Assembly: GCA_050506795.1 (NCBI GenBank)
Contig: JBJHCF010000008.1
Span: 32,001 to 96,000, forward strand
DNA length: 64,000 nt
Direction: 5' to 3'
Source of the DNA: Opitutia bacterium
GTDB taxonomy: Bacteria; Verrucomicrobiota; Verrucomicrobiia; Opitutales; T3Sed10-336
Part shown: piece after piece, positions 1 through 64,000 of the stretch
How positions within the stretch are numbered: the first letter of the stretch is position 1
How the letters are laid out: every line of letters begins with the position of its first letter
The notes under the pieces: model-generated
The model's database searches: none
What the model was told of the DNA's origin: nothing
What the model saw: only the letters and a program-made list of their open reading frames with translations
Translations under genes and position numbers: made by a program

Positions 1-2
1 TG

Positions 3-773
3 GAACGTCTGTCTCTGCTGCGAGACGTCGCCGCCGCATCCATCGGCCGGGACAAGGCCAACACCTTGCTCGAACTCTGGCTGCAAATCGACGAAGCCGA
101 ATCCCTCCTGGAAACACTGGACTTCGGCCCGGTGCTGCTGATGGGGTGCGTCCTCACGCGATGGATCAACCGCCCGTTCGTTCCTTTTCCGGAGGAACTG
201 CCCGACGAAGACCTCCGCACCTGGAAGCCGTTTCTGCTTCAGGCGAAAAGCGACGCACAGGCCTTCAATCTGGCGGACATCCAGGCCATGCGCATGTTTG
301 AGGGCTGGGGCTCGCGCCTGATCGTGGAAAATGTGACCGGCCTCGTCCTCCGGAAAATCAACCGAGCGATCTCTCTCGCCGGGGATATCGAAGACACTTC
401 CATGGCAATCCGTCTCCGCGTGCTGCGTTGTTTCATCCGATGCGTTTCCCACGCGGTGGCCTATCAGGCGCAACTCGATCGCATCAAACAAATCGAGACA
501 CCTCCCACTGACAACCCGCCGCTCGGAGCCAGGGGAAGCTGGGAACGCGACGATCTTCAAGGGATCGCGCGGCGGGAAATCTCGAATGCGATCGATTTAA
601 GAGAACTCTGGATCAACTCGACAGAGCCCCTAATCGACATCGCCTCTTCAGCGGAGGAAGAAACCATCACCCAACTCGGCCCGGACCTCCCCGACCAACT
701 CGCGCGGAAAATCGCCATCATGGACTCCGCGTGGGGCGACTACGACCGCCTCTTCACCCCGCCCAACCCTTGA
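3..773 (+). CDS. Hypothetical protein, C-terminal part (runs off the window start)
   Basis: Frame is open from position 3 to TGA at 771-773, with a protein-like composition; no family recognised. Confidence 0.7.
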   Translation, partial: ERLSLLRDVAAASIGRDKANTLLELWLQIDEAESLLETLDFGPVLLMGCVLTRWINRPFVPFPEELPDEDLRTWKPFLLQAKSDAQAFNLADIQAMRMFEGWGSRLIVENVTGLVLRKINRAISLAGDIEDTSMAIRLRVLRCFIRCVSHAVAYQAQLDRIKQIETPPTDNPPLGARGSWERDDLQGIARREISNAIDLRELWINSTEPLIDIASSAEEETITQLGPDLPDQLARKIAIMDSAWGDYDRLFTPPNP

Positions 774-828
774 AGCACCACAAAACGACAAGATTTTTGT
801 CGAAAGAAGTTTTGCATCCGAGTTGTCC

Positions 829-3180
829 TCACAATCCCGATACCCCATCCCCTGCCGAAGCGGTCTGAAACGCTGACAAAGAAGAAATCGTCCTTTCCAT
901 CCACTGAGCGGCAGCGGCCACCGTGTCGCCGGTCAGCCGTCTTTCCTTTCCAGCCAAAAGAGCGCCCAAAAGCAAACCCAGAAATTCGTCCGGTTCCTCC
1001 GCACTACCGTCCTCCGGCCCTCCCACCCGTCGGATCTCCCGAAGCGTCACCGCTTTGCCAACCAGTTTGGGATCCGACGCTTCGATCCGGCTGCCCGCGG
1101 AAGCCTGCTCCCGTATAAGCGAAAACGGTCGATTGCGAAGCTCCACGCGCCAGGGTAATCCGAGCGTCTTGACTTCGCCTGGACGTCCGGCAAGGAGGCA
1201 GATTCCTCCTGCGACAGACCCCTTGGCGAATGCCGAAGGCCACACCCATTGGTCGACGCCATTGCCGTTCTTTTCCGGCAGCCACAATCGGCCCGTCGGC
1301 AACTCACTTCCCTCCTCCGGCATGATTTCAACAATCCCGTGAAGAGGGATTTCCTCGGAAGACCGATGCCCCAGCCGGTGGAGGTGTTCCCCTAAAGCCA
1401 TCAGTACTTCCGAGAGGGAATTGTCGCCGGAGAGAACCTCGTCCTGCGACAACAAAACGTAGCCGTGTCCGAACTGCCGGATATCCAAACTGATTTCCTG
1501 TTCGTCCGGTCCATTCGCCGGCCGGTCCGGCAACGGGACAAAGGCCCTCCGCACCCGGTCCGCCACGGCTTCGGTCGGACAGTTTATCCGGCACACAATC
1601 GAACCAACGGAAAGCCTTACCCCGACCGCGTCGCGCTGCCGAAACGGACCGACACCGGACGGATCGGGTTGTGCCGCCGCTCGGCCGGCACTCAGCATTT
1701 CCTGCGCCGTCCAATCCGCCAGCAAAGACCAGACCTGGTTTCGGAGGACGGAGGGAGCCACTGCTTGGCCCGCATTCTCGTACCCCTCCGTCAAAGCCTC
1801 GACGATTTCTTCCGGCGACTTGCCTTCCGTGGCCATAAACCAGATCCAGGCCGCCGTGTCGTTGAGATCGAGCAAGCGTCCGTCACTCTCCCTATAAAGG
1901 CAAAGCCGCTCGTTTCGCACGACCTCTCCGACGCGATGGCGCCGCAAAGGACGCGCTTCCGGATTAACACCATACAGCCGCTCGGCCACGGCCACATCGG
2001 CGTAGCGGGGAAAAGGGAAACAACTGAGGGAAAAACCGCTGTCCGCGCAGGGAAAAAGTCTCGTGTAACCACCGCGACGCCGTTCTTCCGCCTCCGTCTC
2101 CTTGATCCACCGCTCCGGCAACGAATCTTCGACGTCGGCCCGATCACGGCCCACCGCCGCCAGAGACAACGTGTCCTCAACCAGGGCGCGTTTATTTTCT
2201 TCTTCCTCTTCTCTTCCATGCCCGCGGGAGGCGCACAGGTCCAGGGAAGGGCTGAGATTGCACTCCATCACCCACGGTTTTAAATCGGCGTCGATCATAC
2301 AATCCACCCCGAGCAATTCGTAACACCCGGTCGGGTCTCCCTTGATTTGACGCGTACGCGCCAAAAAAGTCTCGCGCGCGGAAATCAGGAGCAGGGTCAG
2401 CATCTCGCGGATACGGTGAAACAGGGCATCCCCGTCGATTCCTTCAGCGGCCAGCCATTCCTTGTACTTCTGCAAACTCAAAAACGTCACCGGCGATTCC
2501 ACCCCCGAGTTGGCGGCGTTGATGTCCGGATTGGTCAAATGAGCGAACAAATTGTCCCGGTTTTCAGGATCATAAGGCGCCGAAGCCAGCTTCGCCGACC
2601 CTTCGCGGTAAAGATAAACACGCAGGGGCTCGACCGAGGTCACCAGGACATAAAGGCGCAACACGTACTTGTGCCCCTGATACAGGTGGGGACGCCGAAG
2701 GTACTGCTGAACCATCCATTTATCGTCCAAAGGGACCGCCGCCGGGTCCTCGACCAGCGAAATCCCCTTTCCTTTGGAGGCGTTTTTGGGTTTGAGAATC
2801 CACTCGCTTCGGGGGTCGGCAAAAGCGGCCTCCTGCAAGGCACGATAATCTTCGGGCATTTCAAAAACGGGCGGAACGAAATCAAAGCGGGACGCCGATT
2901 CGCCTCCCCACTCGATTCGCGCCCGCTCCCGCGCCGCCCTTACGGTCGACGCCAGCCGACTTTTTATCGTCAGACAGTGATTCCCCGGAATATGGTTCAG
3001 GGTCATGCCCCGCTTCAGCCGATCGAAGAAGGCGGCGGGCGGCATTCCGGTAAACCAGCAATCGGTCCACCGTTTCTCCGTTCCGGGCTTCGCCCCGCCT
3101 TTTAATAAGGCTTCCTTAAAAAACAAGTCCTGGGCGGGCTTCCGCTTGCCGCCGAGGAAGAAGAGTCGCGGTTGGGACAT
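829..3180 (-). CDS. Tubulin-tyrosine-ligase (TTLL) family ATP-grasp enzyme fused to a PqqD/RRE domain and a C-terminal domain
   Basis: TTL motifs WILKP..SKGKGI, VQQY...P.L..GHKYVLRLYVLV, HLTN, YELLGVD...PWVMECNLSPSL; PqqD-like LN.TA.WIW...GKS.EEIVEAL..GY at about 1690-1930; GGAG RBS upstream. Confidence 0.85.
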   Translation of the reverse strand: MSQPRLFFLGGKRKPAQDLFFKEALLKGGAKPGTEKRWTDCWFTGMPPAAFFDRLKRGMTLNHIPGNHCLTIKSRLASTVRAARERARIEWGGESASRFDFVPPVFEMPEDYRALQEAAFADPRSEWILKPKNASKGKGISLVEDPAAVPLDDKWMVQQYLRRPHLYQGHKYVLRLYVLVTSVEPLRVYLYREGSAKLASAPYDPENRDNLFAHLTNPDINAANSGVESPVTFLSLQKYKEWLAAEGIDGDALFHRIREMLTLLLISARETFLARTRQIKGDPTGCYELLGVDCMIDADLKPWVMECNLSPSLDLCASRGHGREEEEENKRALVEDTLSLAAVGRDRADVEDSLPERWIKETEAEERRRGGYTRLFPCADSGFSLSCFPFPRYADVAVAERLYGVNPEARPLRRHRVGEVVRNERLCLYRESDGRLLDLNDTAAWIWFMATEGKSPEEIVEALTEGYENAGQAVAPSVLRNQVWSLLADWTAQEMLSAGRAAAQPDPSGVGPFRQRDAVGVRLSVGSIVCRINCPTEAVADRVRRAFVPLPDRPANGPDEQEISLDIRQFGHGYVLLSQDEVLSGDNSLSEVLMALGEHLHRLGHRSSEEIPLHGIVEIMPEEGSELPTGRLWLPEKNGNGVDQWVWPSAFAKGSVAGGICLLAGRPGEVKTLGLPWRVELRNRPFSLIREQASAGSRIEASDPKLVGKAVTLREIRRVGGPEDGSAEEPDEFLGLLLGALLAGKERRLTGDTVAAAAQWMERTISSLSAFQTASAGDGVSGL

Positions 3181-3197
3181 GCCGAAAGACTCCTCCT

Positions 3198-3551
3198 TTA
3201 ATGAGAGTCTGCTTCGGCTTCCCCCTCAGCTTCGGCCTCTCCTTCGGCTTCCCCCTCGGCTTCCGCTTCCGCCTCGGCTTCTGCTTCTGCTTCGGCTTCC
3301 GCTTCGGCTTCGGCTTCGGCTTCTCCTTCGGCTTCAGCTTCTCCCTCGGCTTCCGCTTCCGCTTCGGCTTCTCCCTCAGCCTCGCCTTCTCCTGCCGCCA
3401 TCACGTAATACCCGCTTTCCGACGTGAAATCGGAAAGAATGGCATGGCCTCCGGCAACGGCCCCAATGGCAATCACCACCGGGGCTGAAAGGGTCACCCC
3501 TTTGGCCACCAGTTTCTGCAGTTCATTTCGCCGTTTTTCTTCTTCAGACAT
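3198..3551 (-). CDS. Glu-Ala/Glu-Gly repeat peptide, putative RiPP precursor
   Basis: 117 aa: 54-aa leader with a hydrophobic stretch, then 30 E[AG] dipeptides and DSH; 12 nt after DoxX and 17 nt before the TTL-RRE gene. Confidence 0.8.
   Translation of the reverse strand: MSEEEKRRNELQKLVAKGVTLSAPVVIAIGAVAGGHAILSDFTSESGYYVMAAGEGEAEGEAEAEAEAEGEAEAEGEAEAEAEAEAEAEAEAEAEAEAEGEAEGEAEAEGEAEADSH
3210..3389. repeat. Coding hexamer tandem repeat (GCTTCG/GCTTCC-like on +) encoding (E[AG])30
   Basis: Imperfect 6-bp periodicity with synonymous codon variation. Confidence 0.9.
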
Positions 3552-3563
3552 AGTAAAAATCGG

Positions 3564-3974
3564 TTAGGAGTTATTGCCGCGGATAAAAAGGTAGCCGGCC
3601 ACAAGCAAAAGGGTCACCTGAAAACCGGCGCCTCCCATCGGGTGCGTGTCGGTGGGCATCATGTGCCATTGCCCCCAATGAACCATCAGGATCGCCCCCA
3701 ACATGACGGGGAAGACCAGAAACGCTCCGATCCGCGTGATCACGCAAAAGGTGAAACCACCGATCAGAATGAGCGCACCGGCGACGATTTCCGTCACCGC
3801 CACCAATCCGGCGATCGCTTCGGGCAAACCGGTGCCCGCCGAAAATTCGGCGATACCGCCACCCAGGAATTTATCGACCCCGTAGTAGAGAAAAATCGAA
3901 GCCAGCGCCACTCGCAGAAGCCAATGGGCGTGGCGATCCAACGGGGTGTCGGGAGCATTTGTTTGAGAAGTCAT
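3564..3974 (-). CDS. DoxX family membrane protein
   Basis: LLRVALASIFLYYG.DKF, E...G..IL.G..TR.GA, MLGAI..VHW and four hydrophobic segments. Confidence 0.85.
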   Translation of the reverse strand: MTSQTNAPDTPLDRHAHWLLRVALASIFLYYGVDKFLGGGIAEFSAGTGLPEAIAGLVAVTEIVAGALILIGGFTFCVITRIGAFLVFPVMLGAILMVHWGQWHMMPTDTHPMGGAGFQVTLLLVAGYLFIRGNNS

Positions 3975-4021
3975 GGGTTATGGTCGTGGTCGTTTGTCTG
4001 GTGTTCGTTCTAAGAATTAAC

Positions 4022-4046
4022 GACGAAAGTATCGGCGGCTTATTCC
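4022..4046 (-). promoter_or_regulatory. ECF-type promoter GGAAT-N16-CGTC for the DoxX-precursor-TTL operon
   Basis: GGAAT aagccgccgatacttt CGTC on the minus strand, about 48 nt upstream of the DoxX ATG. Confidence 0.7.
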
Positions 4047-4091
4047 GGAATATCGAAATTTTCGGAGCGCTCGCCCCGACAAGCTGCTAAT

Positions 4092-4505
4092 TCACGGAGA
4101 TTCGTCATTCCCGTCGCCGCGGGCGAACATACAGCGAATGAACTCAATTTGATGCCGGCGAAGAAGAAGAATCAGGGCGGCCGCGCACCAATTAGTGGCA
4201 GCGGCAACAGTCATGGGCAGCATCGGACCCGTCAGACCGAGTTCGGTCAGGTGGGCGATGAGGGCGCCGCTCATCACCCCCCAAGTCAGTATCGCCCCCC
4301 AAGGCGCACTGTAAGGGATGAGAAGCAGGACCGCGGCGGCAAGCTCAAGCACGGCAATGAGGTAACGGCCCCCCGGCTCCATGCCTAGCGTTTCGAAAAC
4401 CGCGATGGATTCAGCGTGGCCCGTGAGCTTGGCGGCGGCGGAAGCCCCGAGGATAATGGCCGCCATGATTTGGAGAATCCACGCGCTGAAGATACGGAGT
4501 TTCAT
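4092..4505 (-). CDS. DoxX-like family membrane protein
   Basis: KLTG..ES...F..LG.EP.GRY...V.EL, MSGAL..HL..LG. Confidence 0.8.
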   Translation of the reverse strand: MKLRIFSAWILQIMAAIILGASAAAKLTGHAESIAVFETLGMEPGGRYLIAVLELAAAVLLLIPYSAPWGAILTWGVMSGALIAHLTELGLTGPMLPMTVAAATNWCAAALILLLRRHQIEFIRCMFARGDGNDESP

Positions 4506-4511
4506 GGAAGC

Positions 4512-6065
4512 TTAGCGTTTTAGCGTTTCGCGGAGGTCGGGCCGCTCGGCAACCATGCGCCAGAGGTTGCTCCCGGTGGGAATGTAGAGGTCGTCGACGG
4601 TCAGTTCACTCGGGCAGACTTTCCCCATGGCGATGGTGAGTTCCTCCAGTTCGTGGCAGGTGTTGTCGATATAGTTCTTGACCCGTACCGCCTTGGCCTC
4701 TGGAACGAGACCGGCCTGAAGTCTCGGGTCCTGGGTTGTAATTCCGACCGGACAGGTGTTGTTGCCACACTCGCGGGCCTGGATACAACCGAGTGCGAAC
4801 ATGAAACCGCGGGCCGTGTAGCAGGCGTCGGCTCCGAGGGCGAAGGCGATGCACTGGCGGCCGGCCTCGACGAGTTTTCCGGCGGCGAAGACGTGCGTTC
4901 GGTCGCGCACCTCTTCACTCTTCAGGATCTGCACGAGGCCGTGAAGAGCGGGAAAGAGCGGCAGGCCGATACGGTCCAGAAAGGCGCTCGGTGCCGCCCC
5001 GGTGCCGCCCTCCCCACCATCAATCGCGATCGAGTCGGGAAAGACGTCCTGCCGCTTCATTTCCACGACCAACGCGTGCAATTCGTCGAATGAGCCGACG
5101 CAGAGTTTGATTCCCACCGGTAGGGCGACCAGCGACTGAACATGACCGATGAACCGGACGGTGGAGGGAAGGTCGACGCACTCGGAGTGATAAGGCGGAG
5201 AAATGATGTCCTCCCCCATCGGAACCTTCCGCAACTCCGCGATTTCCGGGGTGATTTTTTCCTTCGGCAGGAGGCCGCCCTTGCCCGGCTTGGCGCCTTG
5301 GGAAAACTTGATTTCGATCATTTTGACCTGGGGCTTGTCGGCCACTTCGCGGAGTAAGTCGGGGTCGAGCGCGCCGCTTTCGGTGCGAACACCGAACTTG
5401 GCGGTCCCTATCTGGAAAGTCAGATCGGCTTCCTCCATCAGGTGGTACTTCGGGTAACCGCCCTCGCCGGTGTTCATGGTGACCCCGGCCATCGCGGCCC
5501 CCCGCGCCAGGGCGCGGACGGCGTTTTCTCCGAGCGCACCGTAGCTCATGGCACTAATCATCAGCGGACGGGTCAGAGTGTGCGGCCGTTCCACCCCGCG
5601 ACTCTCGCCCAGCGTGAGCCGGAACGGCCGGGCCGCCTCCTTGTGGGTTGGGAACATGGAGTGGCGCAGCTTGATTTCGGTCGCGTCGTAGTCGAGCAAA
5701 CTTCCGAAGGAGGCGGCGGATTCGACGTTCTTGGCCTTGCGGTAGAGGTTGGTCCGTTCCAGGCGATTGAAGGGACGCTCTTCGCGGTCGTTGTTGAAGA
5801 GATACTGGCGAAGTTCCGGGCCCAGGCTTTCAATCAGGTAACGGCCCTGCCCGATGAGACCGAAGTTGCGCAGGAGGGTGTGTTCGCTCTGAACGTAACG
5901 GTAGAAGAGGTTGACAATCAGGAAAAAAAGCGCGGCGACCGTAGCGAAGTGAAAGTAAAAGGAGATCGTGCTGCCAAGCGCGAAAAAGAATGCCGGCAAG
6001 ACAAACAGGGCCGCATTCGTAAACCGAGCCAGCTTATGGAGATCGACGCGAAGTGCTTGTGGCAT
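4512..6065 (-). CDS. FMN-binding glutamate synthase family protein (stand-alone FMN domain with N-terminal TM helices)
   Basis: ISAMSYGAL, NTGEGG, EIKFSQGAKPGKGG.LP..K, DGGEGGTGAAP and the 3Fe-4S motif CIQARECGNNTCPVGI. Confidence 0.9.
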   Translation of the reverse strand: MPQALRVDLHKLARFTNAALFVLPAFFFALGSTISFYFHFATVAALFFLIVNLFYRYVQSEHTLLRNFGLIGQGRYLIESLGPELRQYLFNNDREERPFNRLERTNLYRKAKNVESAASFGSLLDYDATEIKLRHSMFPTHKEAARPFRLTLGESRGVERPHTLTRPLMISAMSYGALGENAVRALARGAAMAGVTMNTGEGGYPKYHLMEEADLTFQIGTAKFGVRTESGALDPDLLREVADKPQVKMIEIKFSQGAKPGKGGLLPKEKITPEIAELRKVPMGEDIISPPYHSECVDLPSTVRFIGHVQSLVALPVGIKLCVGSFDELHALVVEMKRQDVFPDSIAIDGGEGGTGAAPSAFLDRIGLPLFPALHGLVQILKSEEVRDRTHVFAAGKLVEAGRQCIAFALGADACYTARGFMFALGCIQARECGNNTCPVGITTQDPRLQAGLVPEAKAVRVKNYIDNTCHELEELTIAMGKVCPSELTVDDLYIPTGSNLWRMVAERPDLRETLKR

Positions 6066-6086
6066 GGCGATTGAATGAGGCCGGTT

Positions 6087-7256
6087 TCAAGTGCGGGCGG
6101 CTTCGGTGACCGCGCGTGCGACGCGACGCGGGACCTCTTCATCGAGAGCCGACGGCAGGATCCGCTCCGGGTCCGGCTCCGGGATGCTCCGGGCGATCGC
6201 CTCGGCGGCGGCCGCTTTCATCGCGTCCGTTATGCGCGGTGCGCGCGCATCCAGGGCGCCGCGAAAAATGCCGGGAAAGACCAGTACGTTGTTGACCTGG
6301 TTGGGGAAATCACCACGGCCGGTGGCGACCACCGACGCGCCGCCGGCCCGGGCCTCGTCGGGGAGTATCTCCGGATCCGGGTTGGCCAGGGCGAAAATGA
6401 TCGGGTCCGACGCCATGCGGCGAATATCCGCCGCCGTGAGCAATCCCCCGCGGCTGACTCCGACGAAGACGTCGGCTCCCTCGAGCATGGATTTGAGGCC
6501 ACCCGCTCGATCCTCGGGATTGCTGTATTCGAGCACGGCTTGTTTCACCGGGCCGAGGTCGTCGCGGCCGGAGTGGAGCGCCCCCTTGGAATCACAGACC
6601 ACCACTTCGCCCACCGTATCACAAACCCCGGAGACCTGATCGACACAACGGAGCAAACGCACAATGGCGCGCCCGGCCGCGCCCGCGCCGGAAATGACAA
6701 TCCGCAAATCGGAAAACTTTTTCCCGGCCACTCGGGCGGCGTTAATCAATCCCGCCAGCAAGACCACGGCGGTGCCGTGCTGATCGTCATGCATGACGGG
6801 AATACCGAGATCCTGGAGCCGGTCTTCGATTTCGAAGCAGCGGGGAGCGGAAATATCTTCGAGATTCACGCCGGCGAATCCGGGCGCCAACGCGCGCACC
6901 GCAGCCACCACGGCATCGGGCTCGCGAACGTCGAGGCAGATCGGCCAGGCGTCGATGCCGGCAAGTTTTTTGAAGAGAGCCGCCTTCCCCTCCATTACGG
7001 GCATGGCGGCGGCGGAACCGATATCGCCGAGTCCGAGCACGGCTGAACCATCGGTAACCACGGCCACGGCGTTGCCCGCCACAGTCAAATCGCGCCGGGC
7101 AGACCGATCGTCCCGGATCGCCCGGCACACCGCGGCCACACCGGGAGTGTAGGCGCGACTCAAATCCTCGAGATCCTCGAGGGGAACCTTCAACGCGAGT
7201 TCGATCTTGCCGCGACAGGCACGATGCAGTTCCAGGCTTTCGCGGTCAATTGTCAT
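6087..7256 (-). CDS. NAD(P)-dependent malic enzyme
   Basis: AYTPGVA, TDGSAVLGLG, VMEGKA.LFK, NLEDI, HDDQHGTA, GAGAAG, LANPDPEI, NQVNN; start set at ATG 7256. Confidence 0.92.
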   Translation of the reverse strand: MTIDRESLELHRACRGKIELALKVPLEDLEDLSRAYTPGVAAVCRAIRDDRSARRDLTVAGNAVAVVTDGSAVLGLGDIGSAAAMPVMEGKAALFKKLAGIDAWPICLDVREPDAVVAAVRALAPGFAGVNLEDISAPRCFEIEDRLQDLGIPVMHDDQHGTAVVLLAGLINAARVAGKKFSDLRIVISGAGAAGRAIVRLLRCVDQVSGVCDTVGEVVVCDSKGALHSGRDDLGPVKQAVLEYSNPEDRAGGLKSMLEGADVFVGVSRGGLLTAADIRRMASDPIIFALANPDPEILPDEARAGGASVVATGRGDFPNQVNNVLVFPGIFRGALDARAPRITDAMKAAAAEAIARSIPEPDPERILPSALDEEVPRRVARAVTEAART

Positions 7257-7272
7257 AAGGCATGCATTTCTG

Positions 7273-7297
7273 GACGCACCGGTCGGCGTTTTATTCC
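7273..7297 (-). promoter_or_regulatory. ECF-type promoter GGAAT-N16-CGTC (malic enzyme / glutamate synthase / DoxX)
   Basis: GGAAT aaaacgccgaccggtg CGTC. Confidence 0.7.
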
Positions 7298-7377
7298 GTC
7301 CCCCAACTCTTGTCCGCGCAAATCCGGGAAAGCTTTGACACGGCATCCCGGCCTGCCGGTACGATTCGCAGATCGGG

Positions 7378-7402
7378 GGAATATATGGGTGTTGGGCACG
7401 TC
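7378..7402 (+). promoter_or_regulatory. ECF-type promoter GGAAT-N16-CGTC (hydrolase-OsmC)
   Basis: GGAAT atatgggtgttgggca CGTC. Confidence 0.7.
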
Positions 7403-7435
7403 ATGGCAGGAGCGGTATCACAAAAGGATCAAACC

Positions 7436-8632
7436 ATGGGAAAACGGATACATTTTAAAAGTCGTCAGGGACATCAATTGATCGGTGATGTCGAATTGCC
7501 GCCCGGTGGCGACTACCAGGCGACCGCACTTTTCGCACACTGCTTTACCTGCAATCGCAATATCAAAGCAGCCCGCGATATCACTCGATCGCTCGCGAAA
7601 GCCGGATTCGCCGTGTTGCGTTTTGATTTTACCGGACTCGGACAGAGCGAGGGCGATTTCAGTGATACGACATTTTCCTCGAATCTCGACGACCTCGAAG
7701 ACGCCGCCGGCTGGATGCTCGATAACCTGGCGGCGCCTCAGTTGCTCGTGGGTCATTCTTTGGGCGGAACGGCGGTTTTGGCGGTCGCGGAACGCCTCGA
7801 CTCCGTGCGGGCGGTAGCGTCCATCGGCGCCCCATTGCGACCGGATCACGTCCTCAAGCAGTTTGGCGATCAAATCGAAGAAATTGATAATACCGGTTCC
7901 GCGGAAGTCGATTTGGCGGGCCGGCCCTTTCAGGTCCGTCGGGACTTTATCGAAGACGCGCGCCACCACCCGATGGAGGAGCGCCTGGGACGGCTGGGCC
8001 GGGCCCTGCTGGTGCTCCATTCGCCGGTGGACCAGACGGTCTCTGTGGATCAGGCGCAAGGGATCTTCACCGCCGCCAGGCACCCGAAGAGTTATGTGAG
8101 CCTCGACGACGCCGACCACCTGCTCTCAAACGCGGCGGATTCCCGCTATGCGGGCTCGGTCATCGCCTCGTGGGCGGCACGATTTCTCGAGGTCGACGAG
8201 CCGGAAGCCGTCGAGGACGTACACGTATCCGGAACGACCGCGGACGGATTCCTTTGCCGGATTCGAAGCGGCGTTCACCGTCTGGTGGGCGATGAACCCG
8301 AATCGGTCGGGGGCGTGGACGAAGGTCCGACTCCTTACGATTTTCTGTCCGCCGCCCTGGGAGCTTGCACCGTGATGACCCTCAACATGTATGCCCGCCA
8401 CAAAGGCTTGCCGGTAGAGCGCGTCGACTGTCGGGTCCGACACGAAAAGACACACGCCGAGGATTGCGACAACTGCGAAAGCAACTCGGAAAAGCTCGAC
8501 ACATTTCAGCGCAAAATCCACATCGAAGGCGATCTGAACCAGGCACAGCGAGACAGAATGCTTGAAATCGCGAATCGCTGCCCTGTGCACAAGACGTTGT
8601 CGGGGAACATCCGAATCAAGACTAAGGAATAA
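7436..8632 (+). CDS. Bifunctional alpha/beta hydrolase / OsmC family protein
   Basis: FAHCFTC, RFDFTGLG.S.G, GHSLGG, ADHLL; OsmC part DEP...GG...GP.P..L.AALG.C and IANRCPVH. Confidence 0.92.
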   Translation: MGKRIHFKSRQGHQLIGDVELPPGGDYQATALFAHCFTCNRNIKAARDITRSLAKAGFAVLRFDFTGLGQSEGDFSDTTFSSNLDDLEDAAGWMLDNLAAPQLLVGHSLGGTAVLAVAERLDSVRAVASIGAPLRPDHVLKQFGDQIEEIDNTGSAEVDLAGRPFQVRRDFIEDARHHPMEERLGRLGRALLVLHSPVDQTVSVDQAQGIFTAARHPKSYVSLDDADHLLSNAADSRYAGSVIASWAARFLEVDEPEAVEDVHVSGTTADGFLCRIRSGVHRLVGDEPESVGGVDEGPTPYDFLSAALGACTVMTLNMYARHKGLPVERVDCRVRHEKTHAEDCDNCESNSEKLDTFQRKIHIEGDLNQAQRDRMLEIANRCPVHKTLSGNIRIKTKE

Positions 8633-8713
8633 CAAGCGGGCTCCGCAGCCTCGGGATTCGAAATATTCGAGAATCGAATCACGCCGGCACAAGAGAAGTG
8701 GCGACAACGTTTT

Positions 8714-9475
8714 TCATTCGGAAACGATTCTTATGAAGTCGATCGCCGCCGCGGTCGATTGGCCGGTATCGTCGGAGTCGGTCATAATTGCGATTCGTGC
8801 CGTTTCCGGCGGGTCCTCCCCAAAGAACCGTTCGTAGTCCTCCAGAATATGAATGGATTCCTCCCGCCATTCGCCCAACGGAGTGTCTTCCCCGCGCAGG
8901 ACAAACATCCCGACCCGGTCGGTGTAGGGACTCGGATAGTTGTCTTCTTCGACCGAAACCGCCGTCCACACGTAAGTCAGTCCGGAATGCGGCGGGAATT
9001 CTCCCCGGAGCGCCCGATACGCACGGTACCGGATCCGTGTTCCGAGATCGAGACCCTGCCGTTCGTACTCAAAGAATACGTACAAGCGCGCCGGATAGTC
9101 ATCGCCATCCCGCCGGAGGTGATCGACCCCCTCGATCGCCTTATCCACCCTCCACCGCCATTCGACGACCGGATAATCGCGGACGCGGAAGGGTTCCTTG
9201 AGAACGATTCCCGACCCTCCTCCATCACTCGTCATCAGAAGGAAGGGATTCCCCTCGTCATCCTCCTCGACGGCGTACACCGACTCGCGCGGGACCGCCG
9301 GAAAGGTGTGCGGTTCCCACCGGTCCAAATCGGCAAATGTCTCCTCCAGGCATACCTCGCGGCCGGAGGTTGCCACGGCGGCCGCCGCCAAGCCGAGAAA
9401 CCATAACAGGGCCGCACTGCGGAAACCCCACGCGAATCTCTCGCGCTCATTGAACAACCTAAAGCAACACACCAA
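8714..9475 (-). CDS. DUF3047 domain protein (start uncertain)
   Basis: W.W.V, GDDYPARLYV.F, L.YVW, IAIMTDSDDTG. Confidence 0.8.
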   Translation of the reverse strand: MVCCFRLFNERERFAWGFRSAALLWFLGLAAAAVATSGREVCLEETFADLDRWEPHTFPAVPRESVYAVEEDDEGNPFLLMTSDGGGSGIVLKEPFRVRDYPVVEWRWRVDKAIEGVDHLRRDGDDYPARLYVFFEYERQGLDLGTRIRYRAYRALRGEFPPHSGLTYVWTAVSVEEDNYPSPYTDRVGMFVLRGEDTPLGEWREESIHILEDYERFFGEDPPETARIAIMTDSDDTGQSTAAAIDFIRIVSE

Positions 9476-9479
9476 TTAA

Positions 9480-9504
9480 GACGATCGTCACGCGACTTTA
9501 TTTC
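9480..9504 (-). promoter_or_regulatory. ECF-type promoter GAAAT-N16-CGTC (DUF3047)
   Basis: GAAAT aaagtcgcgtgacgat CGTC. Confidence 0.6.
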
Positions 9505-9599
9505 CTGGAAATAACCACCGCCTTCTCTCACGAATATCGGCCGAGATACGCCACCTCGATTGACCCCCACAGCGGTGCTCGAGAATTCGGATTCCGATG

Positions 9600-9624
9600 G
9601 GAATACTTCTGCTCCCGGTACGTC
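9600..9624 (+). promoter_or_regulatory. ECF-type promoter GGAAT-N16-CGTC
   Basis: GGAAT acttctgctcccggta CGTC upstream of ORF 9652. Confidence 0.7.
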
Positions 9625-9651
9625 TCACTTCGTATCACAAATACAAATCCC

Positions 9652-10068
9652 ATGATGACCCAACCCATGACCCAACCCACCAACAACACCACCGAGCCAT
9701 TTCTGCTGATCGTTTACAATGCGGATCGCGGATTCTTTAACGCCATTTCGGCCTCAACACACAAACTGCTTTCGCCAAAAACCTATGAATGTCCGCTGTG
9801 TCAGCACACATTCGGAATCACCGGCATGTTGCAGCCCTGGAAGGAGTACCTCGACATGCAGCCGCTACCGGTGTCCTTCACCCACCGGAACGACTTTCAC
9901 AAGGATTATCCGAGACACGCCTCACTTACGCTGCCCGCTATCCTTCTCATCGATCCTGAAAAGGGGGTTACTCCGGTGCTCGAATCCAAATCCGTTCGCA
10001 ATGCCAAGAATCTCTCGCACCTCATTTCCTTGATGGAAGAACAGCTTGACGCCCTCGAGATCAAATAA
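9652..10068 (+). CDS. Conserved hypothetical CxxC protein (thioredoxin-like fold suspected)
   Basis: YNAD.G...HK..SP.TY.CPLC..TFG pattern; preceded by the ECF motif. Confidence 0.7.
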   Translation: MMTQPMTQPTNNTTEPFLLIVYNADRGFFNAISASTHKLLSPKTYECPLCQHTFGITGMLQPWKEYLDMQPLPVSFTHRNDFHKDYPRHASLTLPAILLIDPEKGVTPVLESKSVRNAKNLSHLISLMEEQLDALEIK

Positions 10069-10088
10069 CCGGTTGCCGCCTCGGACGC

Positions 10089-11414
10089 CTATCCGCCGCC
10101 GTTGAAATACCGGCTGGTTCCCAGCGCTTCGACCGCTTCTCCAATCCTTTGAAGCGCCAGCACATAGGCGGCGCGCCGCATGGAGATTCCGTGTCGATCC
10201 GCCAGGGCCTTCACCTCGCCGAATTGTTCCCGCATGCGTTTGTCCAACCGGCCATTCACCTCGTCTTCGCTCCAATAATCGCCCGAACGGTTCTGCACCC
10301 ATTCAAGGTAGCTCACCGTCACCCCGCCCGCATTGGCGAGGATGTCCGGCACGACCAGGACGCCCTTTTCATCCAGCACGGCGTCCGCCGAATCGTCGGT
10401 GGGACCGTTCGCCAGTTCGAGAACGACACCGGCCCGCACGTTTTTGGCGTTTTGTTCGCCGATGACGCCGGACAGGGCGGCCGGAATGAGAATATCGACG
10501 TCCAGAGCGAGCAATTCCTCATTGCTGAGTGTCTCGGCATCGACCGTTTCGCAAACGCTCCCTTCGCAATAGACCGCCTTGAGCTGACGCGTTTCGTTCT
10601 TGGAGTGAATCAGGCTTGGCACGTCGAATCCTTCTTTGCGGTAAATTCCCCCGCGTGAATCACTGACCGCCACCACCCGATAGCCGTCCGCATGCAGGAG
10701 CCGCGCCACCGCCTGACCGGCGTTGCCGAACCCCTGCACAGCCACGGTGGTTTTCGGAGGATTCCATCCCCGTTCCTCCTCCAACTGCTTCAAACAGATG
10801 TAACCCCCGCGACCGGTGGCCGCATCGCGTCCGAGACTGCCGCCCAGAGCGATCGGCTTTCCCGTGATGACGGCCGGTGTTCGGCGGCGGACGACGTTAG
10901 AATACTCGTCCATCATCCACCCCATGATCCGTGCGTTCGTGTACACATCGGGCGCCGGGATATCGGTTTCGGGGCCGATGAAATCGGCAATGCGGGCAAT
11001 GAACCCGCGGCTTAAACGCTCGAGTTCCCGCGTCGAAAGCGACTTCGGATCGACCATGATTCCACCCTTGGCCCCTCCCAGTGGCAGCCCCATGACCGCG
11101 CATTTGCAGGTCATCCAAAACGCCAGGGACTTGACCGTATCCAGGGTCAACCCGGGATGGAAGCGAATCCCTCCCTTGCCGGGCCCGCGCAGGTCGTTGT
11201 GGCGCACCCGATACCCCTCGAACACACGCAAACTTCCATCGTCCATCCGCACCGGCACCGATACGGTAACGATCGATTTTGGATACTTCAATCGTTCGAT
11301 CACCTCGGGATGAACATCGAGATAACCCGAGGCCTCGTCCAGCCGGGCAATCGCTCTTTCGTAACTTCCGCTGGAAGCGTTTTCGGTTCGTTGGGCCTTT
11401 TCGCGGTCAGACAT
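10089..11414 (-). CDS. gdhA: Glu/Leu/Phe/Val (glutamate) dehydrogenase
   Basis: [63 protein letters not shown]. Confidence 0.93.
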
Positions 11415-11496
11415 AAAATTTGATGTTTCGCCTCCGCCACTCGTGTTCTCGGAAGCTCCGAACGTGGTCGGATCCTCGGCAAAGCTTAGCGCATGA

Positions 11497-11521
11497 GACG
11501 AAGCAAACGAAAGTTAATTCC
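11497..11521 (-). promoter_or_regulatory. ECF-type promoter GGAAT-N16-CGTC (gdhA)
   Basis: GGAAT taactttcgtttgctt CGTC. Confidence 0.65.
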
Positions 11522-11688
11522 GCCCACGTCCCAATCAGTACCCTAAAATCTGTGGTTAAGAGTTACCTCTTGATTCGGGATCATTCCGCAAAGGGGGGGA
11601 TGCTACGATCAAGCGCCTTATTCGTGCCATTCCAAACGATCCGCTGACCGGGCAACCGGTAACGTTCAGCAATCGCCACTTTTTACTT

Positions 11689-12324
11689 TCAACTTTCAAC
11701 TTTTACCTTCGAAGAAATCCTCATCATCCCCCACAGCGGGCGAATACGGAAATGCGTGGTGACGACGTTTTCGATTCCCGCCGATTCAAGATATCCGCGA
11801 ATCTGCTCCGCACGGTAAATCTGTTTCACCGAGGCGTCGCGGGCCCGAAGCCAGACGGAATACAAACGCATCGCCGGAAAATCGGCACACCAGTCTGTGA
11901 CAACCAACGTTCCCCCGGGACGGAGCACGCGCCCCATTTCCGAAATCGCCCGTCGCGCATCGGAAAAATAATGCAGGGCGCTCACACTGACCACGACATC
12001 GAACACGTCGTCTGCGAACGAAAGGGCTTCAGCCTCTCCCCGCTTCAGTTCCACCCTCCCTTCGCTCCGTTCCCTCGCTCTGTCCAGCATCGCTTCCGTG
12101 GGATCCACCCCGTGCAAAGCCAGCCCCGGGTGCGCGCTTCCCAGCCTCTCCAGCAAGACCCCCGTCCCGCACCCGACATCCAGCACCCGCTCGTCGCCGC
12201 CCAACTCCAACGCCTCCAGGGTTCGCCCGACGGAGACGTCCACGTAATGCCGCCAGCGCCGGTCGTAAATGCCCGCGAGCGAGTTGTATTCGTCCTGAAC
12301 ACCCATCCGACACATCAGACTCAT
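11689..12324 (-). CDS. Class I SAM-dependent methyltransferase
   Basis: VLDVGCGTG, FDVVVS..ALHY, RVLRPGG. Confidence 0.9.
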   Translation of the reverse strand: MSLMCRMGVQDEYNSLAGIYDRRWRHYVDVSVGRTLEALELGGDERVLDVGCGTGVLLERLGSAHPGLALHGVDPTEAMLDRARERSEGRVELKRGEAEALSFADDVFDVVVSVSALHYFSDARRAISEMGRVLRPGGTLVVTDWCADFPAMRLYSVWLRARDASVKQIYRAEQIRGYLESAGIENVVTTHFRIRPLWGMMRISSKVKVES

Positions 12325-12460
12325 GATTGGGGAAAAGTCAGCCGCAAAACAAAACTTTCAAGGTCCTCGACTTCGGCAAGGACATCCGAAGACTGAGTTG
12401 ACGCCAAGTTATTCAGCCCGAGGCCATTCCGTCACGGTTGTGCCCCAGCTTTCGCCGTTC

Positions 12461-12485
12461 GGAATAATCCACGCACCGACTCGTC
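12461..12485 (+). promoter_or_regulatory. ECF-type promoter GGAAT-N16-CGTC (DoxX, near-leaderless)
   Basis: GGAAT aatccacgcaccgact CGTC, 8 nt before ATG 12494. Confidence 0.7.
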
Positions 12486-12493
12486 CCAGAGAA

Positions 12494-12919
12494 ATGGATC
12501 ACATTGATAAAAAACTCGGTATCGCTCTTCTGCTTCTTCGCCTCGGGGTGTTCATCGTCATGTTCATGTGGACGTTGGACAAGTTCCTCCACCCCGATCA
12601 CGCCGCTGCGGTCTTTGCGAACTTCTACATGTTGGAAGGGCTCGGAGAAGGCGCTTTTTTCCTGATCGGCGCGGTGCAATTGGTGATCGTTCTCGGATTT
12701 GTCGCCGGAATGTTCCGTGCCTGGAGCTACGGACTCGTGCTGGCGATGCACACCGTCTCCACCTTCTCTTCCTGGAGGCAGTACCTGGATCCTTTTGAGA
12801 ACCTGCTCTTTTTCGCCGCCTGGCCTATGCTGGCGGCCTGTGTCGCCCTTTTTCTCCTAAGAAAATCCGACCGACTTCTGAACTTCGACGCCTGGCGGGA
12901 GAATAAAACGGCGGCTTGA
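12494..12919 (+). CDS. DoxX family membrane protein
   Basis: LLLRLGVF.VM.MW.LDKF..P.HA..VF..FY, LFFAAWPMLAA. Confidence 0.8.
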   Translation: MDHIDKKLGIALLLLRLGVFIVMFMWTLDKFLHPDHAAAVFANFYMLEGLGEGAFFLIGAVQLVIVLGFVAGMFRAWSYGLVLAMHTVSTFSSWRQYLDPFENLLFFAAWPMLAACVALFLLRKSDRLLNFDAWRENKTAA

Positions 12920-12928
12920 TTGGAGCGT

Positions 12929-12964
12929 AAAAAACCCGGACAGGGCTCTTTCGGCCCTGCCCGG
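12929..12964 (-). terminator. Rho-independent terminator hairpin between convergent genes
   Basis: CCGGACAGGGC..GCCCTGCCCGG stem with an A-tract on + (U-tract on -). Confidence 0.6.
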
Positions 12965-12994
12965 CGGGATGTATGATAGAGCCTCTCCAGCGTT

Positions 12995-13180
12995 TCAGGA
13001 GGTCGCCGCGGCGATCTTGTTCCGGATGTCCTCGGCGGAATCCGCCCCCGTGATCCGTTCGACCACCTCGCGACTCTCCGCGTCGATCAGGAGGAGAAAC
13101 CCGGTTCTTCCCGCGTTCTCGCTGAAATGCTCGCCGAGTTGGAGCGCGTTCGCGAGCATCGCGGTGTGCCGGGTCGAAGC
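12995..13180 (-). pseudogene. C-terminal remnant of a thioredoxin-like protein
   Basis: A..LQLGE.F.EN.GRTGFLLLIDAESREVVERIT resembles a thioredoxin-domain C-terminus; no CxxC-containing N-terminus. Confidence 0.4.
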
Positions 13181-13297
13181 CGCCGCAGGGAACGCCGTCG
13201 CCGCAGCCCGCCGGTTCGGGATGATTGTAGAGAGCCTCGAACGTGTTGATACCTTATTTCCTTGGTTTTCCAGCAATGTCTGGGAATCATTTTAGAC

Positions 13298-13561
13298 ATG
13301 AAATCCGTGGCGCTAGTCACGCCGGCTTCGGCGCAACGCGAACCGAAGCCGTGGCCAGACCTGAGAAAACGACTCGCCGGCGCCCACGAAAAGCTCAAAC
13401 GGCGGGCGCCATCGGCATCAGACCTCATTTACCGCGAAAGGGGTTGAGGGGTGAGCGCGGCACTCTATTTGGGCTGCGCCGTTTTCGTAACCGGGGATAC
13501 AAGGCAGTCCAAACTGGCAAAGGCGGCAGGTCTCAACGCGGTCGATATCTTCCAGCGCTGA
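13298..13561 (+). pseudogene. Decayed Phd/VapB antitoxin and VapC (PIN) toxin remnant
   Basis: 13298-13447 VALVTP...PWPDLRKRL...DLIYRERG (antitoxin C-half); 13451-13561 SAALYLGCAVFVTGDTRQSKLAKAAGL (PIN C-terminus). Confidence 0.55.
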
Positions 13562-13665
13562 CGCCTTGATAATGTCATTGTACAAGGAAACCGGCATCCG
13601 ACCTATGCGTCGTCAGGTGAGCCGTAGTCCCGCGGGTGCGAGACGATGGTGAATTCCTTGCGGTG

Positions 13666-14187
13666 TCACCCGTAAAATATCTGGGTGATATAGAGAAATT
13701 CACGTTTCCGACTGACGCCAATCCCGGACAGCTTGAAATCGGGATCCATGAGATCCTTACGGTAGGCTTCGTTTCCCGCGAGTTCCCGGTATAGCCGAAA
13801 GGCAATTTCCTTTGCCCGCTCATGGAGCCGGCCGGTTGTCCCTATGGAGACGGCGGCGACATACTCCGCCTTCTTCTTTTTATACCCTTCGCGTCCCAAC
13901 CAAAGAATGAGGAGCCCCAGCAACGCGAATACCCAGGCAACGAGGAATCCCAGCGTAATCAGCGACCAGGCGATCGTGGCTTCGATCGGGTTCTTTATCA
14001 GTTCGGGAATCTTCGATGGTTTGGTGTGCTCCCAAAGTTTTTCCTTTCGCGACATTCGTTGACTGTGATTTCTCGCCAATCTCGAAAGGACTGGGTTCGG
14101 TTTGAGCTCCTTACGCGTATGTTTCGCGCGTTCCGCAGCGCACTGAGAAAAGACCGCGGCTTCGATGTTTTTCCGGTAGGGTCTCAT
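13666..14187 (-). CDS. CAP/SCP domain-like protein with an internal hydrophobic segment
   Basis: L..LARNHS.RM and YR..LMDP.F...GIGV....YITQ.F. Confidence 0.65.
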   Translation of the reverse strand: MRPYRKNIEAAVFSQCAAERAKHTRKELKPNPVLSRLARNHSQRMSRKEKLWEHTKPSKIPELIKNPIEATIAWSLITLGFLVAWVFALLGLLILWLGREGYKKKKAEYVAAVSIGTTGRLHERAKEIAFRLYRELAGNEAYRKDLMDPDFKLSGIGVSRKREFLYITQIFYG

Positions 14188-14523
14188 ACGTGACTCATGG
14201 TTGTTCCGGATCTGGAAAGGACTTTACATGTGTATCGAATTCCTCGAGTGCCAACGGTTTCATGCGAGACAACCCTATCGGGCCGACCCGAATCTCACAA
14301 GCCTTCCGAGACGGAAAAATCGTTCCGGAAGCGATTGAAATTCGCAACGAAGATCGAGTTTCGCTCCATGATCCAGACCGAAATGATGGAATATCGAAAT
14401 TCAGCGAGGTGAGCCGTCCCAATTAATTGCGCGCCGGGAACGCGTGTTCCCGGGGTGGGCGGGGAATGGCTGCGCTCGCCTACGCGGTTTGGGTCGAACC
14501 GGACTGGGACGCCCAAAGCTACT

Positions 14524-15021
14524 TCAGCGTCCGTCCGCCCGTCCGTAACCCGGCGCCGTTCTCAAATCCGGCCAGGTCTCGTCCGCACGGGCGATCAATT
14601 CCTCGCTGTTGCCAGCCCAGCCTGCGTGGATGCCCGGAGTAAGATTAAAGAACAGCCGTCCGTCGATCACGTCGAACGCAGCCGGGTGCATATCGTCTTT
14701 GTAACCACTGGCCACGCCGAGAGCGCAGTAACCGCCATAGGCCGGAATATAATCCTCCGGAGCCTCCAGAAAGCGGTCCCGGTTCTCCTCCGACGAGAAC
14801 TGAAAGATGGCGTCTTCCCATTCGGCGGTGATTTCCGGAGAACCTTCGACCGCTCGATCCTCCGTGAAATAGGCCACAACGTCGTACCCCTTCACCGCGA
14901 TCCCATCCTCCGTACGATTGATCGGCCCGTCGCCGTCGAAGGAAAGCGAAAAGGGAAAAGACAACGCTTCAGACAGCATTCCCCCGGATCCGGTAAAAAC
15001 AACTCCGGACAAACCTAACAC
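14524..15021 (-). CDS. YHS-domain (seleno)protein family member, Cys form; start uncertain
   Basis: A.KGYDVVAYF, F.S.ENRD.F...PE.Y.PAYGGYCA.GV. Confidence 0.85.
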   Translation of the reverse strand: MLGLSGVVFTGSGGMLSEALSFPFSLSFDGDGPINRTEDGIAVKGYDVVAYFTEDRAVEGSPEITAEWEDAIFQFSSEENRDRFLEAPEDYIPAYGGYCALGVASGYKDDMHPAAFDVIDGRLFFNLTPGIHAGWAGNSEELIARADETWPDLRTAPGYGRADGR

Positions 15022-15142
15022 CAGGCCGGCACAGACGAGTCAAGTCTTGCAGAAGCAGTCAAAAACGTAGCCCCCGGGGAATTTGTTTAACTCACCCCCC
15101 CGGCCCCTCTGTCCGCCTCGTCCCGAAAACCACCACCAACGC

Positions 15143-15175
15143 TTGACAGAGACCCCAAGGATAACGGATGTTATC
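15143..15175 (+). promoter_or_regulatory. TTGACA box and inverted-repeat operator of the TA operon
   Basis: TTGACA at 15143 and GATAAC-ggat-GTTATC at 15160-15175, directly before the antitoxin ATG. Confidence 0.5.
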
Positions 15176-15177
15176 AC

Positions 15178-15408
15178 ATGGCCATGGAAACCAAAGTTCG
15201 CAGAATCGGCAATTCGCTGGGGATTGTGTTGCCCAAGGAAGCGTTGTACACGCTCAAGGTGGAAGAAGGCGCCAAGCTTTACCTGACCGGGGGACCGGAG
15301 GGTTCTCTGCGGATCACTCCCGAACGCCCCGGGTTCAAGGAGAAAATGGAAATCGCCGAAAGCCTCATGCAGCGATATCGCAACGCACTCCGTGAATTGG
15401 CCAAATGA
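15178..15408 (+). CDS. AbrB/MazE-fold antitoxin
   Basis: KVRRIGNSLGIVLPKE, RYRNALRELAK; ATGA overlap with doc. Confidence 0.9.
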   Translation: MAMETKVRRIGNSLGIVLPKEALYTLKVEEGAKLYLTGGPEGSLRITPERPGFKEKMEIAESLMQRYRNALRELAK

Positions 15409-15791
15409 GCGACCCGGTTTGGATCGAAACCGCCGACGCCCTCGCCATTCACGGTGAGCTGCTCCAGCGCTTCGGCGGAGCCGCGGGTGTCCGGGACGAA
15501 AAACTCCTCGAATCCGCACTTGACCGCCCAAAGAACGTGCACGCATACGGCGAACCTTCTCTCTTCGAGTTGGCCGCGGCCTATGCGGCCGGCATCATTA
15601 AAAACCATCCGTTTCTGGACGGAAACAAACGGACCGGTTTCATTGCCGCCGCGCTGTTTCTCGAATCCAACGGCATGCAATTTCAAGCCCCCGAAGAACA
15701 AGTCGTCGAGCGCACCTTCGCCCTCGCCGCCGGTGAAATCAAGGAGTCGGATTACGCCGCGTGGCTCGAGCGGTCGTGCGGGACGGAGTAA
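15405..15791 (+). CDS. doc: Death-on-curing (Fic/Doc) toxin
   Basis: GG..GVRD..LLESAL.RP, HPFLDGNKRT. Confidence 0.92.
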   Translation: MSDPVWIETADALAIHGELLQRFGGAAGVRDEKLLESALDRPKNVHAYGEPSLFELAAAYAAGIIKNHPFLDGNKRTGFIAAALFLESNGMQFQAPEEQVVERTFALAAGEIKESDYAAWLERSCGTE

Positions 15792-15825
15792 ACGCTTCCC
15801 CAAAATCTCATCGTCAGCCATCTTT

Positions 15826-15891
15826 TTGAAACTACGCTTCACACGGATTGCGCTCGTAATTGCGCCGGTATCGGGTGTTGAACGTGGCAAC
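15826..15891 (-). pseudogene. About 66-bp diverged fragment of the DUF3179 gene (matches 18550-18615)
   Basis: Shared TACGCTTCA.ACGGATTGCGCTCGTAATTGCGCC.GTATC. Confidence 0.7.
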
Positions 15892-15910
15892 GGAGATTTA
15901 CGCCAACGAT

Positions 15911-15935
15911 GAAATAAATCCCGTTTCTTTTCGTC
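15911..15935 (+). promoter_or_regulatory. ECF-type promoter GAAAT-N16-CGTC (AhpD-like)
   Basis: GAAAT aaatcccgtttctttt CGTC. Confidence 0.6.
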
Positions 15936-16015
15936 TTCCCATAAGTAAGCAGGCGGCTTGGGTTCTCGAAACCTTCCCCCTCAAACCAGATAACCAATCG
16001 AAAAGTCCAGATTCT

Positions 16016-16570
16016 ATGAAATTCACCTTGCACACAAAGGAAACGGCGCCGGAGGCCTCGAAACCCATTCTCGATCAAACGGAAAACAACTATGGCTTCA
16101 TCCCGAATATCCACGGGATCCTCGCCGAGTCGCCGGTCGCCCTCTCGGCCTACGCCCACATCACCGATCAATTGCAGAAAAACGGCGCGCTCAACGCTCA
16201 GGAACAGCAGATCGCCATGATCGCCGTGAGCGAGACCAACGGCTGCGACTACTGCGTGGCGGCGCACAGCATGGTGGCCGGCATGAGCAAGGTGCCGGAG
16301 GAGACCGTCAACGCCCTGCGCGAAGGCAAGGAACCTTCCGATCCAAAACAGGCCGCACTGGTCCGTTTCACCAAGGCCGTCCTCGAACACCGCGGATGGG
16401 TGCCGGAAGACGCGCAAAAGGCGTTCCTGGACGCCGGCTACACCCATCGGCACCTCCTCGATGTCCTGAGCGTCGTGGCGTTGAAAACCCTGAGCAACTA
16501 CACGAATCATCTCGCCCAAACGCCGCTGGACGCTGCCTTCGAGGCGCATAGCTGGAGCAGGAAAGGTTGA
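16016..16570 (+). CDS. Carboxymuconolactone decarboxylase / AhpD-like peroxidase-related protein
   Basis: GFIPN...LAESP, NGCDYCVAAH, KTLSNYTNH. Confidence 0.88.
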   Translation: MKFTLHTKETAPEASKPILDQTENNYGFIPNIHGILAESPVALSAYAHITDQLQKNGALNAQEQQIAMIAVSETNGCDYCVAAHSMVAGMSKVPEETVNALREGKEPSDPKQAALVRFTKAVLEHRGWVPEDAQKAFLDAGYTHRHLLDVLSVVALKTLSNYTNHLAQTPLDAAFEAHSWSRKG

Positions 16571-16726
16571 CGATCGGCCCGCGAACCGCATCAACTTGCG
16601 GCATCGCTCCCCTGATGAACCTTATCGCGGCAATAGCCAGCGGCGATAAGGTTGAATGAAGCCTTCGAACCCCACCCGCACTGGGACTTCTCCTTTTTCG
16701 AAAAAGTCGCCTCCGGCCTGCGTGAA

Positions 16727-16904
16727 CTCATTTCCATGATGGAAGAACGGCTCGACGCCCTGGGGATCAAGTAGGCGGTCATCACCGCCTATCCGCCGCC
16801 GTTGAAATAGCGGTTGGTTCCCAGCGCCTCGACGGCTTCGCCGATCCGTTGAAGCGCCAGAACATAGGCGGCACGCCGCATGGAAATCCCGTGTCGATCC
16901 GCCA
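16727..16904. pseudogene. Diverged copy of the convergent 3' ends of ORF 9652 and gdhA (matches 10021-10204)
   Basis: Encodes [30 protein letters not shown] with mostly synonymous changes relative to gdhA. Confidence 0.85.
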
Positions 16905-17062
16905 CGACCTATGCTACAGGCGAAGGCCCGATGCGGCGGGCTCTGGTCTATCAGGGAATTTTTCAATCCACCACGAACTCCAGTTCGTACTCCCCCCACG
17001 GACGTCCATCGCCGTTGGGGTCGAGGGAGCCGCCGGTGTGGGCGTGGCGGATGGCGGCGCTG

Positions 17063-17437
17063 CTAATCGATTTTTGGCCAAAAGCGAACGTGCCCGCGTT
17101 CCAAAATCGTGAGACGCCGCGGCAGGCTCTTTACGAGGTCCGGCTTGAGCAGTAAGGATTCAAGGACATCCGCAATCTCATTGGCCCTGTCGTATTCCGG
17201 AACTCGAAGGACGAGTATGCCGGGGCAATCTTGTGGCGGGTGCGCGCGAATGTCGGCGAAATCCAGATCGCGAGTCACCAAAATAGCCTCCATCGCCTTC
17301 GCACGCTCCGCGATCAACGGATCAGGAGCATCGGCCAGGCCTATGTCTCTGACATGCTCGGCTCGATGTCCGTGCTTTTTCAAGACAGCCCATGCGGATC
17401 GCGGCAGGTTCGCATCGACGAGGAAGCGCTGGGACAT
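17063..17437 (-). CDS. DUF5615 PIN-like toxin
   Basis: FLVDANLP, GH...HVRD.GL..APD, TRDLDF. Confidence 0.85.
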   Translation of the reverse strand: MSQRFLVDANLPRSAWAVLKKHGHRAEHVRDIGLADAPDPLIAERAKAMEAILVTRDLDFADIRAHPPQDCPGILVLRVPEYDRANEIADVLESLLLKPDLVKSLPRRLTILERGHVRFWPKID

Positions 17438-17664
17438 CACGCCGAAAGCGGGTAAAAAGACCGTTCGTTGAGGAGATCCCCGGCGAATTTAAGGGCCGAC
17501 CGGATCTGTTCCTCCGTGAGGTCGTACTCCCTTGCCACCTCATCGAACGACATTCCACCCGCCAGGCTTCCCACCACAATCGCAACCGGCACGCGGGTTC
17601 CCGCGATGACGGGTTTGCCGTGGCAGATCGAGGGGTCAATCACGATGGAGTTCGACGGATTCAT
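17437..17664 (-). CDS. DUF433 antitoxin
   Basis: IDP.ICHGKPVI.GTRVPV, LT.EQI..AL. Confidence 0.88.
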   Translation of the reverse strand: MNPSNSIVIDPSICHGKPVIAGTRVPVAIVVGSLAGGMSFDEVAREYDLTEEQIRSALKFAGDLLNERSFYPLSA

Positions 17665-18006
17665 ACCACCATTGTCGCACTTACCCAGTCGAATGCAAGT
17701 CGGGATCGACCGGGTAACCGCGGGTGATCCAAATCTCATTCGAAACGGTGCGACCTACGGAATGCCGGATAAGAACACCATCGTTATCTGGATCGGCGAT
17801 GCCTCGTCCGGCACGCCCGCGATCCGATTCGAGATCGATTGCGCCCGATGCCTTTTCTATCCGGAGGCATAGTCCCCCTACTTCAGCCACAAAGAGCACA
17901 AGGATCACGGGAGGAAAGGAGCTCCGTTGTCATCAATGGTTACCGTGATTCCTTGCCAAATCCTCTCCTCAATTTTCGCTATTCGCTGTTTGCCCCGGGT
18001 TCCATC

Positions 18007-18072
18007 CGCCGGCTTAAGCACGGCGCTACGGAGTGAGGGGCTGGTCGCGTAGGTCCGCGCTTAAGCCGGACC
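18007..18072. repeat. Inverted pair of GTAG-type REP palindromes
   Basis: CGCCGGCTTAAGCACGGCGCTAC ... GTAGGTCCGCGCTTAAGCCGGACC. Confidence 0.7.
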
Positions 18073-18246
18073 TTTCAAGTTGTGCAGGGTCACCGGGGTT
18101 ACAACTTCAAAGCCCATTCGAACCAGTGAGGGACCTCAATTCTCAACTGATCACGAAGCGGTGGAATACACGGGATTTTGGCGGGCAGAATGCCCGCGTT
18201 CCCAATGATTCCGACGCCACGTCCCTCGCCGCCCGCTGCCCGTTGA

Positions 18247-19227
18247 TCACCGCTCCGACTCGAAGAGGTCCGTATCGGGGTGGAACGACGCCCACGCGAA
18301 CCAGAAGGTGTGGACGGTGTGAACCCCTTCGGGTTTTTCAACAACGCGGATCGAGCCGCCGTCCGAAGACGCTTCCAATACGATCCGGCCCGCCGGCGTC
18401 TCGTCCACCACGCGCCCGTCCGGCGCCGCCGCCACTTGTGCGACGGAATAAGCCCTCGCGAATCCGTCGGCTTGAACGCCGACGACGGGCTCCTTTTCCG
18501 GGAGGCGATCGTCGTCGCCACCCTTCGCCGGAAACATCAATCCCTCCCCTTGAAAGTACGCTTCATACGGATTGCGCTCGTAATTGCGCCTGTATCCGGT
18601 TTTGAACGTGGCGACTGTCGATCCCGGATGTTCCGCGCGCCATTGGTCGAACGTGGACAGCTTCCATGGCAGATGTTCCAGCGGCCGTCCCGCGTGCGGT
18701 CCGCTGATGGCCTTGAACGCGATCTGCGACCAGAGAGCATCGTGAGTTCGGTCGTACATCAGGACGTTCGAATTGTACAAGAGTCCGCTGATTCCGAACT
18801 CAAAGACCTCTCCATCGATCCGGCGGTCGAAGACGCTCGCCGAATCGCAGAGAGGGCAATAGATGGCGGTGAAATAGGTGTCTCCGAGACGGTCGTTCAC
18901 GGCTTCATGCCAGTTCAAAAGACGGATCGGATAAGCGCGCGCCTCGCCTTCGAACGACACTCCCAGCACGCGGTCGTCGTTCTCGAGAAAATCCACCTCA
19001 TCGACGGGAACCACATCGGGATCCGTCAGCGCCGGGATCCCGTCTTTCGGGGGTCCCCCGCGGTGGATCTCATTGAGCGGGACGCGAACATCGCTCATGT
19101 CGAACTGGTCGAAAAACGAATTGCTCCCTCCCGCTCGACCGCCGTTCGAAAGGACGAACAGAATTCCAAACGACAGCACGACACCCGCGATGCCGGCCCC
19201 TCCCATGATTTTGATCATTCTATGCAT
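18247..19227 (-). CDS. DUF3179 domain protein (exported, CxxC)
   Basis: GGPPKDGIPAL, ARAYP...L.WHE.VND, YCPLC, FGISGLLYNSN..MYDR, FWFAW..FHP; GGAG RBS before ATG 19227. Confidence 0.88.
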   Translation of the reverse strand: MHRMIKIMGGAGIAGVVLSFGILFVLSNGGRAGGSNSFFDQFDMSDVRVPLNEIHRGGPPKDGIPALTDPDVVPVDEVDFLENDDRVLGVSFEGEARAYPIRLLNWHEAVNDRLGDTYFTAIYCPLCDSASVFDRRIDGEVFEFGISGLLYNSNVLMYDRTHDALWSQIAFKAISGPHAGRPLEHLPWKLSTFDQWRAEHPGSTVATFKTGYRRNYERNPYEAYFQGEGLMFPAKGGDDDRLPEKEPVVGVQADGFARAYSVAQVAAAPDGRVVDETPAGRIVLEASSDGGSIRVVEKPEGVHTVHTFWFAWASFHPDTDLFESER

Positions 19228-19271
19228 AATAGCTCCTTCCGACTCTCCTGTGTAAACCGGTTCAAGCATTC

Positions 19272-19296
19272 GACGACTCACTCGCCGGAAAATTCC
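19272..19296 (-). promoter_or_regulatory. ECF-type promoter GGAAT-N16-CGTC (DUF3179)
   Basis: GGAAT tttccggcgagtgagt CGTC. Confidence 0.65.
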
Positions 19297-19359
19297 GCCC
19301 CTTCGCTCCTTGGACCGGGTTTCCGAGCGCAACCGCCATTAACTCGCGTCCCCCAAAAA

Positions 19360-19410
19360 GTCCGGCTGAAAGCACGGACCTACCGCGTAGCGCCGTTCTT
19401 CAGACGGCGC
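19360..19410. repeat. Inverted pair of GTAG-type REP palindromes
   Basis: GTCCGGCTGAAAGCACGGACCTAC-cgc-GTAGCGCCGTTCTTCAGACGGCGC. Confidence 0.7.
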
Positions 19411-19448
19411 ACAGCACCCATAGCAAACAACGAGGCACTCGATTTTCG

Positions 19449-19473
19449 GGAATCAATACACCTTCCAAACGTC
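19449..19473 (+). promoter_or_regulatory. ECF-type promoter GGAAT-N16-CGTC (His-rich sORF)
   Basis: GGAAT caatacaccttccaaa CGTC, 11 nt before ATG 19485. Confidence 0.65.
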
Positions 19474-19484
19474 TTAAATGCGTC

Positions 19485-19649
19485 ATGAAATCACTACCGG
19501 GACTGATCATATTGTTGTTCGCTCTGGCGGTCACGGCCTATGTCCCCCGTTATCATCACGGATTCCGGCACCACCGCTTTCACCATCGTCGCCATTTCCA
19601 CCATCGCCGCGGGGGATTCTACGGGTATCACTATTATCACCATTATTAG
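19485..19649 (+). CDS. Small secreted His/Arg/Tyr-rich peptide (54 aa, not in the ORF track)
   Basis: MKSLPGLIILLFALAVTA-YVPRYHHGFRHHRFHHRRHFHHRRGGFYGYHYYHHY*; signal-peptide-like N-terminus; ECF motif upstream. Confidence 0.7.
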   Translation: MKSLPGLIILLFALAVTAYVPRYHHGFRHHRFHHRRHFHHRRGGFYGYHYYHHY

Positions 19650-19787
19650 CAGTGAGGCGCAGCCTCAGACCCAAGCGTAGCATCCCGCCCTGCGGGATGA
19701 CCCCGAACCGGGAATCGATATTTAACCACAGACGAAGCAGAGCGCAGATGGGCACAGACAGGGGCGTGGGGTTGGTTGTTGGACGGC

Positions 19788-19898
19788 GCGGAGCTACGGG
19801 GAATCTGGAACTCGTAGCGCCCTGCTTTAAGCGGGCGTTTGGCCGGCGTGAGGACGACGGTTGCCGTGACGAAGACTCCGGCTGAAGCACGGAGCTAC
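19788..19898. repeat. Cluster of GTAG-type REP palindromes
   Basis: GTAGCGCCCTGCTTTAAGCGGGCG at 19814, CTCCGGCTGAAGCACGGAGCTAC at 19876, and a partial copy near 19790. Confidence 0.65.
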
Positions 19899-20163
19899 GG
19901 GCGAGTTCGGAACTCATTAAAGCATTGCTGAACGGTGAAGCTTCTCACACGGAGGTGAGCCCAATTTCCGTTGTATTCATGGATTTGTTAACCGCATAAC
20001 AAACCAGAATTAATGACAACGTGAAATTCCCCCGAAACCGATCCGCAAAGATACCAAGCCTCTGCCTTTGAATCTGAGTCATCAGTCCTGCAATCTGTGG
20101 TCAAAAAATCCGTGATAAGCCGTCGTTTCTCAGCCATGCCAGATTGCTAAATCACTCCGGATC

Positions 20164-21357
20164 CTAATCTGGCTTCCGCCGTTCCGGATGTTCAAAGGAA
20201 AAATCCCCGGCACGGACCATGTCCAGTATCTCCTCGATCTTCGGGCGGTCTCCCCAATACGTTCCGTGATACGCGAGCCGGACGACGCCTTCCTTGTCCA
20301 CGATCACCGTAGCCGGCCGGTTGATCCATTCGGCGTGCACGACGTACTGCATGGGATCGACGCCATAGGTAGCCCCCACGCCACACGCCAGATCGACGAG
20401 ATGCGGCCACCAGCGGCCATCCAGATATCCCGCCTGCGGCGAGTCGTCACGGCTGAACCAATAAGTCGGCTGCATCTCTTCTCCGGTCATCACCCGGCTG
20501 CGAAAACGGTCGTGGCATTCGATGGTAAACACCTGAATATCCTCTTTTTCAAATTCCTCGCGCAGGCGAATCAAATCCTGAAACTCCCCGTGACAGACCG
20601 GGCACCAATCGGCGAAAATCCAGATCAGCACCACAGTTTTCTCACCGCGAAAGTCCGACAAGCGCCATGTCCTGCCCTCCGTATCTTCGAGTTCGAAATC
20701 GACAGCCGGCTCGCCTTCTTTCAGGCGCCGAAAATCATTTTCGTCGAGCGCAAGGTAAGCCCTGGCGAGACTGTCGTCGATGCCGAGACCGTTTTCGATC
20801 TGGTAAACCGAAATTTCGCACTGGTGGCGGACATCCCGGCTGGAGTCGTCGTTCGCCCGCTCGCGGAGCACATCCAGCGCGCGCTCCTCGCCGATCTGCC
20901 CGAGAGCCACCGCGGCCTGGCTGCGCACCGTTTCGTCCGGATCCGTTCGGAGGCGCTCGCTCAAGGCTTCGACCGCGGATCCGGCGCGAAGCACCCCGAG
21001 CGCCGTCGCTGCGACATGCCGGACGTGCGGATTCTCATCATCGAGAGACTCGATCAAAACCGGTATCCCCTCCTCCCCGAGCCGTACCGCGTCGCGAATC
21101 GCGAGCGTCCGAACCCGCCAGCCGTCGTCGTCCATGTCGGCGACGCCGTGGACGTCCAATTCCCGGTCGTAAGTAAACCCGTCACGCAACGGGTGAAAAC
21201 GGTGCTCCCTCAATTCATCAAACATAGGCGTTTCAGTTTCATTTTCCTGCGCTGCTGCTGCGTGCAGGCCCGCAAGCAATCCGGCAAGACCAACCGCCGT
21301 GCCGGCACACGATCTCGCCAAAGCAGTTAAAAGTAAACGAACGCGTTCTTCATGCAT
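20164..21357 (-). CDS. Exported HEAT-repeat and peroxiredoxin/redoxin domain protein
   Basis: HEAT repeats (VRHVAATALG, VRSQAAVALG), DFELEDTEG..W.LSDFRG, DWCPVC; start ATG 21357 lies just after the ECF motif. Confidence 0.82.
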   Translation of the reverse strand: MHEERVRLLLTALARSCAGTAVGLAGLLAGLHAAAAQENETETPMFDELREHRFHPLRDGFTYDRELDVHGVADMDDDGWRVRTLAIRDAVRLGEEGIPVLIESLDDENPHVRHVAATALGVLRAGSAVEALSERLRTDPDETVRSQAAVALGQIGEERALDVLRERANDDSSRDVRHQCEISVYQIENGLGIDDSLARAYLALDENDFRRLKEGEPAVDFELEDTEGRTWRLSDFRGEKTVVLIWIFADWCPVCHGEFQDLIRLREEFEKEDIQVFTIECHDRFRSRVMTGEEMQPTYWFSRDDSPQAGYLDGRWWPHLVDLACGVGATYGVDPMQYVVHAEWINRPATVIVDKEGVVRLAYHGTYWGDRPKIEEILDMVRAGDFSFEHPERRKPD

Positions 21358-21366
21358 CCTGGTAAT

Positions 21367-21391
21367 GACGAGCGAACCCTTCGAATATTTC
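21367..21391 (-). promoter_or_regulatory. ECF-type promoter GAAAT-N16-CGTC (HEAT-redoxin)
   Basis: GAAAT attcgaagggttcgct CGTC. Confidence 0.6.
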
Positions 21392-21410
21392 AGCTCGCCT
21401 GTTTGTTTAC

Positions 21411-22265
21411 TCATAAATCACCCCACGTCTCCAGGTCCTCCATGCGCTCGAACAGGCTTCGGCAGGCCGGGTTGCCGAACACGGCATCGCAGCACCCCTG
21501 CTCCAGTATCTCTCCGGCTCCGTTCCGAACACAGACACAGGCGATGCGGTCGGTAACGCGCCGGGCCTGGTCGAGATTGTGCGTGACCAGCAGGACCGTC
21601 CGGCGCTCGCGCATGCCGAGGATCAATTCCTCGATTGCCTCGCTCGAACGAGCGTCCAGAGCACTGGTGGGCTCGTCCATCAGGAGCATCTCCGGATCCA
21701 GGGCCAGAGCCCGGGCCAGGCAAAGACGTTGCTGCTGCCCCGTCGAAAGGTTCCGCGCGGAATCCTTGAGCCGGTCCTTCAACTCCCCCCAAAGGTGCGC
21801 CTCGCGCATTGCCCGTTCGACGACTTCGGCCCGCTCCGATCGAGGTACACCTTTCACTCGGCGCACCCCGAAGAGAACATTCTCGGCGATGGACACCGGA
21901 AATACGCTCGGTTGCTGGAAGACCATCCCGATCCGCACGCGCAAGGCATCGGTATCGACACGGCGAGACAGAATATCTTCTCCCCGGTAGAGGATCCGGC
22001 CTCGGACGCGAAAGCCCGGCTGCAAATCCACCAGACGGTTGATCGTTCGAAGCAGCGTACTCTTCCCCGCTCCCGAGGGTCCCAGGATGCCGAAGATTTC
22101 GCCCGGCTGAACATTGAGCGAAACACGGTTTAGAATGCTCTTGCCTTGCGCGGTAACGGAAACGTCCTCCAGAGCCAGCACGGGCGCTTGCGAGTTCTCG
22201 ATACCGCCGAGCGCAACGGTTTCTTCAGGATTCCCATCGGATTTCTGATTTTCAATCGGTTCCAT
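21411..22265 (-). CDS. pstB: Phosphate ABC transporter ATPase
   Basis: GPSGAGKST, GMVFQQP, LSTGQQQRLC.ARAL, LMDEPTSALD. Confidence 0.88.
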   Translation of the reverse strand: MEPIENQKSDGNPEETVALGGIENSQAPVLALEDVSVTAQGKSILNRVSLNVQPGEIFGILGPSGAGKSTLLRTINRLVDLQPGFRVRGRILYRGEDILSRRVDTDALRVRIGMVFQQPSVFPVSIAENVLFGVRRVKGVPRSERAEVVERAMREAHLWGELKDRLKDSARNLSTGQQQRLCLARALALDPEMLLMDEPTSALDARSSEAIEELILGMRERRTVLLVTHNLDQARRVTDRIACVCVRNGAGEILEQGCCDAVFGNPACRSLFERMEDLETWGDL

Positions 22266-23103
22266 GACTGGTACGGGTTTTCAGGCGCAGGGGCAGCGCC
22301 GTCAGGTTAACAACAAAAACGAGCATCACCAGCACCAGGGCCGCTCCCCAAAGTTGCTCCTGTGCGCCGGGATGGAAACTGTCCTGGGCCAAAACAAAAA
22401 TATGGTACGGCAGGGCCAGGACCGGATTGTCGCGAATGCCGTCCGGCAAGGTGGCACCCGAAAACACCGCCGCCACAAAAAGAATGGGCGCCGTCTCCCC
22501 CGCCGCACGCGCCAACCCCAGCAGCGACCCGGTCGCCAGGCTTCCAAAACTTTGCGGGAGGATTACCGAGGTGATGATCCTCGAACGCCGCAACCCCAGT
22601 CCCGCCGCCGCTTCCCATTGTTCGGGAGGAATGGCTCCGATGCCCTTGATCAGCGACACCGTCACCGTCGGCAAGATCATCAACGCCAGCACCGCTCCGC
22701 CGGCCAGCCAGGACTTGCCCATCCCCAGGATCTGCACGAAGAAGAGCAGGCCGAGAATGCCAAAAAGAATCGAAGGCAGCGCCGCCGCAAGATGTAGAGT
22801 GCCCAGCAAACTGTTCCGTGCTCTTTTCGGGAGATACACGGTCTGCGCCAAGGCCAGTCCCACCGCCAGCGGTACGGCCAACGCGAGCGAGGTCACCACC
22901 AGGATAACGGTTCCCAGAATCTGGTACCGCAACCCGCCTTCCGCGCCGGCCGCGGTACTCGGATCGACCAGCAAACTCCAGCTCAACGCCCCGACCCCGC
23001 GCCAAAGGATCCATCCCATCAAACCCGACGCGATCACCGCGCAACCGATCGCCGCGACTCCCGCGATCCACGCCACACCAAGATTTAACACCCGCCGTCT
23101 CAC
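22252..23103 (-). CDS. pstA: Phosphate ABC transporter permease PstA
   Basis: GGL..QILGT, PSILFG, LARAAGETAP; GTG start overlaps the pstC stop. Confidence 0.85.
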   Translation of the reverse strand: MRRRVLNLGVAWIAGVAAIGCAVIASGLMGWILWRGVGALSWSLLVDPSTAAGAEGGLRYQILGTVILVVTSLALAVPLAVGLALAQTVYLPKRARNSLLGTLHLAAALPSILFGILGLLFFVQILGMGKSWLAGGAVLALMILPTVTVSLIKGIGAIPPEQWEAAAGLGLRRSRIITSVILPQSFGSLATGSLLGLARAAGETAPILFVAAVFSGATLPDGIRDNPVLALPYHIFVLAQDSFHPGAQEQLWGAALVLVMLVFVVNLTALPLRLKTRTSHGTD

Positions 23104-24044
23104 GCCCGCCCCTTTCCTTTGCCCTGCAAAAACCGGGCGGTCCCCAGGCAGACGACCGTGATGGCCACCAGAATCAAACACAGCCCCATCATCGCGCCCC
23201 AGTGCAACGGGTCGCCGGCAGCCAAGTGGGTTTCCGGCCCGCCGAGCTTCGAGGTCAACGTCTGCCCCGGCTGAAAAATCATCTCCAACGAAAACCACTT
23301 CTCCGGCAACTGGTTGTCCATCCGTCCCACCACCAGAAACACCGCGATCGTCTCGCCCAGCGCCCGGCCCAGCGCCAGCAGGGCGGCGCCCACCACGGCA
23401 GGCCAGGCCTGCGGCAACACCACGAGGAGCACGGTCTCGCCCCGAGTCAGGCCGAGGCCGCGTGCCGCAGCGCGCTGATCCTGATCGACCCCGCGCAAGG
23501 CGTCGTCGGACAGCGTCACCGTCAAGGGCAATGCCATCACCGCCAGCAACAAGCCCGCCGTCAAGAGCGTGTCCCCGGTCCATCCCCCGAACGGCTCCAC
23601 CGCGACGCCCACCCACTCCCGAAGCACCAGCACCCCGAACAGCCCGTACACCACCGACGGCACCGAAGCCAAAGCCTCCACAAGGAGTTTCATCCCCCAG
23701 CGCAGCCGGCGCGGCAGGTACTCCGACAAAAACACCGCCGCCAGCACCCCCAGCGGCGCCGCCACCAGAACCGCGATCGCCGCAACCGCGACCGACCCGT
23801 AAAGCATCGCCCCGGCGCCGAACAGTTCGTGGCGGTAAAACCATTCGCCTCCCAGCAAAAACCCCCACCCCTCGTGCCGCCATATCAGCAGCGACTGCCA
23901 AAGCAGGGTTGCCCCGGCAAAGAGGAACAACCCTCCCGAAAGTATCAGAGATCCCCATACGAGAGTCGCCCAGGGATCGCGGGTAAAACACCCGGTGCTG
24001 GCTAAAGCCGGGCACTCCTTTTCTATAGCATGCGCCCGCGTCAC
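23100..24044 (-). CDS. pstC: Phosphate ABC transporter permease PstC
   Basis: LASVPSVVYGL, GRALGETIAV. Confidence 0.88.
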   Translation of the reverse strand: MTRAHAIEKECPALASTGCFTRDPWATLVWGSLILSGGLFLFAGATLLWQSLLIWRHEGWGFLLGGEWFYRHELFGAGAMLYGSVAVAAIAVLVAAPLGVLAAVFLSEYLPRRLRWGMKLLVEALASVPSVVYGLFGVLVLREWVGVAVEPFGGWTGDTLLTAGLLLAVMALPLTVTLSDDALRGVDQDQRAAARGLGLTRGETVLLVVLPQAWPAVVGAALLALGRALGETIAVFLVVGRMDNQLPEKWFSLEMIFQPGQTLTSKLGGPETHLAAGDPLHWGAMMGLCLILVAITVVCLGTARFLQGKGKGRA

Positions 24045-24898
24045 AACCCCGCCTCCTCCAGCGACAGGTAACCGTGCCTGCGTACCAGCCTCTGCCCCTC
24101 CGGCCCGAGGAGAAATTCGACCAACTCCCGGGCCGCGCCCTCGGGTTCGCCGTCGGTTACCAGCAACAACGGCCGGCTCAACGGATAACCCCCGTTTGCC
24201 AGGGCTTCGCCCCCGGGTCGGATGGTCTCACCCGAATCGTTGACGATTCCCAGGGCAAACACCGTCCGCCCGTCCACCCAGGAAGCAGAGAGTTGTGAAA
24301 GCGCACCCCGCGTGCGCGACACCTTGGTTCGCACCTCCTCGTTCGCCCCGACCTCCGGGTGGCTCACCGGCGGGGCCTCGCCCGGATCGCCGTACAACCA
24401 TTCCGCAAACACCGACCACGTTCCGCGCCCGGGTTCCTTGTTAAAGAACACCACCCGGCGGTCCGGGCCGCCGAACTCTTTCCAGCTGACACCCGGCCGC
24501 TCGTAGATCACCTGCACCTGCTCGCGCGAGAGCGAACGCACACCCGCTCCCCAGACGTCCGGCCCGACCACCAACGCGACCGCGTCCACCGCGATGACCG
24601 TCTCATGGAAATCGATACTGGGATGACGCCGGCGGTCCTCGTCGCCGATCGCTTTCGAAGACATCCCCACCTCCGCCGCACCCGTCCCCACGGCACGAAT
24701 GCCGCCGGCGCTGCCGCCCAACGTGTCGATCCGATAGCGGATCCCCCGTTCCTCACGGAGAATCTCCAGGGCCTCCGTGACCACCGGATTCATCGTGGTG
24801 GACCCCTGTACCCGCAGCACCTCTCCGAACAGAGCCGGCGAAATCGTCCCGGCCAGCATCACACCCCAGACCAACAGCACAAGCTTGCGGAAACCCAT
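24041..24898 (-). CDS. pstS: Phosphate ABC transporter substrate-binding protein
   Basis: V.GSTT, GGS.GG, GMSS, A.DA..VV, YPLSRPL; start ATG 24898. Confidence 0.85.
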   Translation of the reverse strand: MGFRKLVLLVWGVMLAGTISPALFGEVLRVQGSTTMNPVVTEALEILREERGIRYRIDTLGGSAGGIRAVGTGAAEVGMSSKAIGDEDRRRHPSIDFHETVIAVDAVALVVGPDVWGAGVRSLSREQVQVIYERPGVSWKEFGGPDRRVVFFNKEPGRGTWSVFAEWLYGDPGEAPPVSHPEVGANEEVRTKVSRTRGALSQLSASWVDGRTVFALGIVNDSGETIRPGGEALANGGYPLSRPLLLVTDGEPEGAARELVEFLLGPEGQRLVRRHGYLSLEEAGL

Positions 24899-24908
24899 AC
24901 CTCGCAAA

Positions 24909-24933
24909 GACGAACACGCCCTGTCGATATTCC
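24909..24933 (-). promoter_or_regulatory. ECF-type promoter GGAAT-N16-CGTC (pstSCAB)
   Basis: GGAAT atcgacagggcgtgtt CGTC, 10 nt before ATG 24898. Confidence 0.7.
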
Positions 24934-25042
24934 CCCAGTCGGCCAAGTTGCTTTCGGAATCGGATTTTGGAACGTCTTATCAGGTTCTCATGGAAACCTG
25001 GGTGGTGGCGACCCGCAACATGGCGAAACCGGTTCCGGAGAA

Positions 25043-26185
25043 TCAGCAGCATCCCCCTTCCCGGCATTCCGCCGCTTCGGTGGTGGCGGAGTAGTCGGTG
25101 CCTTTGGTTTCGCGGGGATCGCGTTTCGCCGCGCGGCGACAGGCAAACGGCTGCGCCTCTTCGGGCGGGACGGCTTCGTGCGGTTCCAGGAAGACGAACG
25201 CATCGGCGTAGGGAGCGTTTTGGAGAAGCCGGAAGGTTTTATCGCACACGGCGATCCGCCGGCCCCGGGGATAACGGTGTCCGTCGTCGTCGAGGGCCTC
25301 CTTGAACGGCCCCCGGTACACCACCGCCTGCCGGTGCTCAAAGCACGGTCCCTGCTTCCCTTTCCATGCCTGCACGGTGACGGAACGGAACTCGATGCCT
25401 TCCACGGCGCGCCAGGGTTCGGTTTCGAATTTCAAACACTCCATCCCGTAAAAGCCGGCGTCGGCGAAGGCCTGGATAAACGCCTCCTCGGTCAGGGCGC
25501 CCGAGATGCACCCGCTCCACAGTTCCGGATCGTTCCGCATCGCTTCGGGGACGGGCTCGTCGCTGACGATGTCGGAAATCACCGCGCGCCCTCCCCGGCG
25601 AAGGATCCGGAAAATCTCCTGGAAAAGGCGGGCTTTCTCCCGTTCGTCCACCAGGTTCAAGACGCAGTTCGACACCACCACATCCACCGAGTCGGACGCC
25701 ACCAGCGGTCGTTTGACCCGCAATTCCTCCGCCAATTCGTCGGCGGCCAGAAAGGATGCGGCGTCGGTGATCGGACGTTTTTTCAGCTCGGCGTCGAGCA
25801 GTTCGAGATCGAGCCCGAGATCCTGGATGCGGCCCTTGCGAAACTCCACGTTCGCGAAGCCGATGTTTTCCGCCACCACCGGCGCGTTCCGCCGGGCGAC
25901 TTCGAGCATGTCATCGGTCATGTCGACCCCGATCACCTTCCCTTGCGGCCCCACCACCTGGGAGGCAATGAAACAAATCTTGCCGGTTCCGGAACCCAAA
26001 TCCAGCACCGTTTCACCTTCACGCAAGTAACGAGAAGGATCCCCACACCCGTAGTCCCGCTCGACTACCTCCTGCGGAATCGGCTTGAGATAACGAACAT
26101 CGTACTCGACGGGACAGCAAAGGGCGGGTTCGCTGGCGTTCGCAGCGGCGGCATAACGTTCTTTAACGACGGATTCATTTTTCAT
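25043..26185 (-). CDS. arsM: Arsenite methyltransferase-like SAM methyltransferase
   Basis: LCCP, YGCGDP, VLDLGSGTG, GVDMT..ML..AR, VSNCVLNL, LWSGCISGA, AVCDKT, C-terminal CC. Confidence 0.75.
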   Translation of the reverse strand: MKNESVVKERYAAAANASEPALCCPVEYDVRYLKPIPQEVVERDYGCGDPSRYLREGETVLDLGSGTGKICFIASQVVGPQGKVIGVDMTDDMLEVARRNAPVVAENIGFANVEFRKGRIQDLGLDLELLDAELKKRPITDAASFLAADELAEELRVKRPLVASDSVDVVVSNCVLNLVDEREKARLFQEIFRILRRGGRAVISDIVSDEPVPEAMRNDPELWSGCISGALTEEAFIQAFADAGFYGMECLKFETEPWRAVEGIEFRSVTVQAWKGKQGPCFEHRQAVVYRGPFKEALDDDGHRYPRGRRIAVCDKTFRLLQNAPYADAFVFLEPHEAVPPEEAQPFACRRAAKRDPRETKGTDYSATTEAAECREGGCC

Positions 26186-26221
26186 ATTTTTCGAGCACTG
26201 GTTGGGTGATTCTCTGATTCG

Positions 26222-26246
26222 GACGAGCCGGTCAGGAGATTATTCC
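26222..26246 (-). promoter_or_regulatory. ECF-type promoter GGAAT-N16-CGTC (arsM-like)
   Basis: GGAAT aatctcctgaccggct CGTC. Confidence 0.7.
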
Positions 26247-26329
26247 CGGATTCCGGCTTCATCGCGCGAAGTCGAATCACCGGATCTCATCGTGCCTTCA
26301 GATTGCCCTGCACCAGGTTCCCTGGACAT

Positions 26330-26354
26330 GGAATAAACTCCTTTTCGTTTCGTC
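26330..26354 (+). promoter_or_regulatory. Orphan ECF-type promoter GGAAT-N16-CGTC
   Basis: GGAAT aaactccttttcgttt CGTC; shares TCGTCTTCCCAT with the 15911 promoter; no intact gene downstream. Confidence 0.5.
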
Positions 26355-26400
26355 TTCCCATGACGGAGATTTGCAGCCTGGTGATTCGAGATTTGAAAGG

Positions 26401-26646
26401 TCAATCCAGCATTCCTTCCGTCGGATCCAATCCATCCAAAACCAACCCCGGATGCCCCAGTCCCACTCTCTCGAGCAAGACCCCCGTCCCGCACCCGACA
26501 TCCAGCACGCGCTCGTCACCGCGCAGTTCCAACGCCTCCAGGGTTCGCCCGACCGAAACGCCCACGTAATGCCGCCAGCGTTGGTCGTAAATACCCGCAA
26601 GCGAATTATATTCGTCCCTAACATCCATCTGACCCATCAGACCCAT
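26401..26646 (-). pseudogene. Truncated diverged copy of the 5' part of methyltransferase 11689-12324
   Basis: Collinear with 12083-12324 (DEYNSLAGIYD.RWRHYV.VSVGRTLEALEL.GDERVLDVGCGTG), then a stop. Confidence 0.85.
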
Positions 26647-26925
26647 AAACAAGGAGAGAATTCAAACCTTTGAAACTCCCAGAACTTGATGCATGGATGC
26701 CTTTTCCCGACCCAGTCGGCGGTCAGTCGTTCCATCCGCGCACTGGAGCGAGACCTCGACTTTCGCCTTTGGGACCGCCCGGGCAAAAAGCACAGCTCAC
26801 CTTCCCCGGAGAACGCTTGCTGAAGAAAGGGCCCCCCGTTTTCGAGGTGTTTACGGAGGCCCGTCAGGTCGTCGAAGACACCTGCCGTTGGGGGAGGAAT
26901 AAGAATAGGTCGACGACGAAGGCCC

Positions 26926-28869
26926 TTAATAAACGCGAAAATCCCACAAACCGGGTTCGCCTTCGAGGATATGTACGCGCAGGTAACGGGCGCGTGCATT
27001 GTTTACGTCAATGTGGGGCGACTGGATTCGCAGCTTGTCGTTGCCGCCGAAGGGGCGCCAGGTGGAACCGTCGAGGGAGTATTCCACACGGTAGGCGTGG
27101 CCTTCGGTCGGTTTGACGAAATAAAGCTCTGAACGTCTCAGGTGGCGGGGTTCTCCGAGATCCAGTTTGAACCAGGGTTGAACATCGTCGTCCAGTGCCA
27201 TCCAGCGATTTCCGTTGGAGCCGTCAATCGCGTTGGCGGGGGAAAAGGTTTCAATCCGGTTCAGGCGTGGGTCGTTGATCGGCGGAATTCGCACCTCGGG
27301 CCGAGTGGTGGAGGCGGTCGCGGATGCGTCCCGTGCGAGATTCGGAGTGTTGTAAAAGGGATTCGGACGAAGGGCGCCGACACCTTCGAACGACAGCTCG
27401 ATCGGCTGGATCGTACCGTCGTCGTTAAAGTGCATCTCGGCAGCCATTACCTGACGGTTCGTTCCACTCCGCCCGTATTCAAGGTAAACGAAGTACCATT
27501 GATCGGAATCTTCGGGACTGAAGAAGCTGCCGTGACCGGGGCCGTAGATTCCTTTCTCATGATCGGTTGTGGAAATGATGTCTTGTTCTGGACCCTCCCA
27601 CGGTCCCAGAGGCGATGTCCGGCTCATCATGTAGGCGTACTGGTAGCCTTCGTGGCCCCCCAATGTGTAGAAGTAATAGTAGATGCCGTCGCGTTTCAGC
27701 ATGAACGGTCCTTCCGAATACCCGCCCCGTTTGGTCTGAATTCGCACGGGGTCGCCATCGAAGCCGGTGAAATCCGAATTCAGCCGCGCGATGTAGCGCT
27801 CGGACCACATCATGTAATAGGACCCGTCCTCGTCTCCAAATACTTCGGCGTCGATCGGATGTCCGGCCGTAATCGGGAAATGTTCCCATCCCGAGTCCGC
27901 GGTGATGTCTTTGCCGTCGAGTGTGCGGAACGGGCCTTCAGGGGAATCGCTGACAACCGCGACAATCCGATTGTCGAGGGTGGGGAAAAGGTAATAGCGG
28001 CCGTCTTTGTAGACAGGCGCGCTTGGAGCCCAGTATTTGGCGTCGAAATTCGAAGGGAAAATCGAGCCCGAGAAACTCCAGTTGACAAAATCCCTTGATT
28101 TCCAGACGACCGGGCGGCCGGAGGTGGCCAGGCCGTGGCCGTCGCCATCAGTCGTGCCGTAGCAGTAGAACATACCGTCGAATTCGACGACACTCGGATC
28201 GGCGTAGAGGGCGGGGATGAGCGCGTGGGGGAAGACCCTCTGCGCATCTTCGTCCGAAGGCGGACTGGCTTCCTCGATTAAATCGCCGTCGAGATAGGCG
28301 CGAATTGTGTCGCCTTCGATCTCAAGCCTGATGTCGTACCAGCGGCCGCTTTCGATTCGGCCCGGCACCCGTTCCGTGACAATGCCGGGAGCTTCGATTC
28401 CGTGGCCGGTATTGCCCCAACCGCCGATGTTCCAGAACGACTTGAACGTCGCGTCCGGTCCCGGGAGCCCAAACAGAATCAGGAAGCCTTCGCGGCCGCC
28501 CAGCTTGCGTGCTTGCAGGGTGATTGTGATGTCACTCCAGTCGGGGTCGCCAATGAGCGCCCGGGCATCCGCCACCTGACTGGTCTGGCGCAAGGCGCCC
28601 TCGACAACCTCCCAGTTGCCACGCCGGGTGTCCCAGGGCTCCAGCCCGCGGGAAAAGTCGCTCTCGAAAAGGGTTTCATCGCCCCGGACCACCTTGATGT
28701 CACGGAACTCAGCCTGTGTTTCCCATGTGCCTACGCCAACCATGCCGCGAATCTCCTGATCCCCGTGGACGGGGATGGTGCCGCCCCCCAGGGCGCAAGT
28801 GGTTGCCAGGATGGCGGCAATCCGCAGGACTCGTTTTCGTCGTGTCTGAACGTGTTTTGGTGCTGTCAT
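26926..28869 (-). CDS. Glycoside hydrolase family 43 with an N-terminal beta-sandwich and a C-terminal F5/8 (CBM32-like) domain
   Basis: YADPS, WAP, IDAE.F.D.DG..Y, SEGP, GPGHGS; signal peptide. Confidence 0.88.
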   Translation of the reverse strand: MTAPKHVQTRRKRVLRIAAILATTCALGGGTIPVHGDQEIRGMVGVGTWETQAEFRDIKVVRGDETLFESDFSRGLEPWDTRRGNWEVVEGALRQTSQVADARALIGDPDWSDITITLQARKLGGREGFLILFGLPGPDATFKSFWNIGGWGNTGHGIEAPGIVTERVPGRIESGRWYDIRLEIEGDTIRAYLDGDLIEEASPPSDEDAQRVFPHALIPALYADPSVVEFDGMFYCYGTTDGDGHGLATSGRPVVWKSRDFVNWSFSGSIFPSNFDAKYWAPSAPVYKDGRYYLFPTLDNRIVAVVSDSPEGPFRTLDGKDITADSGWEHFPITAGHPIDAEVFGDEDGSYYMMWSERYIARLNSDFTGFDGDPVRIQTKRGGYSEGPFMLKRDGIYYYFYTLGGHEGYQYAYMMSRTSPLGPWEGPEQDIISTTDHEKGIYGPGHGSFFSPEDSDQWYFVYLEYGRSGTNRQVMAAEMHFNDDGTIQPIELSFEGVGALRPNPFYNTPNLARDASATASTTRPEVRIPPINDPRLNRIETFSPANAIDGSNGNRWMALDDDVQPWFKLDLGEPRHLRRSELYFVKPTEGHAYRVEYSLDGSTWRPFGGNDKLRIQSPHIDVNNARARYLRVHILEGEPGLWDFRVY

Positions 28870-29081
28870 CGGTTTATCGAAATTTCGGGTTTCGGGAGTG
28901 TGCGGTGCTCCGCGGAGTGATTAACGGCCTAACTGCGCCCAACCCCGGCCAGTTATCGTATTGGATTGTGGCGAATGCTTAGGTCGGCGACAATCCGCAA
29001 CGACCGTTTCCGGATATGACGGTCAAATATGTGTGGCTCCCTGCCACCAGGAGCCCACCACGACAGCGCACAGATCGGCGC

Positions 29082-31124
29082 TCAGTCTTCGAAACCCAGA
29101 CGGTAGTCAATTTCGGGCGGCGGGACTTCACCGCCTTCGCCTTTGAGGTAATGATCCATCCAGCGCATCAGACGCAGGCTGTAGTCCCAACGGGAAGCCG
29201 CACGCCGGTTGCCGTGTCCTTCCCCGCGATAGAGCACCAGACGGACCGGCGGCGGATTGTCCTGCAGGGTCAGATAGCGATAGAGAATGCGTGACTGGGT
29301 GGGATCGACGCGCGGGTCGGCGTCTCCGTGCAGGATGAGAATTGGTGTTTTGGCGTTTTCAACATGGCGTATCGGGCTGGCGTTTCGATACAGATCCCAA
29401 TCCTCCCAGGGCCAGGTCCGGTAGTGGACCTGGTAAAGTTCCCGCGGAATGTCCGAGGTGCCGAGCATGGAAATTTTGTCGGACAGGCCGACGTTCATTA
29501 CAGCTGCGGCAAAACGGTCGGAGTAATAAGTCGCCGCCCAGGCCGAGGCGTAGCCGCCGTACGATCCGCCGGTAATGCCGACCCGGTCGGCATCGACCAG
29601 CCCCATCTCGATAAGCGCATCGACGCCATCGACCAGATCGTCGAACTCCTCCATCGCCGGCCGGCCCTGCGACAGCAGCGCAAACTCCACGCCGCGTCCG
29701 GTGCTGCCGCGGTAATTGGGATAGAACATAAAATAGCCTTCGGCCGCGGCGTGCTGGGCCGGCAGGCTGTAGCCGGTAAGCCAACCGTTCGAGTAATGCG
29801 CTTCGGGACCACCATGTGCGGCCAGGATCAGCGGATAGCGCTCGCCTTCCCTGAAGTCCAGCGGCCAGACCAACAGGCCCTGGAGCGTGAGACCGTCGCG
29901 CGCCTGCCACTCGAACACTTCCTGGCGGGCCAGTTCCACATCAGCGAGCCACGGATTGGAGTCGGTCAAACGCTCGGGTGCGCCGGATCCTTCTTCAAAG
30001 GCAAACACCTCCGGCGGATGCGCCGAACTGCTGGCAACGGCCGCCAACCGACCCTGATCGCTGACACTCAGAGCGGTAAAGATCAGGCCCGGGAGAGACG
30101 CAAGATCACGTTCTCCGTCGCCGTCCACGGAGATCGCCGCCACACGCGATTCCACGCCTTCATGGCTGATGAAGAGCAGGGTATCCGGCCCGATCCAGTC
30201 CACAGCGCGCACATGACCTTCCAGATTCGGAAGCAAATTGCGCGGCGCCCCGCCGTCGCCGTCGACAACCATCAGGCGGCCTTCGGCGGTATCGTAACTG
30301 GTTTCGGTCGCGATCAGGGCCAGGTAATCACCATCGGGCGACCAGCGCCAATCACCAAGCTTGCCGGGCGTATCGACCTCACCAATCAGATTCCCTTCGA
30401 CCGTGATAACGCGCAGGCTCTGGAAGATCAATCGGTCGTCGACCAATTCGCGCGGAGTCACCGAAACTGCCAGCCGTTCGCCGTGGGGTGACCAGCGTAC
30501 CTGCTGAACCGAACCTTCGATCTCCAGCGGTTCGCCCGCTTCGCCGTCAATTTCGGCGATCCACAGCTTGCGCGGTTTCAACTGCTCTTCAAAGACGACC
30601 TGATCGAACCCCTTCTCACGCAGTTTGGTGACCTCCTCGGCATCGACCTCGGTGGCAATCAGAGCCACACGCCCCCCATCGGGGCTAAAGCTGTACCCCC
30701 TCACCCCTTCGCCGACCGACACTACACGCCGGGCTTCGCCGCCGTCGATCGGGATCCGGTACAAAGTGGCCTCTTTATCCCCGTCCCGCTCGTCGATAAA
30801 GGTAATGGCCGAGCCGTCGGGCAACCAACCCACGCCGCCGATGTTGACCTGTCCGGCGACAAACGGCCGGCTTTCGCCTCCGGCGCCGACCACGTGCAGT
30901 TCCCGCCAGGCCGGGCCATCGTCCTCTTTAGCCAGGTCCCGCGGGATGGAGCGCGTGTAGGCAATCCATCGACCGTCCGGGCTGATCGCCACACTTTCGA
31001 CTCGTTCCAGCCGGGCGATCTGCTCCAGCGTCATGCCTTCTCCGAGTGCCAATTGCGGCAACAGAACAACGGCGGCGAACAGCAATGAGGACACACGGCG
31101 GCAGGCGTCAAAGAAGGATTCCAT
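29082..31124 (-). CDS. S9 family peptidase (beta-propeller and catalytic domain)
   Basis: HGGP, PNYRGSTG, GGSYGG, LHGDAD.RV, GEGHG; signal peptide. Confidence 0.92.
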   Translation of the reverse strand: MESFFDACRRVSSLLFAAVVLLPQLALGEGMTLEQIARLERVESVAISPDGRWIAYTRSIPRDLAKEDDGPAWRELHVVGAGGESRPFVAGQVNIGGVGWLPDGSAITFIDERDGDKEATLYRIPIDGGEARRVVSVGEGVRGYSFSPDGGRVALIATEVDAEEVTKLREKGFDQVVFEEQLKPRKLWIAEIDGEAGEPLEIEGSVQQVRWSPHGERLAVSVTPRELVDDRLIFQSLRVITVEGNLIGEVDTPGKLGDWRWSPDGDYLALIATETSYDTAEGRLMVVDGDGGAPRNLLPNLEGHVRAVDWIGPDTLLFISHEGVESRVAAISVDGDGERDLASLPGLIFTALSVSDQGRLAAVASSSAHPPEVFAFEEGSGAPERLTDSNPWLADVELARQEVFEWQARDGLTLQGLLVWPLDFREGERYPLILAAHGGPEAHYSNGWLTGYSLPAQHAAAEGYFMFYPNYRGSTGRGVEFALLSQGRPAMEEFDDLVDGVDALIEMGLVDADRVGITGGSYGGYASAWAATYYSDRFAAAVMNVGLSDKISMLGTSDIPRELYQVHYRTWPWEDWDLYRNASPIRHVENAKTPILILHGDADPRVDPTQSRILYRYLTLQDNPPPVRLVLYRGEGHGNRRAASRWDYSLRLMRWMDHYLKGEGGEVPPPEIDYRLGFED

Positions 31125-31442
31125 TGTATTAAGAAATCGCTTTTCAGGCGGGACGGGCACACGCCCGCTGGAACCGGTCTAAAGGAGCGCTTTCAGGGAA
31201 AAACGATAGCTGATCTGCGATAAAGGGGTCAAGATCAACGAATACGAGGGATGGATCAGATCAAAATGGGGCCAGGACTGTCGCCGCGATCAATCCGAGA
31301 ACCAGCAATCCCGCGGTCGCCGTGATTCAGTTCCGCTTCCAATAATTACCGGCCACAGTCCATTCGATATCGAGATTGATCACCTCGCGTTCAACTGTCA
31401 TGGTATCGGGAAATCCAAACTGCAACCCACCCACCGCTGATC

Positions 31443-32528
31443 ATGACCAAAACCGACTCGACGCTCACCGCGAATGTGAAATCCTATCTCGCCTCCGTAT
31501 CGGGCGTGAGACCAATCTGTCTCGCGGCGGTTGCCCTTTCCCTGGGGTTTCAGACCACCGCTTGCGCGAACGCCTATATCGACCTGAGCGAGGCACAAGC
31601 TCACCCGGGATTTAGATTCCAGGGGGAGTTCACTGGAACGATCCAGGACTCCGCCGAATCGGAACCGGTCAATGCCGCACTGCAGGTCTCGATCCACGGC
31701 GGCCAGGCCCGGGGACTTCTGTATTATGATTCCCTGCCGGACGGGATCGACAATCACCACGAAACAAAAATCAGAGCGGAACTCGAAGGCGTCTACCGCG
31801 ACGACGAACTGGTTCTGCGCGGGGAAGGCGCGCCGCGATTCCGTCACACCGCGGACGGCTTCGTGGCCTTTGATAATGAACACGACAACCTTGGAGAGCT
31901 GAATCGGGTCGAACGCGAAAGCCCGACTCTGGGGCTGGCGCCACCGGATAACGCGATCACCCTCTTTGACGGCGAACATCTCGAACATTGGAATGATGGC
32001 GCCCGGATGGACGCCGATGGTCGCCTGATCGAAGGTGCGACCACCAGAGAATCCTATGGGGACTTTCATCTCCACATGGAAATGAAGCTCGGGTTCATGC
32101 CCGACAGCGACGGGCAGGGCCGCGCCAACAGCGGGGTTTACATTCAAAACCGGTATGAGGTCCAGATATTGGATACATTTGGCCAGCCGCCGGCCATCAA
32201 CGGAATCGCTTCCCTCTACAATTTCCAGGCACCCATCGTCAACGCCGCCTACCCTCCTCTGACCTGGCAGACCTACGACATTCATTTCCGAGCACCCCGC
32301 TTCGACGATGAAGGGGAAAAGACAGAGAACGCGCGGGTCACTGTTTACCTCAACGGCGTGCTCGTTCAGGACGACGTCGAACTGCCCCAGGGAACCGGCA
32401 TGGGCGGCACCCGCGCCGAAACTCCCAGGGCCCCCCTCTACCTGCAAAGCCACACCGGACCGGTCCGCTTCCAAAACATCTGGCTGATTCCGGATTCCTA
32501 CGATCCCCCGGGGGTCAATCGCCTGTAA
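31443..32528 (+). CDS. DUF1080 / 3-keto-disaccharide hydrolase domain protein
   Basis: LFDG, GDF.LH.E, GRANSGVY, YEVQILD, WQTYDI.F, LQSH...V.F.NIW. Confidence 0.88.
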   Translation: MTKTDSTLTANVKSYLASVSGVRPICLAAVALSLGFQTTACANAYIDLSEAQAHPGFRFQGEFTGTIQDSAESEPVNAALQVSIHGGQARGLLYYDSLPDGIDNHHETKIRAELEGVYRDDELVLRGEGAPRFRHTADGFVAFDNEHDNLGELNRVERESPTLGLAPPDNAITLFDGEHLEHWNDGARMDADGRLIEGATTRESYGDFHLHMEMKLGFMPDSDGQGRANSGVYIQNRYEVQILDTFGQPPAINGIASLYNFQAPIVNAAYPPLTWQTYDIHFRAPRFDDEGEKTENARVTVYLNGVLVQDDVELPQGTGMGGTRAETPRAPLYLQSHTGPVRFQNIWLIPDSYDPPGVNRL

Positions 32529-32608
32529 ACGGACAGCCAGGCCAAATCGAGTTCGATAAAGGCGGTTCATTGATTGGCCGGCAGGCTAAGACCGCCGGGT
32601 TGTCAGGC

Positions 32609-34522
32609 ATGATGTTTACACGGTTAGTTGACGAAACCTACCGGTCCGCGGCGCGCCGATTCTTGCGCCTGTGGCGACCCATGGCCGCCTGGACTCTCCT
32701 GGCGTGGCTTCTGATGGGTCTGGTTTTGATCCCGCTCCTGTCCGGCGCCCTGCTTCGGACCGTGCTCCGGGGGGAGCGGATTCTGATCGGCAACGAAGAG
32801 CTTCTGGCCTGGCTGCTACGACCCGAGGGCCTCGGTTACATTACCCTGGCGGGGGCGCTGCTGGTGATGGGGGCTGTCGTTCGCTACGCCGGCCTGTTCC
32901 GTATTATCACCGATGACCTGCTAGGCGAGGCCGCCACGGTGCGCCAGACCTTGTTCGCCCTGATCCCGGACACGGCCGCCCTCTTTCGACTCTGTTTGGC
33001 CGCGGTGCTGGTTGGTCTTGTTCTGCTGACTCCCCTGCTGCTGACCACCGGCGCGGTGTACCTGACGTGGCTGAGCGAGCACGACATCAACTTTTACCTG
33101 GCGGAAACCCCTCCCGAATGGCACCGGGCCCTGTTGACCCTGGCCCTGGTCGGCGTTCCCTGGGCCGCCGTCACCGGTTACCTGATCCTGCGCAGTCTGC
33201 CGACGTTGCCCGCCTTTCTTGACGGCCACCGCCCCGCCCGCCTGGCTCTGTCCCGAAGCTGGAAACGGACCCGAGGACAGACGCTGCGCCTGCTGAGGCT
33301 GCTCCTGCTTTGCATCGTGACCTGGTGGCTGGTCCGGGTGCTGGCCCAGACGGCACTCTTCGTTCCGGCCACCGCCGGCCTGGAAGCCCTGGCGGGCTGG
33401 ACATCCTCGATCGTGCCCATCGTTTTCGCCACGGCGGCCTACACGTTGGCGGCTTTCGCCGTGGACGCCTTCCTTTCGTTCTTCGGGTTTTCCTTCGCCG
33501 CCGTCCTGTTAACCAAATTCTATTACGAGGACACCGACCTGCACCAAATCGCACCGCCGTCCGGGTTCGGCCTGACCAGCCTGCGCCGAGACACCATCGG
33601 TCTGCTCCGCTTCTGGCTGCACCCCTGGCGCTCCCTGCCGGTGGCGGCGGTCCTGATTCTGTTGAGCGGCTCGATCAGCGGAACGCTCCTCTGGAAGGTC
33701 TCGTTCGAGCCGGACTTCACCGTAACCGCCCACCGTGCGGGCGCCTTTATGGGCCCCGAGAACACGCTGGCCGCGCTGGAGGACACGATCGAGGCAGGGG
33801 CCGACGTGGCTGAAATCGATGTCCAGCGGACCGCCGACGGCGTCATCGTGGTGGTGCACGACGCCGACCTCATGCGGGTGGCGGGCGACCCGCGCCGGGT
33901 GGCCAATACGCCCTTCTCCGAAATGCAGCATCTGCTGCAGGGAAACGTCGACGACGGTCCGCCCGAACTGCGCCGCGTAGCCACCCTGGACGATTTTCTC
34001 GAGAGCGCGCGCGGCCGCATCGGCCTCAATATAGAATTCAAGTACTACGGCTGGGACCCCGATCTGGTCCCCGAAGTGATCGCCCGCATCCGGGCCCACG
34101 AAATGGAGGACGAGGTGGTGTTGATGTCGCTTGACCTGCGTTCCGTAAGCCAGGCCCGTGAACTGGCTCCTGGTATTCCAGTGGGTTACGTGGCCACCGT
34201 ATCCCTCGGCGACCTGCGCCGGATCCCGGCGGATTTTTCGGCCGTGCCGCGGCCCGTCGCCACTTCACGATTCGTCAGGGCGGCCGCCCGGGCGGAAATG
34301 GACGTGCACGTGTGGACCCTGAACCGTCCCGACACCATGCTCGCCGCCATTCAGGCGGGCGCGCAGGGAATCATCACCGACGATCCCGTCATGGCGATCC
34401 GGATACGCGAAGAACTGGCCGATCTCACCCCGGTCGAACAATTGCTGCTGAGCTTTCGCGGGTTGCTGATTTCACCCAACCAGACCGCCGGCACACTGAC
34501 GTCTGACGAATCACTCGACTGA
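32609..34522 (+). CDS. Membrane-anchored glycerophosphodiester phosphodiesterase
   Basis: Multi-TM N-terminus; AHRAG...PENTL, EIDVQ.T.DG..VV.HD, NIEFK, VWTLN, GIITD. Confidence 0.9.
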   Translation: MMFTRLVDETYRSAARRFLRLWRPMAAWTLLAWLLMGLVLIPLLSGALLRTVLRGERILIGNEELLAWLLRPEGLGYITLAGALLVMGAVVRYAGLFRIITDDLLGEAATVRQTLFALIPDTAALFRLCLAAVLVGLVLLTPLLLTTGAVYLTWLSEHDINFYLAETPPEWHRALLTLALVGVPWAAVTGYLILRSLPTLPAFLDGHRPARLALSRSWKRTRGQTLRLLRLLLLCIVTWWLVRVLAQTALFVPATAGLEALAGWTSSIVPIVFATAAYTLAAFAVDAFLSFFGFSFAAVLLTKFYYEDTDLHQIAPPSGFGLTSLRRDTIGLLRFWLHPWRSLPVAAVLILLSGSISGTLLWKVSFEPDFTVTAHRAGAFMGPENTLAALEDTIEAGADVAEIDVQRTADGVIVVVHDADLMRVAGDPRRVANTPFSEMQHLLQGNVDDGPPELRRVATLDDFLESARGRIGLNIEFKYYGWDPDLVPEVIARIRAHEMEDEVVLMSLDLRSVSQARELAPGIPVGYVATVSLGDLRRIPADFSAVPRPVATSRFVRAAARAEMDVHVWTLNRPDTMLAAIQAGAQGIITDDPVMAIRIREELADLTPVEQLLLSFRGLLISPNQTAGTLTSDESLD

Positions 34523-34716
34523 TCCGGCGAATTTCGGGAAGAAGGCTCCTGGGAGCTCTGGGGCTGATCCCGGTCGCGGCGGTGAGCACGTTTCTGATCT
34601 TCGCACTGTACGCCAGGGATCCACTGCCTTCGGCTCGATTGCGGGGACCACAAAAGCGCCCTTTCCTCCGACAATATCCCCGGCGCCCCTAATCCCCGAT
34701 TCACGAAATTGAGTTT

Positions 34717-34746
34717 AGCGAATATTCGCTTGACAGAATATTCGCT
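34717..34746 (+). promoter_or_regulatory. Sigma70 -35 box flanked by a palindromic (ArsR) operator
   Basis: Perfect palindrome AGCGAATATTCGCT 34717-34730, TTGACA 34730-34735, second GAATATTCGCT 34736-34746. Confidence 0.65.
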
Positions 34747-34764
34747 CCGTGCGATTTTCGTGGC

Positions 34765-35151
34765 ATGCGAGCTATCCAGGCCTACCAGTGTTTTTGCGAT
34801 GAAACGCGCCTGCGGATTCTGAACCTCTTACTTGAGGGTCCGCTCTGCGTCTGTCACCTGACCGCGATTCTCGGTGTGCCGCAGCCGAAAGTGTCCCGCC
34901 ACCTCAAGGCCTTGCGGGACGGAGGAGCCCTGGAAACGGAACGGTGTTACAACTGGACCATCTGCCGCCTGCCGGCAACGCCGAGTCCCCTGCTGGAAGC
35001 CAATCTCAAGTGCCTCCAGGACCTGCGGGGGGATGAACCGGTGTTCAAGGCCGACCTCAAAACCCGCAAACGCACCGTCGAGCGAATCCTCAGGAACCCC
35101 TGCGACGATCTCCCGAAAAAGATCCAGAGCCTGGCAAAGGACTGCTGCTGA
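34765..35151 (+). CDS. arsR: ArsR/SmtB family repressor
   Basis: [26 protein letters not shown]-terminal CC. Confidence 0.9.
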
Positions 35152-35168
35152 CCCCGAATCATCAATCA

Positions 35169-35600
35169 ATGAAATCCAAAGTTCTCATTCTCTGCACCGG
35201 CAATTCCTGTCGCAGTCATATGGCGGAAGGCATTCTGCGGGCCGCCGCGGACGACCTGTTCGACGTTTACAGCGCAGGCTCCAACCCCAAGGGCCAGGTT
35301 CACCCTCTCGCCATCGAGGTTCTCAAGGAAATCGGCATCGACGCCTCCGGGCATAAGTCGGAGCACCTCGACAAGTACCTCAACGCCGGTATCAATACGG
35401 TAATCACCGTCTGCGGCAACGCCGATCAGGCCTGTCCCGCCTTTCCCGGAAAGGTCAATCGTTACCATTGGGGCTTCGAGGATCCCCCGCACGCCGTCCG
35501 CGACGGCGAAACCGAAATTGATGCCTTCCGCCGTATTCGCGATCAGATCAAACTCGTTTTCGAAGCCTACGCCGCCGGCTGCCGCGAAGCCCAAAGTTAA
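35169..35600 (+). CDS. arsC: Arsenate reductase (LMW-PTP/thioredoxin type)
   Basis: [23 protein letters not shown]. Confidence 0.92.
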
Positions 35601-35619
35601 CCGACCTCTCCACCGTATC

Positions 35620-35961
35620 ATGAAGACCATACTCGTTTACGATCCGCCCATGTGTTGCTCTACCGGCGTCTGTGGACCCGATGTCGATCCACTGCTGCCG
35701 CGCTTTGCCGGCATGCTCACCCAACTGGAAAACTTCGGGGTGAAAGTCAAACGCCACAACCTGGCACAGGAACCGGTGGCCTTCGCACAAAACCCGCAAG
35801 TCCGCGCGATGCTGGAAGAAGAAGGTGTCGAGGTCCTTCCCCTTATCTTCGTGGACAACGTCCTGGAAATGAAAGGACGCTATCCCGAGACCGCCGAACG
35901 CGGCGCGTTCGTCAAGCGTGCCCGCCAAGCCGACTCAAATAAGACTTCAGGGGCAGCATAG
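35620..35961 (+). CDS. arsD: Arsenite metallochaperone
   Basis: YDPPMCCSTGVCGP.VD, NLAQEP..F, GRYP. Confidence 0.92.
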   Translation: MKTILVYDPPMCCSTGVCGPDVDPLLPRFAGMLTQLENFGVKVKRHNLAQEPVAFAQNPQVRAMLEEEGVEVLPLIFVDNVLEMKGRYPETAERGAFVKRARQADSNKTSGAA

Positions 35962-35962
35962 A

Positions 35963-37795
35963 ATGGATTCCAACGGACAACGACACCCGCACGCCCTGAA
36001 CGAACTGCTCGACGCTCCCGCGCGCTACACTTTCTTCACCGGCAAAGGCGGCGTGGGGAAAACCTCGATCGCGTCGGCCACGGCGCTCGCATTGGCCGAC
36101 GCCGGGAAACAGGTTCTCCTCATCAGCACAGATCCGGCCTCCAATCTGGACGAAGTCCTCGGATTGGAATTGAGCCGCGAGCCGCGGGCCGTACCCGCCT
36201 GCCAAAGTCTGTCCGCCCTCAATATCGATCCGGAAGCGGTGGCCGCCGAATACCGCGAAAAGGTCATCGGCCCCATGCGCGGGGTTCTGCCTGAAACGGC
36301 TCTCAAAGCGATGGAAGAACAACTCTCCGGGGCCTGCACCATGGAGATCGCCGCCTTCGATGAATTCACCGGCTACCTCAGCGACGAGGCCGCCAACGGA
36401 TTTGATGTCATCGTTTTCGATACCGCCCCGACCGGTCACACGCTTCGTCTGATGGCGCTCTCGCAAGCGTGGACGAGTTTTCTCGACGACAACACCAGCG
36501 GCAATTCCTGCCTCGGGCCGCTGGCTGGGCTGGAGAAACAACGTCAAGCCTACGCCCAAGCCGTCGAAGTACTCAAGGACGCCGACCGCACCGCCGTCTT
36601 TCTTGTCAGTCGCGCGAACAGGAGCACGCTGAAAGAAGCCCGCCGCACCTGGAAGGAGTTCGCCGATCTCGGAATTAAGAACCAAAGCCTCATTCTCAAC
36701 GGGTGGTACGCGCCGGCGGACGCCCACCGTGACGATCCCGTCGCGAAGCGCTGGCTGGAGAGGCAGAGCGCCGCCGTGGCGACCGAGGCCGCCTTCATCG
36801 ACTCCCTGCCTCTCTTCCGCTCCCCACTCCTCCCCGGCAATCTTATCGGGTTGGACAATCTGCGCGCGTTTTATCAGGGCACGGAAATCGATTCGCCCGC
36901 ATCCGCCGAAGCGGTCCAGCTCACCATTCCGGACCTGCCGGACCTCGGCCGATTGGCCGATCAGCTCGCACCGGCCGGCCGCGGTGTGATCATGACCATG
37001 GGCAAAGGCGGCGTCGGCAAGACCACCATCGCGGCGGCCCTGGCCCTCGCTCTCGCCGACCGCGGCGCCAAGGTGCGCCTGTCGACCACCGACCCGGCGG
37101 CCCATCTCACCGATGCCGTGGGCGACAAAGGGGACATCCCGCTCACCGTCGAACGCATCGACCCGAAAACCGAAACCGCCGCCTATATCGAAGAAGTGCT
37201 CGCCACCCAGGGGGCCGACATGGACGCGGAAAACCGGGCCCTCCTGGAGGAGGACCTGCGCTCGCCCTGCACCGAGGAAATCGCCGTCTTCCGCGCCTTC
37301 GCGCGCACCGTGGCCAAAGGAGAGGACGAGTTCGTCGTGCTCGACACCGCGCCCACCGGCCACACCCTCCTGCTTCTCGACGCCACCCAGTCCTACCACC
37401 GCGAGTTGGGACGGCAGACGCGTTCCACCCAGCAGGCGGAGGAGGTCGAGAAACTCCTCCCGCGCCTGCGCGACCCGGACTTCACCCGTGTCCTCCTCGT
37501 AACTCTCCCCGAAAGCACCCCTGTACACGAAGCGGCCGCCTTGCAGGCCGACTTGCGCCGCGCGGAAATCGAACCCCACGCCTGGATTATCAACCAGAGC
37601 CTGGCCGCCGCCGAAACACGGGAGCCGCTACTGGCCGCGCGCGGCCGGGCGGAAATCCCCTACCTGCACGAAGTCGTCGGTGAAAACCCGGACAAGCCCG
37701 TCTACCTGATCCCCTGGAGCCCCGTCGAGCCAACCGGACTCGAAGGCCTGCGCCAACTCGTCGGCAAGGTGCAAGCCGTCGCTTCCAAGCAATAA
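35963..37795 (+). CDS. arsA: Arsenical pump-driving ATPase
   Basis: Two GKGGVGKT and two DTAPTGHT motifs, STDPASNL, SGACT, SPCTEE. Confidence 0.95.
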   Translation: MDSNGQRHPHALNELLDAPARYTFFTGKGGVGKTSIASATALALADAGKQVLLISTDPASNLDEVLGLELSREPRAVPACQSLSALNIDPEAVAAEYREKVIGPMRGVLPETALKAMEEQLSGACTMEIAAFDEFTGYLSDEAANGFDVIVFDTAPTGHTLRLMALSQAWTSFLDDNTSGNSCLGPLAGLEKQRQAYAQAVEVLKDADRTAVFLVSRANRSTLKEARRTWKEFADLGIKNQSLILNGWYAPADAHRDDPVAKRWLERQSAAVATEAAFIDSLPLFRSPLLPGNLIGLDNLRAFYQGTEIDSPASAEAVQLTIPDLPDLGRLADQLAPAGRGVIMTMGKGGVGKTTIAAALALALADRGAKVRLSTTDPAAHLTDAVGDKGDIPLTVERIDPKTETAAYIEEVLATQGADMDAENRALLEEDLRSPCTEEIAVFRAFARTVAKGEDEFVVLDTAPTGHTLLLLDATQSYHRELGRQTRSTQQAEEVEKLLPRLRDPDFTRVLLVTLPESTPVHEAAALQADLRRAEIEPHAWIINQSLAAAETREPLLAARGRAEIPYLHEVVGENPDKPVYLIPWSPVEPTGLEGLRQLVGKVQAVASKQ

Positions 37796-37878
37796 TCCTC
37801 AAACTTTGTCACCACTTCACATTGCAACCAATCAACCATGACACTAACCAACCCGACTGGCACTCGGTTAATCCCAAA

Positions 37879-37926
37879 GTAGAACACGCTTCCAGCGTGT
37901 TGTCTCAGGCTGGAAGCCTAAGCTAC
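37879..37926. repeat. Inverted pair of GTAG-type REP palindromes (second family)
   Basis: GTAGAACACGCTTCCAGCGTGTT / CTCAGGCTGGAAGCCTAAGCTAC. Confidence 0.7.
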
Positions 37927-37982
37927 TTCGAGCCAGCGCCTAAACCGAGTGCCATTTTAACCAACTATCATACCGAAAACAC

Positions 37983-38198
37983 ATGACCACCTACGTTTAC
38001 GAAACCATCCCATCCGACAAAAACGAAGAGCCCAAGCTCTTTGAGATTCAGCAAAGCATGAAAGACGCCCCGCTGACTCGGCACCCCGAAACCGGTGAAC
38101 CCATCCGCCGCGTCATCCTCGGAGGTTACGGCTTGATGAAGTCGGAAGGCGGGGATGCCAACGAAGGCTGCTGCGGCCCGAGCTGCGGCTGCCACTAA
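37983..38198 (+). CDS. FmdB-like small protein with a Cys-rich tail
   Basis: M.TYVYE...FEI.QSM.D.PLT.HPETG.P.RRVI.GG; tail GCCGPSCGCH. Confidence 0.8.
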   Translation: MTTYVYETIPSDKNEEPKLFEIQQSMKDAPLTRHPETGEPIRRVILGGYGLMKSEGGDANEGCCGPSCGCH

Positions 38199-38239
38199 TC
38201 AAGAAAACGGGAGTGTTGGAGGATTGGAGTGTTCGCGTT

Positions 38240-39307
38240 ATGAAGAAAAACAAGCCTGTCGGAATCAGTTTCTTTGAAAAGAACCTCACCGTCTGGGTCG
38301 CTCTGTGTATGGTTGCGGGTGTTCTAATCGGAAAGTTTCTTCCCGGAATCCCTCAATTTCTGAGCCGATTCGAATACGCGCAAGTGTCGATTCCGATCGC
38401 CGTCCTGATCTGGTTGATGATCTACCCGATGATGATGAAGGTGGATTTCACCAGCATCAAGAATGTGCGCAAGGAACCCCGCGGGCTTTATGTTACCTGG
38501 ACGGTCAACTGGTTGATCAAGCCGTTCACCATGTTTGCGATTGCGGCCTTTTTCTTCTACTTTCTATTCAAGGCCTGGATTCCGCATGAACTGGCCCGGG
38601 ATTATCTCGCCGGAGCCGTTATCCTTGGCGCGGCGCCCTGCACGGCCATGGTCTTTGTCTGGAGCCACCTGACGAGGGGAAACCCCGCCTACACGGTCGT
38701 CCAGGTCGCGACCAATGACTTGATCATTCTTGTCGCTTTCGTGCCCATCGTGGTTCTTCTCCTGGGAATTGGCGGGGTCAGTATCCCCTGGGACACGCTG
38801 TTGCTCTCGGTCGTCCTTTTCGTGGTTATTCCTTTGGCCGGCGGAATCTGGACCCGGAGAGCCGTGATCAAACGCAAGGGTGAGGCGTATTTCCACCAGC
38901 GGTTCATCACCAAGTTCAACAACGTTACCATCATTGGTCTCCTCCTGACCCTTGTCCTCATCTTCTCATTCCAAGGGGACGTCATTCTCGGAAATCCGCT
39001 CCATATTCTCCTGATTGCGATTCCTCTGATCATTCAAACCTTCCTGATCTTTTTCATCGCGTACTTTGTCAGTAAAAAACTGCGGATCTGTCATGATGTC
39101 GCCGCACCCGCGGGCATGATCGGCGCCTCGAATTTCTTCGAACTGGCTGTGGCGGTAGCCATCACGATCTTCGGCGCTTCATCCCCTGTGGTTTTGGTCA
39201 CGATCGTCGGCGTGTTGGTCGAAGTTCCGGTGATGCTGGCGCTGGTCAAGATCGCCAACCGGACGAAGCACTGGTTCCCCGCCAGAGAAAGAGCACAACC
39301 CGAATAG
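38240..39307 (+). CDS. acr3: ACR3 family arsenite efflux transporter
   Basis: MIYPMM, VNWLIKPF, GAAPCTAMVFVWS, GASNFFELAVA, LVEVPVM. Confidence 0.95.
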   Translation: MKKNKPVGISFFEKNLTVWVALCMVAGVLIGKFLPGIPQFLSRFEYAQVSIPIAVLIWLMIYPMMMKVDFTSIKNVRKEPRGLYVTWTVNWLIKPFTMFAIAAFFFYFLFKAWIPHELARDYLAGAVILGAAPCTAMVFVWSHLTRGNPAYTVVQVATNDLIILVAFVPIVVLLLGIGGVSIPWDTLLLSVVLFVVIPLAGGIWTRRAVIKRKGEAYFHQRFITKFNNVTIIGLLLTLVLIFSFQGDVILGNPLHILLIAIPLIIQTFLIFFIAYFVSKKLRICHDVAAPAGMIGASNFFELAVAVAITIFGASSPVVLVTIVGVLVEVPVMLALVKIANRTKHWFPARERAQPE

Positions 39308-39338
39308 ATGCAAACCCCATCCAGAAAGGACATTTCCC

Positions 39339-40214
39339 ATGTTTAAGCGTTTTATTGTCGCAACCGACCTTTCCCCCGCCTCATTCGCCGTGGTAGGTTG
39401 TCTCGGCGCATTACGGGCCTACGGCGCGGAGCAATGCCTGCTCCTGCAATGCCTTACCTATCAAGAGGCGGCTTCGACGGCCCTGTCCTACCATACGGAA
39501 CCGATCGAAGGAATGTTGCGGGAGCAAAAAGAAGTCCTCGAAAAGGAGGGGTTCGCGGTGGAAGCCAGAACCGTCGTCGGTTCCCCCAAACAGGAAGTGA
39601 CCCGAATTGCGAGCGAGGAGGATTACTCCCTGATTGTGGTTGGAGCACAGGGACACTCCCTAATGGCCGAAAGACTCCTGGGGGGCGTTGCCTATGGCAT
39701 CATCCACAACGCAAAAAAACCGGTCATGGTGGTGCCGGTCGAAAATAAACCGGGCGAAGAGGATGGTTGCGAGCCCATCGCCCACTGCGGCTTCAACGAT
39801 CATGTCTTATTCGCCACCGATTTTTCGGAGATGGCTGACAACGCGTTCACCTTTGTCGAGCAACTGGTTGCCAACGGGGCGGGAAAGGTGACGCTGGTCC
39901 ACGTTCAGGACAAGGTGAAGCTGGAAAAACACCTCAAGGAACGCCTGGAGGAATTCAACAGGATCGATCAAGGTCGCCTGGAGGAGCTAAAAGAAAGGCT
40001 GCTGAAAAAGGGCAGCCCTGAGATTGAGATCGAGATCCGCTATGGGAAGCCTTTTGCAGAGATCACCCGTCTGATCCGGGAACGCAACGCGCAGCTTGTC
40101 GTCATGGGAACTCAAGGACGCAGCTTTGCGGGTGAACTCTTCCTGGGCAGTGTCAGCCACAACGTTGCCCGTTCCTCGGTCGCTCCGGTACTGCTGATTC
40201 CAGCAGTTCGGTAA
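39339..40214 (+). CDS. Universal stress protein (tandem USP domains)
   Basis: VATD.S twice, LIVVGAQG, MGTQGRS...LGSVS. Confidence 0.9.
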   Translation: MFKRFIVATDLSPASFAVVGCLGALRAYGAEQCLLLQCLTYQEAASTALSYHTEPIEGMLREQKEVLEKEGFAVEARTVVGSPKQEVTRIASEEDYSLIVVGAQGHSLMAERLLGGVAYGIIHNAKKPVMVVPVENKPGEEDGCEPIAHCGFNDHVLFATDFSEMADNAFTFVEQLVANGAGKVTLVHVQDKVKLEKHLKERLEEFNRIDQGRLEELKERLLKKGSPEIEIEIRYGKPFAEITRLIRERNAQLVVMGTQGRSFAGELFLGSVSHNVARSSVAPVLLIPAVR

Positions 40215-40232
40215 AGCGAGAGCCTACGGGAA

Positions 40233-43184
40233 TTAATTTCCCTCATTGCGGCTTCCCTCCTTCCCGCGGGCCGCGATATTGCACGTATCATGGAGGGCGC
40301 CCGATGTGTAGCGGCGCATCCTCTCCTTCCATTGCCCGGGGATCCGCTCATCCACCCGGGCGAAGAGGTTTACGGGAGTACCGCTCCCTTCGCGAATCAG
40401 CTGCAGTGCCGTGGTCAACTGCAGCACTGTGCCGCGAATGATATCATTCAGGATCTGCGCTTCCTCCGAGTTGTGACTCCCGCCGTAGCTTCGCTCGATC
40501 ATCAGGACCTGACCCGACTCTTCAAGATTGAGCGGTCGGAGCTTTTGACGGATCTCTCCGCGGATCTCCACACCAAATTCATCCTCGATCTCCAAAACGA
40601 TCCCTGTGATCCGATCGCGAAAGGCATCGATGGTATCCTGGCTTTCCGCCCGTAAATCGATGGAAAGGTGGGCTTGTCGAAAGAAGTTGCTGTAGCTGAC
40701 ATCCTCCACCCGGCGCAGCCCAACCCCCTCTCCTCCGGAGGCGACGCGGCGGGCAAGCGTTCCATAGATGTAGCCCTCCAGTCCGCTCTGCAGTTCCTCG
40801 CGCTCCTCCTCCGTCAGAGCCGGACCTTCCACCGCAAGGGAAACGCTCGCGCGCCCCGGGATGACATTCCGGTTGATTCCCGGCTCAAGATGGATGTTGT
40901 TAACGTTCGGTCGCAGGGTCCCGATCCCGGCCCGCGTGCGCTCCGCATTGATGACCGCGACGCGCTCGCGAAACTCGCCGGCCAGGCGCGCGATCGCCAC
41001 ACCAGCATCGCGCCGATCCATCGTCCTTGTGGCCCCGGCATGGTTGAGCTCGCCTGAAAGCGTCCAGCGAGTGACCAGGGCGGGATCTTCGTTCCACTCC
41101 GGAAGCCCATCCCCCTGGAGAATGCCGACTGTGATCCGGACGTTCTCGAAGGCCTCCTCCAGTGCCAGGGCTCGCAATCTGCGATTCATCTCGAGGCCGG
41201 CCTCGTCCGACCGCTCCCCCTCGAAACCGAAGTCCTCCTGGTGGATCCCCATCACGGTACCCACCGGGACCATGGGAACTCCGGCGCGATCGAGATCGGG
41301 GCCCTGTTCGATATGCCTTTCGTAAGTATGCGGCGTATAGAACTCTCCGGGTTGGAAGCAGGCGGCAAGGAGCCCGTCGCTGTCGCCTGCTTTCACTCCT
41401 TTCAGATCGCACGCAAGATCGATTCTGCCTTCACTCTGGAGATCGCGCAAACCCTCGAGAACCGCCACCAGCTTCTCGCCAAAACGGTTCCCGTCGCCAT
41501 CGGTCATTCCATAAATGGTTTCGAGCGACGCACGTCCGGTCACGGCCGCGCTGCCGGGCATGGAGACCCCACCGCCCGTAAAGCTCATCTCTTCGCCGAT
41601 GAACGCGCTCACACAAATCCGGGGCCCGTCTCCCGATGGGACCAGATCCAGTTCGAGATAGGTTCTTAGATCGTTCAGCGTGTGCGCCACTTCGATACCG
41701 GAGGCGACCCCGAGACGCCCATCGAACATACCACCGTCCAGGACCGTATCGATATGTGAACAGAATGAAATCGCCCCATCCATCAGATCGGAGAACCGAA
41801 CCCGCCCCTGGCGCAGCGCTTCCCGGTCGTCTTCTGAAAGAAGCATTCCGTGAATACTGCCGGCCCGGTCCACCGCCACTGTCAGGCCCGCACGATTCAT
41901 CTGACGGATGGTCTCCACACTCGCACGGAAAAATCCGGGCGTCAGCGCCCGTGCGTCGATCCTGCCTTCGGAATCGAGCGACACCTTTGCCAGTTGATCG
42001 ATTCGCCGCCGCAGACGAACCCCGAGTCCGCGAGCCTGGGAAAGCTCTTCGCTGGATTGCAGGTAGTGGAGCAGATCGTTTCCCTTGCGCAGTTCCCCTT
42101 CGATATCCCGGAGTGTCGCATAATAGGCGACAGTTACCGCCACCTCCGCGAGGGGTTCGAGCTGTTCGCTCGACCAGGCGGCATCCTCTTGAACCACCCG
42201 GTGCACATCGCTCTCATCGATCGGAACGCGAAGCCGCGCTTCGATCGCGGCACAATCCGCCGAACGGCTCTCCCGTGAGCGAACGAGCTCCCGCGTAAGC
42301 GTGCGAAAGGGATCGCCCCGTCCGGTATACATCCGCTGCATCCGATCGTGTTGCTCATCGCCGCCCAGAATGTTGTTGGCATAGGTCCAGGTTGCCGGAT
42401 CGCCGATGCTTCCACGTTCGGCGCCACAGAGCGCCCGAACGATCGCCGCATGCCCTTCCACGGAAAGCTCCTCGAGATCCACCTCATTCAAGGTGCATCC
42501 CTCCCCGAGCAGCGCTTCGACCTCTCTTCGTTGAGTCGCGGTCAGATACCGTTCATCGAGAATCAGGTGTCCGAGAAGGGGCGCCTCAAGAAGCAGGCAT
42601 TCGGGTGCGTTCAAAAGTTCCCGCATCTCCAGGGGAGGAAAGAGACGATCGGTTTCCAGGGTCGGATCTATGACCCGGTCGACAACCCGGCCATTCTCTT
42701 CATCCCAGAAGCGAAGAACGGGATAGACATGGCTCCGCGCCACGGCGAACTGAACACGGGGCGCGTGATGCAGAACAAACGGCCCCGTAAGAATCCGGTC
42801 CCCTTCGATCTCCAGCCCCGGGCAACTGTCGGAGAAAAGCCGGCGCAGGACCGGATCGGTCAAATCCGCCTTCTCGCAGAGAGAGTTGGGAACAACGATC
42901 GCATGCTCCCGCTCTCGCCAGTCCTCTTCGGCCAGTGCCTCCGGCGACATATCCCGCTCCATCGCCAGACCCCGCCAGATCGCGTAAGGCGGGATTTCCA
43001 GGGCGAGCAGATGATCGATAATCATGCTGGCGCGCTTTCCGCAACCGTATTCAGATATCGAGTACGGGAGCGCCAGGTAGGCGAGAATCAAATCAAGAAC
43101 CGCCCCACTCTGCGAAAGGAGGGGGAAGCCGGTGGATCCGTCCCGCTCAATGGAAACAGACAAAGTTTCTCTTTCAGGTATCAC
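40233..43184 (-). CDS. Fusion of a protein-glutaminase-like Cys-His-Asp domain and an M20 (allantoate/N-carbamoyl amidohydrolase-like) Zn hydrolase
   Basis: N-terminal YGCGKRA..SHVYPV..VIDPTL; C-terminal SHIDTV..GG.FDGRLGV, GEE, ERHIEQGP, NHAGAT, NVIPG, GGSHN, SGALHD. Confidence 0.75.
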   Translation of the reverse strand: MIPERETLSVSIERDGSTGFPLLSQSGAVLDLILAYLALPYSISEYGCGKRASMIIDHLLALEIPPYAIWRGLAMERDMSPEALAEEDWREREHAIVVPNSLCEKADLTDPVLRRLFSDSCPGLEIEGDRILTGPFVLHHAPRVQFAVARSHVYPVLRFWDEENGRVVDRVIDPTLETDRLFPPLEMRELLNAPECLLLEAPLLGHLILDERYLTATQRREVEALLGEGCTLNEVDLEELSVEGHAAIVRALCGAERGSIGDPATWTYANNILGGDEQHDRMQRMYTGRGDPFRTLTRELVRSRESRSADCAAIEARLRVPIDESDVHRVVQEDAAWSSEQLEPLAEVAVTVAYYATLRDIEGELRKGNDLLHYLQSSEELSQARGLGVRLRRRIDQLAKVSLDSEGRIDARALTPGFFRASVETIRQMNRAGLTVAVDRAGSIHGMLLSEDDREALRQGRVRFSDLMDGAISFCSHIDTVLDGGMFDGRLGVASGIEVAHTLNDLRTYLELDLVPSGDGPRICVSAFIGEEMSFTGGGVSMPGSAAVTGRASLETIYGMTDGDGNRFGEKLVAVLEGLRDLQSEGRIDLACDLKGVKAGDSDGLLAACFQPGEFYTPHTYERHIEQGPDLDRAGVPMVPVGTVMGIHQEDFGFEGERSDEAGLEMNRRLRALALEEAFENVRITVGILQGDGLPEWNEDPALVTRWTLSGELNHAGATRTMDRRDAGVAIARLAGEFRERVAVINAERTRAGIGTLRPNVNNIHLEPGINRNVIPGRASVSLAVEGPALTEEEREELQSGLEGYIYGTLARRVASGGEGVGLRRVEDVSYSNFFRQAHLSIDLRAESQDTIDAFRDRITGIVLEIEDEFGVEIRGEIRQKLRPLNLEESGQVLMIERSYGGSHNSEEAQILNDIIRGTVLQLTTALQLIREGSGTPVNLFARVDERIPGQWKERMRRYTSGALHDTCNIAARGKEGSRNEGN

Positions 43185-43251
43185 AACGTCGTCTCAATCG
43201 TTTATCCCGGGCCCATCATTGAACCGGCCGGCCACTTCCGAGGCGCTAAGG

Positions 43252-43371
43252 TCACGGTCGTAGATCGCGACCTCGTGAAACACCCCGGTAATCCTTCCCG
43301 GCCAGTTCGGCGAATGTGAAGAAGGCGGCAAATGCACTGAGGGCAACCAGGATAGGGAAAAGCTTTTTCAT
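43252..43371 (-). CDS. Possible 39-aa small protein with a signal-peptide-like N-terminus
   Basis: MKKLFPILVALSAFAAFFTFAELAGKDYRGVSRGRDLRP*; lies downstream of an ECF motif. Confidence 0.35.
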   Translation of the reverse strand: MKKLFPILVALSAFAAFFTFAELAGKDYRGVSRGRDLRP

Positions 43372-43459
43372 TGTTCTGAATCCCGTATTATTTCAGATGA
43401 AAATCCACGTCAAGTATCGCGTCCCGAGCAGAAGCCTGCAGCAGCCCAAACGTGGGAAC

Positions 43460-43484
43460 GACGAACGGGCGCGACCGTTATTCC
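43460..43484 (-). promoter_or_regulatory. ECF-type promoter GGAAT-N16-CGTC
   Basis: GGAAT aacggtcgcgcccgtt CGTC, facing the sORF and the M20 fusion gene. Confidence 0.6.
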
Positions 43485-43523
43485 CCTTTTGGCTCAACCG
43501 AGGGGCATCCTGGCCAGGCTCGC

Positions 43524-43889
43524 TCATTCTTGCGGCCGGATCTCTCTTCCGGTGGGAGATATCACAATCTCTTCGAATGCAAATTGCCGTCCGGGATTCG
43601 CAATAAGTTCCAGCGTCCAGTGAATGGCGATAAGCTTCCCGGAGAAGCTGTAAGGTCCACGGGGAAGGTAAACGCTGAAGGGACGACTCTCGTGAGCCGC
43701 CGGATTTTCAAACGGAATACTGCGTACGATTTCCGCTTCTGGATCGCCTTTCCCTTCCGTGTACCAAAGGAGATTCAGGAAAATCGTTTCCGGCGCCTCA
43801 TTGAATTCCCAGGACACCGTTCCCTCGACTTTTTCACAGGGGTTAAAGGCACGCCGCTCATCCGCAAACTGTATGCTCAATTTCCCCAT
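43524..43889 (-). CDS. Hypothetical protein (arrestin/SpoOM-like beta-sandwich suspected)
   Basis: L.W.T.GKG, LP.GPYSFSGKLI.I.W; coupled to the upstream gene. Confidence 0.7.
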   Translation of the reverse strand: MGKLSIQFADERRAFNPCEKVEGTVSWEFNEAPETIFLNLLWYTEGKGDPEAEIVRSIPFENPAAHESRPFSVYLPRGPYSFSGKLIAIHWTLELIANPGRQFAFEEIVISPTGREIRPQE

Positions 43890-43890
43890 G

Positions 43891-44880
43891 TCACACGACC
43901 TCCTTTGGGAGGATTATGATGCGAAAAGACTCATCCAGGTCGGCCGAGCGCGAAATCTTTCCCTGAAACTGAAAATCCCACAGGACCTTTTTGTTGTGCC
44001 AGTCGAAAGTGGGCATCGTGTCGGACGGTATATCGATCCAAAGGTTTCCCTCCGCAATCGCGAGACGGTCGGACGCTTCGTAGACGAGCATGGAATAAAA
44101 CGTGGACGTCACCGTAGTCAGCTCACTCGCCCCCTTGTACGTTACCTCCTCGATCCCCCTGAGTCTGACTTGCAGCGATTCCATCCGGTCGATGCGACCG
44201 TTGATGACCCAGGTCAGTCTCAGTTTGTCGCCAAGCGGGACTGCCTTCGAGCTTACCGTGACCTCGGGACGGGGGTTGAACAGGATTAGAAAATTGTAAA
44301 CGAGAGTGATCAGACAGAAAACCCCGATCCCCACGAGTACAATGCCGGATAGGCCAAACAAGAGCATCCCCTGGGTATCACCGTCCCGCCACTTCCCCAT
44401 GAGAAAGGTCAACTGTACAACCGCAAGGCCCACAAAGAATACCGTAATGACCAATACAATAACAAAAATGAACAATCGATTTCGCCCGAATTTGAGTCTT
44501 GTCTCCTGAAGGTCGGCTTTGCCCACCCTGGGCAGCCCCTGCACGGCCTCGCTCCTCAATCTGGCCGTCCCTCCACGCTCCGCCTCGGTTCCCTCAAAAA
44601 CCGGCGCCCAATCCTTCTGCCTCGCGTAGCGGGTGCCGCGCGCCGCCAGGTAAATCGGAATGCCCCCAAGCAGCATGAAGAAAAGGGCGAGGAGGGTGAG
44701 AACAAGGGACGTTGAATATTCGCTTAACAGCAGCACAACTCCGCCCCCTGTCATCATCACTCCAACGGCCAGTACCAAAAGCCGTTCCAGTAAACTCACC
44801 CGGCCGCCGGCCCATGCGGATATGGGTTTGGATGGGGTCTCTCCTCCTCCCGGTCCTTTGGCTGATTCGTGCCCGTCCAT
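43891..44880 (-). CDS. Hypothetical membrane protein with a C-terminal beta-sandwich
   Basis: Four hydrophobic segments; start ATG 44880. Confidence 0.7.
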   Translation of the reverse strand: MDGHESAKGPGGGETPSKPISAWAGGRVSLLERLLVLAVGVMMTGGGVVLLLSEYSTSLVLTLLALFFMLLGGIPIYLAARGTRYARQKDWAPVFEGTEAERGGTARLRSEAVQGLPRVGKADLQETRLKFGRNRLFIFVIVLVITVFFVGLAVVQLTFLMGKWRDGDTQGMLLFGLSGIVLVGIGVFCLITLVYNFLILFNPRPEVTVSSKAVPLGDKLRLTWVINGRIDRMESLQVRLRGIEEVTYKGASELTTVTSTFYSMLVYEASDRLAIAEGNLWIDIPSDTMPTFDWHNKKVLWDFQFQGKISRSADLDESFRIIILPKEVV

Positions 44881-45040
44881 TGATTGCTTCCTTTGATCCC
44901 CGCAGCCATCGAAATCCAGGTGAGGGGTATTCCAAACACACCGGCAACCGATCTGAAAGCGAGCAATTGGCGCCCACAATTTGAGAGTAACACCGGTACC
45001 GAGTCAACGCTTCTCATTTCGGCCCTTTGACAGAAACCAG

Positions 45041-45065
45041 GGAATAACCCATGCCCCGACTCGTC
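45041..45065 (+). promoter_or_regulatory. ECF-type promoter GGAAT-N16-CGTC (glycosyltransferase)
   Basis: GGAAT aacccatgccccgact CGTC. Confidence 0.65.
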
Positions 45066-45140
45066 GAAGTGCAGCAAGTGCGGCGGCACGGAATAGGTAT
45101 CGCCGGCACCGGGTTTATCCTGCAATCTCCCTCCATCGAC

Positions 45141-45791
45141 ATGCCAGTTCCCTCCGTCCTGCTATTCCTTAAGAGTCCGGTACCGGGCTATGTCAAAACA
45201 CGACTGGCCAACGACGTCGGGGACCGAGCCGCCTGCGCTGTGTTCTGCTCCCTGGTCGAACGGCAGGTAGCCGCCCTTCCCCCGGGTTGGCCGCTGGAAA
45301 TCCACTTTGCCCCGGCTGATGCCGAGGCCCGGATTCGCTCATGGATACACGGGGCGGATCGCTACCTGCCGCAGGTCGAAGGCGACCTCGGAGCCCGCCT
45401 GGCGGCGGCCTCGGAGAACGCCTTTCGCCAGGGAACCGAGCCGGTCTTTCTGATCGGCGCCGATTGCCCAAATCTCAATCCCGAAGACTTTTACGCCGCG
45501 CTCGATTCCCTGGCCTCCGGTTGCGACGCCGTGTTCGGTCCCGCGCGGGACGGCGGTTACTACCTGCTCGCGCTCAAGCGTCACACGCCCGAACTCTTTC
45601 GACAGATTCCTTGGAGTACCTCGGAAGTTCTGAAGCAATCCCTCGACAGAGCCAAACAAGCCGAAGTGCAAACCGCCCTCCTCGAGGTGAAAGAGGACAT
45701 CGACGATATAAGCTCGCTCCGCCGCAGTCAGCCAACCTTGACGGACCTGCTGCTGAAGAACTACCGGTCCATGCATAAATCCCTTCGGTGA
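45141..45791 (+). CDS. TIGR04282/DUF2064 family (arsenosugar-associated) glycosyltransferase
   Basis: F.K.P.PG.VKTRLA, Q..GDLG.RL, IGADCP, GPA.DGGYYL, IPWST, DIDD. Confidence 0.85.
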   Translation: MPVPSVLLFLKSPVPGYVKTRLANDVGDRAACAVFCSLVERQVAALPPGWPLEIHFAPADAEARIRSWIHGADRYLPQVEGDLGARLAAASENAFRQGTEPVFLIGADCPNLNPEDFYAALDSLASGCDAVFGPARDGGYYLLALKRHTPELFRQIPWSTSEVLKQSLDRAKQAEVQTALLEVKEDIDDISSLRRSQPTLTDLLLKNYRSMHKSLR

Positions 45792-45800
45792 CGGAATCAT

Positions 45801-46577
45801 CTACGACTCGAAACGGTAGATAAAATTCTCGAACGAAAACCCTTCGTCCGGTTCGACGAGGCGCTCAATCACTTCTGTGAAAAACGTATTCGCACGGCCC
45901 AGATTCTTCTGGAGAGTCTCTACGGGAGTCGGTGTCTCGCCAATGCCGTTGGCGTAATCCACACCGAAGCCCACCAAGGCATAAGGCAGTTCCAGCTCGT
46001 TGGCCAGAACGGCTTCCGGACCACAAGTCTGGGAGATAAAATCCACCCCGGCGGCATGCGCCAGCACTCGAATCTCCGCCGCGCTGTTGAAACGCGGTCC
46101 CAAAACGGACCCATATGTTCCGCGCGACGGGTCTCCGAAAAGTTCGCCGGCCAAAGCCCCGACACGCTCGGTAACACCGGGGTGAAAGAAGCTCGAGGCC
46201 AGCAGGTGGCCCCGGTCCGGGGCGCCGGCACGATCGAATATGGTACAGGGCTCGCCGCTTGGAAGCCGGTTCTCGGGGAAGTAGAGGTCTTCCGCCAGAA
46301 GCGGACGGGCCAGCGGCCAGTCCCCCCGCAGCAGCCCACAGACGGAAAGCGAGACCACCGCCGTCGCCCCCGCTTCCTTGAGCGCCAGCAGGTGGGCGCG
46401 ATGGTTGACATGGTGCGGCAGACGTTCGTGGCTGTCGCCATGCCGCGGAAGCACCAATACCTCGCGGCCGCCCGCAGGCCCCGAAAGAACCGTCGTCTCA
46501 CCAAAACGCGTTTTGATCCGTACCCTTTGCAGGCCGGAATAATCGTATAAACCGGAACCGGTAATAAAAGCAAACAT
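45801..46577 (-). CDS. MTAP-family purine nucleoside phosphorylase
   Basis: ITGSGLY, RHG..H...PH.VN.RA, GPRF.S.AE, PEA.LA.E. Confidence 0.85.
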   Translation of the reverse strand: MFAFITGSGLYDYSGLQRVRIKTRFGETTVLSGPAGGREVLVLPRHGDSHERLPHHVNHRAHLLALKEAGATAVVSLSVCGLLRGDWPLARPLLAEDLYFPENRLPSGEPCTIFDRAGAPDRGHLLASSFFHPGVTERVGALAGELFGDPSRGTYGSVLGPRFNSAAEIRVLAHAAGVDFISQTCGPEAVLANELELPYALVGFGVDYANGIGETPTPVETLQKNLGRANTFFTEVIERLVEPDEGFSFENFIYRFES

Positions 46578-46791
46578 ACACGGGATTATATTGTCCGGAT
46601 CAAAAAACTCAAACCGGACAACTCACCGAATATCGTCGAAGGCCACGCACGCGCCGATGGAATCGGGTCAGGACGGGGACAAATCCCTTGAAAAGCGACC
46701 GGCATCCGTCATAGTATTTTCCGTTGTGCCGTCACCTAAAGGCGGATTTTAGTCGTACCGTTTTTGAAAAATCCGAAAAGTAAAACGTACC

Positions 46792-48732
46792 ATGCGTGGA
46801 TCACCAATTGGCACGGCGTTATTCTTTTCCCTGGCCGTTTCGTTCGTTTCCCCCTTGCTGGGGCAAACCGGAAGCGACGGCGCAACCCTTTCCCGGTCGT
46901 GGACCTCCACCAGCGGCGTTGCGCTGAACGCGGAGTTGATCGGCACCGACGGAAGGAACGCACTCCTGCGGCTGGAAGACGGGGGTCAAATCCACTCGGT
47001 TCCTCTGAGCCGCCTGCGGGAAAGCGACCGCGCCAGAGCTCTCGCCCCGGAAATCCTGCGCCTGCCGGCCGTCGATTTCAGCCGTCCCCCATCGGCTGCT
47101 CAAATCGGCGACCTGCTTCGATTCGGCACACGAGAGGAATGGTTTCCCCTCGCCGCCCATCTGCGGGCTCGCCTGCTGGCGGCCTATGGCTCCGAGTATA
47201 ACGCCGCACTGGAACGCTGGTACCATCTCTACCGGTGGATCGACCTTTTTCAGGACGAGCCTTTCCACGCCGACCTTTCCCCGGACTCGGGATCGTTCGG
47301 GGAAAGTTGGTCTCCGGAACTCATGCTTTCGGTTTGTCGGGACGCCGAATTTTCCCGGGCGTTCTTTGATCTGATCACGCCTTACGACCGCATGGAAGAG
47401 GTGTCCCGTATTCTGGGAATGCTCCATCGCGCCGACCCGGAGGTTTTCGAGGAGTACAAGTCGCTGGCGCTCGCGATTGCCGTTGTTCACGATCAGGCCC
47501 CGCCCGGCGGCTGGCCGCTGAGTGTTCCCGGCGGTCTGTTGCCGTCAAACCTGATGCCGCCGCAGGACACATTCGCCTTTTTTGTCTCCAGTCACCGCGG
47601 CGGACGCCTGCTCCTGGACCCACGTCGTCTGCCGGCCAGCAAGCTCCGCTTCATGGTGGACCTGATTGCTCCCGAGGAAGAATTACTGTGGGCCCAGCAG
47701 GCCATTCGTCCCGGCGTGGCCCAGTTCGGCCAGACCTACTCCTCCGTCCGCTACGATCACCGACGTTACGGACCGCACCTTCCGGGATTTTCCGAACCGT
47801 GGCCCCACGACGATTACCGTCTGCAGACGATTCGCCGGGTGGGCGGTATATGCGGCGACCAGTCCTATTTCGCAACCCAGGTAGGCAAAGCGCTTGGACT
47901 GCCCACCATTTACTTTTCCGGCTACGGAGACAATGGCCGCCACGCCTGGGTCGGGTACTTCGAGGGAGCCAGCCGGGGCTGGAACCTCGACGTGGGGCGA
48001 TACGCCCAGAACAATTACCGCACCGGCAACGCCCGCGACCCGCAGACCTGGCGTACTGTCGACGACCACGAGCTTCATTTCCAGCAACACCACCTCCACC
48101 ACGCCCAGGCATATGCGAGTTCCCGTTACCACAGCACGTTGGCCCGCGAATTCCTTCTGGCCGGACGTGAATCGAGCGCTTTGACCGCCGCCCGCCGGGC
48201 CATCGATGCCGAGCGGCGCAATCGCGACGCCTGGAACCTGGTTGCCGAGATCAATCGCCGCAACGGCCGGACCGCAGCCTACGAAAATACGTTGCGCCAG
48301 GCGGCGAGCGCCTTCACCCACCATCCCCACGTCCGCGCCAATTACCGCAGCCTGCTTGCCGACCATTACCTGGAACGCGAAGACTTCACCCAGGCGCTGA
48401 ATCTTCTCCTGCAAATCAGTCAGGACACCCGCCGGGATCGTCCGGACCTTAGCATTCACTACGCGCGCCGCTTTTTGGAACACGCCCGCGACCACGGCGA
48501 TGTCAATGCCCTCGTCAACGCCTACCGGCAGATCCTATCGCAACTGCGGGGACATGTTTCCGGATCGAACTTCCTCCACGAAATCGCCATGCCCTTTCTC
48601 AATCACCTCCACGCCAATGGCCATACCAACGAAGCCCGTCTTCTTTTCGGCCAAACCCGCAGACAGTTGAATGTGCCGCAAAACACCCTGGCGGCACACC
48701 GCCTGGAGGAGTTAAACCAGGCGCTGCGCTGA
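46792..48732 (+). CDS. Exported protein with an SHD1-like N-terminus, a transglutaminase-like core and TPR-like repeats
   Basis: R.WTS..G....AEL...VPLSRL..SDR; GGICGDQ...HAWV....W..D. Confidence 0.7.
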   Translation: MRGSPIGTALFFSLAVSFVSPLLGQTGSDGATLSRSWTSTSGVALNAELIGTDGRNALLRLEDGGQIHSVPLSRLRESDRARALAPEILRLPAVDFSRPPSAAQIGDLLRFGTREEWFPLAAHLRARLLAAYGSEYNAALERWYHLYRWIDLFQDEPFHADLSPDSGSFGESWSPELMLSVCRDAEFSRAFFDLITPYDRMEEVSRILGMLHRADPEVFEEYKSLALAIAVVHDQAPPGGWPLSVPGGLLPSNLMPPQDTFAFFVSSHRGGRLLLDPRRLPASKLRFMVDLIAPEEELLWAQQAIRPGVAQFGQTYSSVRYDHRRYGPHLPGFSEPWPHDDYRLQTIRRVGGICGDQSYFATQVGKALGLPTIYFSGYGDNGRHAWVGYFEGASRGWNLDVGRYAQNNYRTGNARDPQTWRTVDDHELHFQQHHLHHAQAYASSRYHSTLAREFLLAGRESSALTAARRAIDAERRNRDAWNLVAEINRRNGRTAAYENTLRQAASAFTHHPHVRANYRSLLADHYLEREDFTQALNLLLQISQDTRRDRPDLSIHYARRFLEHARDHGDVNALVNAYRQILSQLRGHVSGSNFLHEIAMPFLNHLHANGHTNEARLLFGQTRRQLNVPQNTLAAHRLEELNQALR

Positions 48733-48766
48733 CCCACGAATCGGCGGCATCGTAGCCGACGCCGGC

Positions 48767-49138
48767 TCAAATGTGTTTGGAGTCGCCTTGATCTTTCCGG
48801 GCGTAGCCGTCGTCCTGCCGGCTGTGGTTCACCTTGTTCTTTTTCAGATAAGCCTGATAGACATCGTCCGCCGACATCCCCATGACCTGCGCCGCGGAAA
48901 TCAGGAAGTGGAACAGGTCGACAATCTCCACCCGAGCGTTCTGCTTGTCGAATTCCTGGTAACGCGCCCACCACTTCCAGGGGACGGAATCGATCAGTTC
49001 GGCCGTCTCCTGTTGGATGGCCCGCGTGTAATTCAGAAGCCATTGAGCCTGTTCCTCATCGGAAAGTTTTTTCACCGAAACCCCGATGCGCTCGTTGAGT
49101 TTCTCCTGCAAATCGAATAGTTCGTCAAATTTGTCCAT
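48767..49138 (-). CDS. All-alpha dimeric dUTPase (MazG-like)
   Basis: QETAEL..S.PWKWW, VEIVDLFHFL, KNKVNHSRQ..GY. Confidence 0.85.
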   Translation of the reverse strand: MDKFDELFDLQEKLNERIGVSVKKLSDEEQAQWLLNYTRAIQQETAELIDSVPWKWWARYQEFDKQNARVEIVDLFHFLISAAQVMGMSADDVYQAYLKKNKVNHSRQDDGYARKDQGDSKHI

Positions 49139-49437
49139 GGCGGTAATGAAGACCCATCCTCTGCCTCGCTGCCGACGGCTTCCGGCACCGCGAAAAGGCC
49201 AATCCCCATTTTAATGATTGTTTTTCTCAAGAAATGGTTTTTTGTGGGAATGGAGATTGCAAGGCTGAAAAACCGCGTGCCCTCAACCGATATTCAAATC
49301 GGGTTGAACCAAAGGCGGCACCTCATCGGAAGCCTTGCCCAAACGAGATCCGGCTCCGGATTCCTTTCCCATTGCGAAATCCGCCGAGCCGATCGATCGC
49401 AACACAATAGGTACACAAAGTACACATAAACAAGACA

Positions 49438-50583
49438 ATGGAAGAGTCCAAAGACCAAGCAAACGAAAGTAAACCGTCGGAATCGACACCTGAGACCCCC
49501 AAGAAAACCGCCCCGTCTGCCTCCGAACGCCCGCCCAATCGACGCCGCCCCCGACGCCCTGCCACCGATGCGGGAGTATCCGCCGGGCCCAAGATCGGCC
49601 CGGTCCCGGTCAGCAAGCCCTACCCCGGGCTCGCCGCCAAAAAGGAATCGAGCGATACTCCCGAGGTCGCCCAACCGGCCGCCACGGCGAAGAAGCCCGC
49701 GGCCGAATCCGGCGCAGGCCCCAAAGCCCAGCCGGAAGATAAGCCGGCCGGCGAACGGGATCGGAACGCCCGCTCCCGACCGGAGAACAAATCGGCTTCC
49801 AAGCGGGAGCCCGTTGAGGAATCGCCCAAAGAAGCGGCTCCCAAGGCCGAGGCAAGTCCAAAGCGGGAGGAGAAACCGGAACCTACGGCCGCCGAGCGGT
49901 CGACCGGCTCCACCGATTCCGCTGACGCCGCGGAGGGAGAAGCGAAACCGCGCCGCCGGAGACGCCGCGGCGGAAGAAACCGGCGGGGCAATCGCTCCCG
50001 GACTTCCGAAAGCGGTGAATCCACGGGCGAGGAAACGGCTCGAGGGGACGAGGAAACCCGCCCGCAAGCCACCCGCGGCGGCGATGCCGGTCCGGAACAG
50101 CGATCCCGAGGCGGCCGCGGTCGCGGCCAACGGGGTCAACACCGCGGAGAACGCGGCGACCGGCGCCGCGGCGATGGCTCCCGTCCTCGACGCCGCGAGG
50201 GCGCTAAATCTCCGGCCGGTGGAGGCGCCTCCGGGAAACCCGGCGGCCTTCTTTCCCGGGTTGGAAGCTGGATTCGCAACATCGTAAACCCGGAAGATCA
50301 GGATAAAGGAAAAACTTCGGAAAGCGAAAAACCGGCGGGATCCCGGCGGGAAGACCGCGACGGTGAGCGCCCGAAACGGAAACGCACGCGCCGGGGCGGA
50401 AATCGCGGCGGCGGTCGCGGAAAGCCGGATGCCGATTCGTCGGCCAACACCGACGCTCCGGACCGGGAACGTGCGTCCTCCAGTTCCTCATCCCGCGAGC
50501 GGTCGGACCCGACTTCGTCGAAGTTCCAGTGGGAGAGCTCATCCCCCCAGACGCCCGCCAAAGACTGGCGGCCGGGTGATTGA
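49438..50583 (+). CDS. Low-complexity, probably disordered Arg/Gly/Glu-rich protein
   Basis: Long ORF with RRRRRRGGR tracts, ending adjacent to the murA start. Confidence 0.65.
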   Translation: MEESKDQANESKPSESTPETPKKTAPSASERPPNRRRPRRPATDAGVSAGPKIGPVPVSKPYPGLAAKKESSDTPEVAQPAATAKKPAAESGAGPKAQPEDKPAGERDRNARSRPENKSASKREPVEESPKEAAPKAEASPKREEKPEPTAAERSTGSTDSADAAEGEAKPRRRRRRGGRNRRGNRSRTSESGESTGEETARGDEETRPQATRGGDAGPEQRSRGGRGRGQRGQHRGERGDRRRGDGSRPRRREGAKSPAGGGASGKPGGLLSRVGSWIRNIVNPEDQDKGKTSESEKPAGSRREDRDGERPKRKRTRRGGNRGGGRGKPDADSSANTDAPDRERASSSSSSRERSDPTSSKFQWESSSPQTPAKDWRPGD

Positions 50584-50588
50584 ACCTC

Positions 50589-51884
50589 ATGGACGTCCTC
50601 CGTATTCGAGGCGGCAGGCGACTGCAGGGCGTGGTGGAAGTCAGCGGGGCGAAAAATGCCGCCCTGCCGATTTTCGCCGCCACCCTGCTGACCTCCGAAC
50701 CGTGCACCATTCGCAACGTTCCGGACCTCAGTGATATCCGCTTCATGGCGGATCTCCTGAAGCGGCTGGGGGCGCAGGTAGACCGTCTTGATCCGCACAC
50801 CTGGCGGATTCAAGCGGGCAGCGTGACCCATCGGGCTCCCTACGACCTGGTGCGCAAAATGCGTGCCTCCGTCTGCCTGATGGGTCCGCTTCTCGGACGG
50901 CTTCGACGTTCCTCGGTTTCGCTGCCGGGAGGCTGCGTTATTGGACCTCGCCCGATCGACATCCACCTGAAAGGTTTCTCCAAACTGGGATGTGTGGTGG
51001 ACATCAGCAAAGGGTACGTTGAAATCGACGGCAGCCGCATGGCCGGCGCCGAGATCTTTCTGGGAGGACGGCATGGCAGCACGGTGTTGGGCACGGCCAA
51101 CCTGTTGATGGCGGCGGTGCTGACTCCCGGACGGACCCGCATTGAATGCGCCGCGTGCGAGCCTGAGATCGTGGATCTTTGCCGAATGCTGGAGATCATG
51201 GGAGCCCGAATCGAAGGAATCGGCAGCCCGTCGTTGACGGTGGACGGAACGGAGAGCCTGCAGGGGTGTGACTACGCCATCATCCCGGACCGCATCGAAG
51301 CCGGCACCCTCCTTTTGGCGGCGGCGATCACCGAGGGTGACGTGACGGTAAAAAAGATGTGTGCGAGTCACCTCACCGCGCTTCTGGATAAGCTGGAGGA
51401 GGCCGGACTGCCGCTGGCGGTGGAACCGACTCAGGTCCGGGTTCGCTCCAACGGGCGCTTGCGCCCGGTTGACGTGATCACCCACCCGCATCCCGGATTT
51501 CCCACCGATCTTCAGGCACAGATGACCGCGCTGATGAGTGTCACCCCGGGCTTGAGCATCATCACGGAAAAAATCTATCCGTCGCGCTTCATGCACGTGC
51601 CGGAACTCCAGCGGATGGGAGCGGACATCGCCATCGACGGCGCCAACGCCATCATCAAAGGCGGAAATCGCCTCTCCGGAGCGCCGATCATGGCTTCCGA
51701 CCTGCGGGCCAGCGCCGCCCTGGTCCTGGCCGGTCTGGCGGCCAACAACGACACCTGGGTCCAGCGCATCTACCACCTCGATCGCGGCTATGAAAAAATA
51801 GAGGAGAAGCTTCAGACCTTGGGAGCCGACATTGAGAGGGTGGATCAGTCCGCCATTCCCGAAAGTTTGCTCGACCCGGCATGA
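50589..51884 (+). CDS. murA: UDP-N-acetylglucosamine 1-carboxyvinyltransferase
   Basis: SGAKNAALP, MRAS, LPGGC.IG.RP.DIH, PDRIEAGT, GFPTDLQ, HLDRGY. Confidence 0.97.
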   Translation: MDVLRIRGGRRLQGVVEVSGAKNAALPIFAATLLTSEPCTIRNVPDLSDIRFMADLLKRLGAQVDRLDPHTWRIQAGSVTHRAPYDLVRKMRASVCLMGPLLGRLRRSSVSLPGGCVIGPRPIDIHLKGFSKLGCVVDISKGYVEIDGSRMAGAEIFLGGRHGSTVLGTANLLMAAVLTPGRTRIECAACEPEIVDLCRMLEIMGARIEGIGSPSLTVDGTESLQGCDYAIIPDRIEAGTLLLAAAITEGDVTVKKMCASHLTALLDKLEEAGLPLAVEPTQVRVRSNGRLRPVDVITHPHPGFPTDLQAQMTALMSVTPGLSIITEKIYPSRFMHVPELQRMGADIAIDGANAIIKGGNRLSGAPIMASDLRASAALVLAGLAANNDTWVQRIYHLDRGYEKIEEKLQTLGADIERVDQSAIPESLLDPA

Positions 51885-51969
51885 ACCGGTTTCAGATTCG
51901 CTTCCTACGGGAATTTCCGGCAATCGGAATTCGCTTTTGCCCGGCAATACGACAAGTTTGGATTGGCCT

Positions 51970-53004
51970 ATGAGCGACGCGGAAAAAGGCGCGAATTTCA
52001 TCAAAACGACCCTGGAGGCCCCGCCCACCAGCGAAGAAGCCGTGCTTCGCCCCACGCGTTTCTCCGAATTCACCGGCCAGCGCAAAACCATCGAGCGGCT
52101 TCAAGTCATGGTCGGCGCGGCGCGGCGCCGCGGGGATCCGCTCAACCACATTCTTTTCAGCGGCCCGCCCGGGCTGGGTAAAACCACCCTGGCCCTGCTC
52201 CTGGGAACGGAAATGGAAAAAAACGTCCGAATCACTTCCGGTCCCGTGGTGGAAAAACCGGGTGATCTGGCCGGACTCCTGACCAACCTGGAGGAAGGCG
52301 ACGTTCTTTTTATCGACGAGATCCATCGCATTCCGAAAACCGTGGAGGAGTACCTTTACTCCGCCATGGAGGATTTCCGGCTCGACATTATGATCGACCA
52401 GGGGCCGAACGCTCGCAGCGTGCGGCTCAACCTTCCCCGCTTCACCCTGGTCGGCGCCACGACCCGCAGCGGCCTGCTCACCACTCCCTTGCGCAGCCGC
52501 TTCACCCTGCAGACCCGCCTGGATTACTACGATCAGACCGACCTCCTGAAAATCGTCAATCGCACCTGCCGTCTGCTCGACGTCGCGGTCGATGCCGGCG
52601 GTGCGACGGAGGTTGCCTCTCGCGCCCGCGGCACCCCCCGAATCGTCAACAACCTGATCAATTTCGTGCGGGACTTCGCCCAGGAACGGGGCGATGGCGC
52701 CATCACGCGCGATATCGCATCGGCCGCGCTGGAACTGCTGGAGATCGACGCCCGCGGCCTGGATGAAATGGACAAGAGAGTCCTCCGCATCATCGCCACC
52801 CACTACCACGGCGGCCCGGTCGGACTGGCCACCGTCGCCATCGCGGCGGGTGAGGAGCCGGAAACCCTGGAAGAAGTACACGAGCCCTTCCTCATCCAGG
52901 AAGGTTACCTGCAACGGACCCCGCAGGGTCGGATACTCACGGCCCGCGGCTACGAAGCCATCGCCCTGAAGCCCGGTCACCCAACCCAACCGGGACTGTT
53001 TTAA
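51970..53004 (+). CDS. ruvB: Holliday junction branch-migration helicase
   Basis: LRP, GPPGLGKTT, FIDEIHR, GATTR.GLL..PLRSRF, RGTPRI, RTPQGR. Confidence 0.97.
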   Translation: MSDAEKGANFIKTTLEAPPTSEEAVLRPTRFSEFTGQRKTIERLQVMVGAARRRGDPLNHILFSGPPGLGKTTLALLLGTEMEKNVRITSGPVVEKPGDLAGLLTNLEEGDVLFIDEIHRIPKTVEEYLYSAMEDFRLDIMIDQGPNARSVRLNLPRFTLVGATTRSGLLTTPLRSRFTLQTRLDYYDQTDLLKIVNRTCRLLDVAVDAGGATEVASRARGTPRIVNNLINFVRDFAQERGDGAITRDIASAALELLEIDARGLDEMDKRVLRIIATHYHGGPVGLATVAIAAGEEPETLEEVHEPFLIQEGYLQRTPQGRILTARGYEAIALKPGHPTQPGLF

Positions 53005-53115
53005 GAAGTTAAAGGCAAAAAGTCGGAATTTATAAGAAACGATTCGCAACCGGGGAGGAGGATGATGATGTGAAGCAGGAGAGCTTTTCGCTCATTTAAA
53101 CCTCTGCCTTATTAC

Positions 53116-53508
53116 TCACCGCCTCCCGCCTCCAAACCCTTCCTTTTCCAGCAGCGCCTTCAGGGCTTCACCCTGATCGCCCTGCAACTCAATGGTTTTC
53201 CCTTTCAACGCGCCCCCGACACCGAGCGCGCGGCGGAGACGGGCGGTAAGGTCCCGAAGTGACCCGGTATCCAATGTTTCGAGACCTTCGATCACGGTGA
53301 CGGTTTTCCCGCTGCGTCCGGCTTTTTCCTTACGCAGATGGACCCGCCGGCCGCGGCCGATCGGTTTTCGCGCCGTTTTTTCCGAAGCGACGGGCTCGGG
53401 GCCGGGCCGCCTGGAACCCGCAGGGAAAGCGGCGCCGTCCATGGCGGCGAACGGGTTGTGCCCCAGGCTTTCTCCGCCGCCGGTGGAGATCCTTTTTTTC
53501 TCGCTCAT
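53116..53508 (-). CDS. SUI1/YciH family translation initiation factor
   Basis: EK.GR.GK.VTVI.G, G.GG.LK...IELQGD. Confidence 0.88.
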   Translation of the reverse strand: MSEKKRISTGGGESLGHNPFAAMDGAAFPAGSRRPGPEPVASEKTARKPIGRGRRVHLRKEKAGRSGKTVTVIEGLETLDTGSLRDLTARLRRALGVGGALKGKTIELQGDQGEALKALLEKEGFGGGRR

Positions 53509-53738
53509 ATATCCACCGCACCGCCGCCGGCGCTCGCTTCCTCCTCAAGGAAGGCTTCCGCCTTGGCATAACTCCGGCGCTCCAGGAAATGTATCAGCCG
53601 CGGCGGCAGACCTTCCCGCTCCGATTTGACGATCTCATCAAGCCGGGTCAGCGCGGAGGTGATACCCTCGCCGTCCCCGCGGGTGGTTGCCCGGTGCATA
53701 TTCTGTAGTTCCTCCTTTACGGTAAGCAAAACGTTCAT
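53505..53738 (-). CDS. Small hypothetical protein
   Basis: LP.RL.HFLERRSY.KA motif; overlaps the SUI1 start; start ATG 53738. Confidence 0.65.
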   Translation of the reverse strand: MNVLLTVKEELQNMHRATTRGDGEGITSALTRLDEIVKSEREGLPPRLIHFLERRSYAKAEAFLEEEASAGGGAVDI

Positions 53739-53835
53739 CGGGGAGCAAAGTATGTAAAACCACGCGCAAAGCCACAAGGACAAACAATTTTCAGGGATTC
53801 TTTCTTGTGTCGCCATTTGCTTTGATGCATCTTGA

Positions 53836-56634
53836 ATGAAAATCGTGAGCCAAGCAAAAATGCATGCTGCAGGCAGCAAGACCAGGGATATTTCTTTCGC
53901 CAATATCGAAAATGCGGATCTGATCGACCGATATTACGAGTCCTGGAAATCCGACCCCGGGTCGGTCGAAGGCGACTGGCGCGCTTTTTTCGAGGGCTTC
54001 GAACTTGCCGCAGCCAATGGGAACGGCGCCGTTGACGCGGAGAAAATTTCCCGTCGGCAGTCGATACGACAGTCGCGCGTGGACAGCCTGATTTACGCCT
54101 ACCGGGGTCTCGGACACCTGATTTCCGACGTCGATCCCCTGCGCCCCGGTCCGAATTCCCACCCCAATCTGGAATTGGAAAACTTCGATCTCGCGGAAGA
54201 AGACCTGGATGACTCGTTTGATGCCGGACACCTGCTTGATGGGGGTCTGATGAAGCTCCGGGAAATCATCCAAATTCTCCGCGAGACCTACTGCGGTCAC
54301 GTCGGGGTCGAATATATTTACATCCAAACCAAAGAGATCCGCCGCTGGCTTCAGCGGAAGATGGAACCGGTACGCAATCAGCCCGATTTCTCCAAGGCGA
54401 AAAAGATCCGGATTCTGCGCAAGATTCACGAAGCCGAGATTTTCGAGCGTTTCCTGCACACCCGTTATTCCGGCCAAAAGAGATTTTCCCTGGAGGGGGC
54501 CGAAACCACTATAGCCTGCCTGGATGCGCTCATCCAAAAGTGCCCCGAGTTCGGGGTTAAGGAAGTCGTAATGGGCATGGCCCACCGCGGCCGGCTCAAT
54601 GTGCTGGCGAACATTCTCAAAAAATCCTATGAACTGATTTTCGAGGAGTTCACCGCGAACTATATTCCGGACTCGGTGTTCGGGGACGGCGACGTCAAAT
54701 ACCACCTCGGCTACGAATCGCGGCTCAAAACCGTATCCGGTGAACCGGTTGATGTTCGGCTGGCACCCAATCCGAGCCATTTGGAAGCGGTCAATCCGGT
54801 CGTGCAGGGCAACACCCGCGCCCGCCAGCGCCTGCGACAGGACACCGAACGAAAAGTGGTCCTGCCGCTCCTGATACACGGGGACGCCGCGTTTTCCGGA
54901 CAAGGCATTGTGGCGGAAACATTGAACTTCTCCCGCCTGCCCGGCTACCGCACCGGAGGCACCATTCACCTGGTGATCAACAACCAGATCGGGTTCACCA
55001 CGAAACCGTCCGAAGCCCGATCAAGCCTGTACTGCACCGACATCGCCAAGATGATCGAGGCGCCCATCTTTCACGTCAACGGCGACGATCCCCTGGCCGT
55101 CGCCATGGTGATGGAACTGGCACTGGAGTTTCGTCAGGAGTTCCAGCGGGACATCGTAATCGACATGTATTGTTACCGGAAACACGGTCACAACGAGACG
55201 GACGAGCCGATGTTCACCCAGCCGATTCTCTATCAGACCATCGCCAAGCACCCGCCTATCAGCAAACTGCTCACCCAGCGTCTGATCAAGGAGGGAACGC
55301 TTACCGAAGCGGAATCCAAACGCATTCAGTCCGAATACCGCAAGACCCTGGACGAGGCCTTCGACCGGGTGGGACAAGCCCAGGAAAAAGCGAAGAAGCA
55401 GAAAGAAACTCCCGAGGAAATTTCCTTCCGGGGCTCCAACGCCGTATTCCAGGAACCGTACAGCTTCGATCCCATTGAGACCGGAGTATCCATGGATCTG
55501 TTTGAGACCGCCGCCCGCGGCCTGTACTCGGTTCCCGACAACTTCAAGGTCAACCCGAAGATTCGGCGCCAGCTTGAGGCCCGTCGCAAGGCGTTCAAGG
55601 AAGACCTCCCCATCGACTGGGGATTCGCCGAGGATCTTGCCTACGGCACCCTGCTCCTGGAGGGCACACCCGTGCGCCTCTCCGGACAGGACTCCGAGCG
55701 CGGCACCTTTAGTCACCGCCACGCCGCTTTTTACGATATTGAAACCAGCGAACGGTTCGTGCCGCTGCTCAACCTCGCGGAAAAACAGGCCCAGTTCTGC
55801 GTTTACAACTCGACGCTTTCCGAGGCGGGAGTGTTGGGTTTCGATTTCGGTTATTCTCTGGACTACCCGCAGATGCTCTGCATTTGGGAGGCTCAGTTCG
55901 GCGATTTCGCCAATGGCGCCCAGGTCATTATCGACCAGTTTATCACCACCTCCGAATCGAAATGGCAACGCGTGAGCGGTATCGTTCTGCTGCTGCCACA
56001 TGGCTACGAAGGACAGGGACCCGAGCACTCGTCGGCCCGGCTGGAGCGTTTTCTGCAGAACGCGGCCGAGGAGAACATTCAGGTCTGCAACGTCACCACC
56101 GCCGCGCAGTTCTTCCACCTGTTGCGACGTCAGATGAAGCAGCCCTATCGGAAACCGCTCATCATCATGACCCCAAAACTGCTTCTCCGGCACAAGGGCG
56201 CGGCTTCGCCGATCAAGAACTTCCTGCAAGGCTCGTTCCAGCCTATCCTCGATGATCCGGACGCGCCCAAAAAGGCGAAAAGACTGATCCTCTGCTCCGG
56301 AAAAGTCTACTATGACCTGCTGGAACACCGGCGCAGCAACAAGATCAAGGACACGGCGCTGGTTCGGGTGGAACAGCTGTATCCCGTGCATGAAGCCCGT
56401 TTGAAGGAGCTCGCCGAGTACTATGCTTCGGCCAAAGATCTGGTGTGGTGCCAGGAGGAGTCCAGGAATATGGGAGCCTGGTTTTCGATGGCTCCGGTTC
56501 TGGAAGAACTGTGGGGTCGTAAACCGCGCTATGCGGGACGCGACGCCAGCTCCAGCCCCGCCGTCGGCTCGCTTGCCCGTCACAAAAACGAACTCAGGGA
56601 GTTCCTGGCAGACGCCTTTTCCGAAAACAAATAA
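53836..56634 (+). CDS. sucA: 2-oxoglutarate dehydrogenase E1
   Basis: [52 protein letters not shown]. Confidence 0.97.
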
Positions 56635-56636
56635 AC

Positions 56637-57902
56637 ATGGCTATTGAAGTAAAAGTTCCCAGCGTGGGGGAATCGGTCACCTCGGGGGTTCTTGCCTCCT
56701 GGCGTGTGAAAGACGGAGATTTCGTCCAGAGGGACGATCCCCTTTTCGATTTGGAAACCGACAAGATCACCCAGGAAGCCACGGCGGAAGCCGACGGGCG
56801 GATTAGCCTGAAGGCCAATGAGGGTGACGAGGTGGAGATCGGTCAAGTGGTGGCGGAGATCGATGACTCGGCAAATGCCGACGATGAAGCCGACGAATCG
56901 AAAGATGAAGAAAGCGCCGAGGAAGCGGAGTCGACTTCTGAAAAGGGCGGTCAGGAAACCGAATCCGGCAAAGGGAAAAGCAGCGATTCCGGTCACCCGT
57001 TGTCGCCGGCCGCCCGGCGGGCGGTCGAGGAAACCGGTGTGGACCCCGAGCGGGTCAAGGGAAGCGGCAAGGATGGACGGATCACCAAGAACGACGTCCT
57101 AGAGGCCGCCAAACAGGCCGACGATTCCCCGGACGAGGAAAAAGCGGCCTCCGAATCCACTACTCGGAAAGAGGATCCCGGCAAGGAATCCGCGGATACC
57201 GATAAACCCGTAACCCGCAAGAAACTTTCACCCCTGCGGCGTCGTATCGGGGAGCGTTTGGTCGCTTCACAACGCGATACCGCGACCCTCACGACCTTCA
57301 ACGAAGTCGACCTTTCCACGGTCAAAGCCCTGCGGGCCCGCCACCAGGACGCCTTCACCAAACGGCACGGGGTGAAACTCGGCTTTATGTCGTTTTTCGT
57401 CAAAGCCGCGGTGCACGCACTTAAATCGGTCCCCGAGGTCAACGCACAACTCGACGGCGACCACCTGATTCAGAATCATTTTTACGATATCGCGGTCGCC
57501 GTCAGCACCGAGAAGGGACTGCTGGTGCCGGTGATTCGCGACTGCGATAACATCAGCTACGCGGAAATCGAAAAGCGGATCGCCGATGTGGCGCAACGCG
57601 CCAAGGAGGGAAAACTTCAACTGGAAGATCTGGAAGGCGGGGTGTTCACCATCACCAACGGCGGCATTTTCGGCTCGATGCTTTCCACCCCGGTCATCAA
57701 TCCGCCGCAAAGCGCCATCCTGGGCATGCACTCGATCATCGACCGCCCGGTGGCGATCGACGGCACGGTGGAGATTCGCTCCATGATGTACCTGGCGCTC
57801 TCCTACGATCACCGAGTCATCGACGGACGCGAAGCCGTCACATTCCTGCGAAAAATCAAAGAAGTCCTGGAGGAACCGGCGCGCGCGCTGCTGGAGGTGT
57901 GA
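56637..57902 (+). CDS. sucB: Dihydrolipoamide succinyltransferase E2
   Basis: Lipoyl ETDK, TTFNEVD, TITNGG.FGS, DHRVIDG. Confidence 0.97.
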
Positions 57903-57930
57903 CCCCCGGAACGCGAGCCCAAAAGCGAAT

Positions 57931-59331
57931 ATGGCGGAAAACTCATTCGACGTCACAGTCATTGGAGCCGGTCCCGGCGGATACGTCGCGGCCATCCGCG
58001 CTTCCCAGCTCGGACTGAAAACGGCACTGGTGGAAAAGCGTGAGACCCTGGGCGGTACCTGCCTGAACATCGGCTGCATTCCCAGCAAGGCATTGCTCCA
58101 CTCGACCGAAATCTACGAATTCCTGCGGGACAAGGGCAGCGATCACGGCATCAAAACCGGATCGCTCAAGATCGACGTCGGCGCCCTAATGAAGAAAAAG
58201 GATACCGTGGTGGAAAACCTGGTCAAAGGGGTGGCCACCCTGGTTTCCAAAAAGGGGGTGACCGTCTTCCAGGGTGCCGCGCGCATCAAGGACGCAAATA
58301 CAGTGGAGGTCGACGGCAAGGACAAAACGACGATCGAAACCCGCAACATCATTCTCGCCACAGGATCGCGCGTCTCGGAACTGCCCTCTTTAGAAATCGA
58401 CGGCAAAACCGTGGTCACCAGCGACCACGCCATCGCGTTCGAGAAGGTTCCCGGCAAACTGGTGGTGGTCGGCGGAGGAGCTATCGGGCTCGAACTGGGC
58501 GCCGTCTGGTCCCGACTGGGAAGCGAGGTTACCGTGCTGGAATTCCTTCCCCGAATTGCCGTTGGGTTCGACGCCGACATTTCCAAAATGCTGGAACGGA
58601 TCCTGAAGAAGCGCGGCATGACTTTTGTCACCGGCGCCAAGGTCACCGGCGCGGAAACCAGGAAAGGCAAAGTGGTAGTCACCGCCGAAAATAACGGCGA
58701 CCAAACAACCTACGAAGCGGATAAAGTCCTGGTGGCGGTGGGCCGACGTCCCTGCACCGAAGGATTGGGACTGGAGGATGCGGGGGTGGAATTGGACGAC
58801 CGCAAGCGGGTGAAAACCGATAAACAGTTCCGCACCAGCGTCAAAAACATTTATGCCATCGGCGACATCATCGCCGGCCCCATGCTGGCGCACAAAGCCG
58901 AAGAGGAAGGCGTCGCCGTGGCTGAGATTCTCGCCGGCAAACCGGGGCACGTGAATTACGACGTTATCCCGAACGTGATTTACACCGACCCCGAAGTCGC
59001 CTCGGCCGGGTTGGGAGAAGATGCAGCCAGGGAGAAGGACATCAAGGTCAACGTGGGCAAGTTCCCGCTCAGCGCCAACGGACGCGCCCTGGCCATGGAC
59101 GCGACCGAAGGCCTGGTCAAAGTGATTGCCTGCGCCGAAACCGACCGACTCCTCGGAGTACAGATCCTGGGACGCAACGCCTCCGAGTTTGTTTCCGGCG
59201 CCGTAGCTCACATGGAATACGGCGGCAGCGCCGAGGACCTCGCGCGCACTGTCCACGCCCACCCCACAATCTCAGAAGCGCTCAAAGAGGCCGCGCTGGC
59301 GGTGGATAAGCGGGCGATTCACTCCCTTTGA
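57931..59331 (+). CDS. lpdA: Dihydrolipoyl dehydrogenase E3
   Basis: GAGPGGY, GGTCLNIGCIPSK, LAHKA, HAHPT.SE. Confidence 0.97.
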   Translation: MAENSFDVTVIGAGPGGYVAAIRASQLGLKTALVEKRETLGGTCLNIGCIPSKALLHSTEIYEFLRDKGSDHGIKTGSLKIDVGALMKKKDTVVENLVKGVATLVSKKGVTVFQGAARIKDANTVEVDGKDKTTIETRNIILATGSRVSELPSLEIDGKTVVTSDHAIAFEKVPGKLVVVGGGAIGLELGAVWSRLGSEVTVLEFLPRIAVGFDADISKMLERILKKRGMTFVTGAKVTGAETRKGKVVVTAENNGDQTTYEADKVLVAVGRRPCTEGLGLEDAGVELDDRKRVKTDKQFRTSVKNIYAIGDIIAGPMLAHKAEEEGVAVAEILAGKPGHVNYDVIPNVIYTDPEVASAGLGEDAAREKDIKVNVGKFPLSANGRALAMDATEGLVKVIACAETDRLLGVQILGRNASEFVSGAVAHMEYGGSAEDLARTVHAHPTISEALKEAALAVDKRAIHSL

Positions 59332-59367
59332 GCACCGCCATGCGCTCGGGACGATTTCCCCGGGCCC

Positions 59368-60144
59368 CTACGGCTGAAAGCGCTCGAGGTAGGGAATATT
59401 CAGTTCCGCCTCCAACTCGCGAATACGGCTCAGGACCAGGTCGGTCTGGTGGGTGAGGTCCTGTGGATTCAAGGTGGGATATAACTCCCGCAGCCATTGG
59501 TAGGCCGCTTCGTCTTCGCCCATCCGCCGCAGAAGCTGGGCATAGATCCGCGCGGCGTAAGGCGGAGGATCTTTTACCTCGGAAGCGCGCCGGTAGTACT
59601 CGGCCGCCATTTCCACGTTCTCCATTCGTCGCAGGTAGATATTGGCGATATCCACCAGAATTTCGCCCCGCTCGGGATGAAACTCGAATCCGCGGTGCAG
59701 CAGTCGAATGGCGGTTTCCGCTTGTTCGTCATGAAAACGCCGCACCACCGCATCCGGAACGTTTTCGTAACCGCCGGCGCCACGCACACGCCACACCGCC
59801 ATGTCGTAGGCAATCATGCGCGCGCCATTGAGCCAGAAGTAGACCGGCCGGGGATCGACTGTCGTCACCAGTCGGATCAAGGTTTCAGTTGCCGGGATAA
59901 CCGAGGTGTCCTGGGTTTCCCAAACCGCATTCGTCCGAATCCAAAGCAGGTCCGCCACCACCGCGCGAAACCCGCCGAGCATTCCGATGGTGATCCCCTG
60001 CCCCAGTGCCGCCTCCAAATCCTCCAGGGCCAACGCCGGTTCCCTCGCCTTCAGTTCCTCCCAGGCCGGATCGGCGACCGGCCGCAAGGCCAGTCCGGTC
60101 AAAAACAGGACAACAAAGACAACGATGATGGCTTTCCAATTCAT
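59368..60144 (-). CDS. Hypothetical TPR-like protein associated with the ABC transporter
   Basis: LGGFR.VVAD.LW; helical repeats; downstream of the ABC genes. Confidence 0.75.
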   Translation of the reverse strand: MNWKAIIVVFVVLFLTGLALRPVADPAWEELKAREPALALEDLEAALGQGITIGMLGGFRAVVADLLWIRTNAVWETQDTSVIPATETLIRLVTTVDPRPVYFWLNGARMIAYDMAVWRVRGAGGYENVPDAVVRRFHDEQAETAIRLLHRGFEFHPERGEILVDIANIYLRRMENVEMAAEYYRRASEVKDPPPYAARIYAQLLRRMGEDEAAYQWLRELYPTLNPQDLTHQTDLVLSRIRELEAELNIPYLERFQP

Positions 60145-60214
60145 GCGCGGCCTGAAGATTTCCCGGCGCCCTCATGGCGTCGAACCGGATGATGCGGCGT
60201 TGAACAGCGGAGGC

Positions 60215-61051
60215 TCATATCTCCCTCTTTCGAAAACTGAATACCGCCAGCAGGTTAAAGACGACCACGTAAACCGCGGCGTACGCGATGATGCGCAGGG
60301 TGACCATCGCCGGGATGGACTCACCCAGAGCGACCTGGTCGCCGATATTGAACATTTGAAAATTGGGGAAGACGGACGCGAGGATGAACACCGCGATCCG
60401 CACCGGAAAAAAGTCGACCTGCGTCCAGGCATCGATGGCCAGGTATTGCAGGTGACAAATCAGCAGCACCACAAAAGAGATGATCACGGAGTACAGGTTG
60501 GTATTGGAGAAGCTGGCGATCACCATGGTGATCCCGCAGAGGATGGAAAACTTCAGCCACTGCACCAGGCCATAGATAAAGATATCGCCATAGGCCACCA
60601 TGCGGCCCGTTTCAAAGGCTTCGGGATCGAGTTCCATCAAGGCGCTTTCCCTCCAGAACAGGAGCACCGTGAGGATCAAGGTCATCATGGCGGTGAATAC
60701 CAGCAGCAAAGCCGAGGTCCCGATAAACTTCCCGAAAATGAACTCCGAGCGAAACACCGGTTTCGCCAGGATGGTGATGGCCGTTTTGTTTTCAATCTCG
60801 CTGAAGAACAACTGCGCGGTCGCCACGATCGCCAGCACCGAGCCGAAGAGGACAATGGCTCCAAACCCGAAATCGGCGATGAACTTGAGTTCGGGTGCCC
60901 CGAAACTGAAATCGCGCAGGATTTGCGAACTGAGAATGATGCCGAGGGCGATCACCACCAGGAAGCTGAAAAACTTCTGCCGCACCGCCTCCAGAAAAGT
61001 GTTCTTGGCGATGACCTTGATCCGGCCGGGAGAGAAAATGACCTTGTTCAT
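60215..61051 (-). CDS. ABC transporter permease
   Basis: IA.NTF.EAVR, EIE.KT..T.L.KP..R..FI.GK, six TM segments. Confidence 0.85.
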   Translation of the reverse strand: MNKVIFSPGRIKVIAKNTFLEAVRQKFFSFLVVIALGIILSSQILRDFSFGAPELKFIADFGFGAIVLFGSVLAIVATAQLFFSEIENKTAITILAKPVFRSEFIFGKFIGTSALLLVFTAMMTLILTVLLFWRESALMELDPEAFETGRMVAYGDIFIYGLVQWLKFSILCGITMVIASFSNTNLYSVIISFVVLLICHLQYLAIDAWTQVDFFPVRIAVFILASVFPNFQMFNIGDQVALGESIPAMVTLRIIAYAAVYVVVFNLLAVFSFRKREI

Positions 61052-62001
61052 GAGTGCTGCCTGTCCTCTTTGTCGTCGCCGGATGGTTCGCGGGACTCCG
61101 GCTCCGGCTTGGCCGATTGAGCCGCCTCGGCCCGGTCAGAGAGTTTTTCCCGGGCCAGTTCCGACCGGCCCACGTGTTCGAGAAAGACGCGGTCCAAACT
61201 GTACTGCGGCTGCTCCACGGCCACCAATGTGGATTCCCTTGCCCGCAACCAACCGGCCAATTCCTCGTTGAAATCATCCCGGTAATTCTGCACCACCAGC
61301 GACCTCAGGTCTTTCTTGCTCACCAGTTCGCCCAGTTCGCCCTCCAGGATCAGTTTACCCCGGTTCAGGATAGCGATCCGGTCGCAGATATCTTCCACCT
61401 GTGCCAGCAGGTGCGAACAGAGGATAATCGTTTTCCCCTGCTCTTTCAGGTTGAGGATCAGCGATGAAATCTCCGCCGAGCCCACCGGGTCCACTCCGGC
61501 GGTGGGTTCGTCCAAAATCACCAGGCGAGGATCATGCACCAGCGCCTGGGCCAAACCGATTCGCTGCAACATGCCCTTGGAATACGTTCCGACGCGGCGA
61601 TGGGCTGCTTCCTTGAGACCGACCCACTCGATGACCTCGTGCACCCGGTCGTTGAGCTTTTTCTTGTCCACCTGGCAAATGCGTCCGAAAAACGCCACCA
61701 GTTCGTATCCGGTCAGGTAGCGGTAGAAATAAGGCGCTTCGGGCAGAAACCCGACGTCGCGCCGGGAGGAAACATCACCGCTCGGAGTTCCGAAAATCCG
61801 GCACGACCCCGAAGTCGGCGCCAGCAAACCGAGAATGACTTTGATCGTCGTGCTCTTACCCGAGCCGTTGGGACCCAGGAGGCCGAAAACCTGGTTGTCC
61901 GCGATTTCCAGGGACAAATTCTCGACCGCCCTAAGTTTCAAGTGACCAAACCCCAAAGGAAAATCCTTGGTGAGGTTCTCGATATTAATGGCTGGCGTCA
62001 T
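61048..62001 (-). CDS. ABC transporter ATP-binding protein
   Basis: GPNGSGKST, YSKGMLQR, LDEPT. Confidence 0.92.
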   Translation of the reverse strand: MTPAINIENLTKDFPLGFGHLKLRAVENLSLEIADNQVFGLLGPNGSGKSTTIKVILGLLAPTSGSCRIFGTPSGDVSSRRDVGFLPEAPYFYRYLTGYELVAFFGRICQVDKKKLNDRVHEVIEWVGLKEAAHRRVGTYSKGMLQRIGLAQALVHDPRLVILDEPTAGVDPVGSAEISSLILNLKEQGKTIILCSHLLAQVEDICDRIAILNRGKLILEGELGELVSKKDLRSLVVQNYRDDFNEELAGWLRARESTLVAVEQPQYSLDRVFLEHVGRSELAREKLSDRAEAAQSAKPEPESREPSGDDKEDRQHS

Positions 62002-62023
62002 AAAGTGTATTGGTTTGACCGCC

Positions 62024-62296
62024 TCAGCGGATGGTGAAATCGGAGCTCCCCTTCAAGTCGGACGACCGTTTCACTTCCGTATTCCGAATATAGGCCTTCA
62101 TTTTATCCTGGATGTCGGCCAAAAAGGCGTCGACCTCCGTCGTTTCACCTTCGGCCTCCATGAGAACGCGACCATCGGCCAGATTCTTGACGTAGCCGGT
62201 AACATTGAAACCTTTGGCCGCTTCCCTGACCTGATAACGAAACCCCACCCCCTGGACGTGACCGGAAAAGTGAGCAATCAGATGCGATTTTTCCAT
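62024..62296 (-). CDS. acyP: Acylphosphatase
   Basis: GHVQGVGFRY, GYVKNL.DGRV. Confidence 0.93.
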   Translation of the reverse strand: MEKSHLIAHFSGHVQGVGFRYQVREAAKGFNVTGYVKNLADGRVLMEAEGETTEVDAFLADIQDKMKAYIRNTEVKRSSDLKGSSDFTIR

Positions 62297-62374
62297 GGCG
62301 AACTGATAACAAACGTCAAAACCGGTTCGATTTCAAAGAGAAAAGCGACCAAAGTCACCTTTCGTAGCCCGGTC

Positions 62375-63634
62375 TCAGGATTCCTCGTACGCCTTGAGGA
62401 TCAAAGAAGCGTTGTGGCCCCCGAAACCGGAATTATTTGTCATAGCGACTTTCACCGGCGCAACCCGTTTTTCATTGGGAACGTAATCCAGATCCAATTC
62501 CGGATCGGGTTCATCGTAATTGATGGTGGGCGGCACTTCGCCGGTTTCGATCACCTTGGCGCACACGGCGGCTTCCACACTGCCCGCCGCGCCGAGAAGG
62601 TGACCGGTCATCGACTTGGTGGAACTCACCATCAATTTATAGGCGTGGTCTCCAAACGCCTTTTTCATCGCGAAGGTCTCACACTTGTCGTTGAAATAAG
62701 TGGAAGTGCCGTGCGCGTTGACGTAATCCACCTCTTCGGCCCGTATGCCGGCACTCTTCAGCGCCTTGACAATACACTCGGTCAAAGCGGTGGAGTCGTT
62801 GTCCGGTTGGGTGATGTGAAAAGCGTCGCAAGTCGCGGCGTATCCGGAGAGCTCGCAATAGATTCGCGCACCGCGAGCCCGGGCGTGTTCCAGAGTTTCC
62901 AGAACAAAAACCCCCGCACCCTCGCCCATGACAAAACCGTCGCGTGACTTTTCGAACGGCCGGCTGGCGCCCTGGGGGTCGTCGTTGCGGGTGCTCATCG
63001 CCTTCATGGAACAGAAACCGGCGTAACCGAGCCGCGTTATGGCGGCTTCGCTTCCGCCCGCGATCATGACATCGGCATCACCGGTTCGCATGATTCGCCA
63101 GGACTCCCCCAACGCGTGAGTGGACGTCGCGCAAGCGCTGACCACCGCGAAGTTCGGTCCCCGCGCGCCCAGCTCAATGGCGAGGCGTCCGCTGGCGATA
63201 TTGGCGATCAGGGAAGGAATCATGAACGGTGAAACCCGCCGCGGTCCCTTCTCGAAAAGCACCTGTGCCTGCGTTTCGATCGTCCACATCCCGCCGATCC
63301 CGGACCCGACCAGCACACCGCAGCGTTCCGGATCCACCAAATCCATTTTTAGACCGGCATCCGCCACCGCCTGCAACCCGGCCCCCACTGCCAGTTGCGT
63401 GTAGCGGTCGTTGCGCCGGACCTCTTTCGGATCCATAAAGGACGAAGGATCAAAATCCTTGATCTCGGCGCCGATCTTGGAAGCGATATCGGTAACATCA
63501 AAACTGGTGATGTGATCGATTCCGCTTTTGCCCGCGAGGAGATTGTCAAAAAAAACACCGGTATCGTGACCGTTGGAGGCTATCACTCCAATGCCGGTAA
63601 CAACAATACGGGGAGGCACGTAGGGATCGGGCAT
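62375..63634 (-). CDS. fabF: 3-oxoacyl-ACP synthase II
   Basis: VVTGIG, SACAT, SRPF...RDGFVMGEG, NAHGTST, GHLLGAAG, GFGGHN. Confidence 0.96.
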   Translation of the reverse strand: MPDPYVPPRIVVTGIGVIASNGHDTGVFFDNLLAGKSGIDHITSFDVTDIASKIGAEIKDFDPSSFMDPKEVRRNDRYTQLAVGAGLQAVADAGLKMDLVDPERCGVLVGSGIGGMWTIETQAQVLFEKGPRRVSPFMIPSLIANIASGRLAIELGARGPNFAVVSACATSTHALGESWRIMRTGDADVMIAGGSEAAITRLGYAGFCSMKAMSTRNDDPQGASRPFEKSRDGFVMGEGAGVFVLETLEHARARGARIYCELSGYAATCDAFHITQPDNDSTALTECIVKALKSAGIRAEEVDYVNAHGTSTYFNDKCETFAMKKAFGDHAYKLMVSSTKSMTGHLLGAAGSVEAAVCAKVIETGEVPPTINYDEPDPELDLDYVPNEKRVAPVKVAMTNNSGFGGHNASLILKAYEES

Positions 63635-63666
63635 CTCGAATACCTGAAAACCAAAAGGATGGATCT

Positions 63667-63693
63667 AAAAACCGCGCCACTCAAGAGGCGCGG
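63667..63693 (-). terminator. Hairpin/terminator between acpP and fabF
   Basis: CCGCGCC-loop-GGCGCGG followed by a T-tract on the minus strand. Confidence 0.55.
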
Positions 63694-63721
63694 CCCATGG
63701 TGAAAGTGAGGCCTACCCCAA

Positions 63722-63988
63722 TCAGGAGGAGGAGGCGGTTTTCTCCTCGATGTAGCTGATAACGTCTTTAACGGTCTGCAGCTTTTCAGCGTCGGATTCT
63801 GGAATCTCGCCCTTGATCTCGTCCTTGAATTCCTCTTCGAAGGCCATGATGAGTTCCACCGTGTCCAGGGAATCGGCGCCGAGGTCATCCAGGAAGGATG
63901 CTTCCGGAGTAACTTGATCTTCGTTAACATTCAGCTGGTTAACGATAATCTCTTTAACGCGCTGCTCTATGGTTTTTGAGTCTGCCAT
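63722..63988 (-). CDS. acpP: Acyl carrier protein
   Basis: [13 protein letters not shown]. Confidence 0.97.
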
Positions 63989-64000
63989 GATATGTGGTTG

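Follow-up and report, generated by a model that had tools for sequence, protein, structure and literature searches.

The window, a 64,000-nucleotide stretch of an Opitutia bacterium contig (JBJHCF010000008.1, assembly GCA_050506795.1), carries on its minus strand a packed trio of genes encoding a DoxX-family membrane protein (3564-3974; 136 aa), an acidic 117-aa peptide (3198-3551), and a 783-aa enzyme (829-3180). When the ORFs were re-measured, gaps of 12 nt between DoxX and the peptide and of 17 nt between the peptide and the enzyme were obtained, bearing out the tight same-strand arrangement described in the initial annotation. The features of the locus, in order of transcription, are as follows:

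4512..6065, minus strand: membrane-associated glutamate-synthase-domain FMN protein (PF01645, E 1.7e-83)
4092..4505, minus strand: second DoxX-like gene (DoxX_2; PF13564, E 3.1e-10), upstream of the promoter motif, its membership in the system uncertain
4022..4046, minus strand: promoter-like GGAAT-N16-CGTC, lying 47 nt ahead of the DoxX start
3564..3974, minus strand: first operon gene, encoding the 136-aa DoxX-family membrane protein (PF07681, E 4.2e-12)
3396..3551, minus strand: putative precursor leader, residues 1-52, with a charged N-region, LxxPxV, a hydrophobic stretch, and the HAILSD...GYYVMA junction
3198..3395, minus strand: putative precursor core, residues 53-117 plus stop, with 30 consecutive E[A/G] dipeptides followed by DSH
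1981..3180, minus strand: TTLL-type ATP-grasp ligase domain, enzyme residues 1-400 (PF03133)
1681..1968, minus strand: PqqD-type RRE, enzyme residues 405-500 (PF05402 and predicted structure)
832..1668, minus strand: PEPCK/HprK-like domain, enzyme residues 505-783 (predicted structure and profile relatives)
786..802, minus strand: hairpin weakly resembling a terminator, 27 nt downstream of the enzyme stop codon

The GGAAT-N16-CGTC motif upstream of DoxX is a real promoter-like signal that is concentrated locally, because exact matches are enriched in the window (16 compared with 1.08 expected, none of 100 shuffles exceeding 5), changing the spacer length from 16 leaves only 0 to 3 matches there, and the motif is scarce genome-wide, with only 95 matches in 4.94 Mb. 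The trio had been described as lying behind its own ECF-type promoter; the upstream motif stands, but "ECF-type" is a label given by resemblance to known promoters of this kind, and no sigma factor was identified for it. The hairpin downstream of the enzyme (6 pairs, 3 of them G-C, then a T-run) is weak evidence of a terminator, as such sites are no commoner in the region than in shuffled sequence.

The N-terminal domain of the enzyme is a tubulin tyrosine ligase-like ligase. Pfam TTL (PF03133) matches residues 60-314 with an E-value of 7.6e-55 and 186.6 bits, far above the cut-off of 20.1, and so the TTL-motif ligase of the initial annotation passed its HMM check. Among solved structures, the glutamylases TTLL6 and TTLL7 are its nearest relatives: the family profile matches TTLL6 with an E-value of 2e-60 and TTLL7 with 9.5e-55, compared with 6e-28 for TTLL11, 1e-15 for TTLL3, and about 1e-13 for TTL, and the match extends past the core through the TTLL-specific region and its helices. 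No variation occurs among the 25 aligned family members at K130, P131, R175, D293, E306, N308, or the LSPS motif, and these residues face identical ones of TTLL6 in the alignment. According to the TTLL6 study (bioRxiv 10.1101/2020.06.07.139295), the position of TTLL6 Q180 is Arg in initiases and Gln in elongases, and the position of H362 is Ile in TTLL4. As read from our alignment, the Q180 position is Arg in 17 and Lys in 8 of the 25 members (K136 in the window enzyme), and at the H362 position every member has Leu (L309). The residues at these two positions thus appear to resemble those of branch-initiating TTLLs.

The ligase domain is followed by a PqqD-type RRE. Residues 431-495 match Pfam PqqD (PF05402) with an E-value of 1.1e-7 and 32.4 bits (cut-off 23.4), and the model of this region (pLDDT 83) shows the three-strand, three-helix winged-helix fold of PqqD-type RREs. 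Its best structural matches are two leader-bound lasso-peptide B1 proteins, TfuB1 (6jx3_B; Z 13.2 with 84 aa superposed at rmsd 1.7) and TbiB1 (Z 12.1; Foldseek E 3e-4); PqqD itself gives Z 8.8. The PqqD-like domain read from the sequence therefore holds in both profile and predicted fold. However, the two-domain TTL-PqqD architecture originally proposed was incomplete, as it missed a 280-aa region C terminal to PqqD. The model of this region (pLDDT 84) matches PEPCK (Z 10.1 over 257 aa) and HprK/P (Z 4.3), and the profile relatives of the C-terminal half of the enzyme are PqqD+HprK_rel_A proteins of ~400 aa (hhalign probability 97.9% for the C-terminal domain against one of these). The Walker A motif is lost, with PGASGRGKTT in a relative lying opposite PEKNGNGVDQ in the window enzyme, and no conserved GK[ST] was found in 37 family members. 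The curated HprK_rel_A model (TIGR04352) gave no match for the window protein; the PqqD+HprK_rel_A relatives themselves also score below its cut-off of 200 bits. Profile and model comparisons thus identify the third domain as a predicted degenerate HprK-related-kinase-A-like domain from which the P-loop is gone. Elsewhere, the combined RRE and HprK-related module is fused to MNIO (MbnB/BufB-like) and NTP_transf_5 domains, and it therefore appears to serve RiPP-type enzymes as a portable unit for docking substrates.

The 117-aa peptide contains exactly 30 E[AG] dipeptides in a single unbroken run, and its composition from residue 53 is E30 A24 G8 D1 S1 H1. This (EA/EG)n core resembles the Glu-Gly/Glu-Ala-rich tails of tubulin, which are the targets of TTLLs. 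The region preceding it includes a hydrophobic stretch at approximately residues 18-39, with Kyte-Doolittle values up to 2.2 in 15-aa windows, after which comes the conserved HAILSD...GYYVMA junction. L11 and P24 are invariant across the leader family, and a conserved block, LLxxLSRGxxYxAP, spans Gamma- and Alphaproteobacteria as well as the phylum of the window. The motif Y..P.[LMFIV] is present in 80 of 113 leader-bearing ORFs; the window's own leader departs from the YxxPxL form and reads LxxPxV. A twin arginine is not kept in the leader, and Tat export is thus not indicated.

An adjacent Glu-rich peptide at homologous loci had been set beforehand as a test of the proposal. A leader profile search identified leader-bearing ORFs, in which a YxxPxL-like motif and hydrophobic residues precede a (GE/AE)n tail, at 76 of the 80 related loci, and this protein-level conservation of the leader argues that the peptide ORF is real and no low-complexity artifact. 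At two of the 80 loci with adequate flanks (L006 and L028) no peptide gene was detected. A small peptide is encoded at 61 loci; its median distance from the enzyme is 111 nt, and in 53 of these loci it lies within 300 nt. The related cores contain a median of 16 Glu residues (range 6-31). The genome of the window encodes one enzyme and one such peptide, and across five further whole genomes a search with the leader profile gave nine matches, eight inside the enzyme locus and one about 18 kb away. The genomic pairing of enzyme and leader, which occurs in about 200 bacterial species, is near-obligate and exclusive.

Forty-three of the loci also, or only, encode a leader-bearing paralogue of 200-280 aa in which the same leader and acidic repeat are followed by a SoxA/TsdA-type cytochrome c domain (CxxCH). 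In some taxa this paralogue is the only candidate substrate. The motif Tyr is missing in 26 of the 43, most of which read VxxPxM. Heme is attached to such domains outside the cytoplasm. Because the same leader heads proteins ending in a c-type cytochrome domain, it looks like a predicted export signal as well, and the candidate substrates would include whole proteins. As a consequence, "RiPP" is only partly apt as a label for the system: a small precursor with leader and core does lie beside an RRE-bearing modifying enzyme, but its leader is export-like and also heads cytochrome proteins.

From these comparisons we consider it somewhat probable that the enzyme and the peptide form a dedicated enzyme-substrate pair, in which side chains are glutamylated under guidance of the leader before export. 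In such a scheme, the cytoplasmic three-domain enzyme would dock the conserved N-terminal leader of the adjoining peptide through its lasso-B1-like RRE, probably assisted by the degenerate HprK-related domain, with the YxxPxL-like motif sitting at the start of the signal-peptide-like hydrophobic stretch. The ATP-grasp domain would then use ATP to ligate amino acids, most likely glutamate, onto the γ-carboxyls of the (EA/EG)n glutamates, giving isopeptide branches like those made by branch-initiating TTLLs. The modified, more polyanionic product would subsequently be exported by means of the same leader, and the paralogues with a c-type cytochrome domain behind leader and acidic linker would probably be handled likewise. 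What we infer is that the leader is bound, which amino acid is added and where, that modification precedes export, and what the product does; metal binding by the product is speculation. A cytoplasmic enzyme acting on an export-bound protein also needs a time window before translocation. Bufferins are described as RiPP precursors that are modified in the cytoplasm and exported by Sec, from clusters with DoxX and an ECF sigma factor, and the same paper states that bulky modifications limit passage through the export channel (PMC11626156); by analogy, branched chains may pass poorly through SecY.

The same enzyme-substrate pair could instead perform other chemistry, adding Gly, Ala, Asp, another amino acid, or an amine, or extending the C terminus as do TTL, TTLL11, and RimK. 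We regard this as unlikely, though it has specific points in its favor. K283 and K377 of TTLL6 are described as the two lysines that hold the donor γ-carboxylate, common to all TTLL glutamylases, while glycylases are reported to have hydrophobic or polar residues at both positions (bioRxiv 10.1101/2020.06.07.139295). In our family, the position of K283 aligns with an invariant Phe (F233), so that the donor may not be glutamate; alternatively this stretch may be misaligned, as the alignment contains an insertion around K283. TTLL11, moreover, is reported to start chains at a free C terminus (PMC11574253). On the other hand, the donor-carboxylate residues R241 and K377 of TTLL6 correspond to K197 and K330, both invariant in the family, and the E-value is ~45 orders of magnitude better for the glutamylases than for the glycylase TTLL3 or for TTL. 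Residues of the initiase type opposite Q180 and H362 would favor attack by a side chain. In addition, the C termini of 70 short peptides vary (EG in 30, EA in 8, ES and KG in 4 each, GN in 3, and others; DSH in the window peptide), which makes a defined C-terminal acceptor unlikely.

Less probable still, the acidic peptide and the cytochrome paralogues may be unmodified exported or membrane-anchored proteins, with the enzyme serving as a chaperone, an export regulator, or a modifier of some other cytoplasmic target. The leader does resemble a signal peptide or anchor, export is required by the cytochrome domain, and other bacteria are known to join a cytochrome c domain to its membrane anchor by a flexible acidic linker. 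However, a generic signal peptide would not be expected to keep an invariant Pro and the LLxxLSRGxxYxAP block across phyla, nor to be confined to the vicinity of the enzyme. The invariance of all ATP-grasp catalytic positions likewise argues for an active ligase, and the likeness of the acidic tail to tubulin tails points the same way. Formation of lactone or lactam rings (-18 Da) by a cross-linking system of the graspetide/microviridin type, an option entertained initially, is very improbable: an ATP-grasp enzyme adjoining a leader-bearing peptide is the graspetide layout, but the window core contains neither Lys nor Thr and has only one Ser, close to its C terminus, leaving Asp and Glu without the usual Thr, Ser, or Lys side-chain nucleophiles, and the ATP-grasp domain is of the TTL family, other ATP-grasp Pfam families scoring only below their cut-offs.

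A leader-guided side-chain glutamylase would share with the eukaryotic TTLL glutamylases (the initiases TTLL4, TTLL5, and TTLL7, and TTLL6 as the closest solved structure) the Pfam family, the catalytic residues, an alignment over the whole core, and a putative acidic Glu-Gly/Glu-Ala substrate, and with the initiases the residue types facing Q180 and H362. Unlike the TTLLs, it is bacterial and lacks a microtubule-binding domain, and the RRE and HprK-related domain presumably recognize the substrate instead; unlike TTLL6, it has Phe aligned with the K283 position, and its putative substrate is co-encoded and exported and is not tubulin. Two other glutamylating enzymes are described from bacteria, RimK, which poly-α-glutamylates ribosomal protein S6 (PMC10375531), and the Legionella glutamylase SidJ (PMC6858067). 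RimK is from a different ATP-grasp clade and lengthens a C terminus, SidJ is built on a kinase fold and acts on a process of the host cell, and both are without an RRE or a co-encoded leader-bearing substrate. With the lasso-peptide B1 proteins the system shares the RRE fold and leaders that usually contain a YxxPxL-like motif, as reported for actinobacterial lasso leaders (PMC6784204). In contrast to these proteins, the window RRE forms the middle of one polypeptide, flanked by a ligase and a pseudokinase-like domain, and Pfam scans of the window genes found neither a lasso cyclase nor a B2 protease. The C-terminal half of the enzyme is homologous to the HPr-rel-A system (TIGR04352 kinase A with the TIGR04353 PqqD-family chaperone), a bioinformatically defined, RiPP-like system, but here Walker A is lost and the catalytic partner is a TTL domain rather than a kinase.

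The literature searched yielded no description of a TTLL-RRE enzyme with an acidic peptide, in agreement with the earlier remark that no characterized class of this kind was known. If the chemistry is confirmed, this would be the first class of ribosomal peptides or proteins matured by a tubulin-type ligase and the first TTLL-type glutamylation in bacteria, and would bear on the origin of the tubulin-modifying enzymes; that the TTL domain arose in bacteria is stated, with reference to earlier work, in a 2012 paper (PMC3495828). Tentatively, and with less than even confidence, we suggest that bacteria own true TTLL-type polyglutamylases with co-encoded tubulin-tail-like substrates, that this system or a relative was the prokaryotic source of the eukaryotic "tubulin code" enzymes, and that the RRE-HprK pseudokinase is a general portable docking unit for unexplored classes (TTL, MNIO, and nucleotidyltransferase). 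Leader-guided, export-coupled modification, if true, would supply the envelope of halophilic and alkaliphilic bacteria with branched, polyglutamylated polyanions and with cytochromes tethered by polyanions. Culturable carriers of the cluster, among them Alkalilimnicola ehrlichii MLHE-1, Marinobacter lipolyticus SM19, and Halomonas halodenitrificans DSM 735, would then offer simple test systems. The uncharacterized "HprK-related kinase A" module gains a context, and the widespread misnaming of family members as "amylase" in public records is corrected.

DoxX had been counted as a part of the system, and the resemblance to bufferins extends to an export-like precursor N terminus, DoxX in the operon, a stress-type promoter, and substrates ranging from peptide to protein, by comparison with the features given for bufferins (PMC11626156). 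BufB-like MNIO domains elsewhere also carry the same RRE-HprK module. However, no MNIO (DUF692, PF05114) was found among the window genes scanned with Pfam, the peptide has no Cys, and the chemistry would be ligation, not heterocycle formation. The neighborhood survey did not bear out a general role for DoxX: the window's DoxX ORF matches the HvfX family weakly (25.3 bits; cut-off 80), and relatives are present at only 8 of 81 loci (window included), every one of them a locus with a window-like small peptide. DoxX is thus an accessory of one subgroup and not a core part. The second DoxX-like gene has no relative at any of the 80 related loci. The glutamate-synthase-domain FMN protein encoded next to it is a recurrent neighbor, with relatives at 7 of 81 loci, namely the window and six Marinobacter loci.

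The operon consists of three head-to-tail genes packed on the same strand with intergenic gaps of 12 and 17 nt, and both this arrangement and the run of 30 dipeptides described in the initial annotation are confirmed by the ORFs and by Pfam:

3564-3974, minus strand: DoxX, 136 aa, first gene of the trio (Pfam)
3198-3551, minus strand: acidic peptide, 117 aa, second gene (ORF)
829-3180, minus strand: TTL-PqqD enzyme, 783 aa, third gene (Pfam)

The peptide reads MSEEEKRRNELQKLVAKGVTLSAPVVIAIGAVAGGHAILSDFTSESGYYVMAA, followed by 30 E[A/G] dipeptides without interruption and a terminal DSH. A spurious peptide ORF is ruled out by leader profile matches in 76 of 80 related loci together with a conserved leader alignment. 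In the enzyme, Pfam places TTL at residues 60-314 (E 7.6e-55) and PqqD at residues 431-495 (E 1.1e-7, which exceeds the curated cut-off), and a weak hairpin lies 3' of the gene. Among NCBIfam models, none matched the enzyme or the peptide apart from a weak lasso-PqqD match and low-complexity noise.

Comparison of the ligase domain with solved structures, using a profile of 25 family members, gave the glutamylases TTLL6 (E 2e-60), TTLL7 (E 9.5e-55) and TTLL11 (E 6e-28), followed by the glycylase TTLL3 (E 1e-15) and TTL (E about 1e-13). The TTLL6 alignment spans the entire core as well as the helices after it, and the ATP-grasp residues show no variation across the family. TTLL6 positions were taken from the profile alignment, with the offset set by two TTLL6 sequences that differ at C179/Q180 and H362. 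In extracts of the TTLL6 study (bioRxiv 10.1101/2020.06.07.139295), initiases carry Arg and elongases Gln at the Q180 position, Ile occupies the H362 position in TTLL4, R241 is the arginine for the donor alpha-carboxylate, and K377 and K283 are the lysines for the donor gamma-carboxylate. The bacterial family has R or K at the Q180 equivalent (25/25 members), an invariant Leu at the H362 equivalent and invariant Lys at the equivalents of both R241 and K377, while the second gamma-carboxylate lysine, K283, faces an invariant Phe. Given the conserved ATP-grasp residues and the initiase-type residues, the enzyme resembles an active TTLL that initiates branches. Glutamate would be the likeliest donor amino acid, though this assignment is not secure; the cross-linking that had also been proposed is ruled out by the composition of the core. 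The core of the initial interpretation, a TTLL-type ligase with an RRE and a leader-bearing acidic precursor, stands, with the added residue predicted from sequence.

An RRE fold of the middle domain had been set beforehand as a test that could refute this interpretation, and modeling shows such a fold. In the AlphaFold model of enzyme residues 405-783 (pLDDT 83), three strands and three helices make up the first 95 residues. Structurally, these are closest to two leader-bound lasso B1 proteins, TfuB1 (Z 13.2, rmsd 1.7 over 84 aa) and TbiB1 (Z 12.1), with PqqD and other RREs ranking next. Modeling of a complex between the RRE (residues 405-504) and the leader (residues 1-56), run without controls, scored 0.02 (mark 0.32), a value that speaks neither for nor against leader binding.

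The pairing of enzyme and peptide extends well beyond the window. A word-based search found at least 462 enzyme homologues of ~800 aa, the best non-self match having 44% identity. A pattern scan of one genome per species, in which the alignment served as the query (a single-protein query returned no relatives), gave 206 confirmed relatives; 80 loci were fetched, mainly from Halomonadaceae, Marinobacter, Ectothiorhodospiraceae, and Robiginitomaculum and other Alphaproteobacteria. The expected peptide beside the homologues was indeed found, as a profile of the leader built from the related loci matched an ORF in 76 of the 80. Of the four misses, L070 and L073 end at the enzyme, and L006 and L028 have flanks yet contain no peptide gene. 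A small peptide, whose median distance to the enzyme is 111 nt, is present in 61 loci and a longer paralogue in 43, with both in 29; these counts leave out locus L011, although it has the peptide. The leader appears confined to the enzyme's locus in the genomes searched, bar one match: its profile gave one match in the window's genome and nine in five other genomes, eight of them inside the enzyme locus and one ~18 kb away.

In the leader alignment, residues L11 and P24 are invariant inside the block LLxxLSRGxxYxAP. The pattern Y..P.[LMFIV] occurs in 80 of the 113 leader-bearing ORFs (63/70 short peptides and 17/43 cytochrome forms), and the cytochrome forms that lack it mostly have VxxPxM. 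This motif resembles YxxPxL, given in extracts of PMC6784204 for the leaders of lasso peptides from actinobacteria, the same class whose B1 proteins are the best structural matches of the RRE. At L056, a locus from an Algimonas MAG, two tandem leader-bearing ORFs (2417-3768) adjoin the enzyme and lack the Glu repeat. Cys occurs in their cores, which have a high content of Pro, Gln and Thr, making this a different core type behind the same leader.

The longer paralogues combine the shared leader with a (GEAE/GEAK)n stretch and a C-terminal cytochrome c domain of the SoxA/TsdA type that contains CxxCH (for example, L064:6826-7482, L033:3953-4801 and L001:1900-2646). A cysteine of this domain, in MVQiCMvaPM, is conserved in at least 90% of the 43 sequences, and the domain is monohaem, possibly with a His/Cys-ligated haem like that of thiosulfate-oxidising enzymes. 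In Robiginitomaculum-type loci, the cytochrome paralogue is the only leader-bearing gene and is transcribed divergently from the enzyme. Cytochromes c acquire their covalently bound haem outside the cytoplasm, so the leader, as far as sequence can tell, must also be an export signal or membrane anchor, a role that fits its charged N-terminus and its hydrophobic, A/G/V-rich stretch. Because the enzyme has no export segment and needs ATP, modification would precede export. Bufferins, which are RiPPs, provide a precedent for this order and also share DoxX and ECF control (PMC11626156, in part). The N-terminal segment, first described as a RiPP leader, would therefore double as an export signal, and the candidate substrates include the small acidic peptides originally proposed and also cytochrome proteins with the same leader. 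Rhodanese genes lie nearby in 16 loci.

The ligase and the PqqD-like domain were both correctly recognized at the outset, but a third, pseudokinase-like domain that would belong to the recognition module was overlooked. Residues 505-783, modeled separately (pLDDT 84), match phosphoenolpyruvate carboxykinase with Z 10.1 in an alignment that covers 257 of the 279 residues, the next unrelated matches having Z of 5 or less, and HPr kinases match the second half of the model (Z 4.3). Foldseek with this domain only returned nothing at E <= 0.001, with PEPCK at ~4e-3. Protein Atlas gave sub-threshold leads to ScmC and Hpr_kinase_C, a direction later supported by profile relatives. Indeed, a profile search with the domain yielded 769 cluster representatives at E <= 1e-3, and in 23 of the 150 listed relatives that were scanned for families, NCBIfam HprK-related kinase A matched 22 (E 1e-19 to 1e-34, all under the 200-bit cut-off), the exception being a truncated TTL protein. 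Profile-profile comparison of the domain with one PqqD + HprK-related protein gave a probability of 97.9%; the Walker A motif of that relative faces non-P-loop sequence in the window enzyme, and across 37 family members there is no conserved GK[ST]. We infer that the domain is a pseudokinase retained for substrate handling or assembly.

Most of the scanned relatives are ~400 aa, with PqqD preceding the HprK-related domain. Two, however, carry an MNIO (MbnB/BufB-like) domain and two an NTP_transf_5 domain ahead of this module, paralleling the TTL fusion in architecture; these proteins of ~730 aa (P0190, P0249, P0174 and P0214) place the module behind MNIO or the NTP_transf_5 nucleotidyltransferase. 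Such fusions point to more unexplored peptide-modifying systems.

Accessory genes were counted over 81 loci, the window included. DinB-family proteins occur in 40, ECF sigma factors in 20 (a small zf-HC2 anti-sigma-like gene clustering with the ECF gene in seven), rhodanese in 16, and, with the window counted, DUF3047 in 12, DoxX in 8 and a glutamate-synthase-domain FMN protein in 7. DoxX, initially taken as a member of the system, is thus optional: occurrence in 8/81 loci rules it out as a core component, and its restriction to loci with a window-like small peptide (HAIxSD...GYxMxAxGEAE junction) makes it subgroup-specific. At L011, ORF calling joined the enzyme and DoxX frames in one 891-aa ORF (5105-7780), which could reflect a genuine fusion, the lack of a stop codon or an error in the sequence. 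The neighboring genes share a theme of stress by thiols, sulfur and oxidants in bacteria adapted to salt and alkali, and possible roles of the polyanion include the binding of cations or protons on the membrane surface, cytochrome tethering and metal buffering.

The promoter proposed before the operon is supported by the motif GGAAT-N16-CGTC, ECF-like by resemblance, 47 nt upstream of DoxX. Exact copies number 16 in the 64-kb window, compared with ~1 expected, and the enrichment is confined to spacing 16; the whole 4.94-Mb genome has 95, of which 19 lie within the first 96 kb of contig C8. The window sites are at 1206, 4046, 7297, 7378, 9600, 11521, 12461, 19296, 19449, 24933, 26246, 26330, 43484, 45041, 57846 and 62085. 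Several are at or just upstream of annotated 5' ends, namely those of DoxX, malic enzyme, an OsmC/alpha-beta-hydrolase fusion and glutamate dehydrogenase, as well as of several ORFs without a Pfam family. The sites look like a dense regulon island of a putative ECF-type sigma factor, and the operon is thus apparently part of a regulon that is clustered in this region and has an ECF-like promoter. The window ORFs scanned included no gene for a sigma factor. In related loci, an ECF-like motif precedes 0/113 leader-peptide genes, and the motif therefore belongs to the window's organism rather than to the family.

At E <= 1e-20, none of 300 other genomes sampled from the window's phylum, a thin sample, gave a match to the enzyme, whose best homologues have 44% identity; the cluster was probably acquired. 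No relevant publication joining TTL/TTLL with RiPP or PqqD/RRE was found in the literature searched, although Iyer et al. 2009 may describe bacterial TTL contexts, and the main text of the two RRE surveys makes no mention of tubulin or TTL. A bacterial origin of TTL domains has been argued by the Aravind group, by way of a citation of Iyer et al. 2009 in part of PMC3495828. Public records name family members "amylase," "tubulin polyglutamylase TTLL5" or "PqqD family peptide modification chaperone," and the "amylase" label on many TTL-RRE family members in NCBI appears to be a propagated misannotation.

Beside the operon lie genes for a glutamate-synthase-domain FMN protein (4512-6065), malic enzyme (6087-7346) and glutamate dehydrogenase (10089-11414), the latter two both behind a GGAAT-N16-CGTC-type promoter-like motif; these neighbors may supply glutamate or reducing power, or be coincidence. 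Elsewhere in the window, 35518-39307 holds an arsenic-resistance set of ArsD, ArsA and an SBF/ACR3-type carrier, followed by a tandem universal stress protein.

Follow-up and report, generated by a model that had tools for sequence, protein, structure and literature searches.

The window, by which we mean the whole 64,000-nucleotide stretch of DNA analysed here, carries copies of the motif GRAAT-N16-CGTC before redox, glutamate, phosphate-transport and arsenic-related genes. The preliminary description had listed 16 copies, and a pattern scan of the window returned all of them at exactly those coordinates and strands. The sites and the genes that they face are as follows, with distances counted to gene starts that we picked.

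829..3974, minus strand: putative RiPP operon, based on Pfam and homologs, of DoxX (3564-3974), a 117-aa precursor with (E[AG])n sequence (3198-3551) and a TTL ligase with PqqD domain (829-3180)
4022..4046, minus strand: putative ECF promoter, 47 nt to DoxX of this DoxX / Glu-rich precursor / TTL-PqqD operon
7273..7297, minus strand: putative ECF promoter, 16 nt to malic enzyme; operon 4092-7256 of malic enzyme, FMN glutamate-synthase-like and DoxX-like genes
7378..7402, plus strand: putative ECF promoter, 33 nt to alpha/beta-hydrolase-OsmC fusion 7436-8632; conserved in relative G006
9480..9504, minus strand: putative ECF promoter, 22 nt to DUF3047 protein 8714-9457
9600..9624, plus strand: putative ECF promoter, 27 nt to 138-aa protein 9652-10068, no Pfam match; conserved in G002 and G006
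11497..11521, minus strand: putative ECF promoter, 82 nt to Glu/Leu/Phe/Val dehydrogenase (GDH) 10089-11414; conserved in G006
12461..12485, plus strand: putative ECF promoter, 8 nt to 141-aa membrane protein 12494-12919
15911..15935, plus strand: putative ECF promoter, 80 nt to CMD/AhpD-type CxxC protein 16016-16570; conserved in G002 and G006
19272..19296, minus strand: putative ECF promoter, 53 nt to DUF3179 protein 18247-19218
19449..19473, plus strand: putative ECF promoter, 11 nt to 54-aa His-rich ORF 19485-19649, a shorter form of a 148-aa protein in G006
21367..21391, minus strand: putative ECF promoter, 9 nt to HEAT-repeat/AhpC-TSA CxxC protein 20164-21357
24909..24933, minus strand: putative ECF promoter, 10 nt to a second, divergent pstSCAB operon 21411-24898; conserved in G006
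26222..26246, minus strand: putative ECF promoter, 36 nt to ArsM-like methyltransferase 25043-26185; conserved in G002, G006 and G009
26330..26354, plus strand: leftover second copy of the CMD promoter, facing no intact gene
34765..40214, plus strand: ArsR-arsC-arsD-arsA-acr3-usp operon, no motif
43460..43484, minus strand: putative ECF promoter, 88 nt to 39-aa remnant ORF 43252-43371
45041..45065, plus strand: putative ECF promoter, 75 nt to TIGR04282 arsenosugar glycosyltransferase, likely start 45141, end 45791
45801..46577, minus strand: MTAP/PNP-family phosphorylase, convergent to TIGR04282, no motif upstream

Exact matches number 19 in the window, against 2.3 expected from 100 dinucleotide shuffles (mean 2.32, sd 1.66, max 7); the earlier estimate of about one chance hit per 64 kb was thus too low. 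The three matches beyond the listed 16, at 1182(-), 57822(-) and 62061(-), fit chance, because they lie inside called genes and, with a matrix built from 53 sites of relatives, score <13 bits. The near-match reported at 12391(-) is present and also scores <13 bits. It had been said that all copies lie outside genes, which depends on the starts chosen, as those at 7273, 7378, 21367, 24909 and 45041 run into the added 5' part when the longest ORF is taken. That 15 copies point at an ORF start within about 90 nt holds for 13 intact genes (8-82 nt) and two remnant ORFs (11 and 88 nt). The site at 26330(+) is a leftover duplicate and not an independent copy: an alignment matches it to the promoter of CMD at 15911 and to the counterparts of this promoter in G002 and G006. 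No site of >=13 bits occurs across 26400-43400, where the ars operon lies, or upstream of the housekeeping genes beyond 46000, in agreement with the motif's reported absence before the ars operon and such genes. The ArsR operon appears to stand outside the regulon because it has no motif upstream, and serves as an internal negative control.

The motif behaves like the -35 (GGAATA) and -10 (CGTC) elements of an ECF sigma factor promoter: it is bipartite, has a fixed spacer and is enriched upstream of genes in the sense orientation, as is general for such promoters. No relation is seen among the N16 spacers of the copies, the motif forms no palindrome or direct repeat, and it ends 8-12 nt before several ATGs; the promoters at 12461(+) and 21367(-) are probably leaderless. 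Over the whole genome, the raw total at spacer 16 is not raised (166, vs 132-223 for spacers 13-19), and the genome-wide signal that had been proposed as a check is found at promoter-like positions instead, with 26 sites at spacer 16 (17 of them on the window's contig, C8) vs 2-10 at other spacers. A genome-wide regulon was rejected, as only 9 promoter-like spacer-16 sites lie outside C8, within the background of 2-10. The enrichment is local to the cluster: 22 of the 28 best genome hits of the relatives-trained matrix fall in 1.7% of the genome, and the reversed genome gives 0 hits.

The preliminary description had placed the sigma factor outside the window and suggested a search for an autoregulated ECF/anti-sigma pair. 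Such a pair lies on the adjoining contig C56, where the motif stands 9 nt before the ATG of a sigma gene (C56:24775-25317) that is likely the cognate one. The operon runs sigma, anti-sigma, peroxiredoxin-like protein, ArsS and TIGR04283. Contig C56 seems to adjoin C8, with an insertion sequence at the assembly break between them, because C56 ends and C8 begins in IS ends that have the same 6-bp flank, GCCGGC, and because the sigma operon in each of G002, G006 and G009 continues into a VTT gene within a single contig. Together the two contigs would hold about 23 motif promoters in an 83-kb cluster. The sigma factor has 180 aa and regions 2 and 4 only (Sigma70_r2 and r4_2). The anti-sigma (C56:25314-26069) has an N-terminal helical domain, one TM helix and a periplasmic domain with a Cys pair. 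Since 45 of 53 anti-sigma homologs have this pair, housekeeping paralogs among them, its role may be structural and not sensory. Among the top matches of a structure model are RseB/MucB, for its periplasmic part, and MucA/PupR, for the N terminus, at a modest Z of 5.4-6.7; a Foldseek search with the model gave no match at E<=0.001. The genome has two further paralogs, so that control by the C56 protein may be shared: an orphan of the clade is encoded at C8:22822, and C3 encodes a housekeeping paralog with the same -35 box.

The likeness to SigR/SigH suggested earlier gives way to a closer one: the nearest characterised promoter is that of ECF26 (Sinorhizobium meliloti RpoE4/RpoE1, GGAAT-N16-CGTC), and the same sequence pattern is an ECF26 promoter class mapped in S. 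meliloti (PMC6180224 Table 1). The ECF12 SigR/SigH class shares the GGAAT -35 and thiol-redox type targets, but it is ruled out by its -10 (GTT; here CGTC), its 17- to 18-nt spacer (here 16 nt) and its soluble metal-binding anti-sigma (here a membrane protein); in the genome, no GRAATA followed by CGTT at spacer 16 stands in a promoter-like position. With ECF26 (S. meliloti RpoE1, RpoE4 and RpoE6; PMC6180224) our system has in common autoregulation, a one-TM anti-sigma at +1 and the -35 GGAATA / -10 GT, and the DUF3179 promoter at 19272(-) closely resembles that of SMc04049 (PMC6180224 Table 1). However, the C56 sigma is only 34% identical to RpoE6 of pSymA, low relative to the 45-55% shared with verrucomicrobial paralogs outside the clade, and ECF26 serves sulfite oxidation with 3-40 target genes, whereas here other targets stand behind about 23 putative promoters.

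For ECF207, with about 1% Verrucomicrobia members and a one-TM anti-sigma at +1, the promoter GGAATAAA / GTC is predicted (PMC7826278 supplement) and agrees with the one found here; however, the zinc-binding HX3CX2C of its anti-sigmas (PMC7826278 supplement) occurs in 0 of 7 anti-sigmas tested here. ECF28 has a one-TM DUF3379 anti-sigma at +1; the one-TM anti-sigma at +1 of our system is weakly similar to DUF3379 (23 of 53 homologs at E<=0.01). The C56 anti-sigma matches DUF3379 at E 1.7e-4 and 21 bits, below the Pfam cut-off of 33, and its Atlas neighbours give 0.95 for DUF3379 and 0.96 for a zf-HC2 cluster. ECF28 is gammaproteobacterial, with a fatty-acid/aromatic, thiolase/FadL context and no conserved promoter (PMC7826278 supplement), whereas the neighbours here are Prx, ArsS and glycosyltransferase genes and the relatives are Opitutales/Verrucomicrobia. 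The best plasmid hit, from Photobacterium (44%), was dropped as an ECF28 member because its anti-sigma has no Pfam match. The ECF16 SigF/NrsF and ECF293 RpoE regulons likewise place an ECF over a DoxX-linked peptide operon and oxidative/metal stress genes, but with another sigma group, promoter and anti-sigma, and with a DUF692 modifying enzyme in place of the TTL-family ligase. By its features, the C56 sigma appears to fit no described ECF group cleanly.

The motif follows one clade of sigma factors. All 13 clade ECFs paired with an anti-sigma have it <=800 nt upstream, against 3 of 51 other paralogs and neither of the 2 orphans; the ortholog promoter footprint is 32 of 42, a count biased by most contigs having been fetched for carrying the motif. 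Two genomes, G007 and G322, have a clade sigma and no ArsS. In G322, which has neither ArsS nor ArsM, the clade sigma has three sites, placed before peroxiredoxin-like and DinB-OlsF genes, and this suggests that the core of the regulon is redox. Three findings count against a simple association: the basal clade sigma of G007 has little beyond autoregulation, its motif sites being mostly chance; G011 has motif sites and ArsS, with no clade sigma found in an 82% complete assembly; and 4 of 10 ArsS loci with a nearby ECF (L104, L111, L117 and L174) have non-clade sigmas with motif-free upstream regions.

The co-regulation proposed earlier for the RiPP operon, CxxC redox proteins, glutamate enzymes, Pst and ArsM is supported, with a shift of emphasis: the conserved core appears to be the arsenosugar set (ArsS, the ArsM-like protein, TIGR04282/TIGR04283, VTT, DUF547 and an FAD oxidoreductase) plus thiol-redox proteins, and the RiPP operon is found in 0 of 11 family relatives. 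With the models for the ArsM/ArsS arsenosugar set (TIGR04167, TIGR04282 and TIGR04283), all cut-offs were passed (ArsS 437/300 bits; TIGR04282 176/134; TIGR04283 256/182). The ArsM-like protein falls below the NCBIfam ArsM cut-offs (128/400 for NF038099 and 344/500 for NF040538), and its homologs adjoin ArsS in 47 of 80 loci. In some relatives, the arsenosugar genes have an MTAP/PNP-family phosphorylase as a neighbour. The reaction of ArsS is the adenosylation of DMAs(III), which gives DDMAA (PMC13598754), and arsM was not arsenic-induced in Synechocystis (PMC4010505). In contrast to the known arsenosugar set, the genes here are spread over several putative ECF promoters and joined by a second Pst and many redox genes. 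A literature search found no paper tying arsenosugar genes to a sigma factor.

We propose that the RiPP operon was horizontally acquired. TTL homologs were found in metagenomes by an alignment-based scan, and plasmid searches with TTL and with the pst region of G160 gave no match. A compositionally foreign island was rejected (GC 0.587 in the cluster vs 0.589 in the genome; no tRNA in the window or in loci L001-L003), and the region is best described as an apparently rearranged gene cluster. It contains duplications and many toxin-antitoxin insertions. An Rfam scan of the window gave no match.

From the observed enrichment, orientation, spacing, conservation and clade specificity of the motif, and its position before the sigma gene, we infer transcription from its sites, binding of sigma by anti-sigma, a release mechanism and a stimulus. 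It is very probable that one autoregulated ECF sigma encoded on C56 controls the motif promoters via its co-transcribed anti-sigma. At rest, the sigma factor would be held by this one-pass membrane protein, and an envelope signal, likeliest thiol-reactive or oxidant stress, would free it. The freed protein would then transcribe about 23 promoters, several of them leaderless and its own included, and so the arsenosugar enzymes, the second Pst, thiol-redox and DoxX-type proteins, glutamate enzymes and the RiPP operon. We give thiol or oxidant stress about an even chance of being the stimulus, and the label "stress sigma" is drawn from gene content. It is conceivable, though doubtful, that arsenosugar synthesis is a deliberate, stress-induced and ArsR-independent programme in which arsenic is imported and organoarsenicals are built for protection or membranes. 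This reading is suggested because, at 18 of 46 loci, arsM and arsS are separated by one of several unrelated transporters (aquaglyceroporin 9, PiT 6, another ABC type 2, Pst 1) and the Pst copy here shares the sigma promoter. It would have a one-residue T to V change in region 2.4 switch the -10 from nCTC to CGTC, and foreign operons would be captured by promoter replacement.

The same promoter and sigma factor could instead answer to arsenic, with As(III) binding the periplasmic Cys pair and the regulon forming a second detoxification tier beside the ArsR operon. ArsS and TIGR04283 do sit in the sigma's own operon; ArsS occurs in 8 of 10 genomes with the clade sigma vs 7 of 151 phylum-wide (kin, and so not independent); the sole plasmid relative of the cluster's PstS adjoins an ars cluster; and second pst operons have been described in arsenic islands (PMC3834237). 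We nevertheless hold an arsenic signal to be unlikely, given the clade sigmas of G007 and G322 in genomes that lack ArsS, the motif-free ArsR operon, a single close PstS relative among 400 phylum genomes that is not beside ars genes, and DinB, VTT, DoxX, CMD and glutamate-synthase genes that recur in TTL loci under a different motif and almost never with arsenosugar genes. Control could also pass, mainly or in part, through the orphan at C8:22822, whose sigma-54 promoter and PAS-PAS enhancer-binding protein would give an input bypassing the anti-sigma. This orphan nests in the same clade, with very little difference in region 4.2, and its gene, which belongs to the cluster, follows a sigma-54-type site that G006 has as well; RpoN is present in the genome. 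Its region 2.4 (WLFATLYNQF vs WLFTVLYREF) suggests another -10, however, no motif stands upstream of it, and it is found only in this genome and G006, the motif being conserved where the orphan was not found; such a role is decidedly improbable.

A phosphate-limitation programme, one that combines high-affinity Pst with the substitution of phospholipid by ornithine-type lipids free of phosphorus (OlsF-like gene) and by arsenic-containing lipids, appears very unlikely. Both pstSCAB and a DinB-TANGO2-OlsF-like operon carry the motif, and the OlsF-like link recurs in G006, G009, G011 and G322, but a separate pstSCAB-phoU-like operon on C15 lacks it, the OlsF match is far under its cut-off (300 vs 620 bits) and most targets are redox proteins. 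One simple pattern, a weak test, found no Pho boxes before either pstS. The duplications and toxin-antitoxin insertions of the cluster, with one motif copy itself a duplicate, could also suggest an activator site or the remnant of a repeated mobile element in place of a sigma promoter. This is scarcely credible for a motif that tracks one sigma clade and has unrelated spacers, no symmetry or repetition, an orientation to genes and a close fit before several ATGs.

If control by the C56 sigma is correct, the regulatory principle is ordinary and the set of target genes is new. A verrucomicrobial ECF clade can then be given its promoter, its likely cognate pair of sigma and anti-sigma and some 23 target promoters, and DUF547, DUF3047, DUF3179, VTT and a TTL-type RiPP become linked to one putative stress response. 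The paralogous sigma pair, with the same -35 and a different -10, is natural material for the study of promoter specificity. The C56 protein is also a candidate regulator for bacterial arsenosugar genes.

All 16 sites previously listed for GRAAT-N16-CGTC, a candidate ECF sigma promoter, are present in the window as exact copies. The window holds 19 exact matches against 2.32 expected, a count reached in 0 of 100 shuffles; the three additional matches lie inside genes called by a self-trained gene finder and are consistent with chance. The claim that the sites point at ORF starts largely stood: 13 of the 16 face intact genes at 8 to 82 nt and two face short remnant ORFs, leaving 26330, a duplicate of the promoter of an AhpD-type CxxC protein (CMD) gene. 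The ArsR operon and housekeeping genes indeed have zero sites. Across the whole genome there is no overall excess at spacer 16 (166 matches, against 132 to 223 for spacers 13 to 19), whereas promoter-like positions hold 26 matches at spacer 16 (17 on C8, the contig of the window) versus 2 to 10 at other spacers. Because the excess is confined to promoter-like positions, mostly on C8, we conclude that the motif signal in the window is genuine and local. The consensus was widened to gGGAATAw-N-CGTC.

The motif-bearing cluster extends leftward past the window edge, and a sigma factor probably autoregulated by the motif lies, as the preliminary description had proposed, outside the window. On contig C56, the gene of a 180-aa ECF sigma has its ATG 9 nt past the end of a motif site.

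Sites beyond the window, and the sigma operon (contig coordinates)
C8:105, motif site, target VTT
C8:16973/17000, divergent pair of motif sites, targets FAD oxidoreductase and DinB-TANGO2-OlsF-like
C8:21407, motif site, target DUF547
C8:26399 and C8:29510, two variants with a 17-nt spacer
C56:24741, motif site
Sigma operon, in order: ECF sigma, 251-aa one-TM protein, AhpC/TSA protein, ArsS, TIGR04283

ArsS (TIGR04167) and TIGR04283 in this operon score 437 and 256 bits against cut-offs of 300 and 182. One end of a repeated element, possibly IS21-like, terminates C56 and the other end opens C8; the 6-bp flank GCCGGC is common to these two contigs only (four carry the left end, two the right). 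In the relatives G002, G006 and G009, a single contig carries both the sigma operon and VTT. The C56 sigma is the likely sigma of a conserved ECF regulon. We trained a scoring matrix on exact intergenic sites of relatives only (53 sites, 19 loci). Of its 43 matches in the source genome at ≥17 bits, 23 are cluster sites, and of its 28 at ≥19 bits, 22 are; on the reversed genome the counts are 4 and 0. As the training sites were picked by the same core consensus, this tests localisation and not the core itself.

Between VTT and FAD oxidoreductase, two genes that are almost adjacent in G002, the regulon is broken by genes for an SNF2 helicase, DUF3800, a DUF1156 methylase and a DUF499 ATPase, probably a defence system (L001:3737-14573, on C8). 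Decayed duplicate segments of 85-90% identity (window 10021-10210 and 16727-16910; 12083-12324 and 26405-26646) show earlier duplication and rearrangement inside the cluster. Intergenic REP-like palindromic repeats occur at window 19380-19900 and the C56 3' end, and the insertion sequence parting C56 from C8 is located inside such a repeat region. A permease gene lies next to the sigma in G002 (L036:5409-6563) and after arsS in G073 (L088:8303-9292), which has the motif before arsS.

In a tree of 66 homologs, picked by protein similarity or linkage to ArsS (L014, with an in-frame stop, was left out), the ECF clade has 15 members (SH-aLRT 95), 13 of which form a 96/88 clade in a fuller analysis of 38 rows. 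An exact motif lies within 800 nt upstream of all 13 anti-sigma-paired members (directly before the sigma gene in nine), of 0/2 orphan members and of 3/51 non-clade paralogs. These paralogs often keep GGAATA, and a loose, uncontrolled pattern finds nCTC at the -10 in 29/51. In region 2.4, 12/15 clade members carry WLFxV versus 0/50 readable others; one exception is L263, which has T in place of V yet carries the motif. By analogy with E. coli RpoE, this V/T position presumably contacts the -10 element. In relatives' contigs, the motif precedes 32/42 orthologs versus 38/3462 background genes, a ratio biased upward since the contigs were mostly chosen for the motif. Several ATGs lie 8-12 nt beyond CGTC, as might be expected of leaderless mRNAs; the promoters printed in Table 1 of PMC6180224 continue for 9-10 nt after CGTC.

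Release of the anti-sigma would let the C56 sigma transcribe both the cluster and its own gene, and we hold this mechanism to be highly probable. The predicted model (pLDDT 87.7) of the putative anti-sigma, the 251-aa one-TM protein, begins with a helical bundle at the N-terminus, crosses the membrane by a TM helix and has an alpha/beta domain in the periplasm, where Cys172 and Cys187 would sit on neighbouring strands; in structure comparison it comes closest to RseB/MucB (Z 6.7) and to MucA and PupR, by their cytoplasmic domains (Z 5.4), both modest values. The Cys pair occurs in 45/53 anti-sigma homologs, housekeeping ones among them. For thiol/oxidant or thiophilic-metal stress as the stimulus, we put the chances at about even. 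Arsenic specifically is an unlikely stimulus. Among the best 80 of 484 ArsS loci, ArsS co-occurs with ArsM (47), TIGR04283 (34), DUF547 (21), VTT (19), FAD oxidoreductase (13), TIGR04282 (13) and an ECF homolog (10), and the motif is found 21 times across the 122 kb where an ECF matches strongly versus 36 times in the 873 kb where none does. Three ArsS loci are not independent, as their gene order repeats that of G002, G006 and G008, and 4/10 ECFs near ArsS are non-clade and lack the motif. ArsS is present in 8/12 family and 7/151 phylum genomes; G007 and G322 have a clade sigma without ArsS, and in G322, besides the sigma operon, the three motif sites point at Prx and DinB-OlsF-like genes.

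Phosphate limitation, to which the Pst genes of the window might point, is a very improbable stimulus. The genome carries this Pst as a second copy, in addition to a pst operon on contig C15 with a putatively PhoU-like gene. On plasmids, the closest relative of the window's Pst stands next to an ars cluster, but the sole close relative across 400 phylum genomes has no such neighbour. At 46 arsM+arsS loci, a transporter lies between the genes in 18, the genes are adjacent in 27 and one is otherwise; the 18 are MIP (9), PHO4 (6), other ABC (2) and Pst (1), families assigned from five representatives and one further. Those 18 loci (L104, L108, L111, L117, L123, L146 and L148 included) carry unrelated transporter types (MIP, PiT, Pst, another ABC type); at L108 and L146 the arrangement is arsM-PiT-arsS, linked to an ECF. 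A contribution from an orphan clade ECF at C8:22822-23385, compatible with release of the C56 sigma, seems improbable; as its region 2.4 is divergent, it might or might not recognise CGTC. It lies downstream of a peroxiredoxin-like gene; in front of both stand a sigma-54-type site and a PAS-PAS sigma-54 activator. RpoN is encoded in the genome. The layout, lacking an anti-sigma (L002:8822-12159, equal to C8:22822-26159), recurs in G006 and is possibly a sigma-54-to-ECF cascade. The housekeeping paralog on contig C3 has an nCTC-type -10; at this xerD-queA-ECF-anti-sigma locus in Opitutales (C3:70378-72912, L263-L291), GGAATA-N16/17-nCTC lies upstream, apparently an undescribed promoter of a widespread, phylum-wide ECF family.

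Other genes of the window deserve mention. A 54-aa His/Arg-rich ORF (19485-19649), possibly a metal binder, has a 148-aa lipoprotein-like counterpart in G006 with the same His-rich tail, so the window's copy has an internal deletion. A YHS (seleno)protein-family gene (14524-15791) lacks the motif; an AbrB/MazE-Doc pair stands at the place of the G006 motif, suggesting that this insertion took away its promoter. The 40233-43184 region encodes a ~930-980-aa protein, part allantoate-amidohydrolase/M20-like (NCBIfam, below cut-offs), plus an unassigned N-terminal region.

The putative RiPP operon (829-3974) has a different distribution. Its set of DoxX, (E[AG])n precursor and TTL ligase with a PqqD domain (TTL-PqqD) went undetected in all 11 family relatives examined, and the named top homologs are mostly from halophilic Gammaproteobacteria, where TTL homologs are often annotated "amylase". 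Of 80 metagenome TTL loci (L183-L262), 57 have a tract of this (E[AG])n repeat, and near these are DinB (51), VTT (22), DoxX (15), CMD (12) and a glutamate-synthase-like gene (12). At 40 TTL loci (L207, L226 and 38 more), GTAAC-N16-YGTC has 92 sites versus 0-9 at other spacers; none occurs in our cluster. The same gene set thus lies under different ECF-like motifs by lineage, and the copy here appears to have been rewired. The set looks like an undescribed RiPP class common in halophilic Gammaproteobacteria; given the TTL family, the ligase may glutamylate the precursor, whose leader is reminiscent of HvfA-type precursors. None of the papers listed by a literature search mentioned tubulin-tyrosine ligase.

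The proposed likeness to SigR/SigH (ECF12) fails on both the -10 and the anti-sigma. ECF207 fails on its zinc motif (HxxxCxxC in 0/7 anti-sigmas examined) and ECF28 on range and context, both compared by their descriptions in PMC7826278; similarity of the anti-sigma to DUF3379 is weak. In mode of action the system resembles ECF26 RpoE1/RpoE4, and the mapped promoters of these (PMC6180224) share their pattern with the motif, but the C56 sigma is 34% identical to RpoE6. We assign it to none of the described ECF groups, as far as these partial descriptions allow comparison. A literature search that covered few subscription journals found no arsenosugar genes tied to a sigma factor. We conclude that this ECF regulon is genuine and conserved, ordinary in principle and new in its clade and content.
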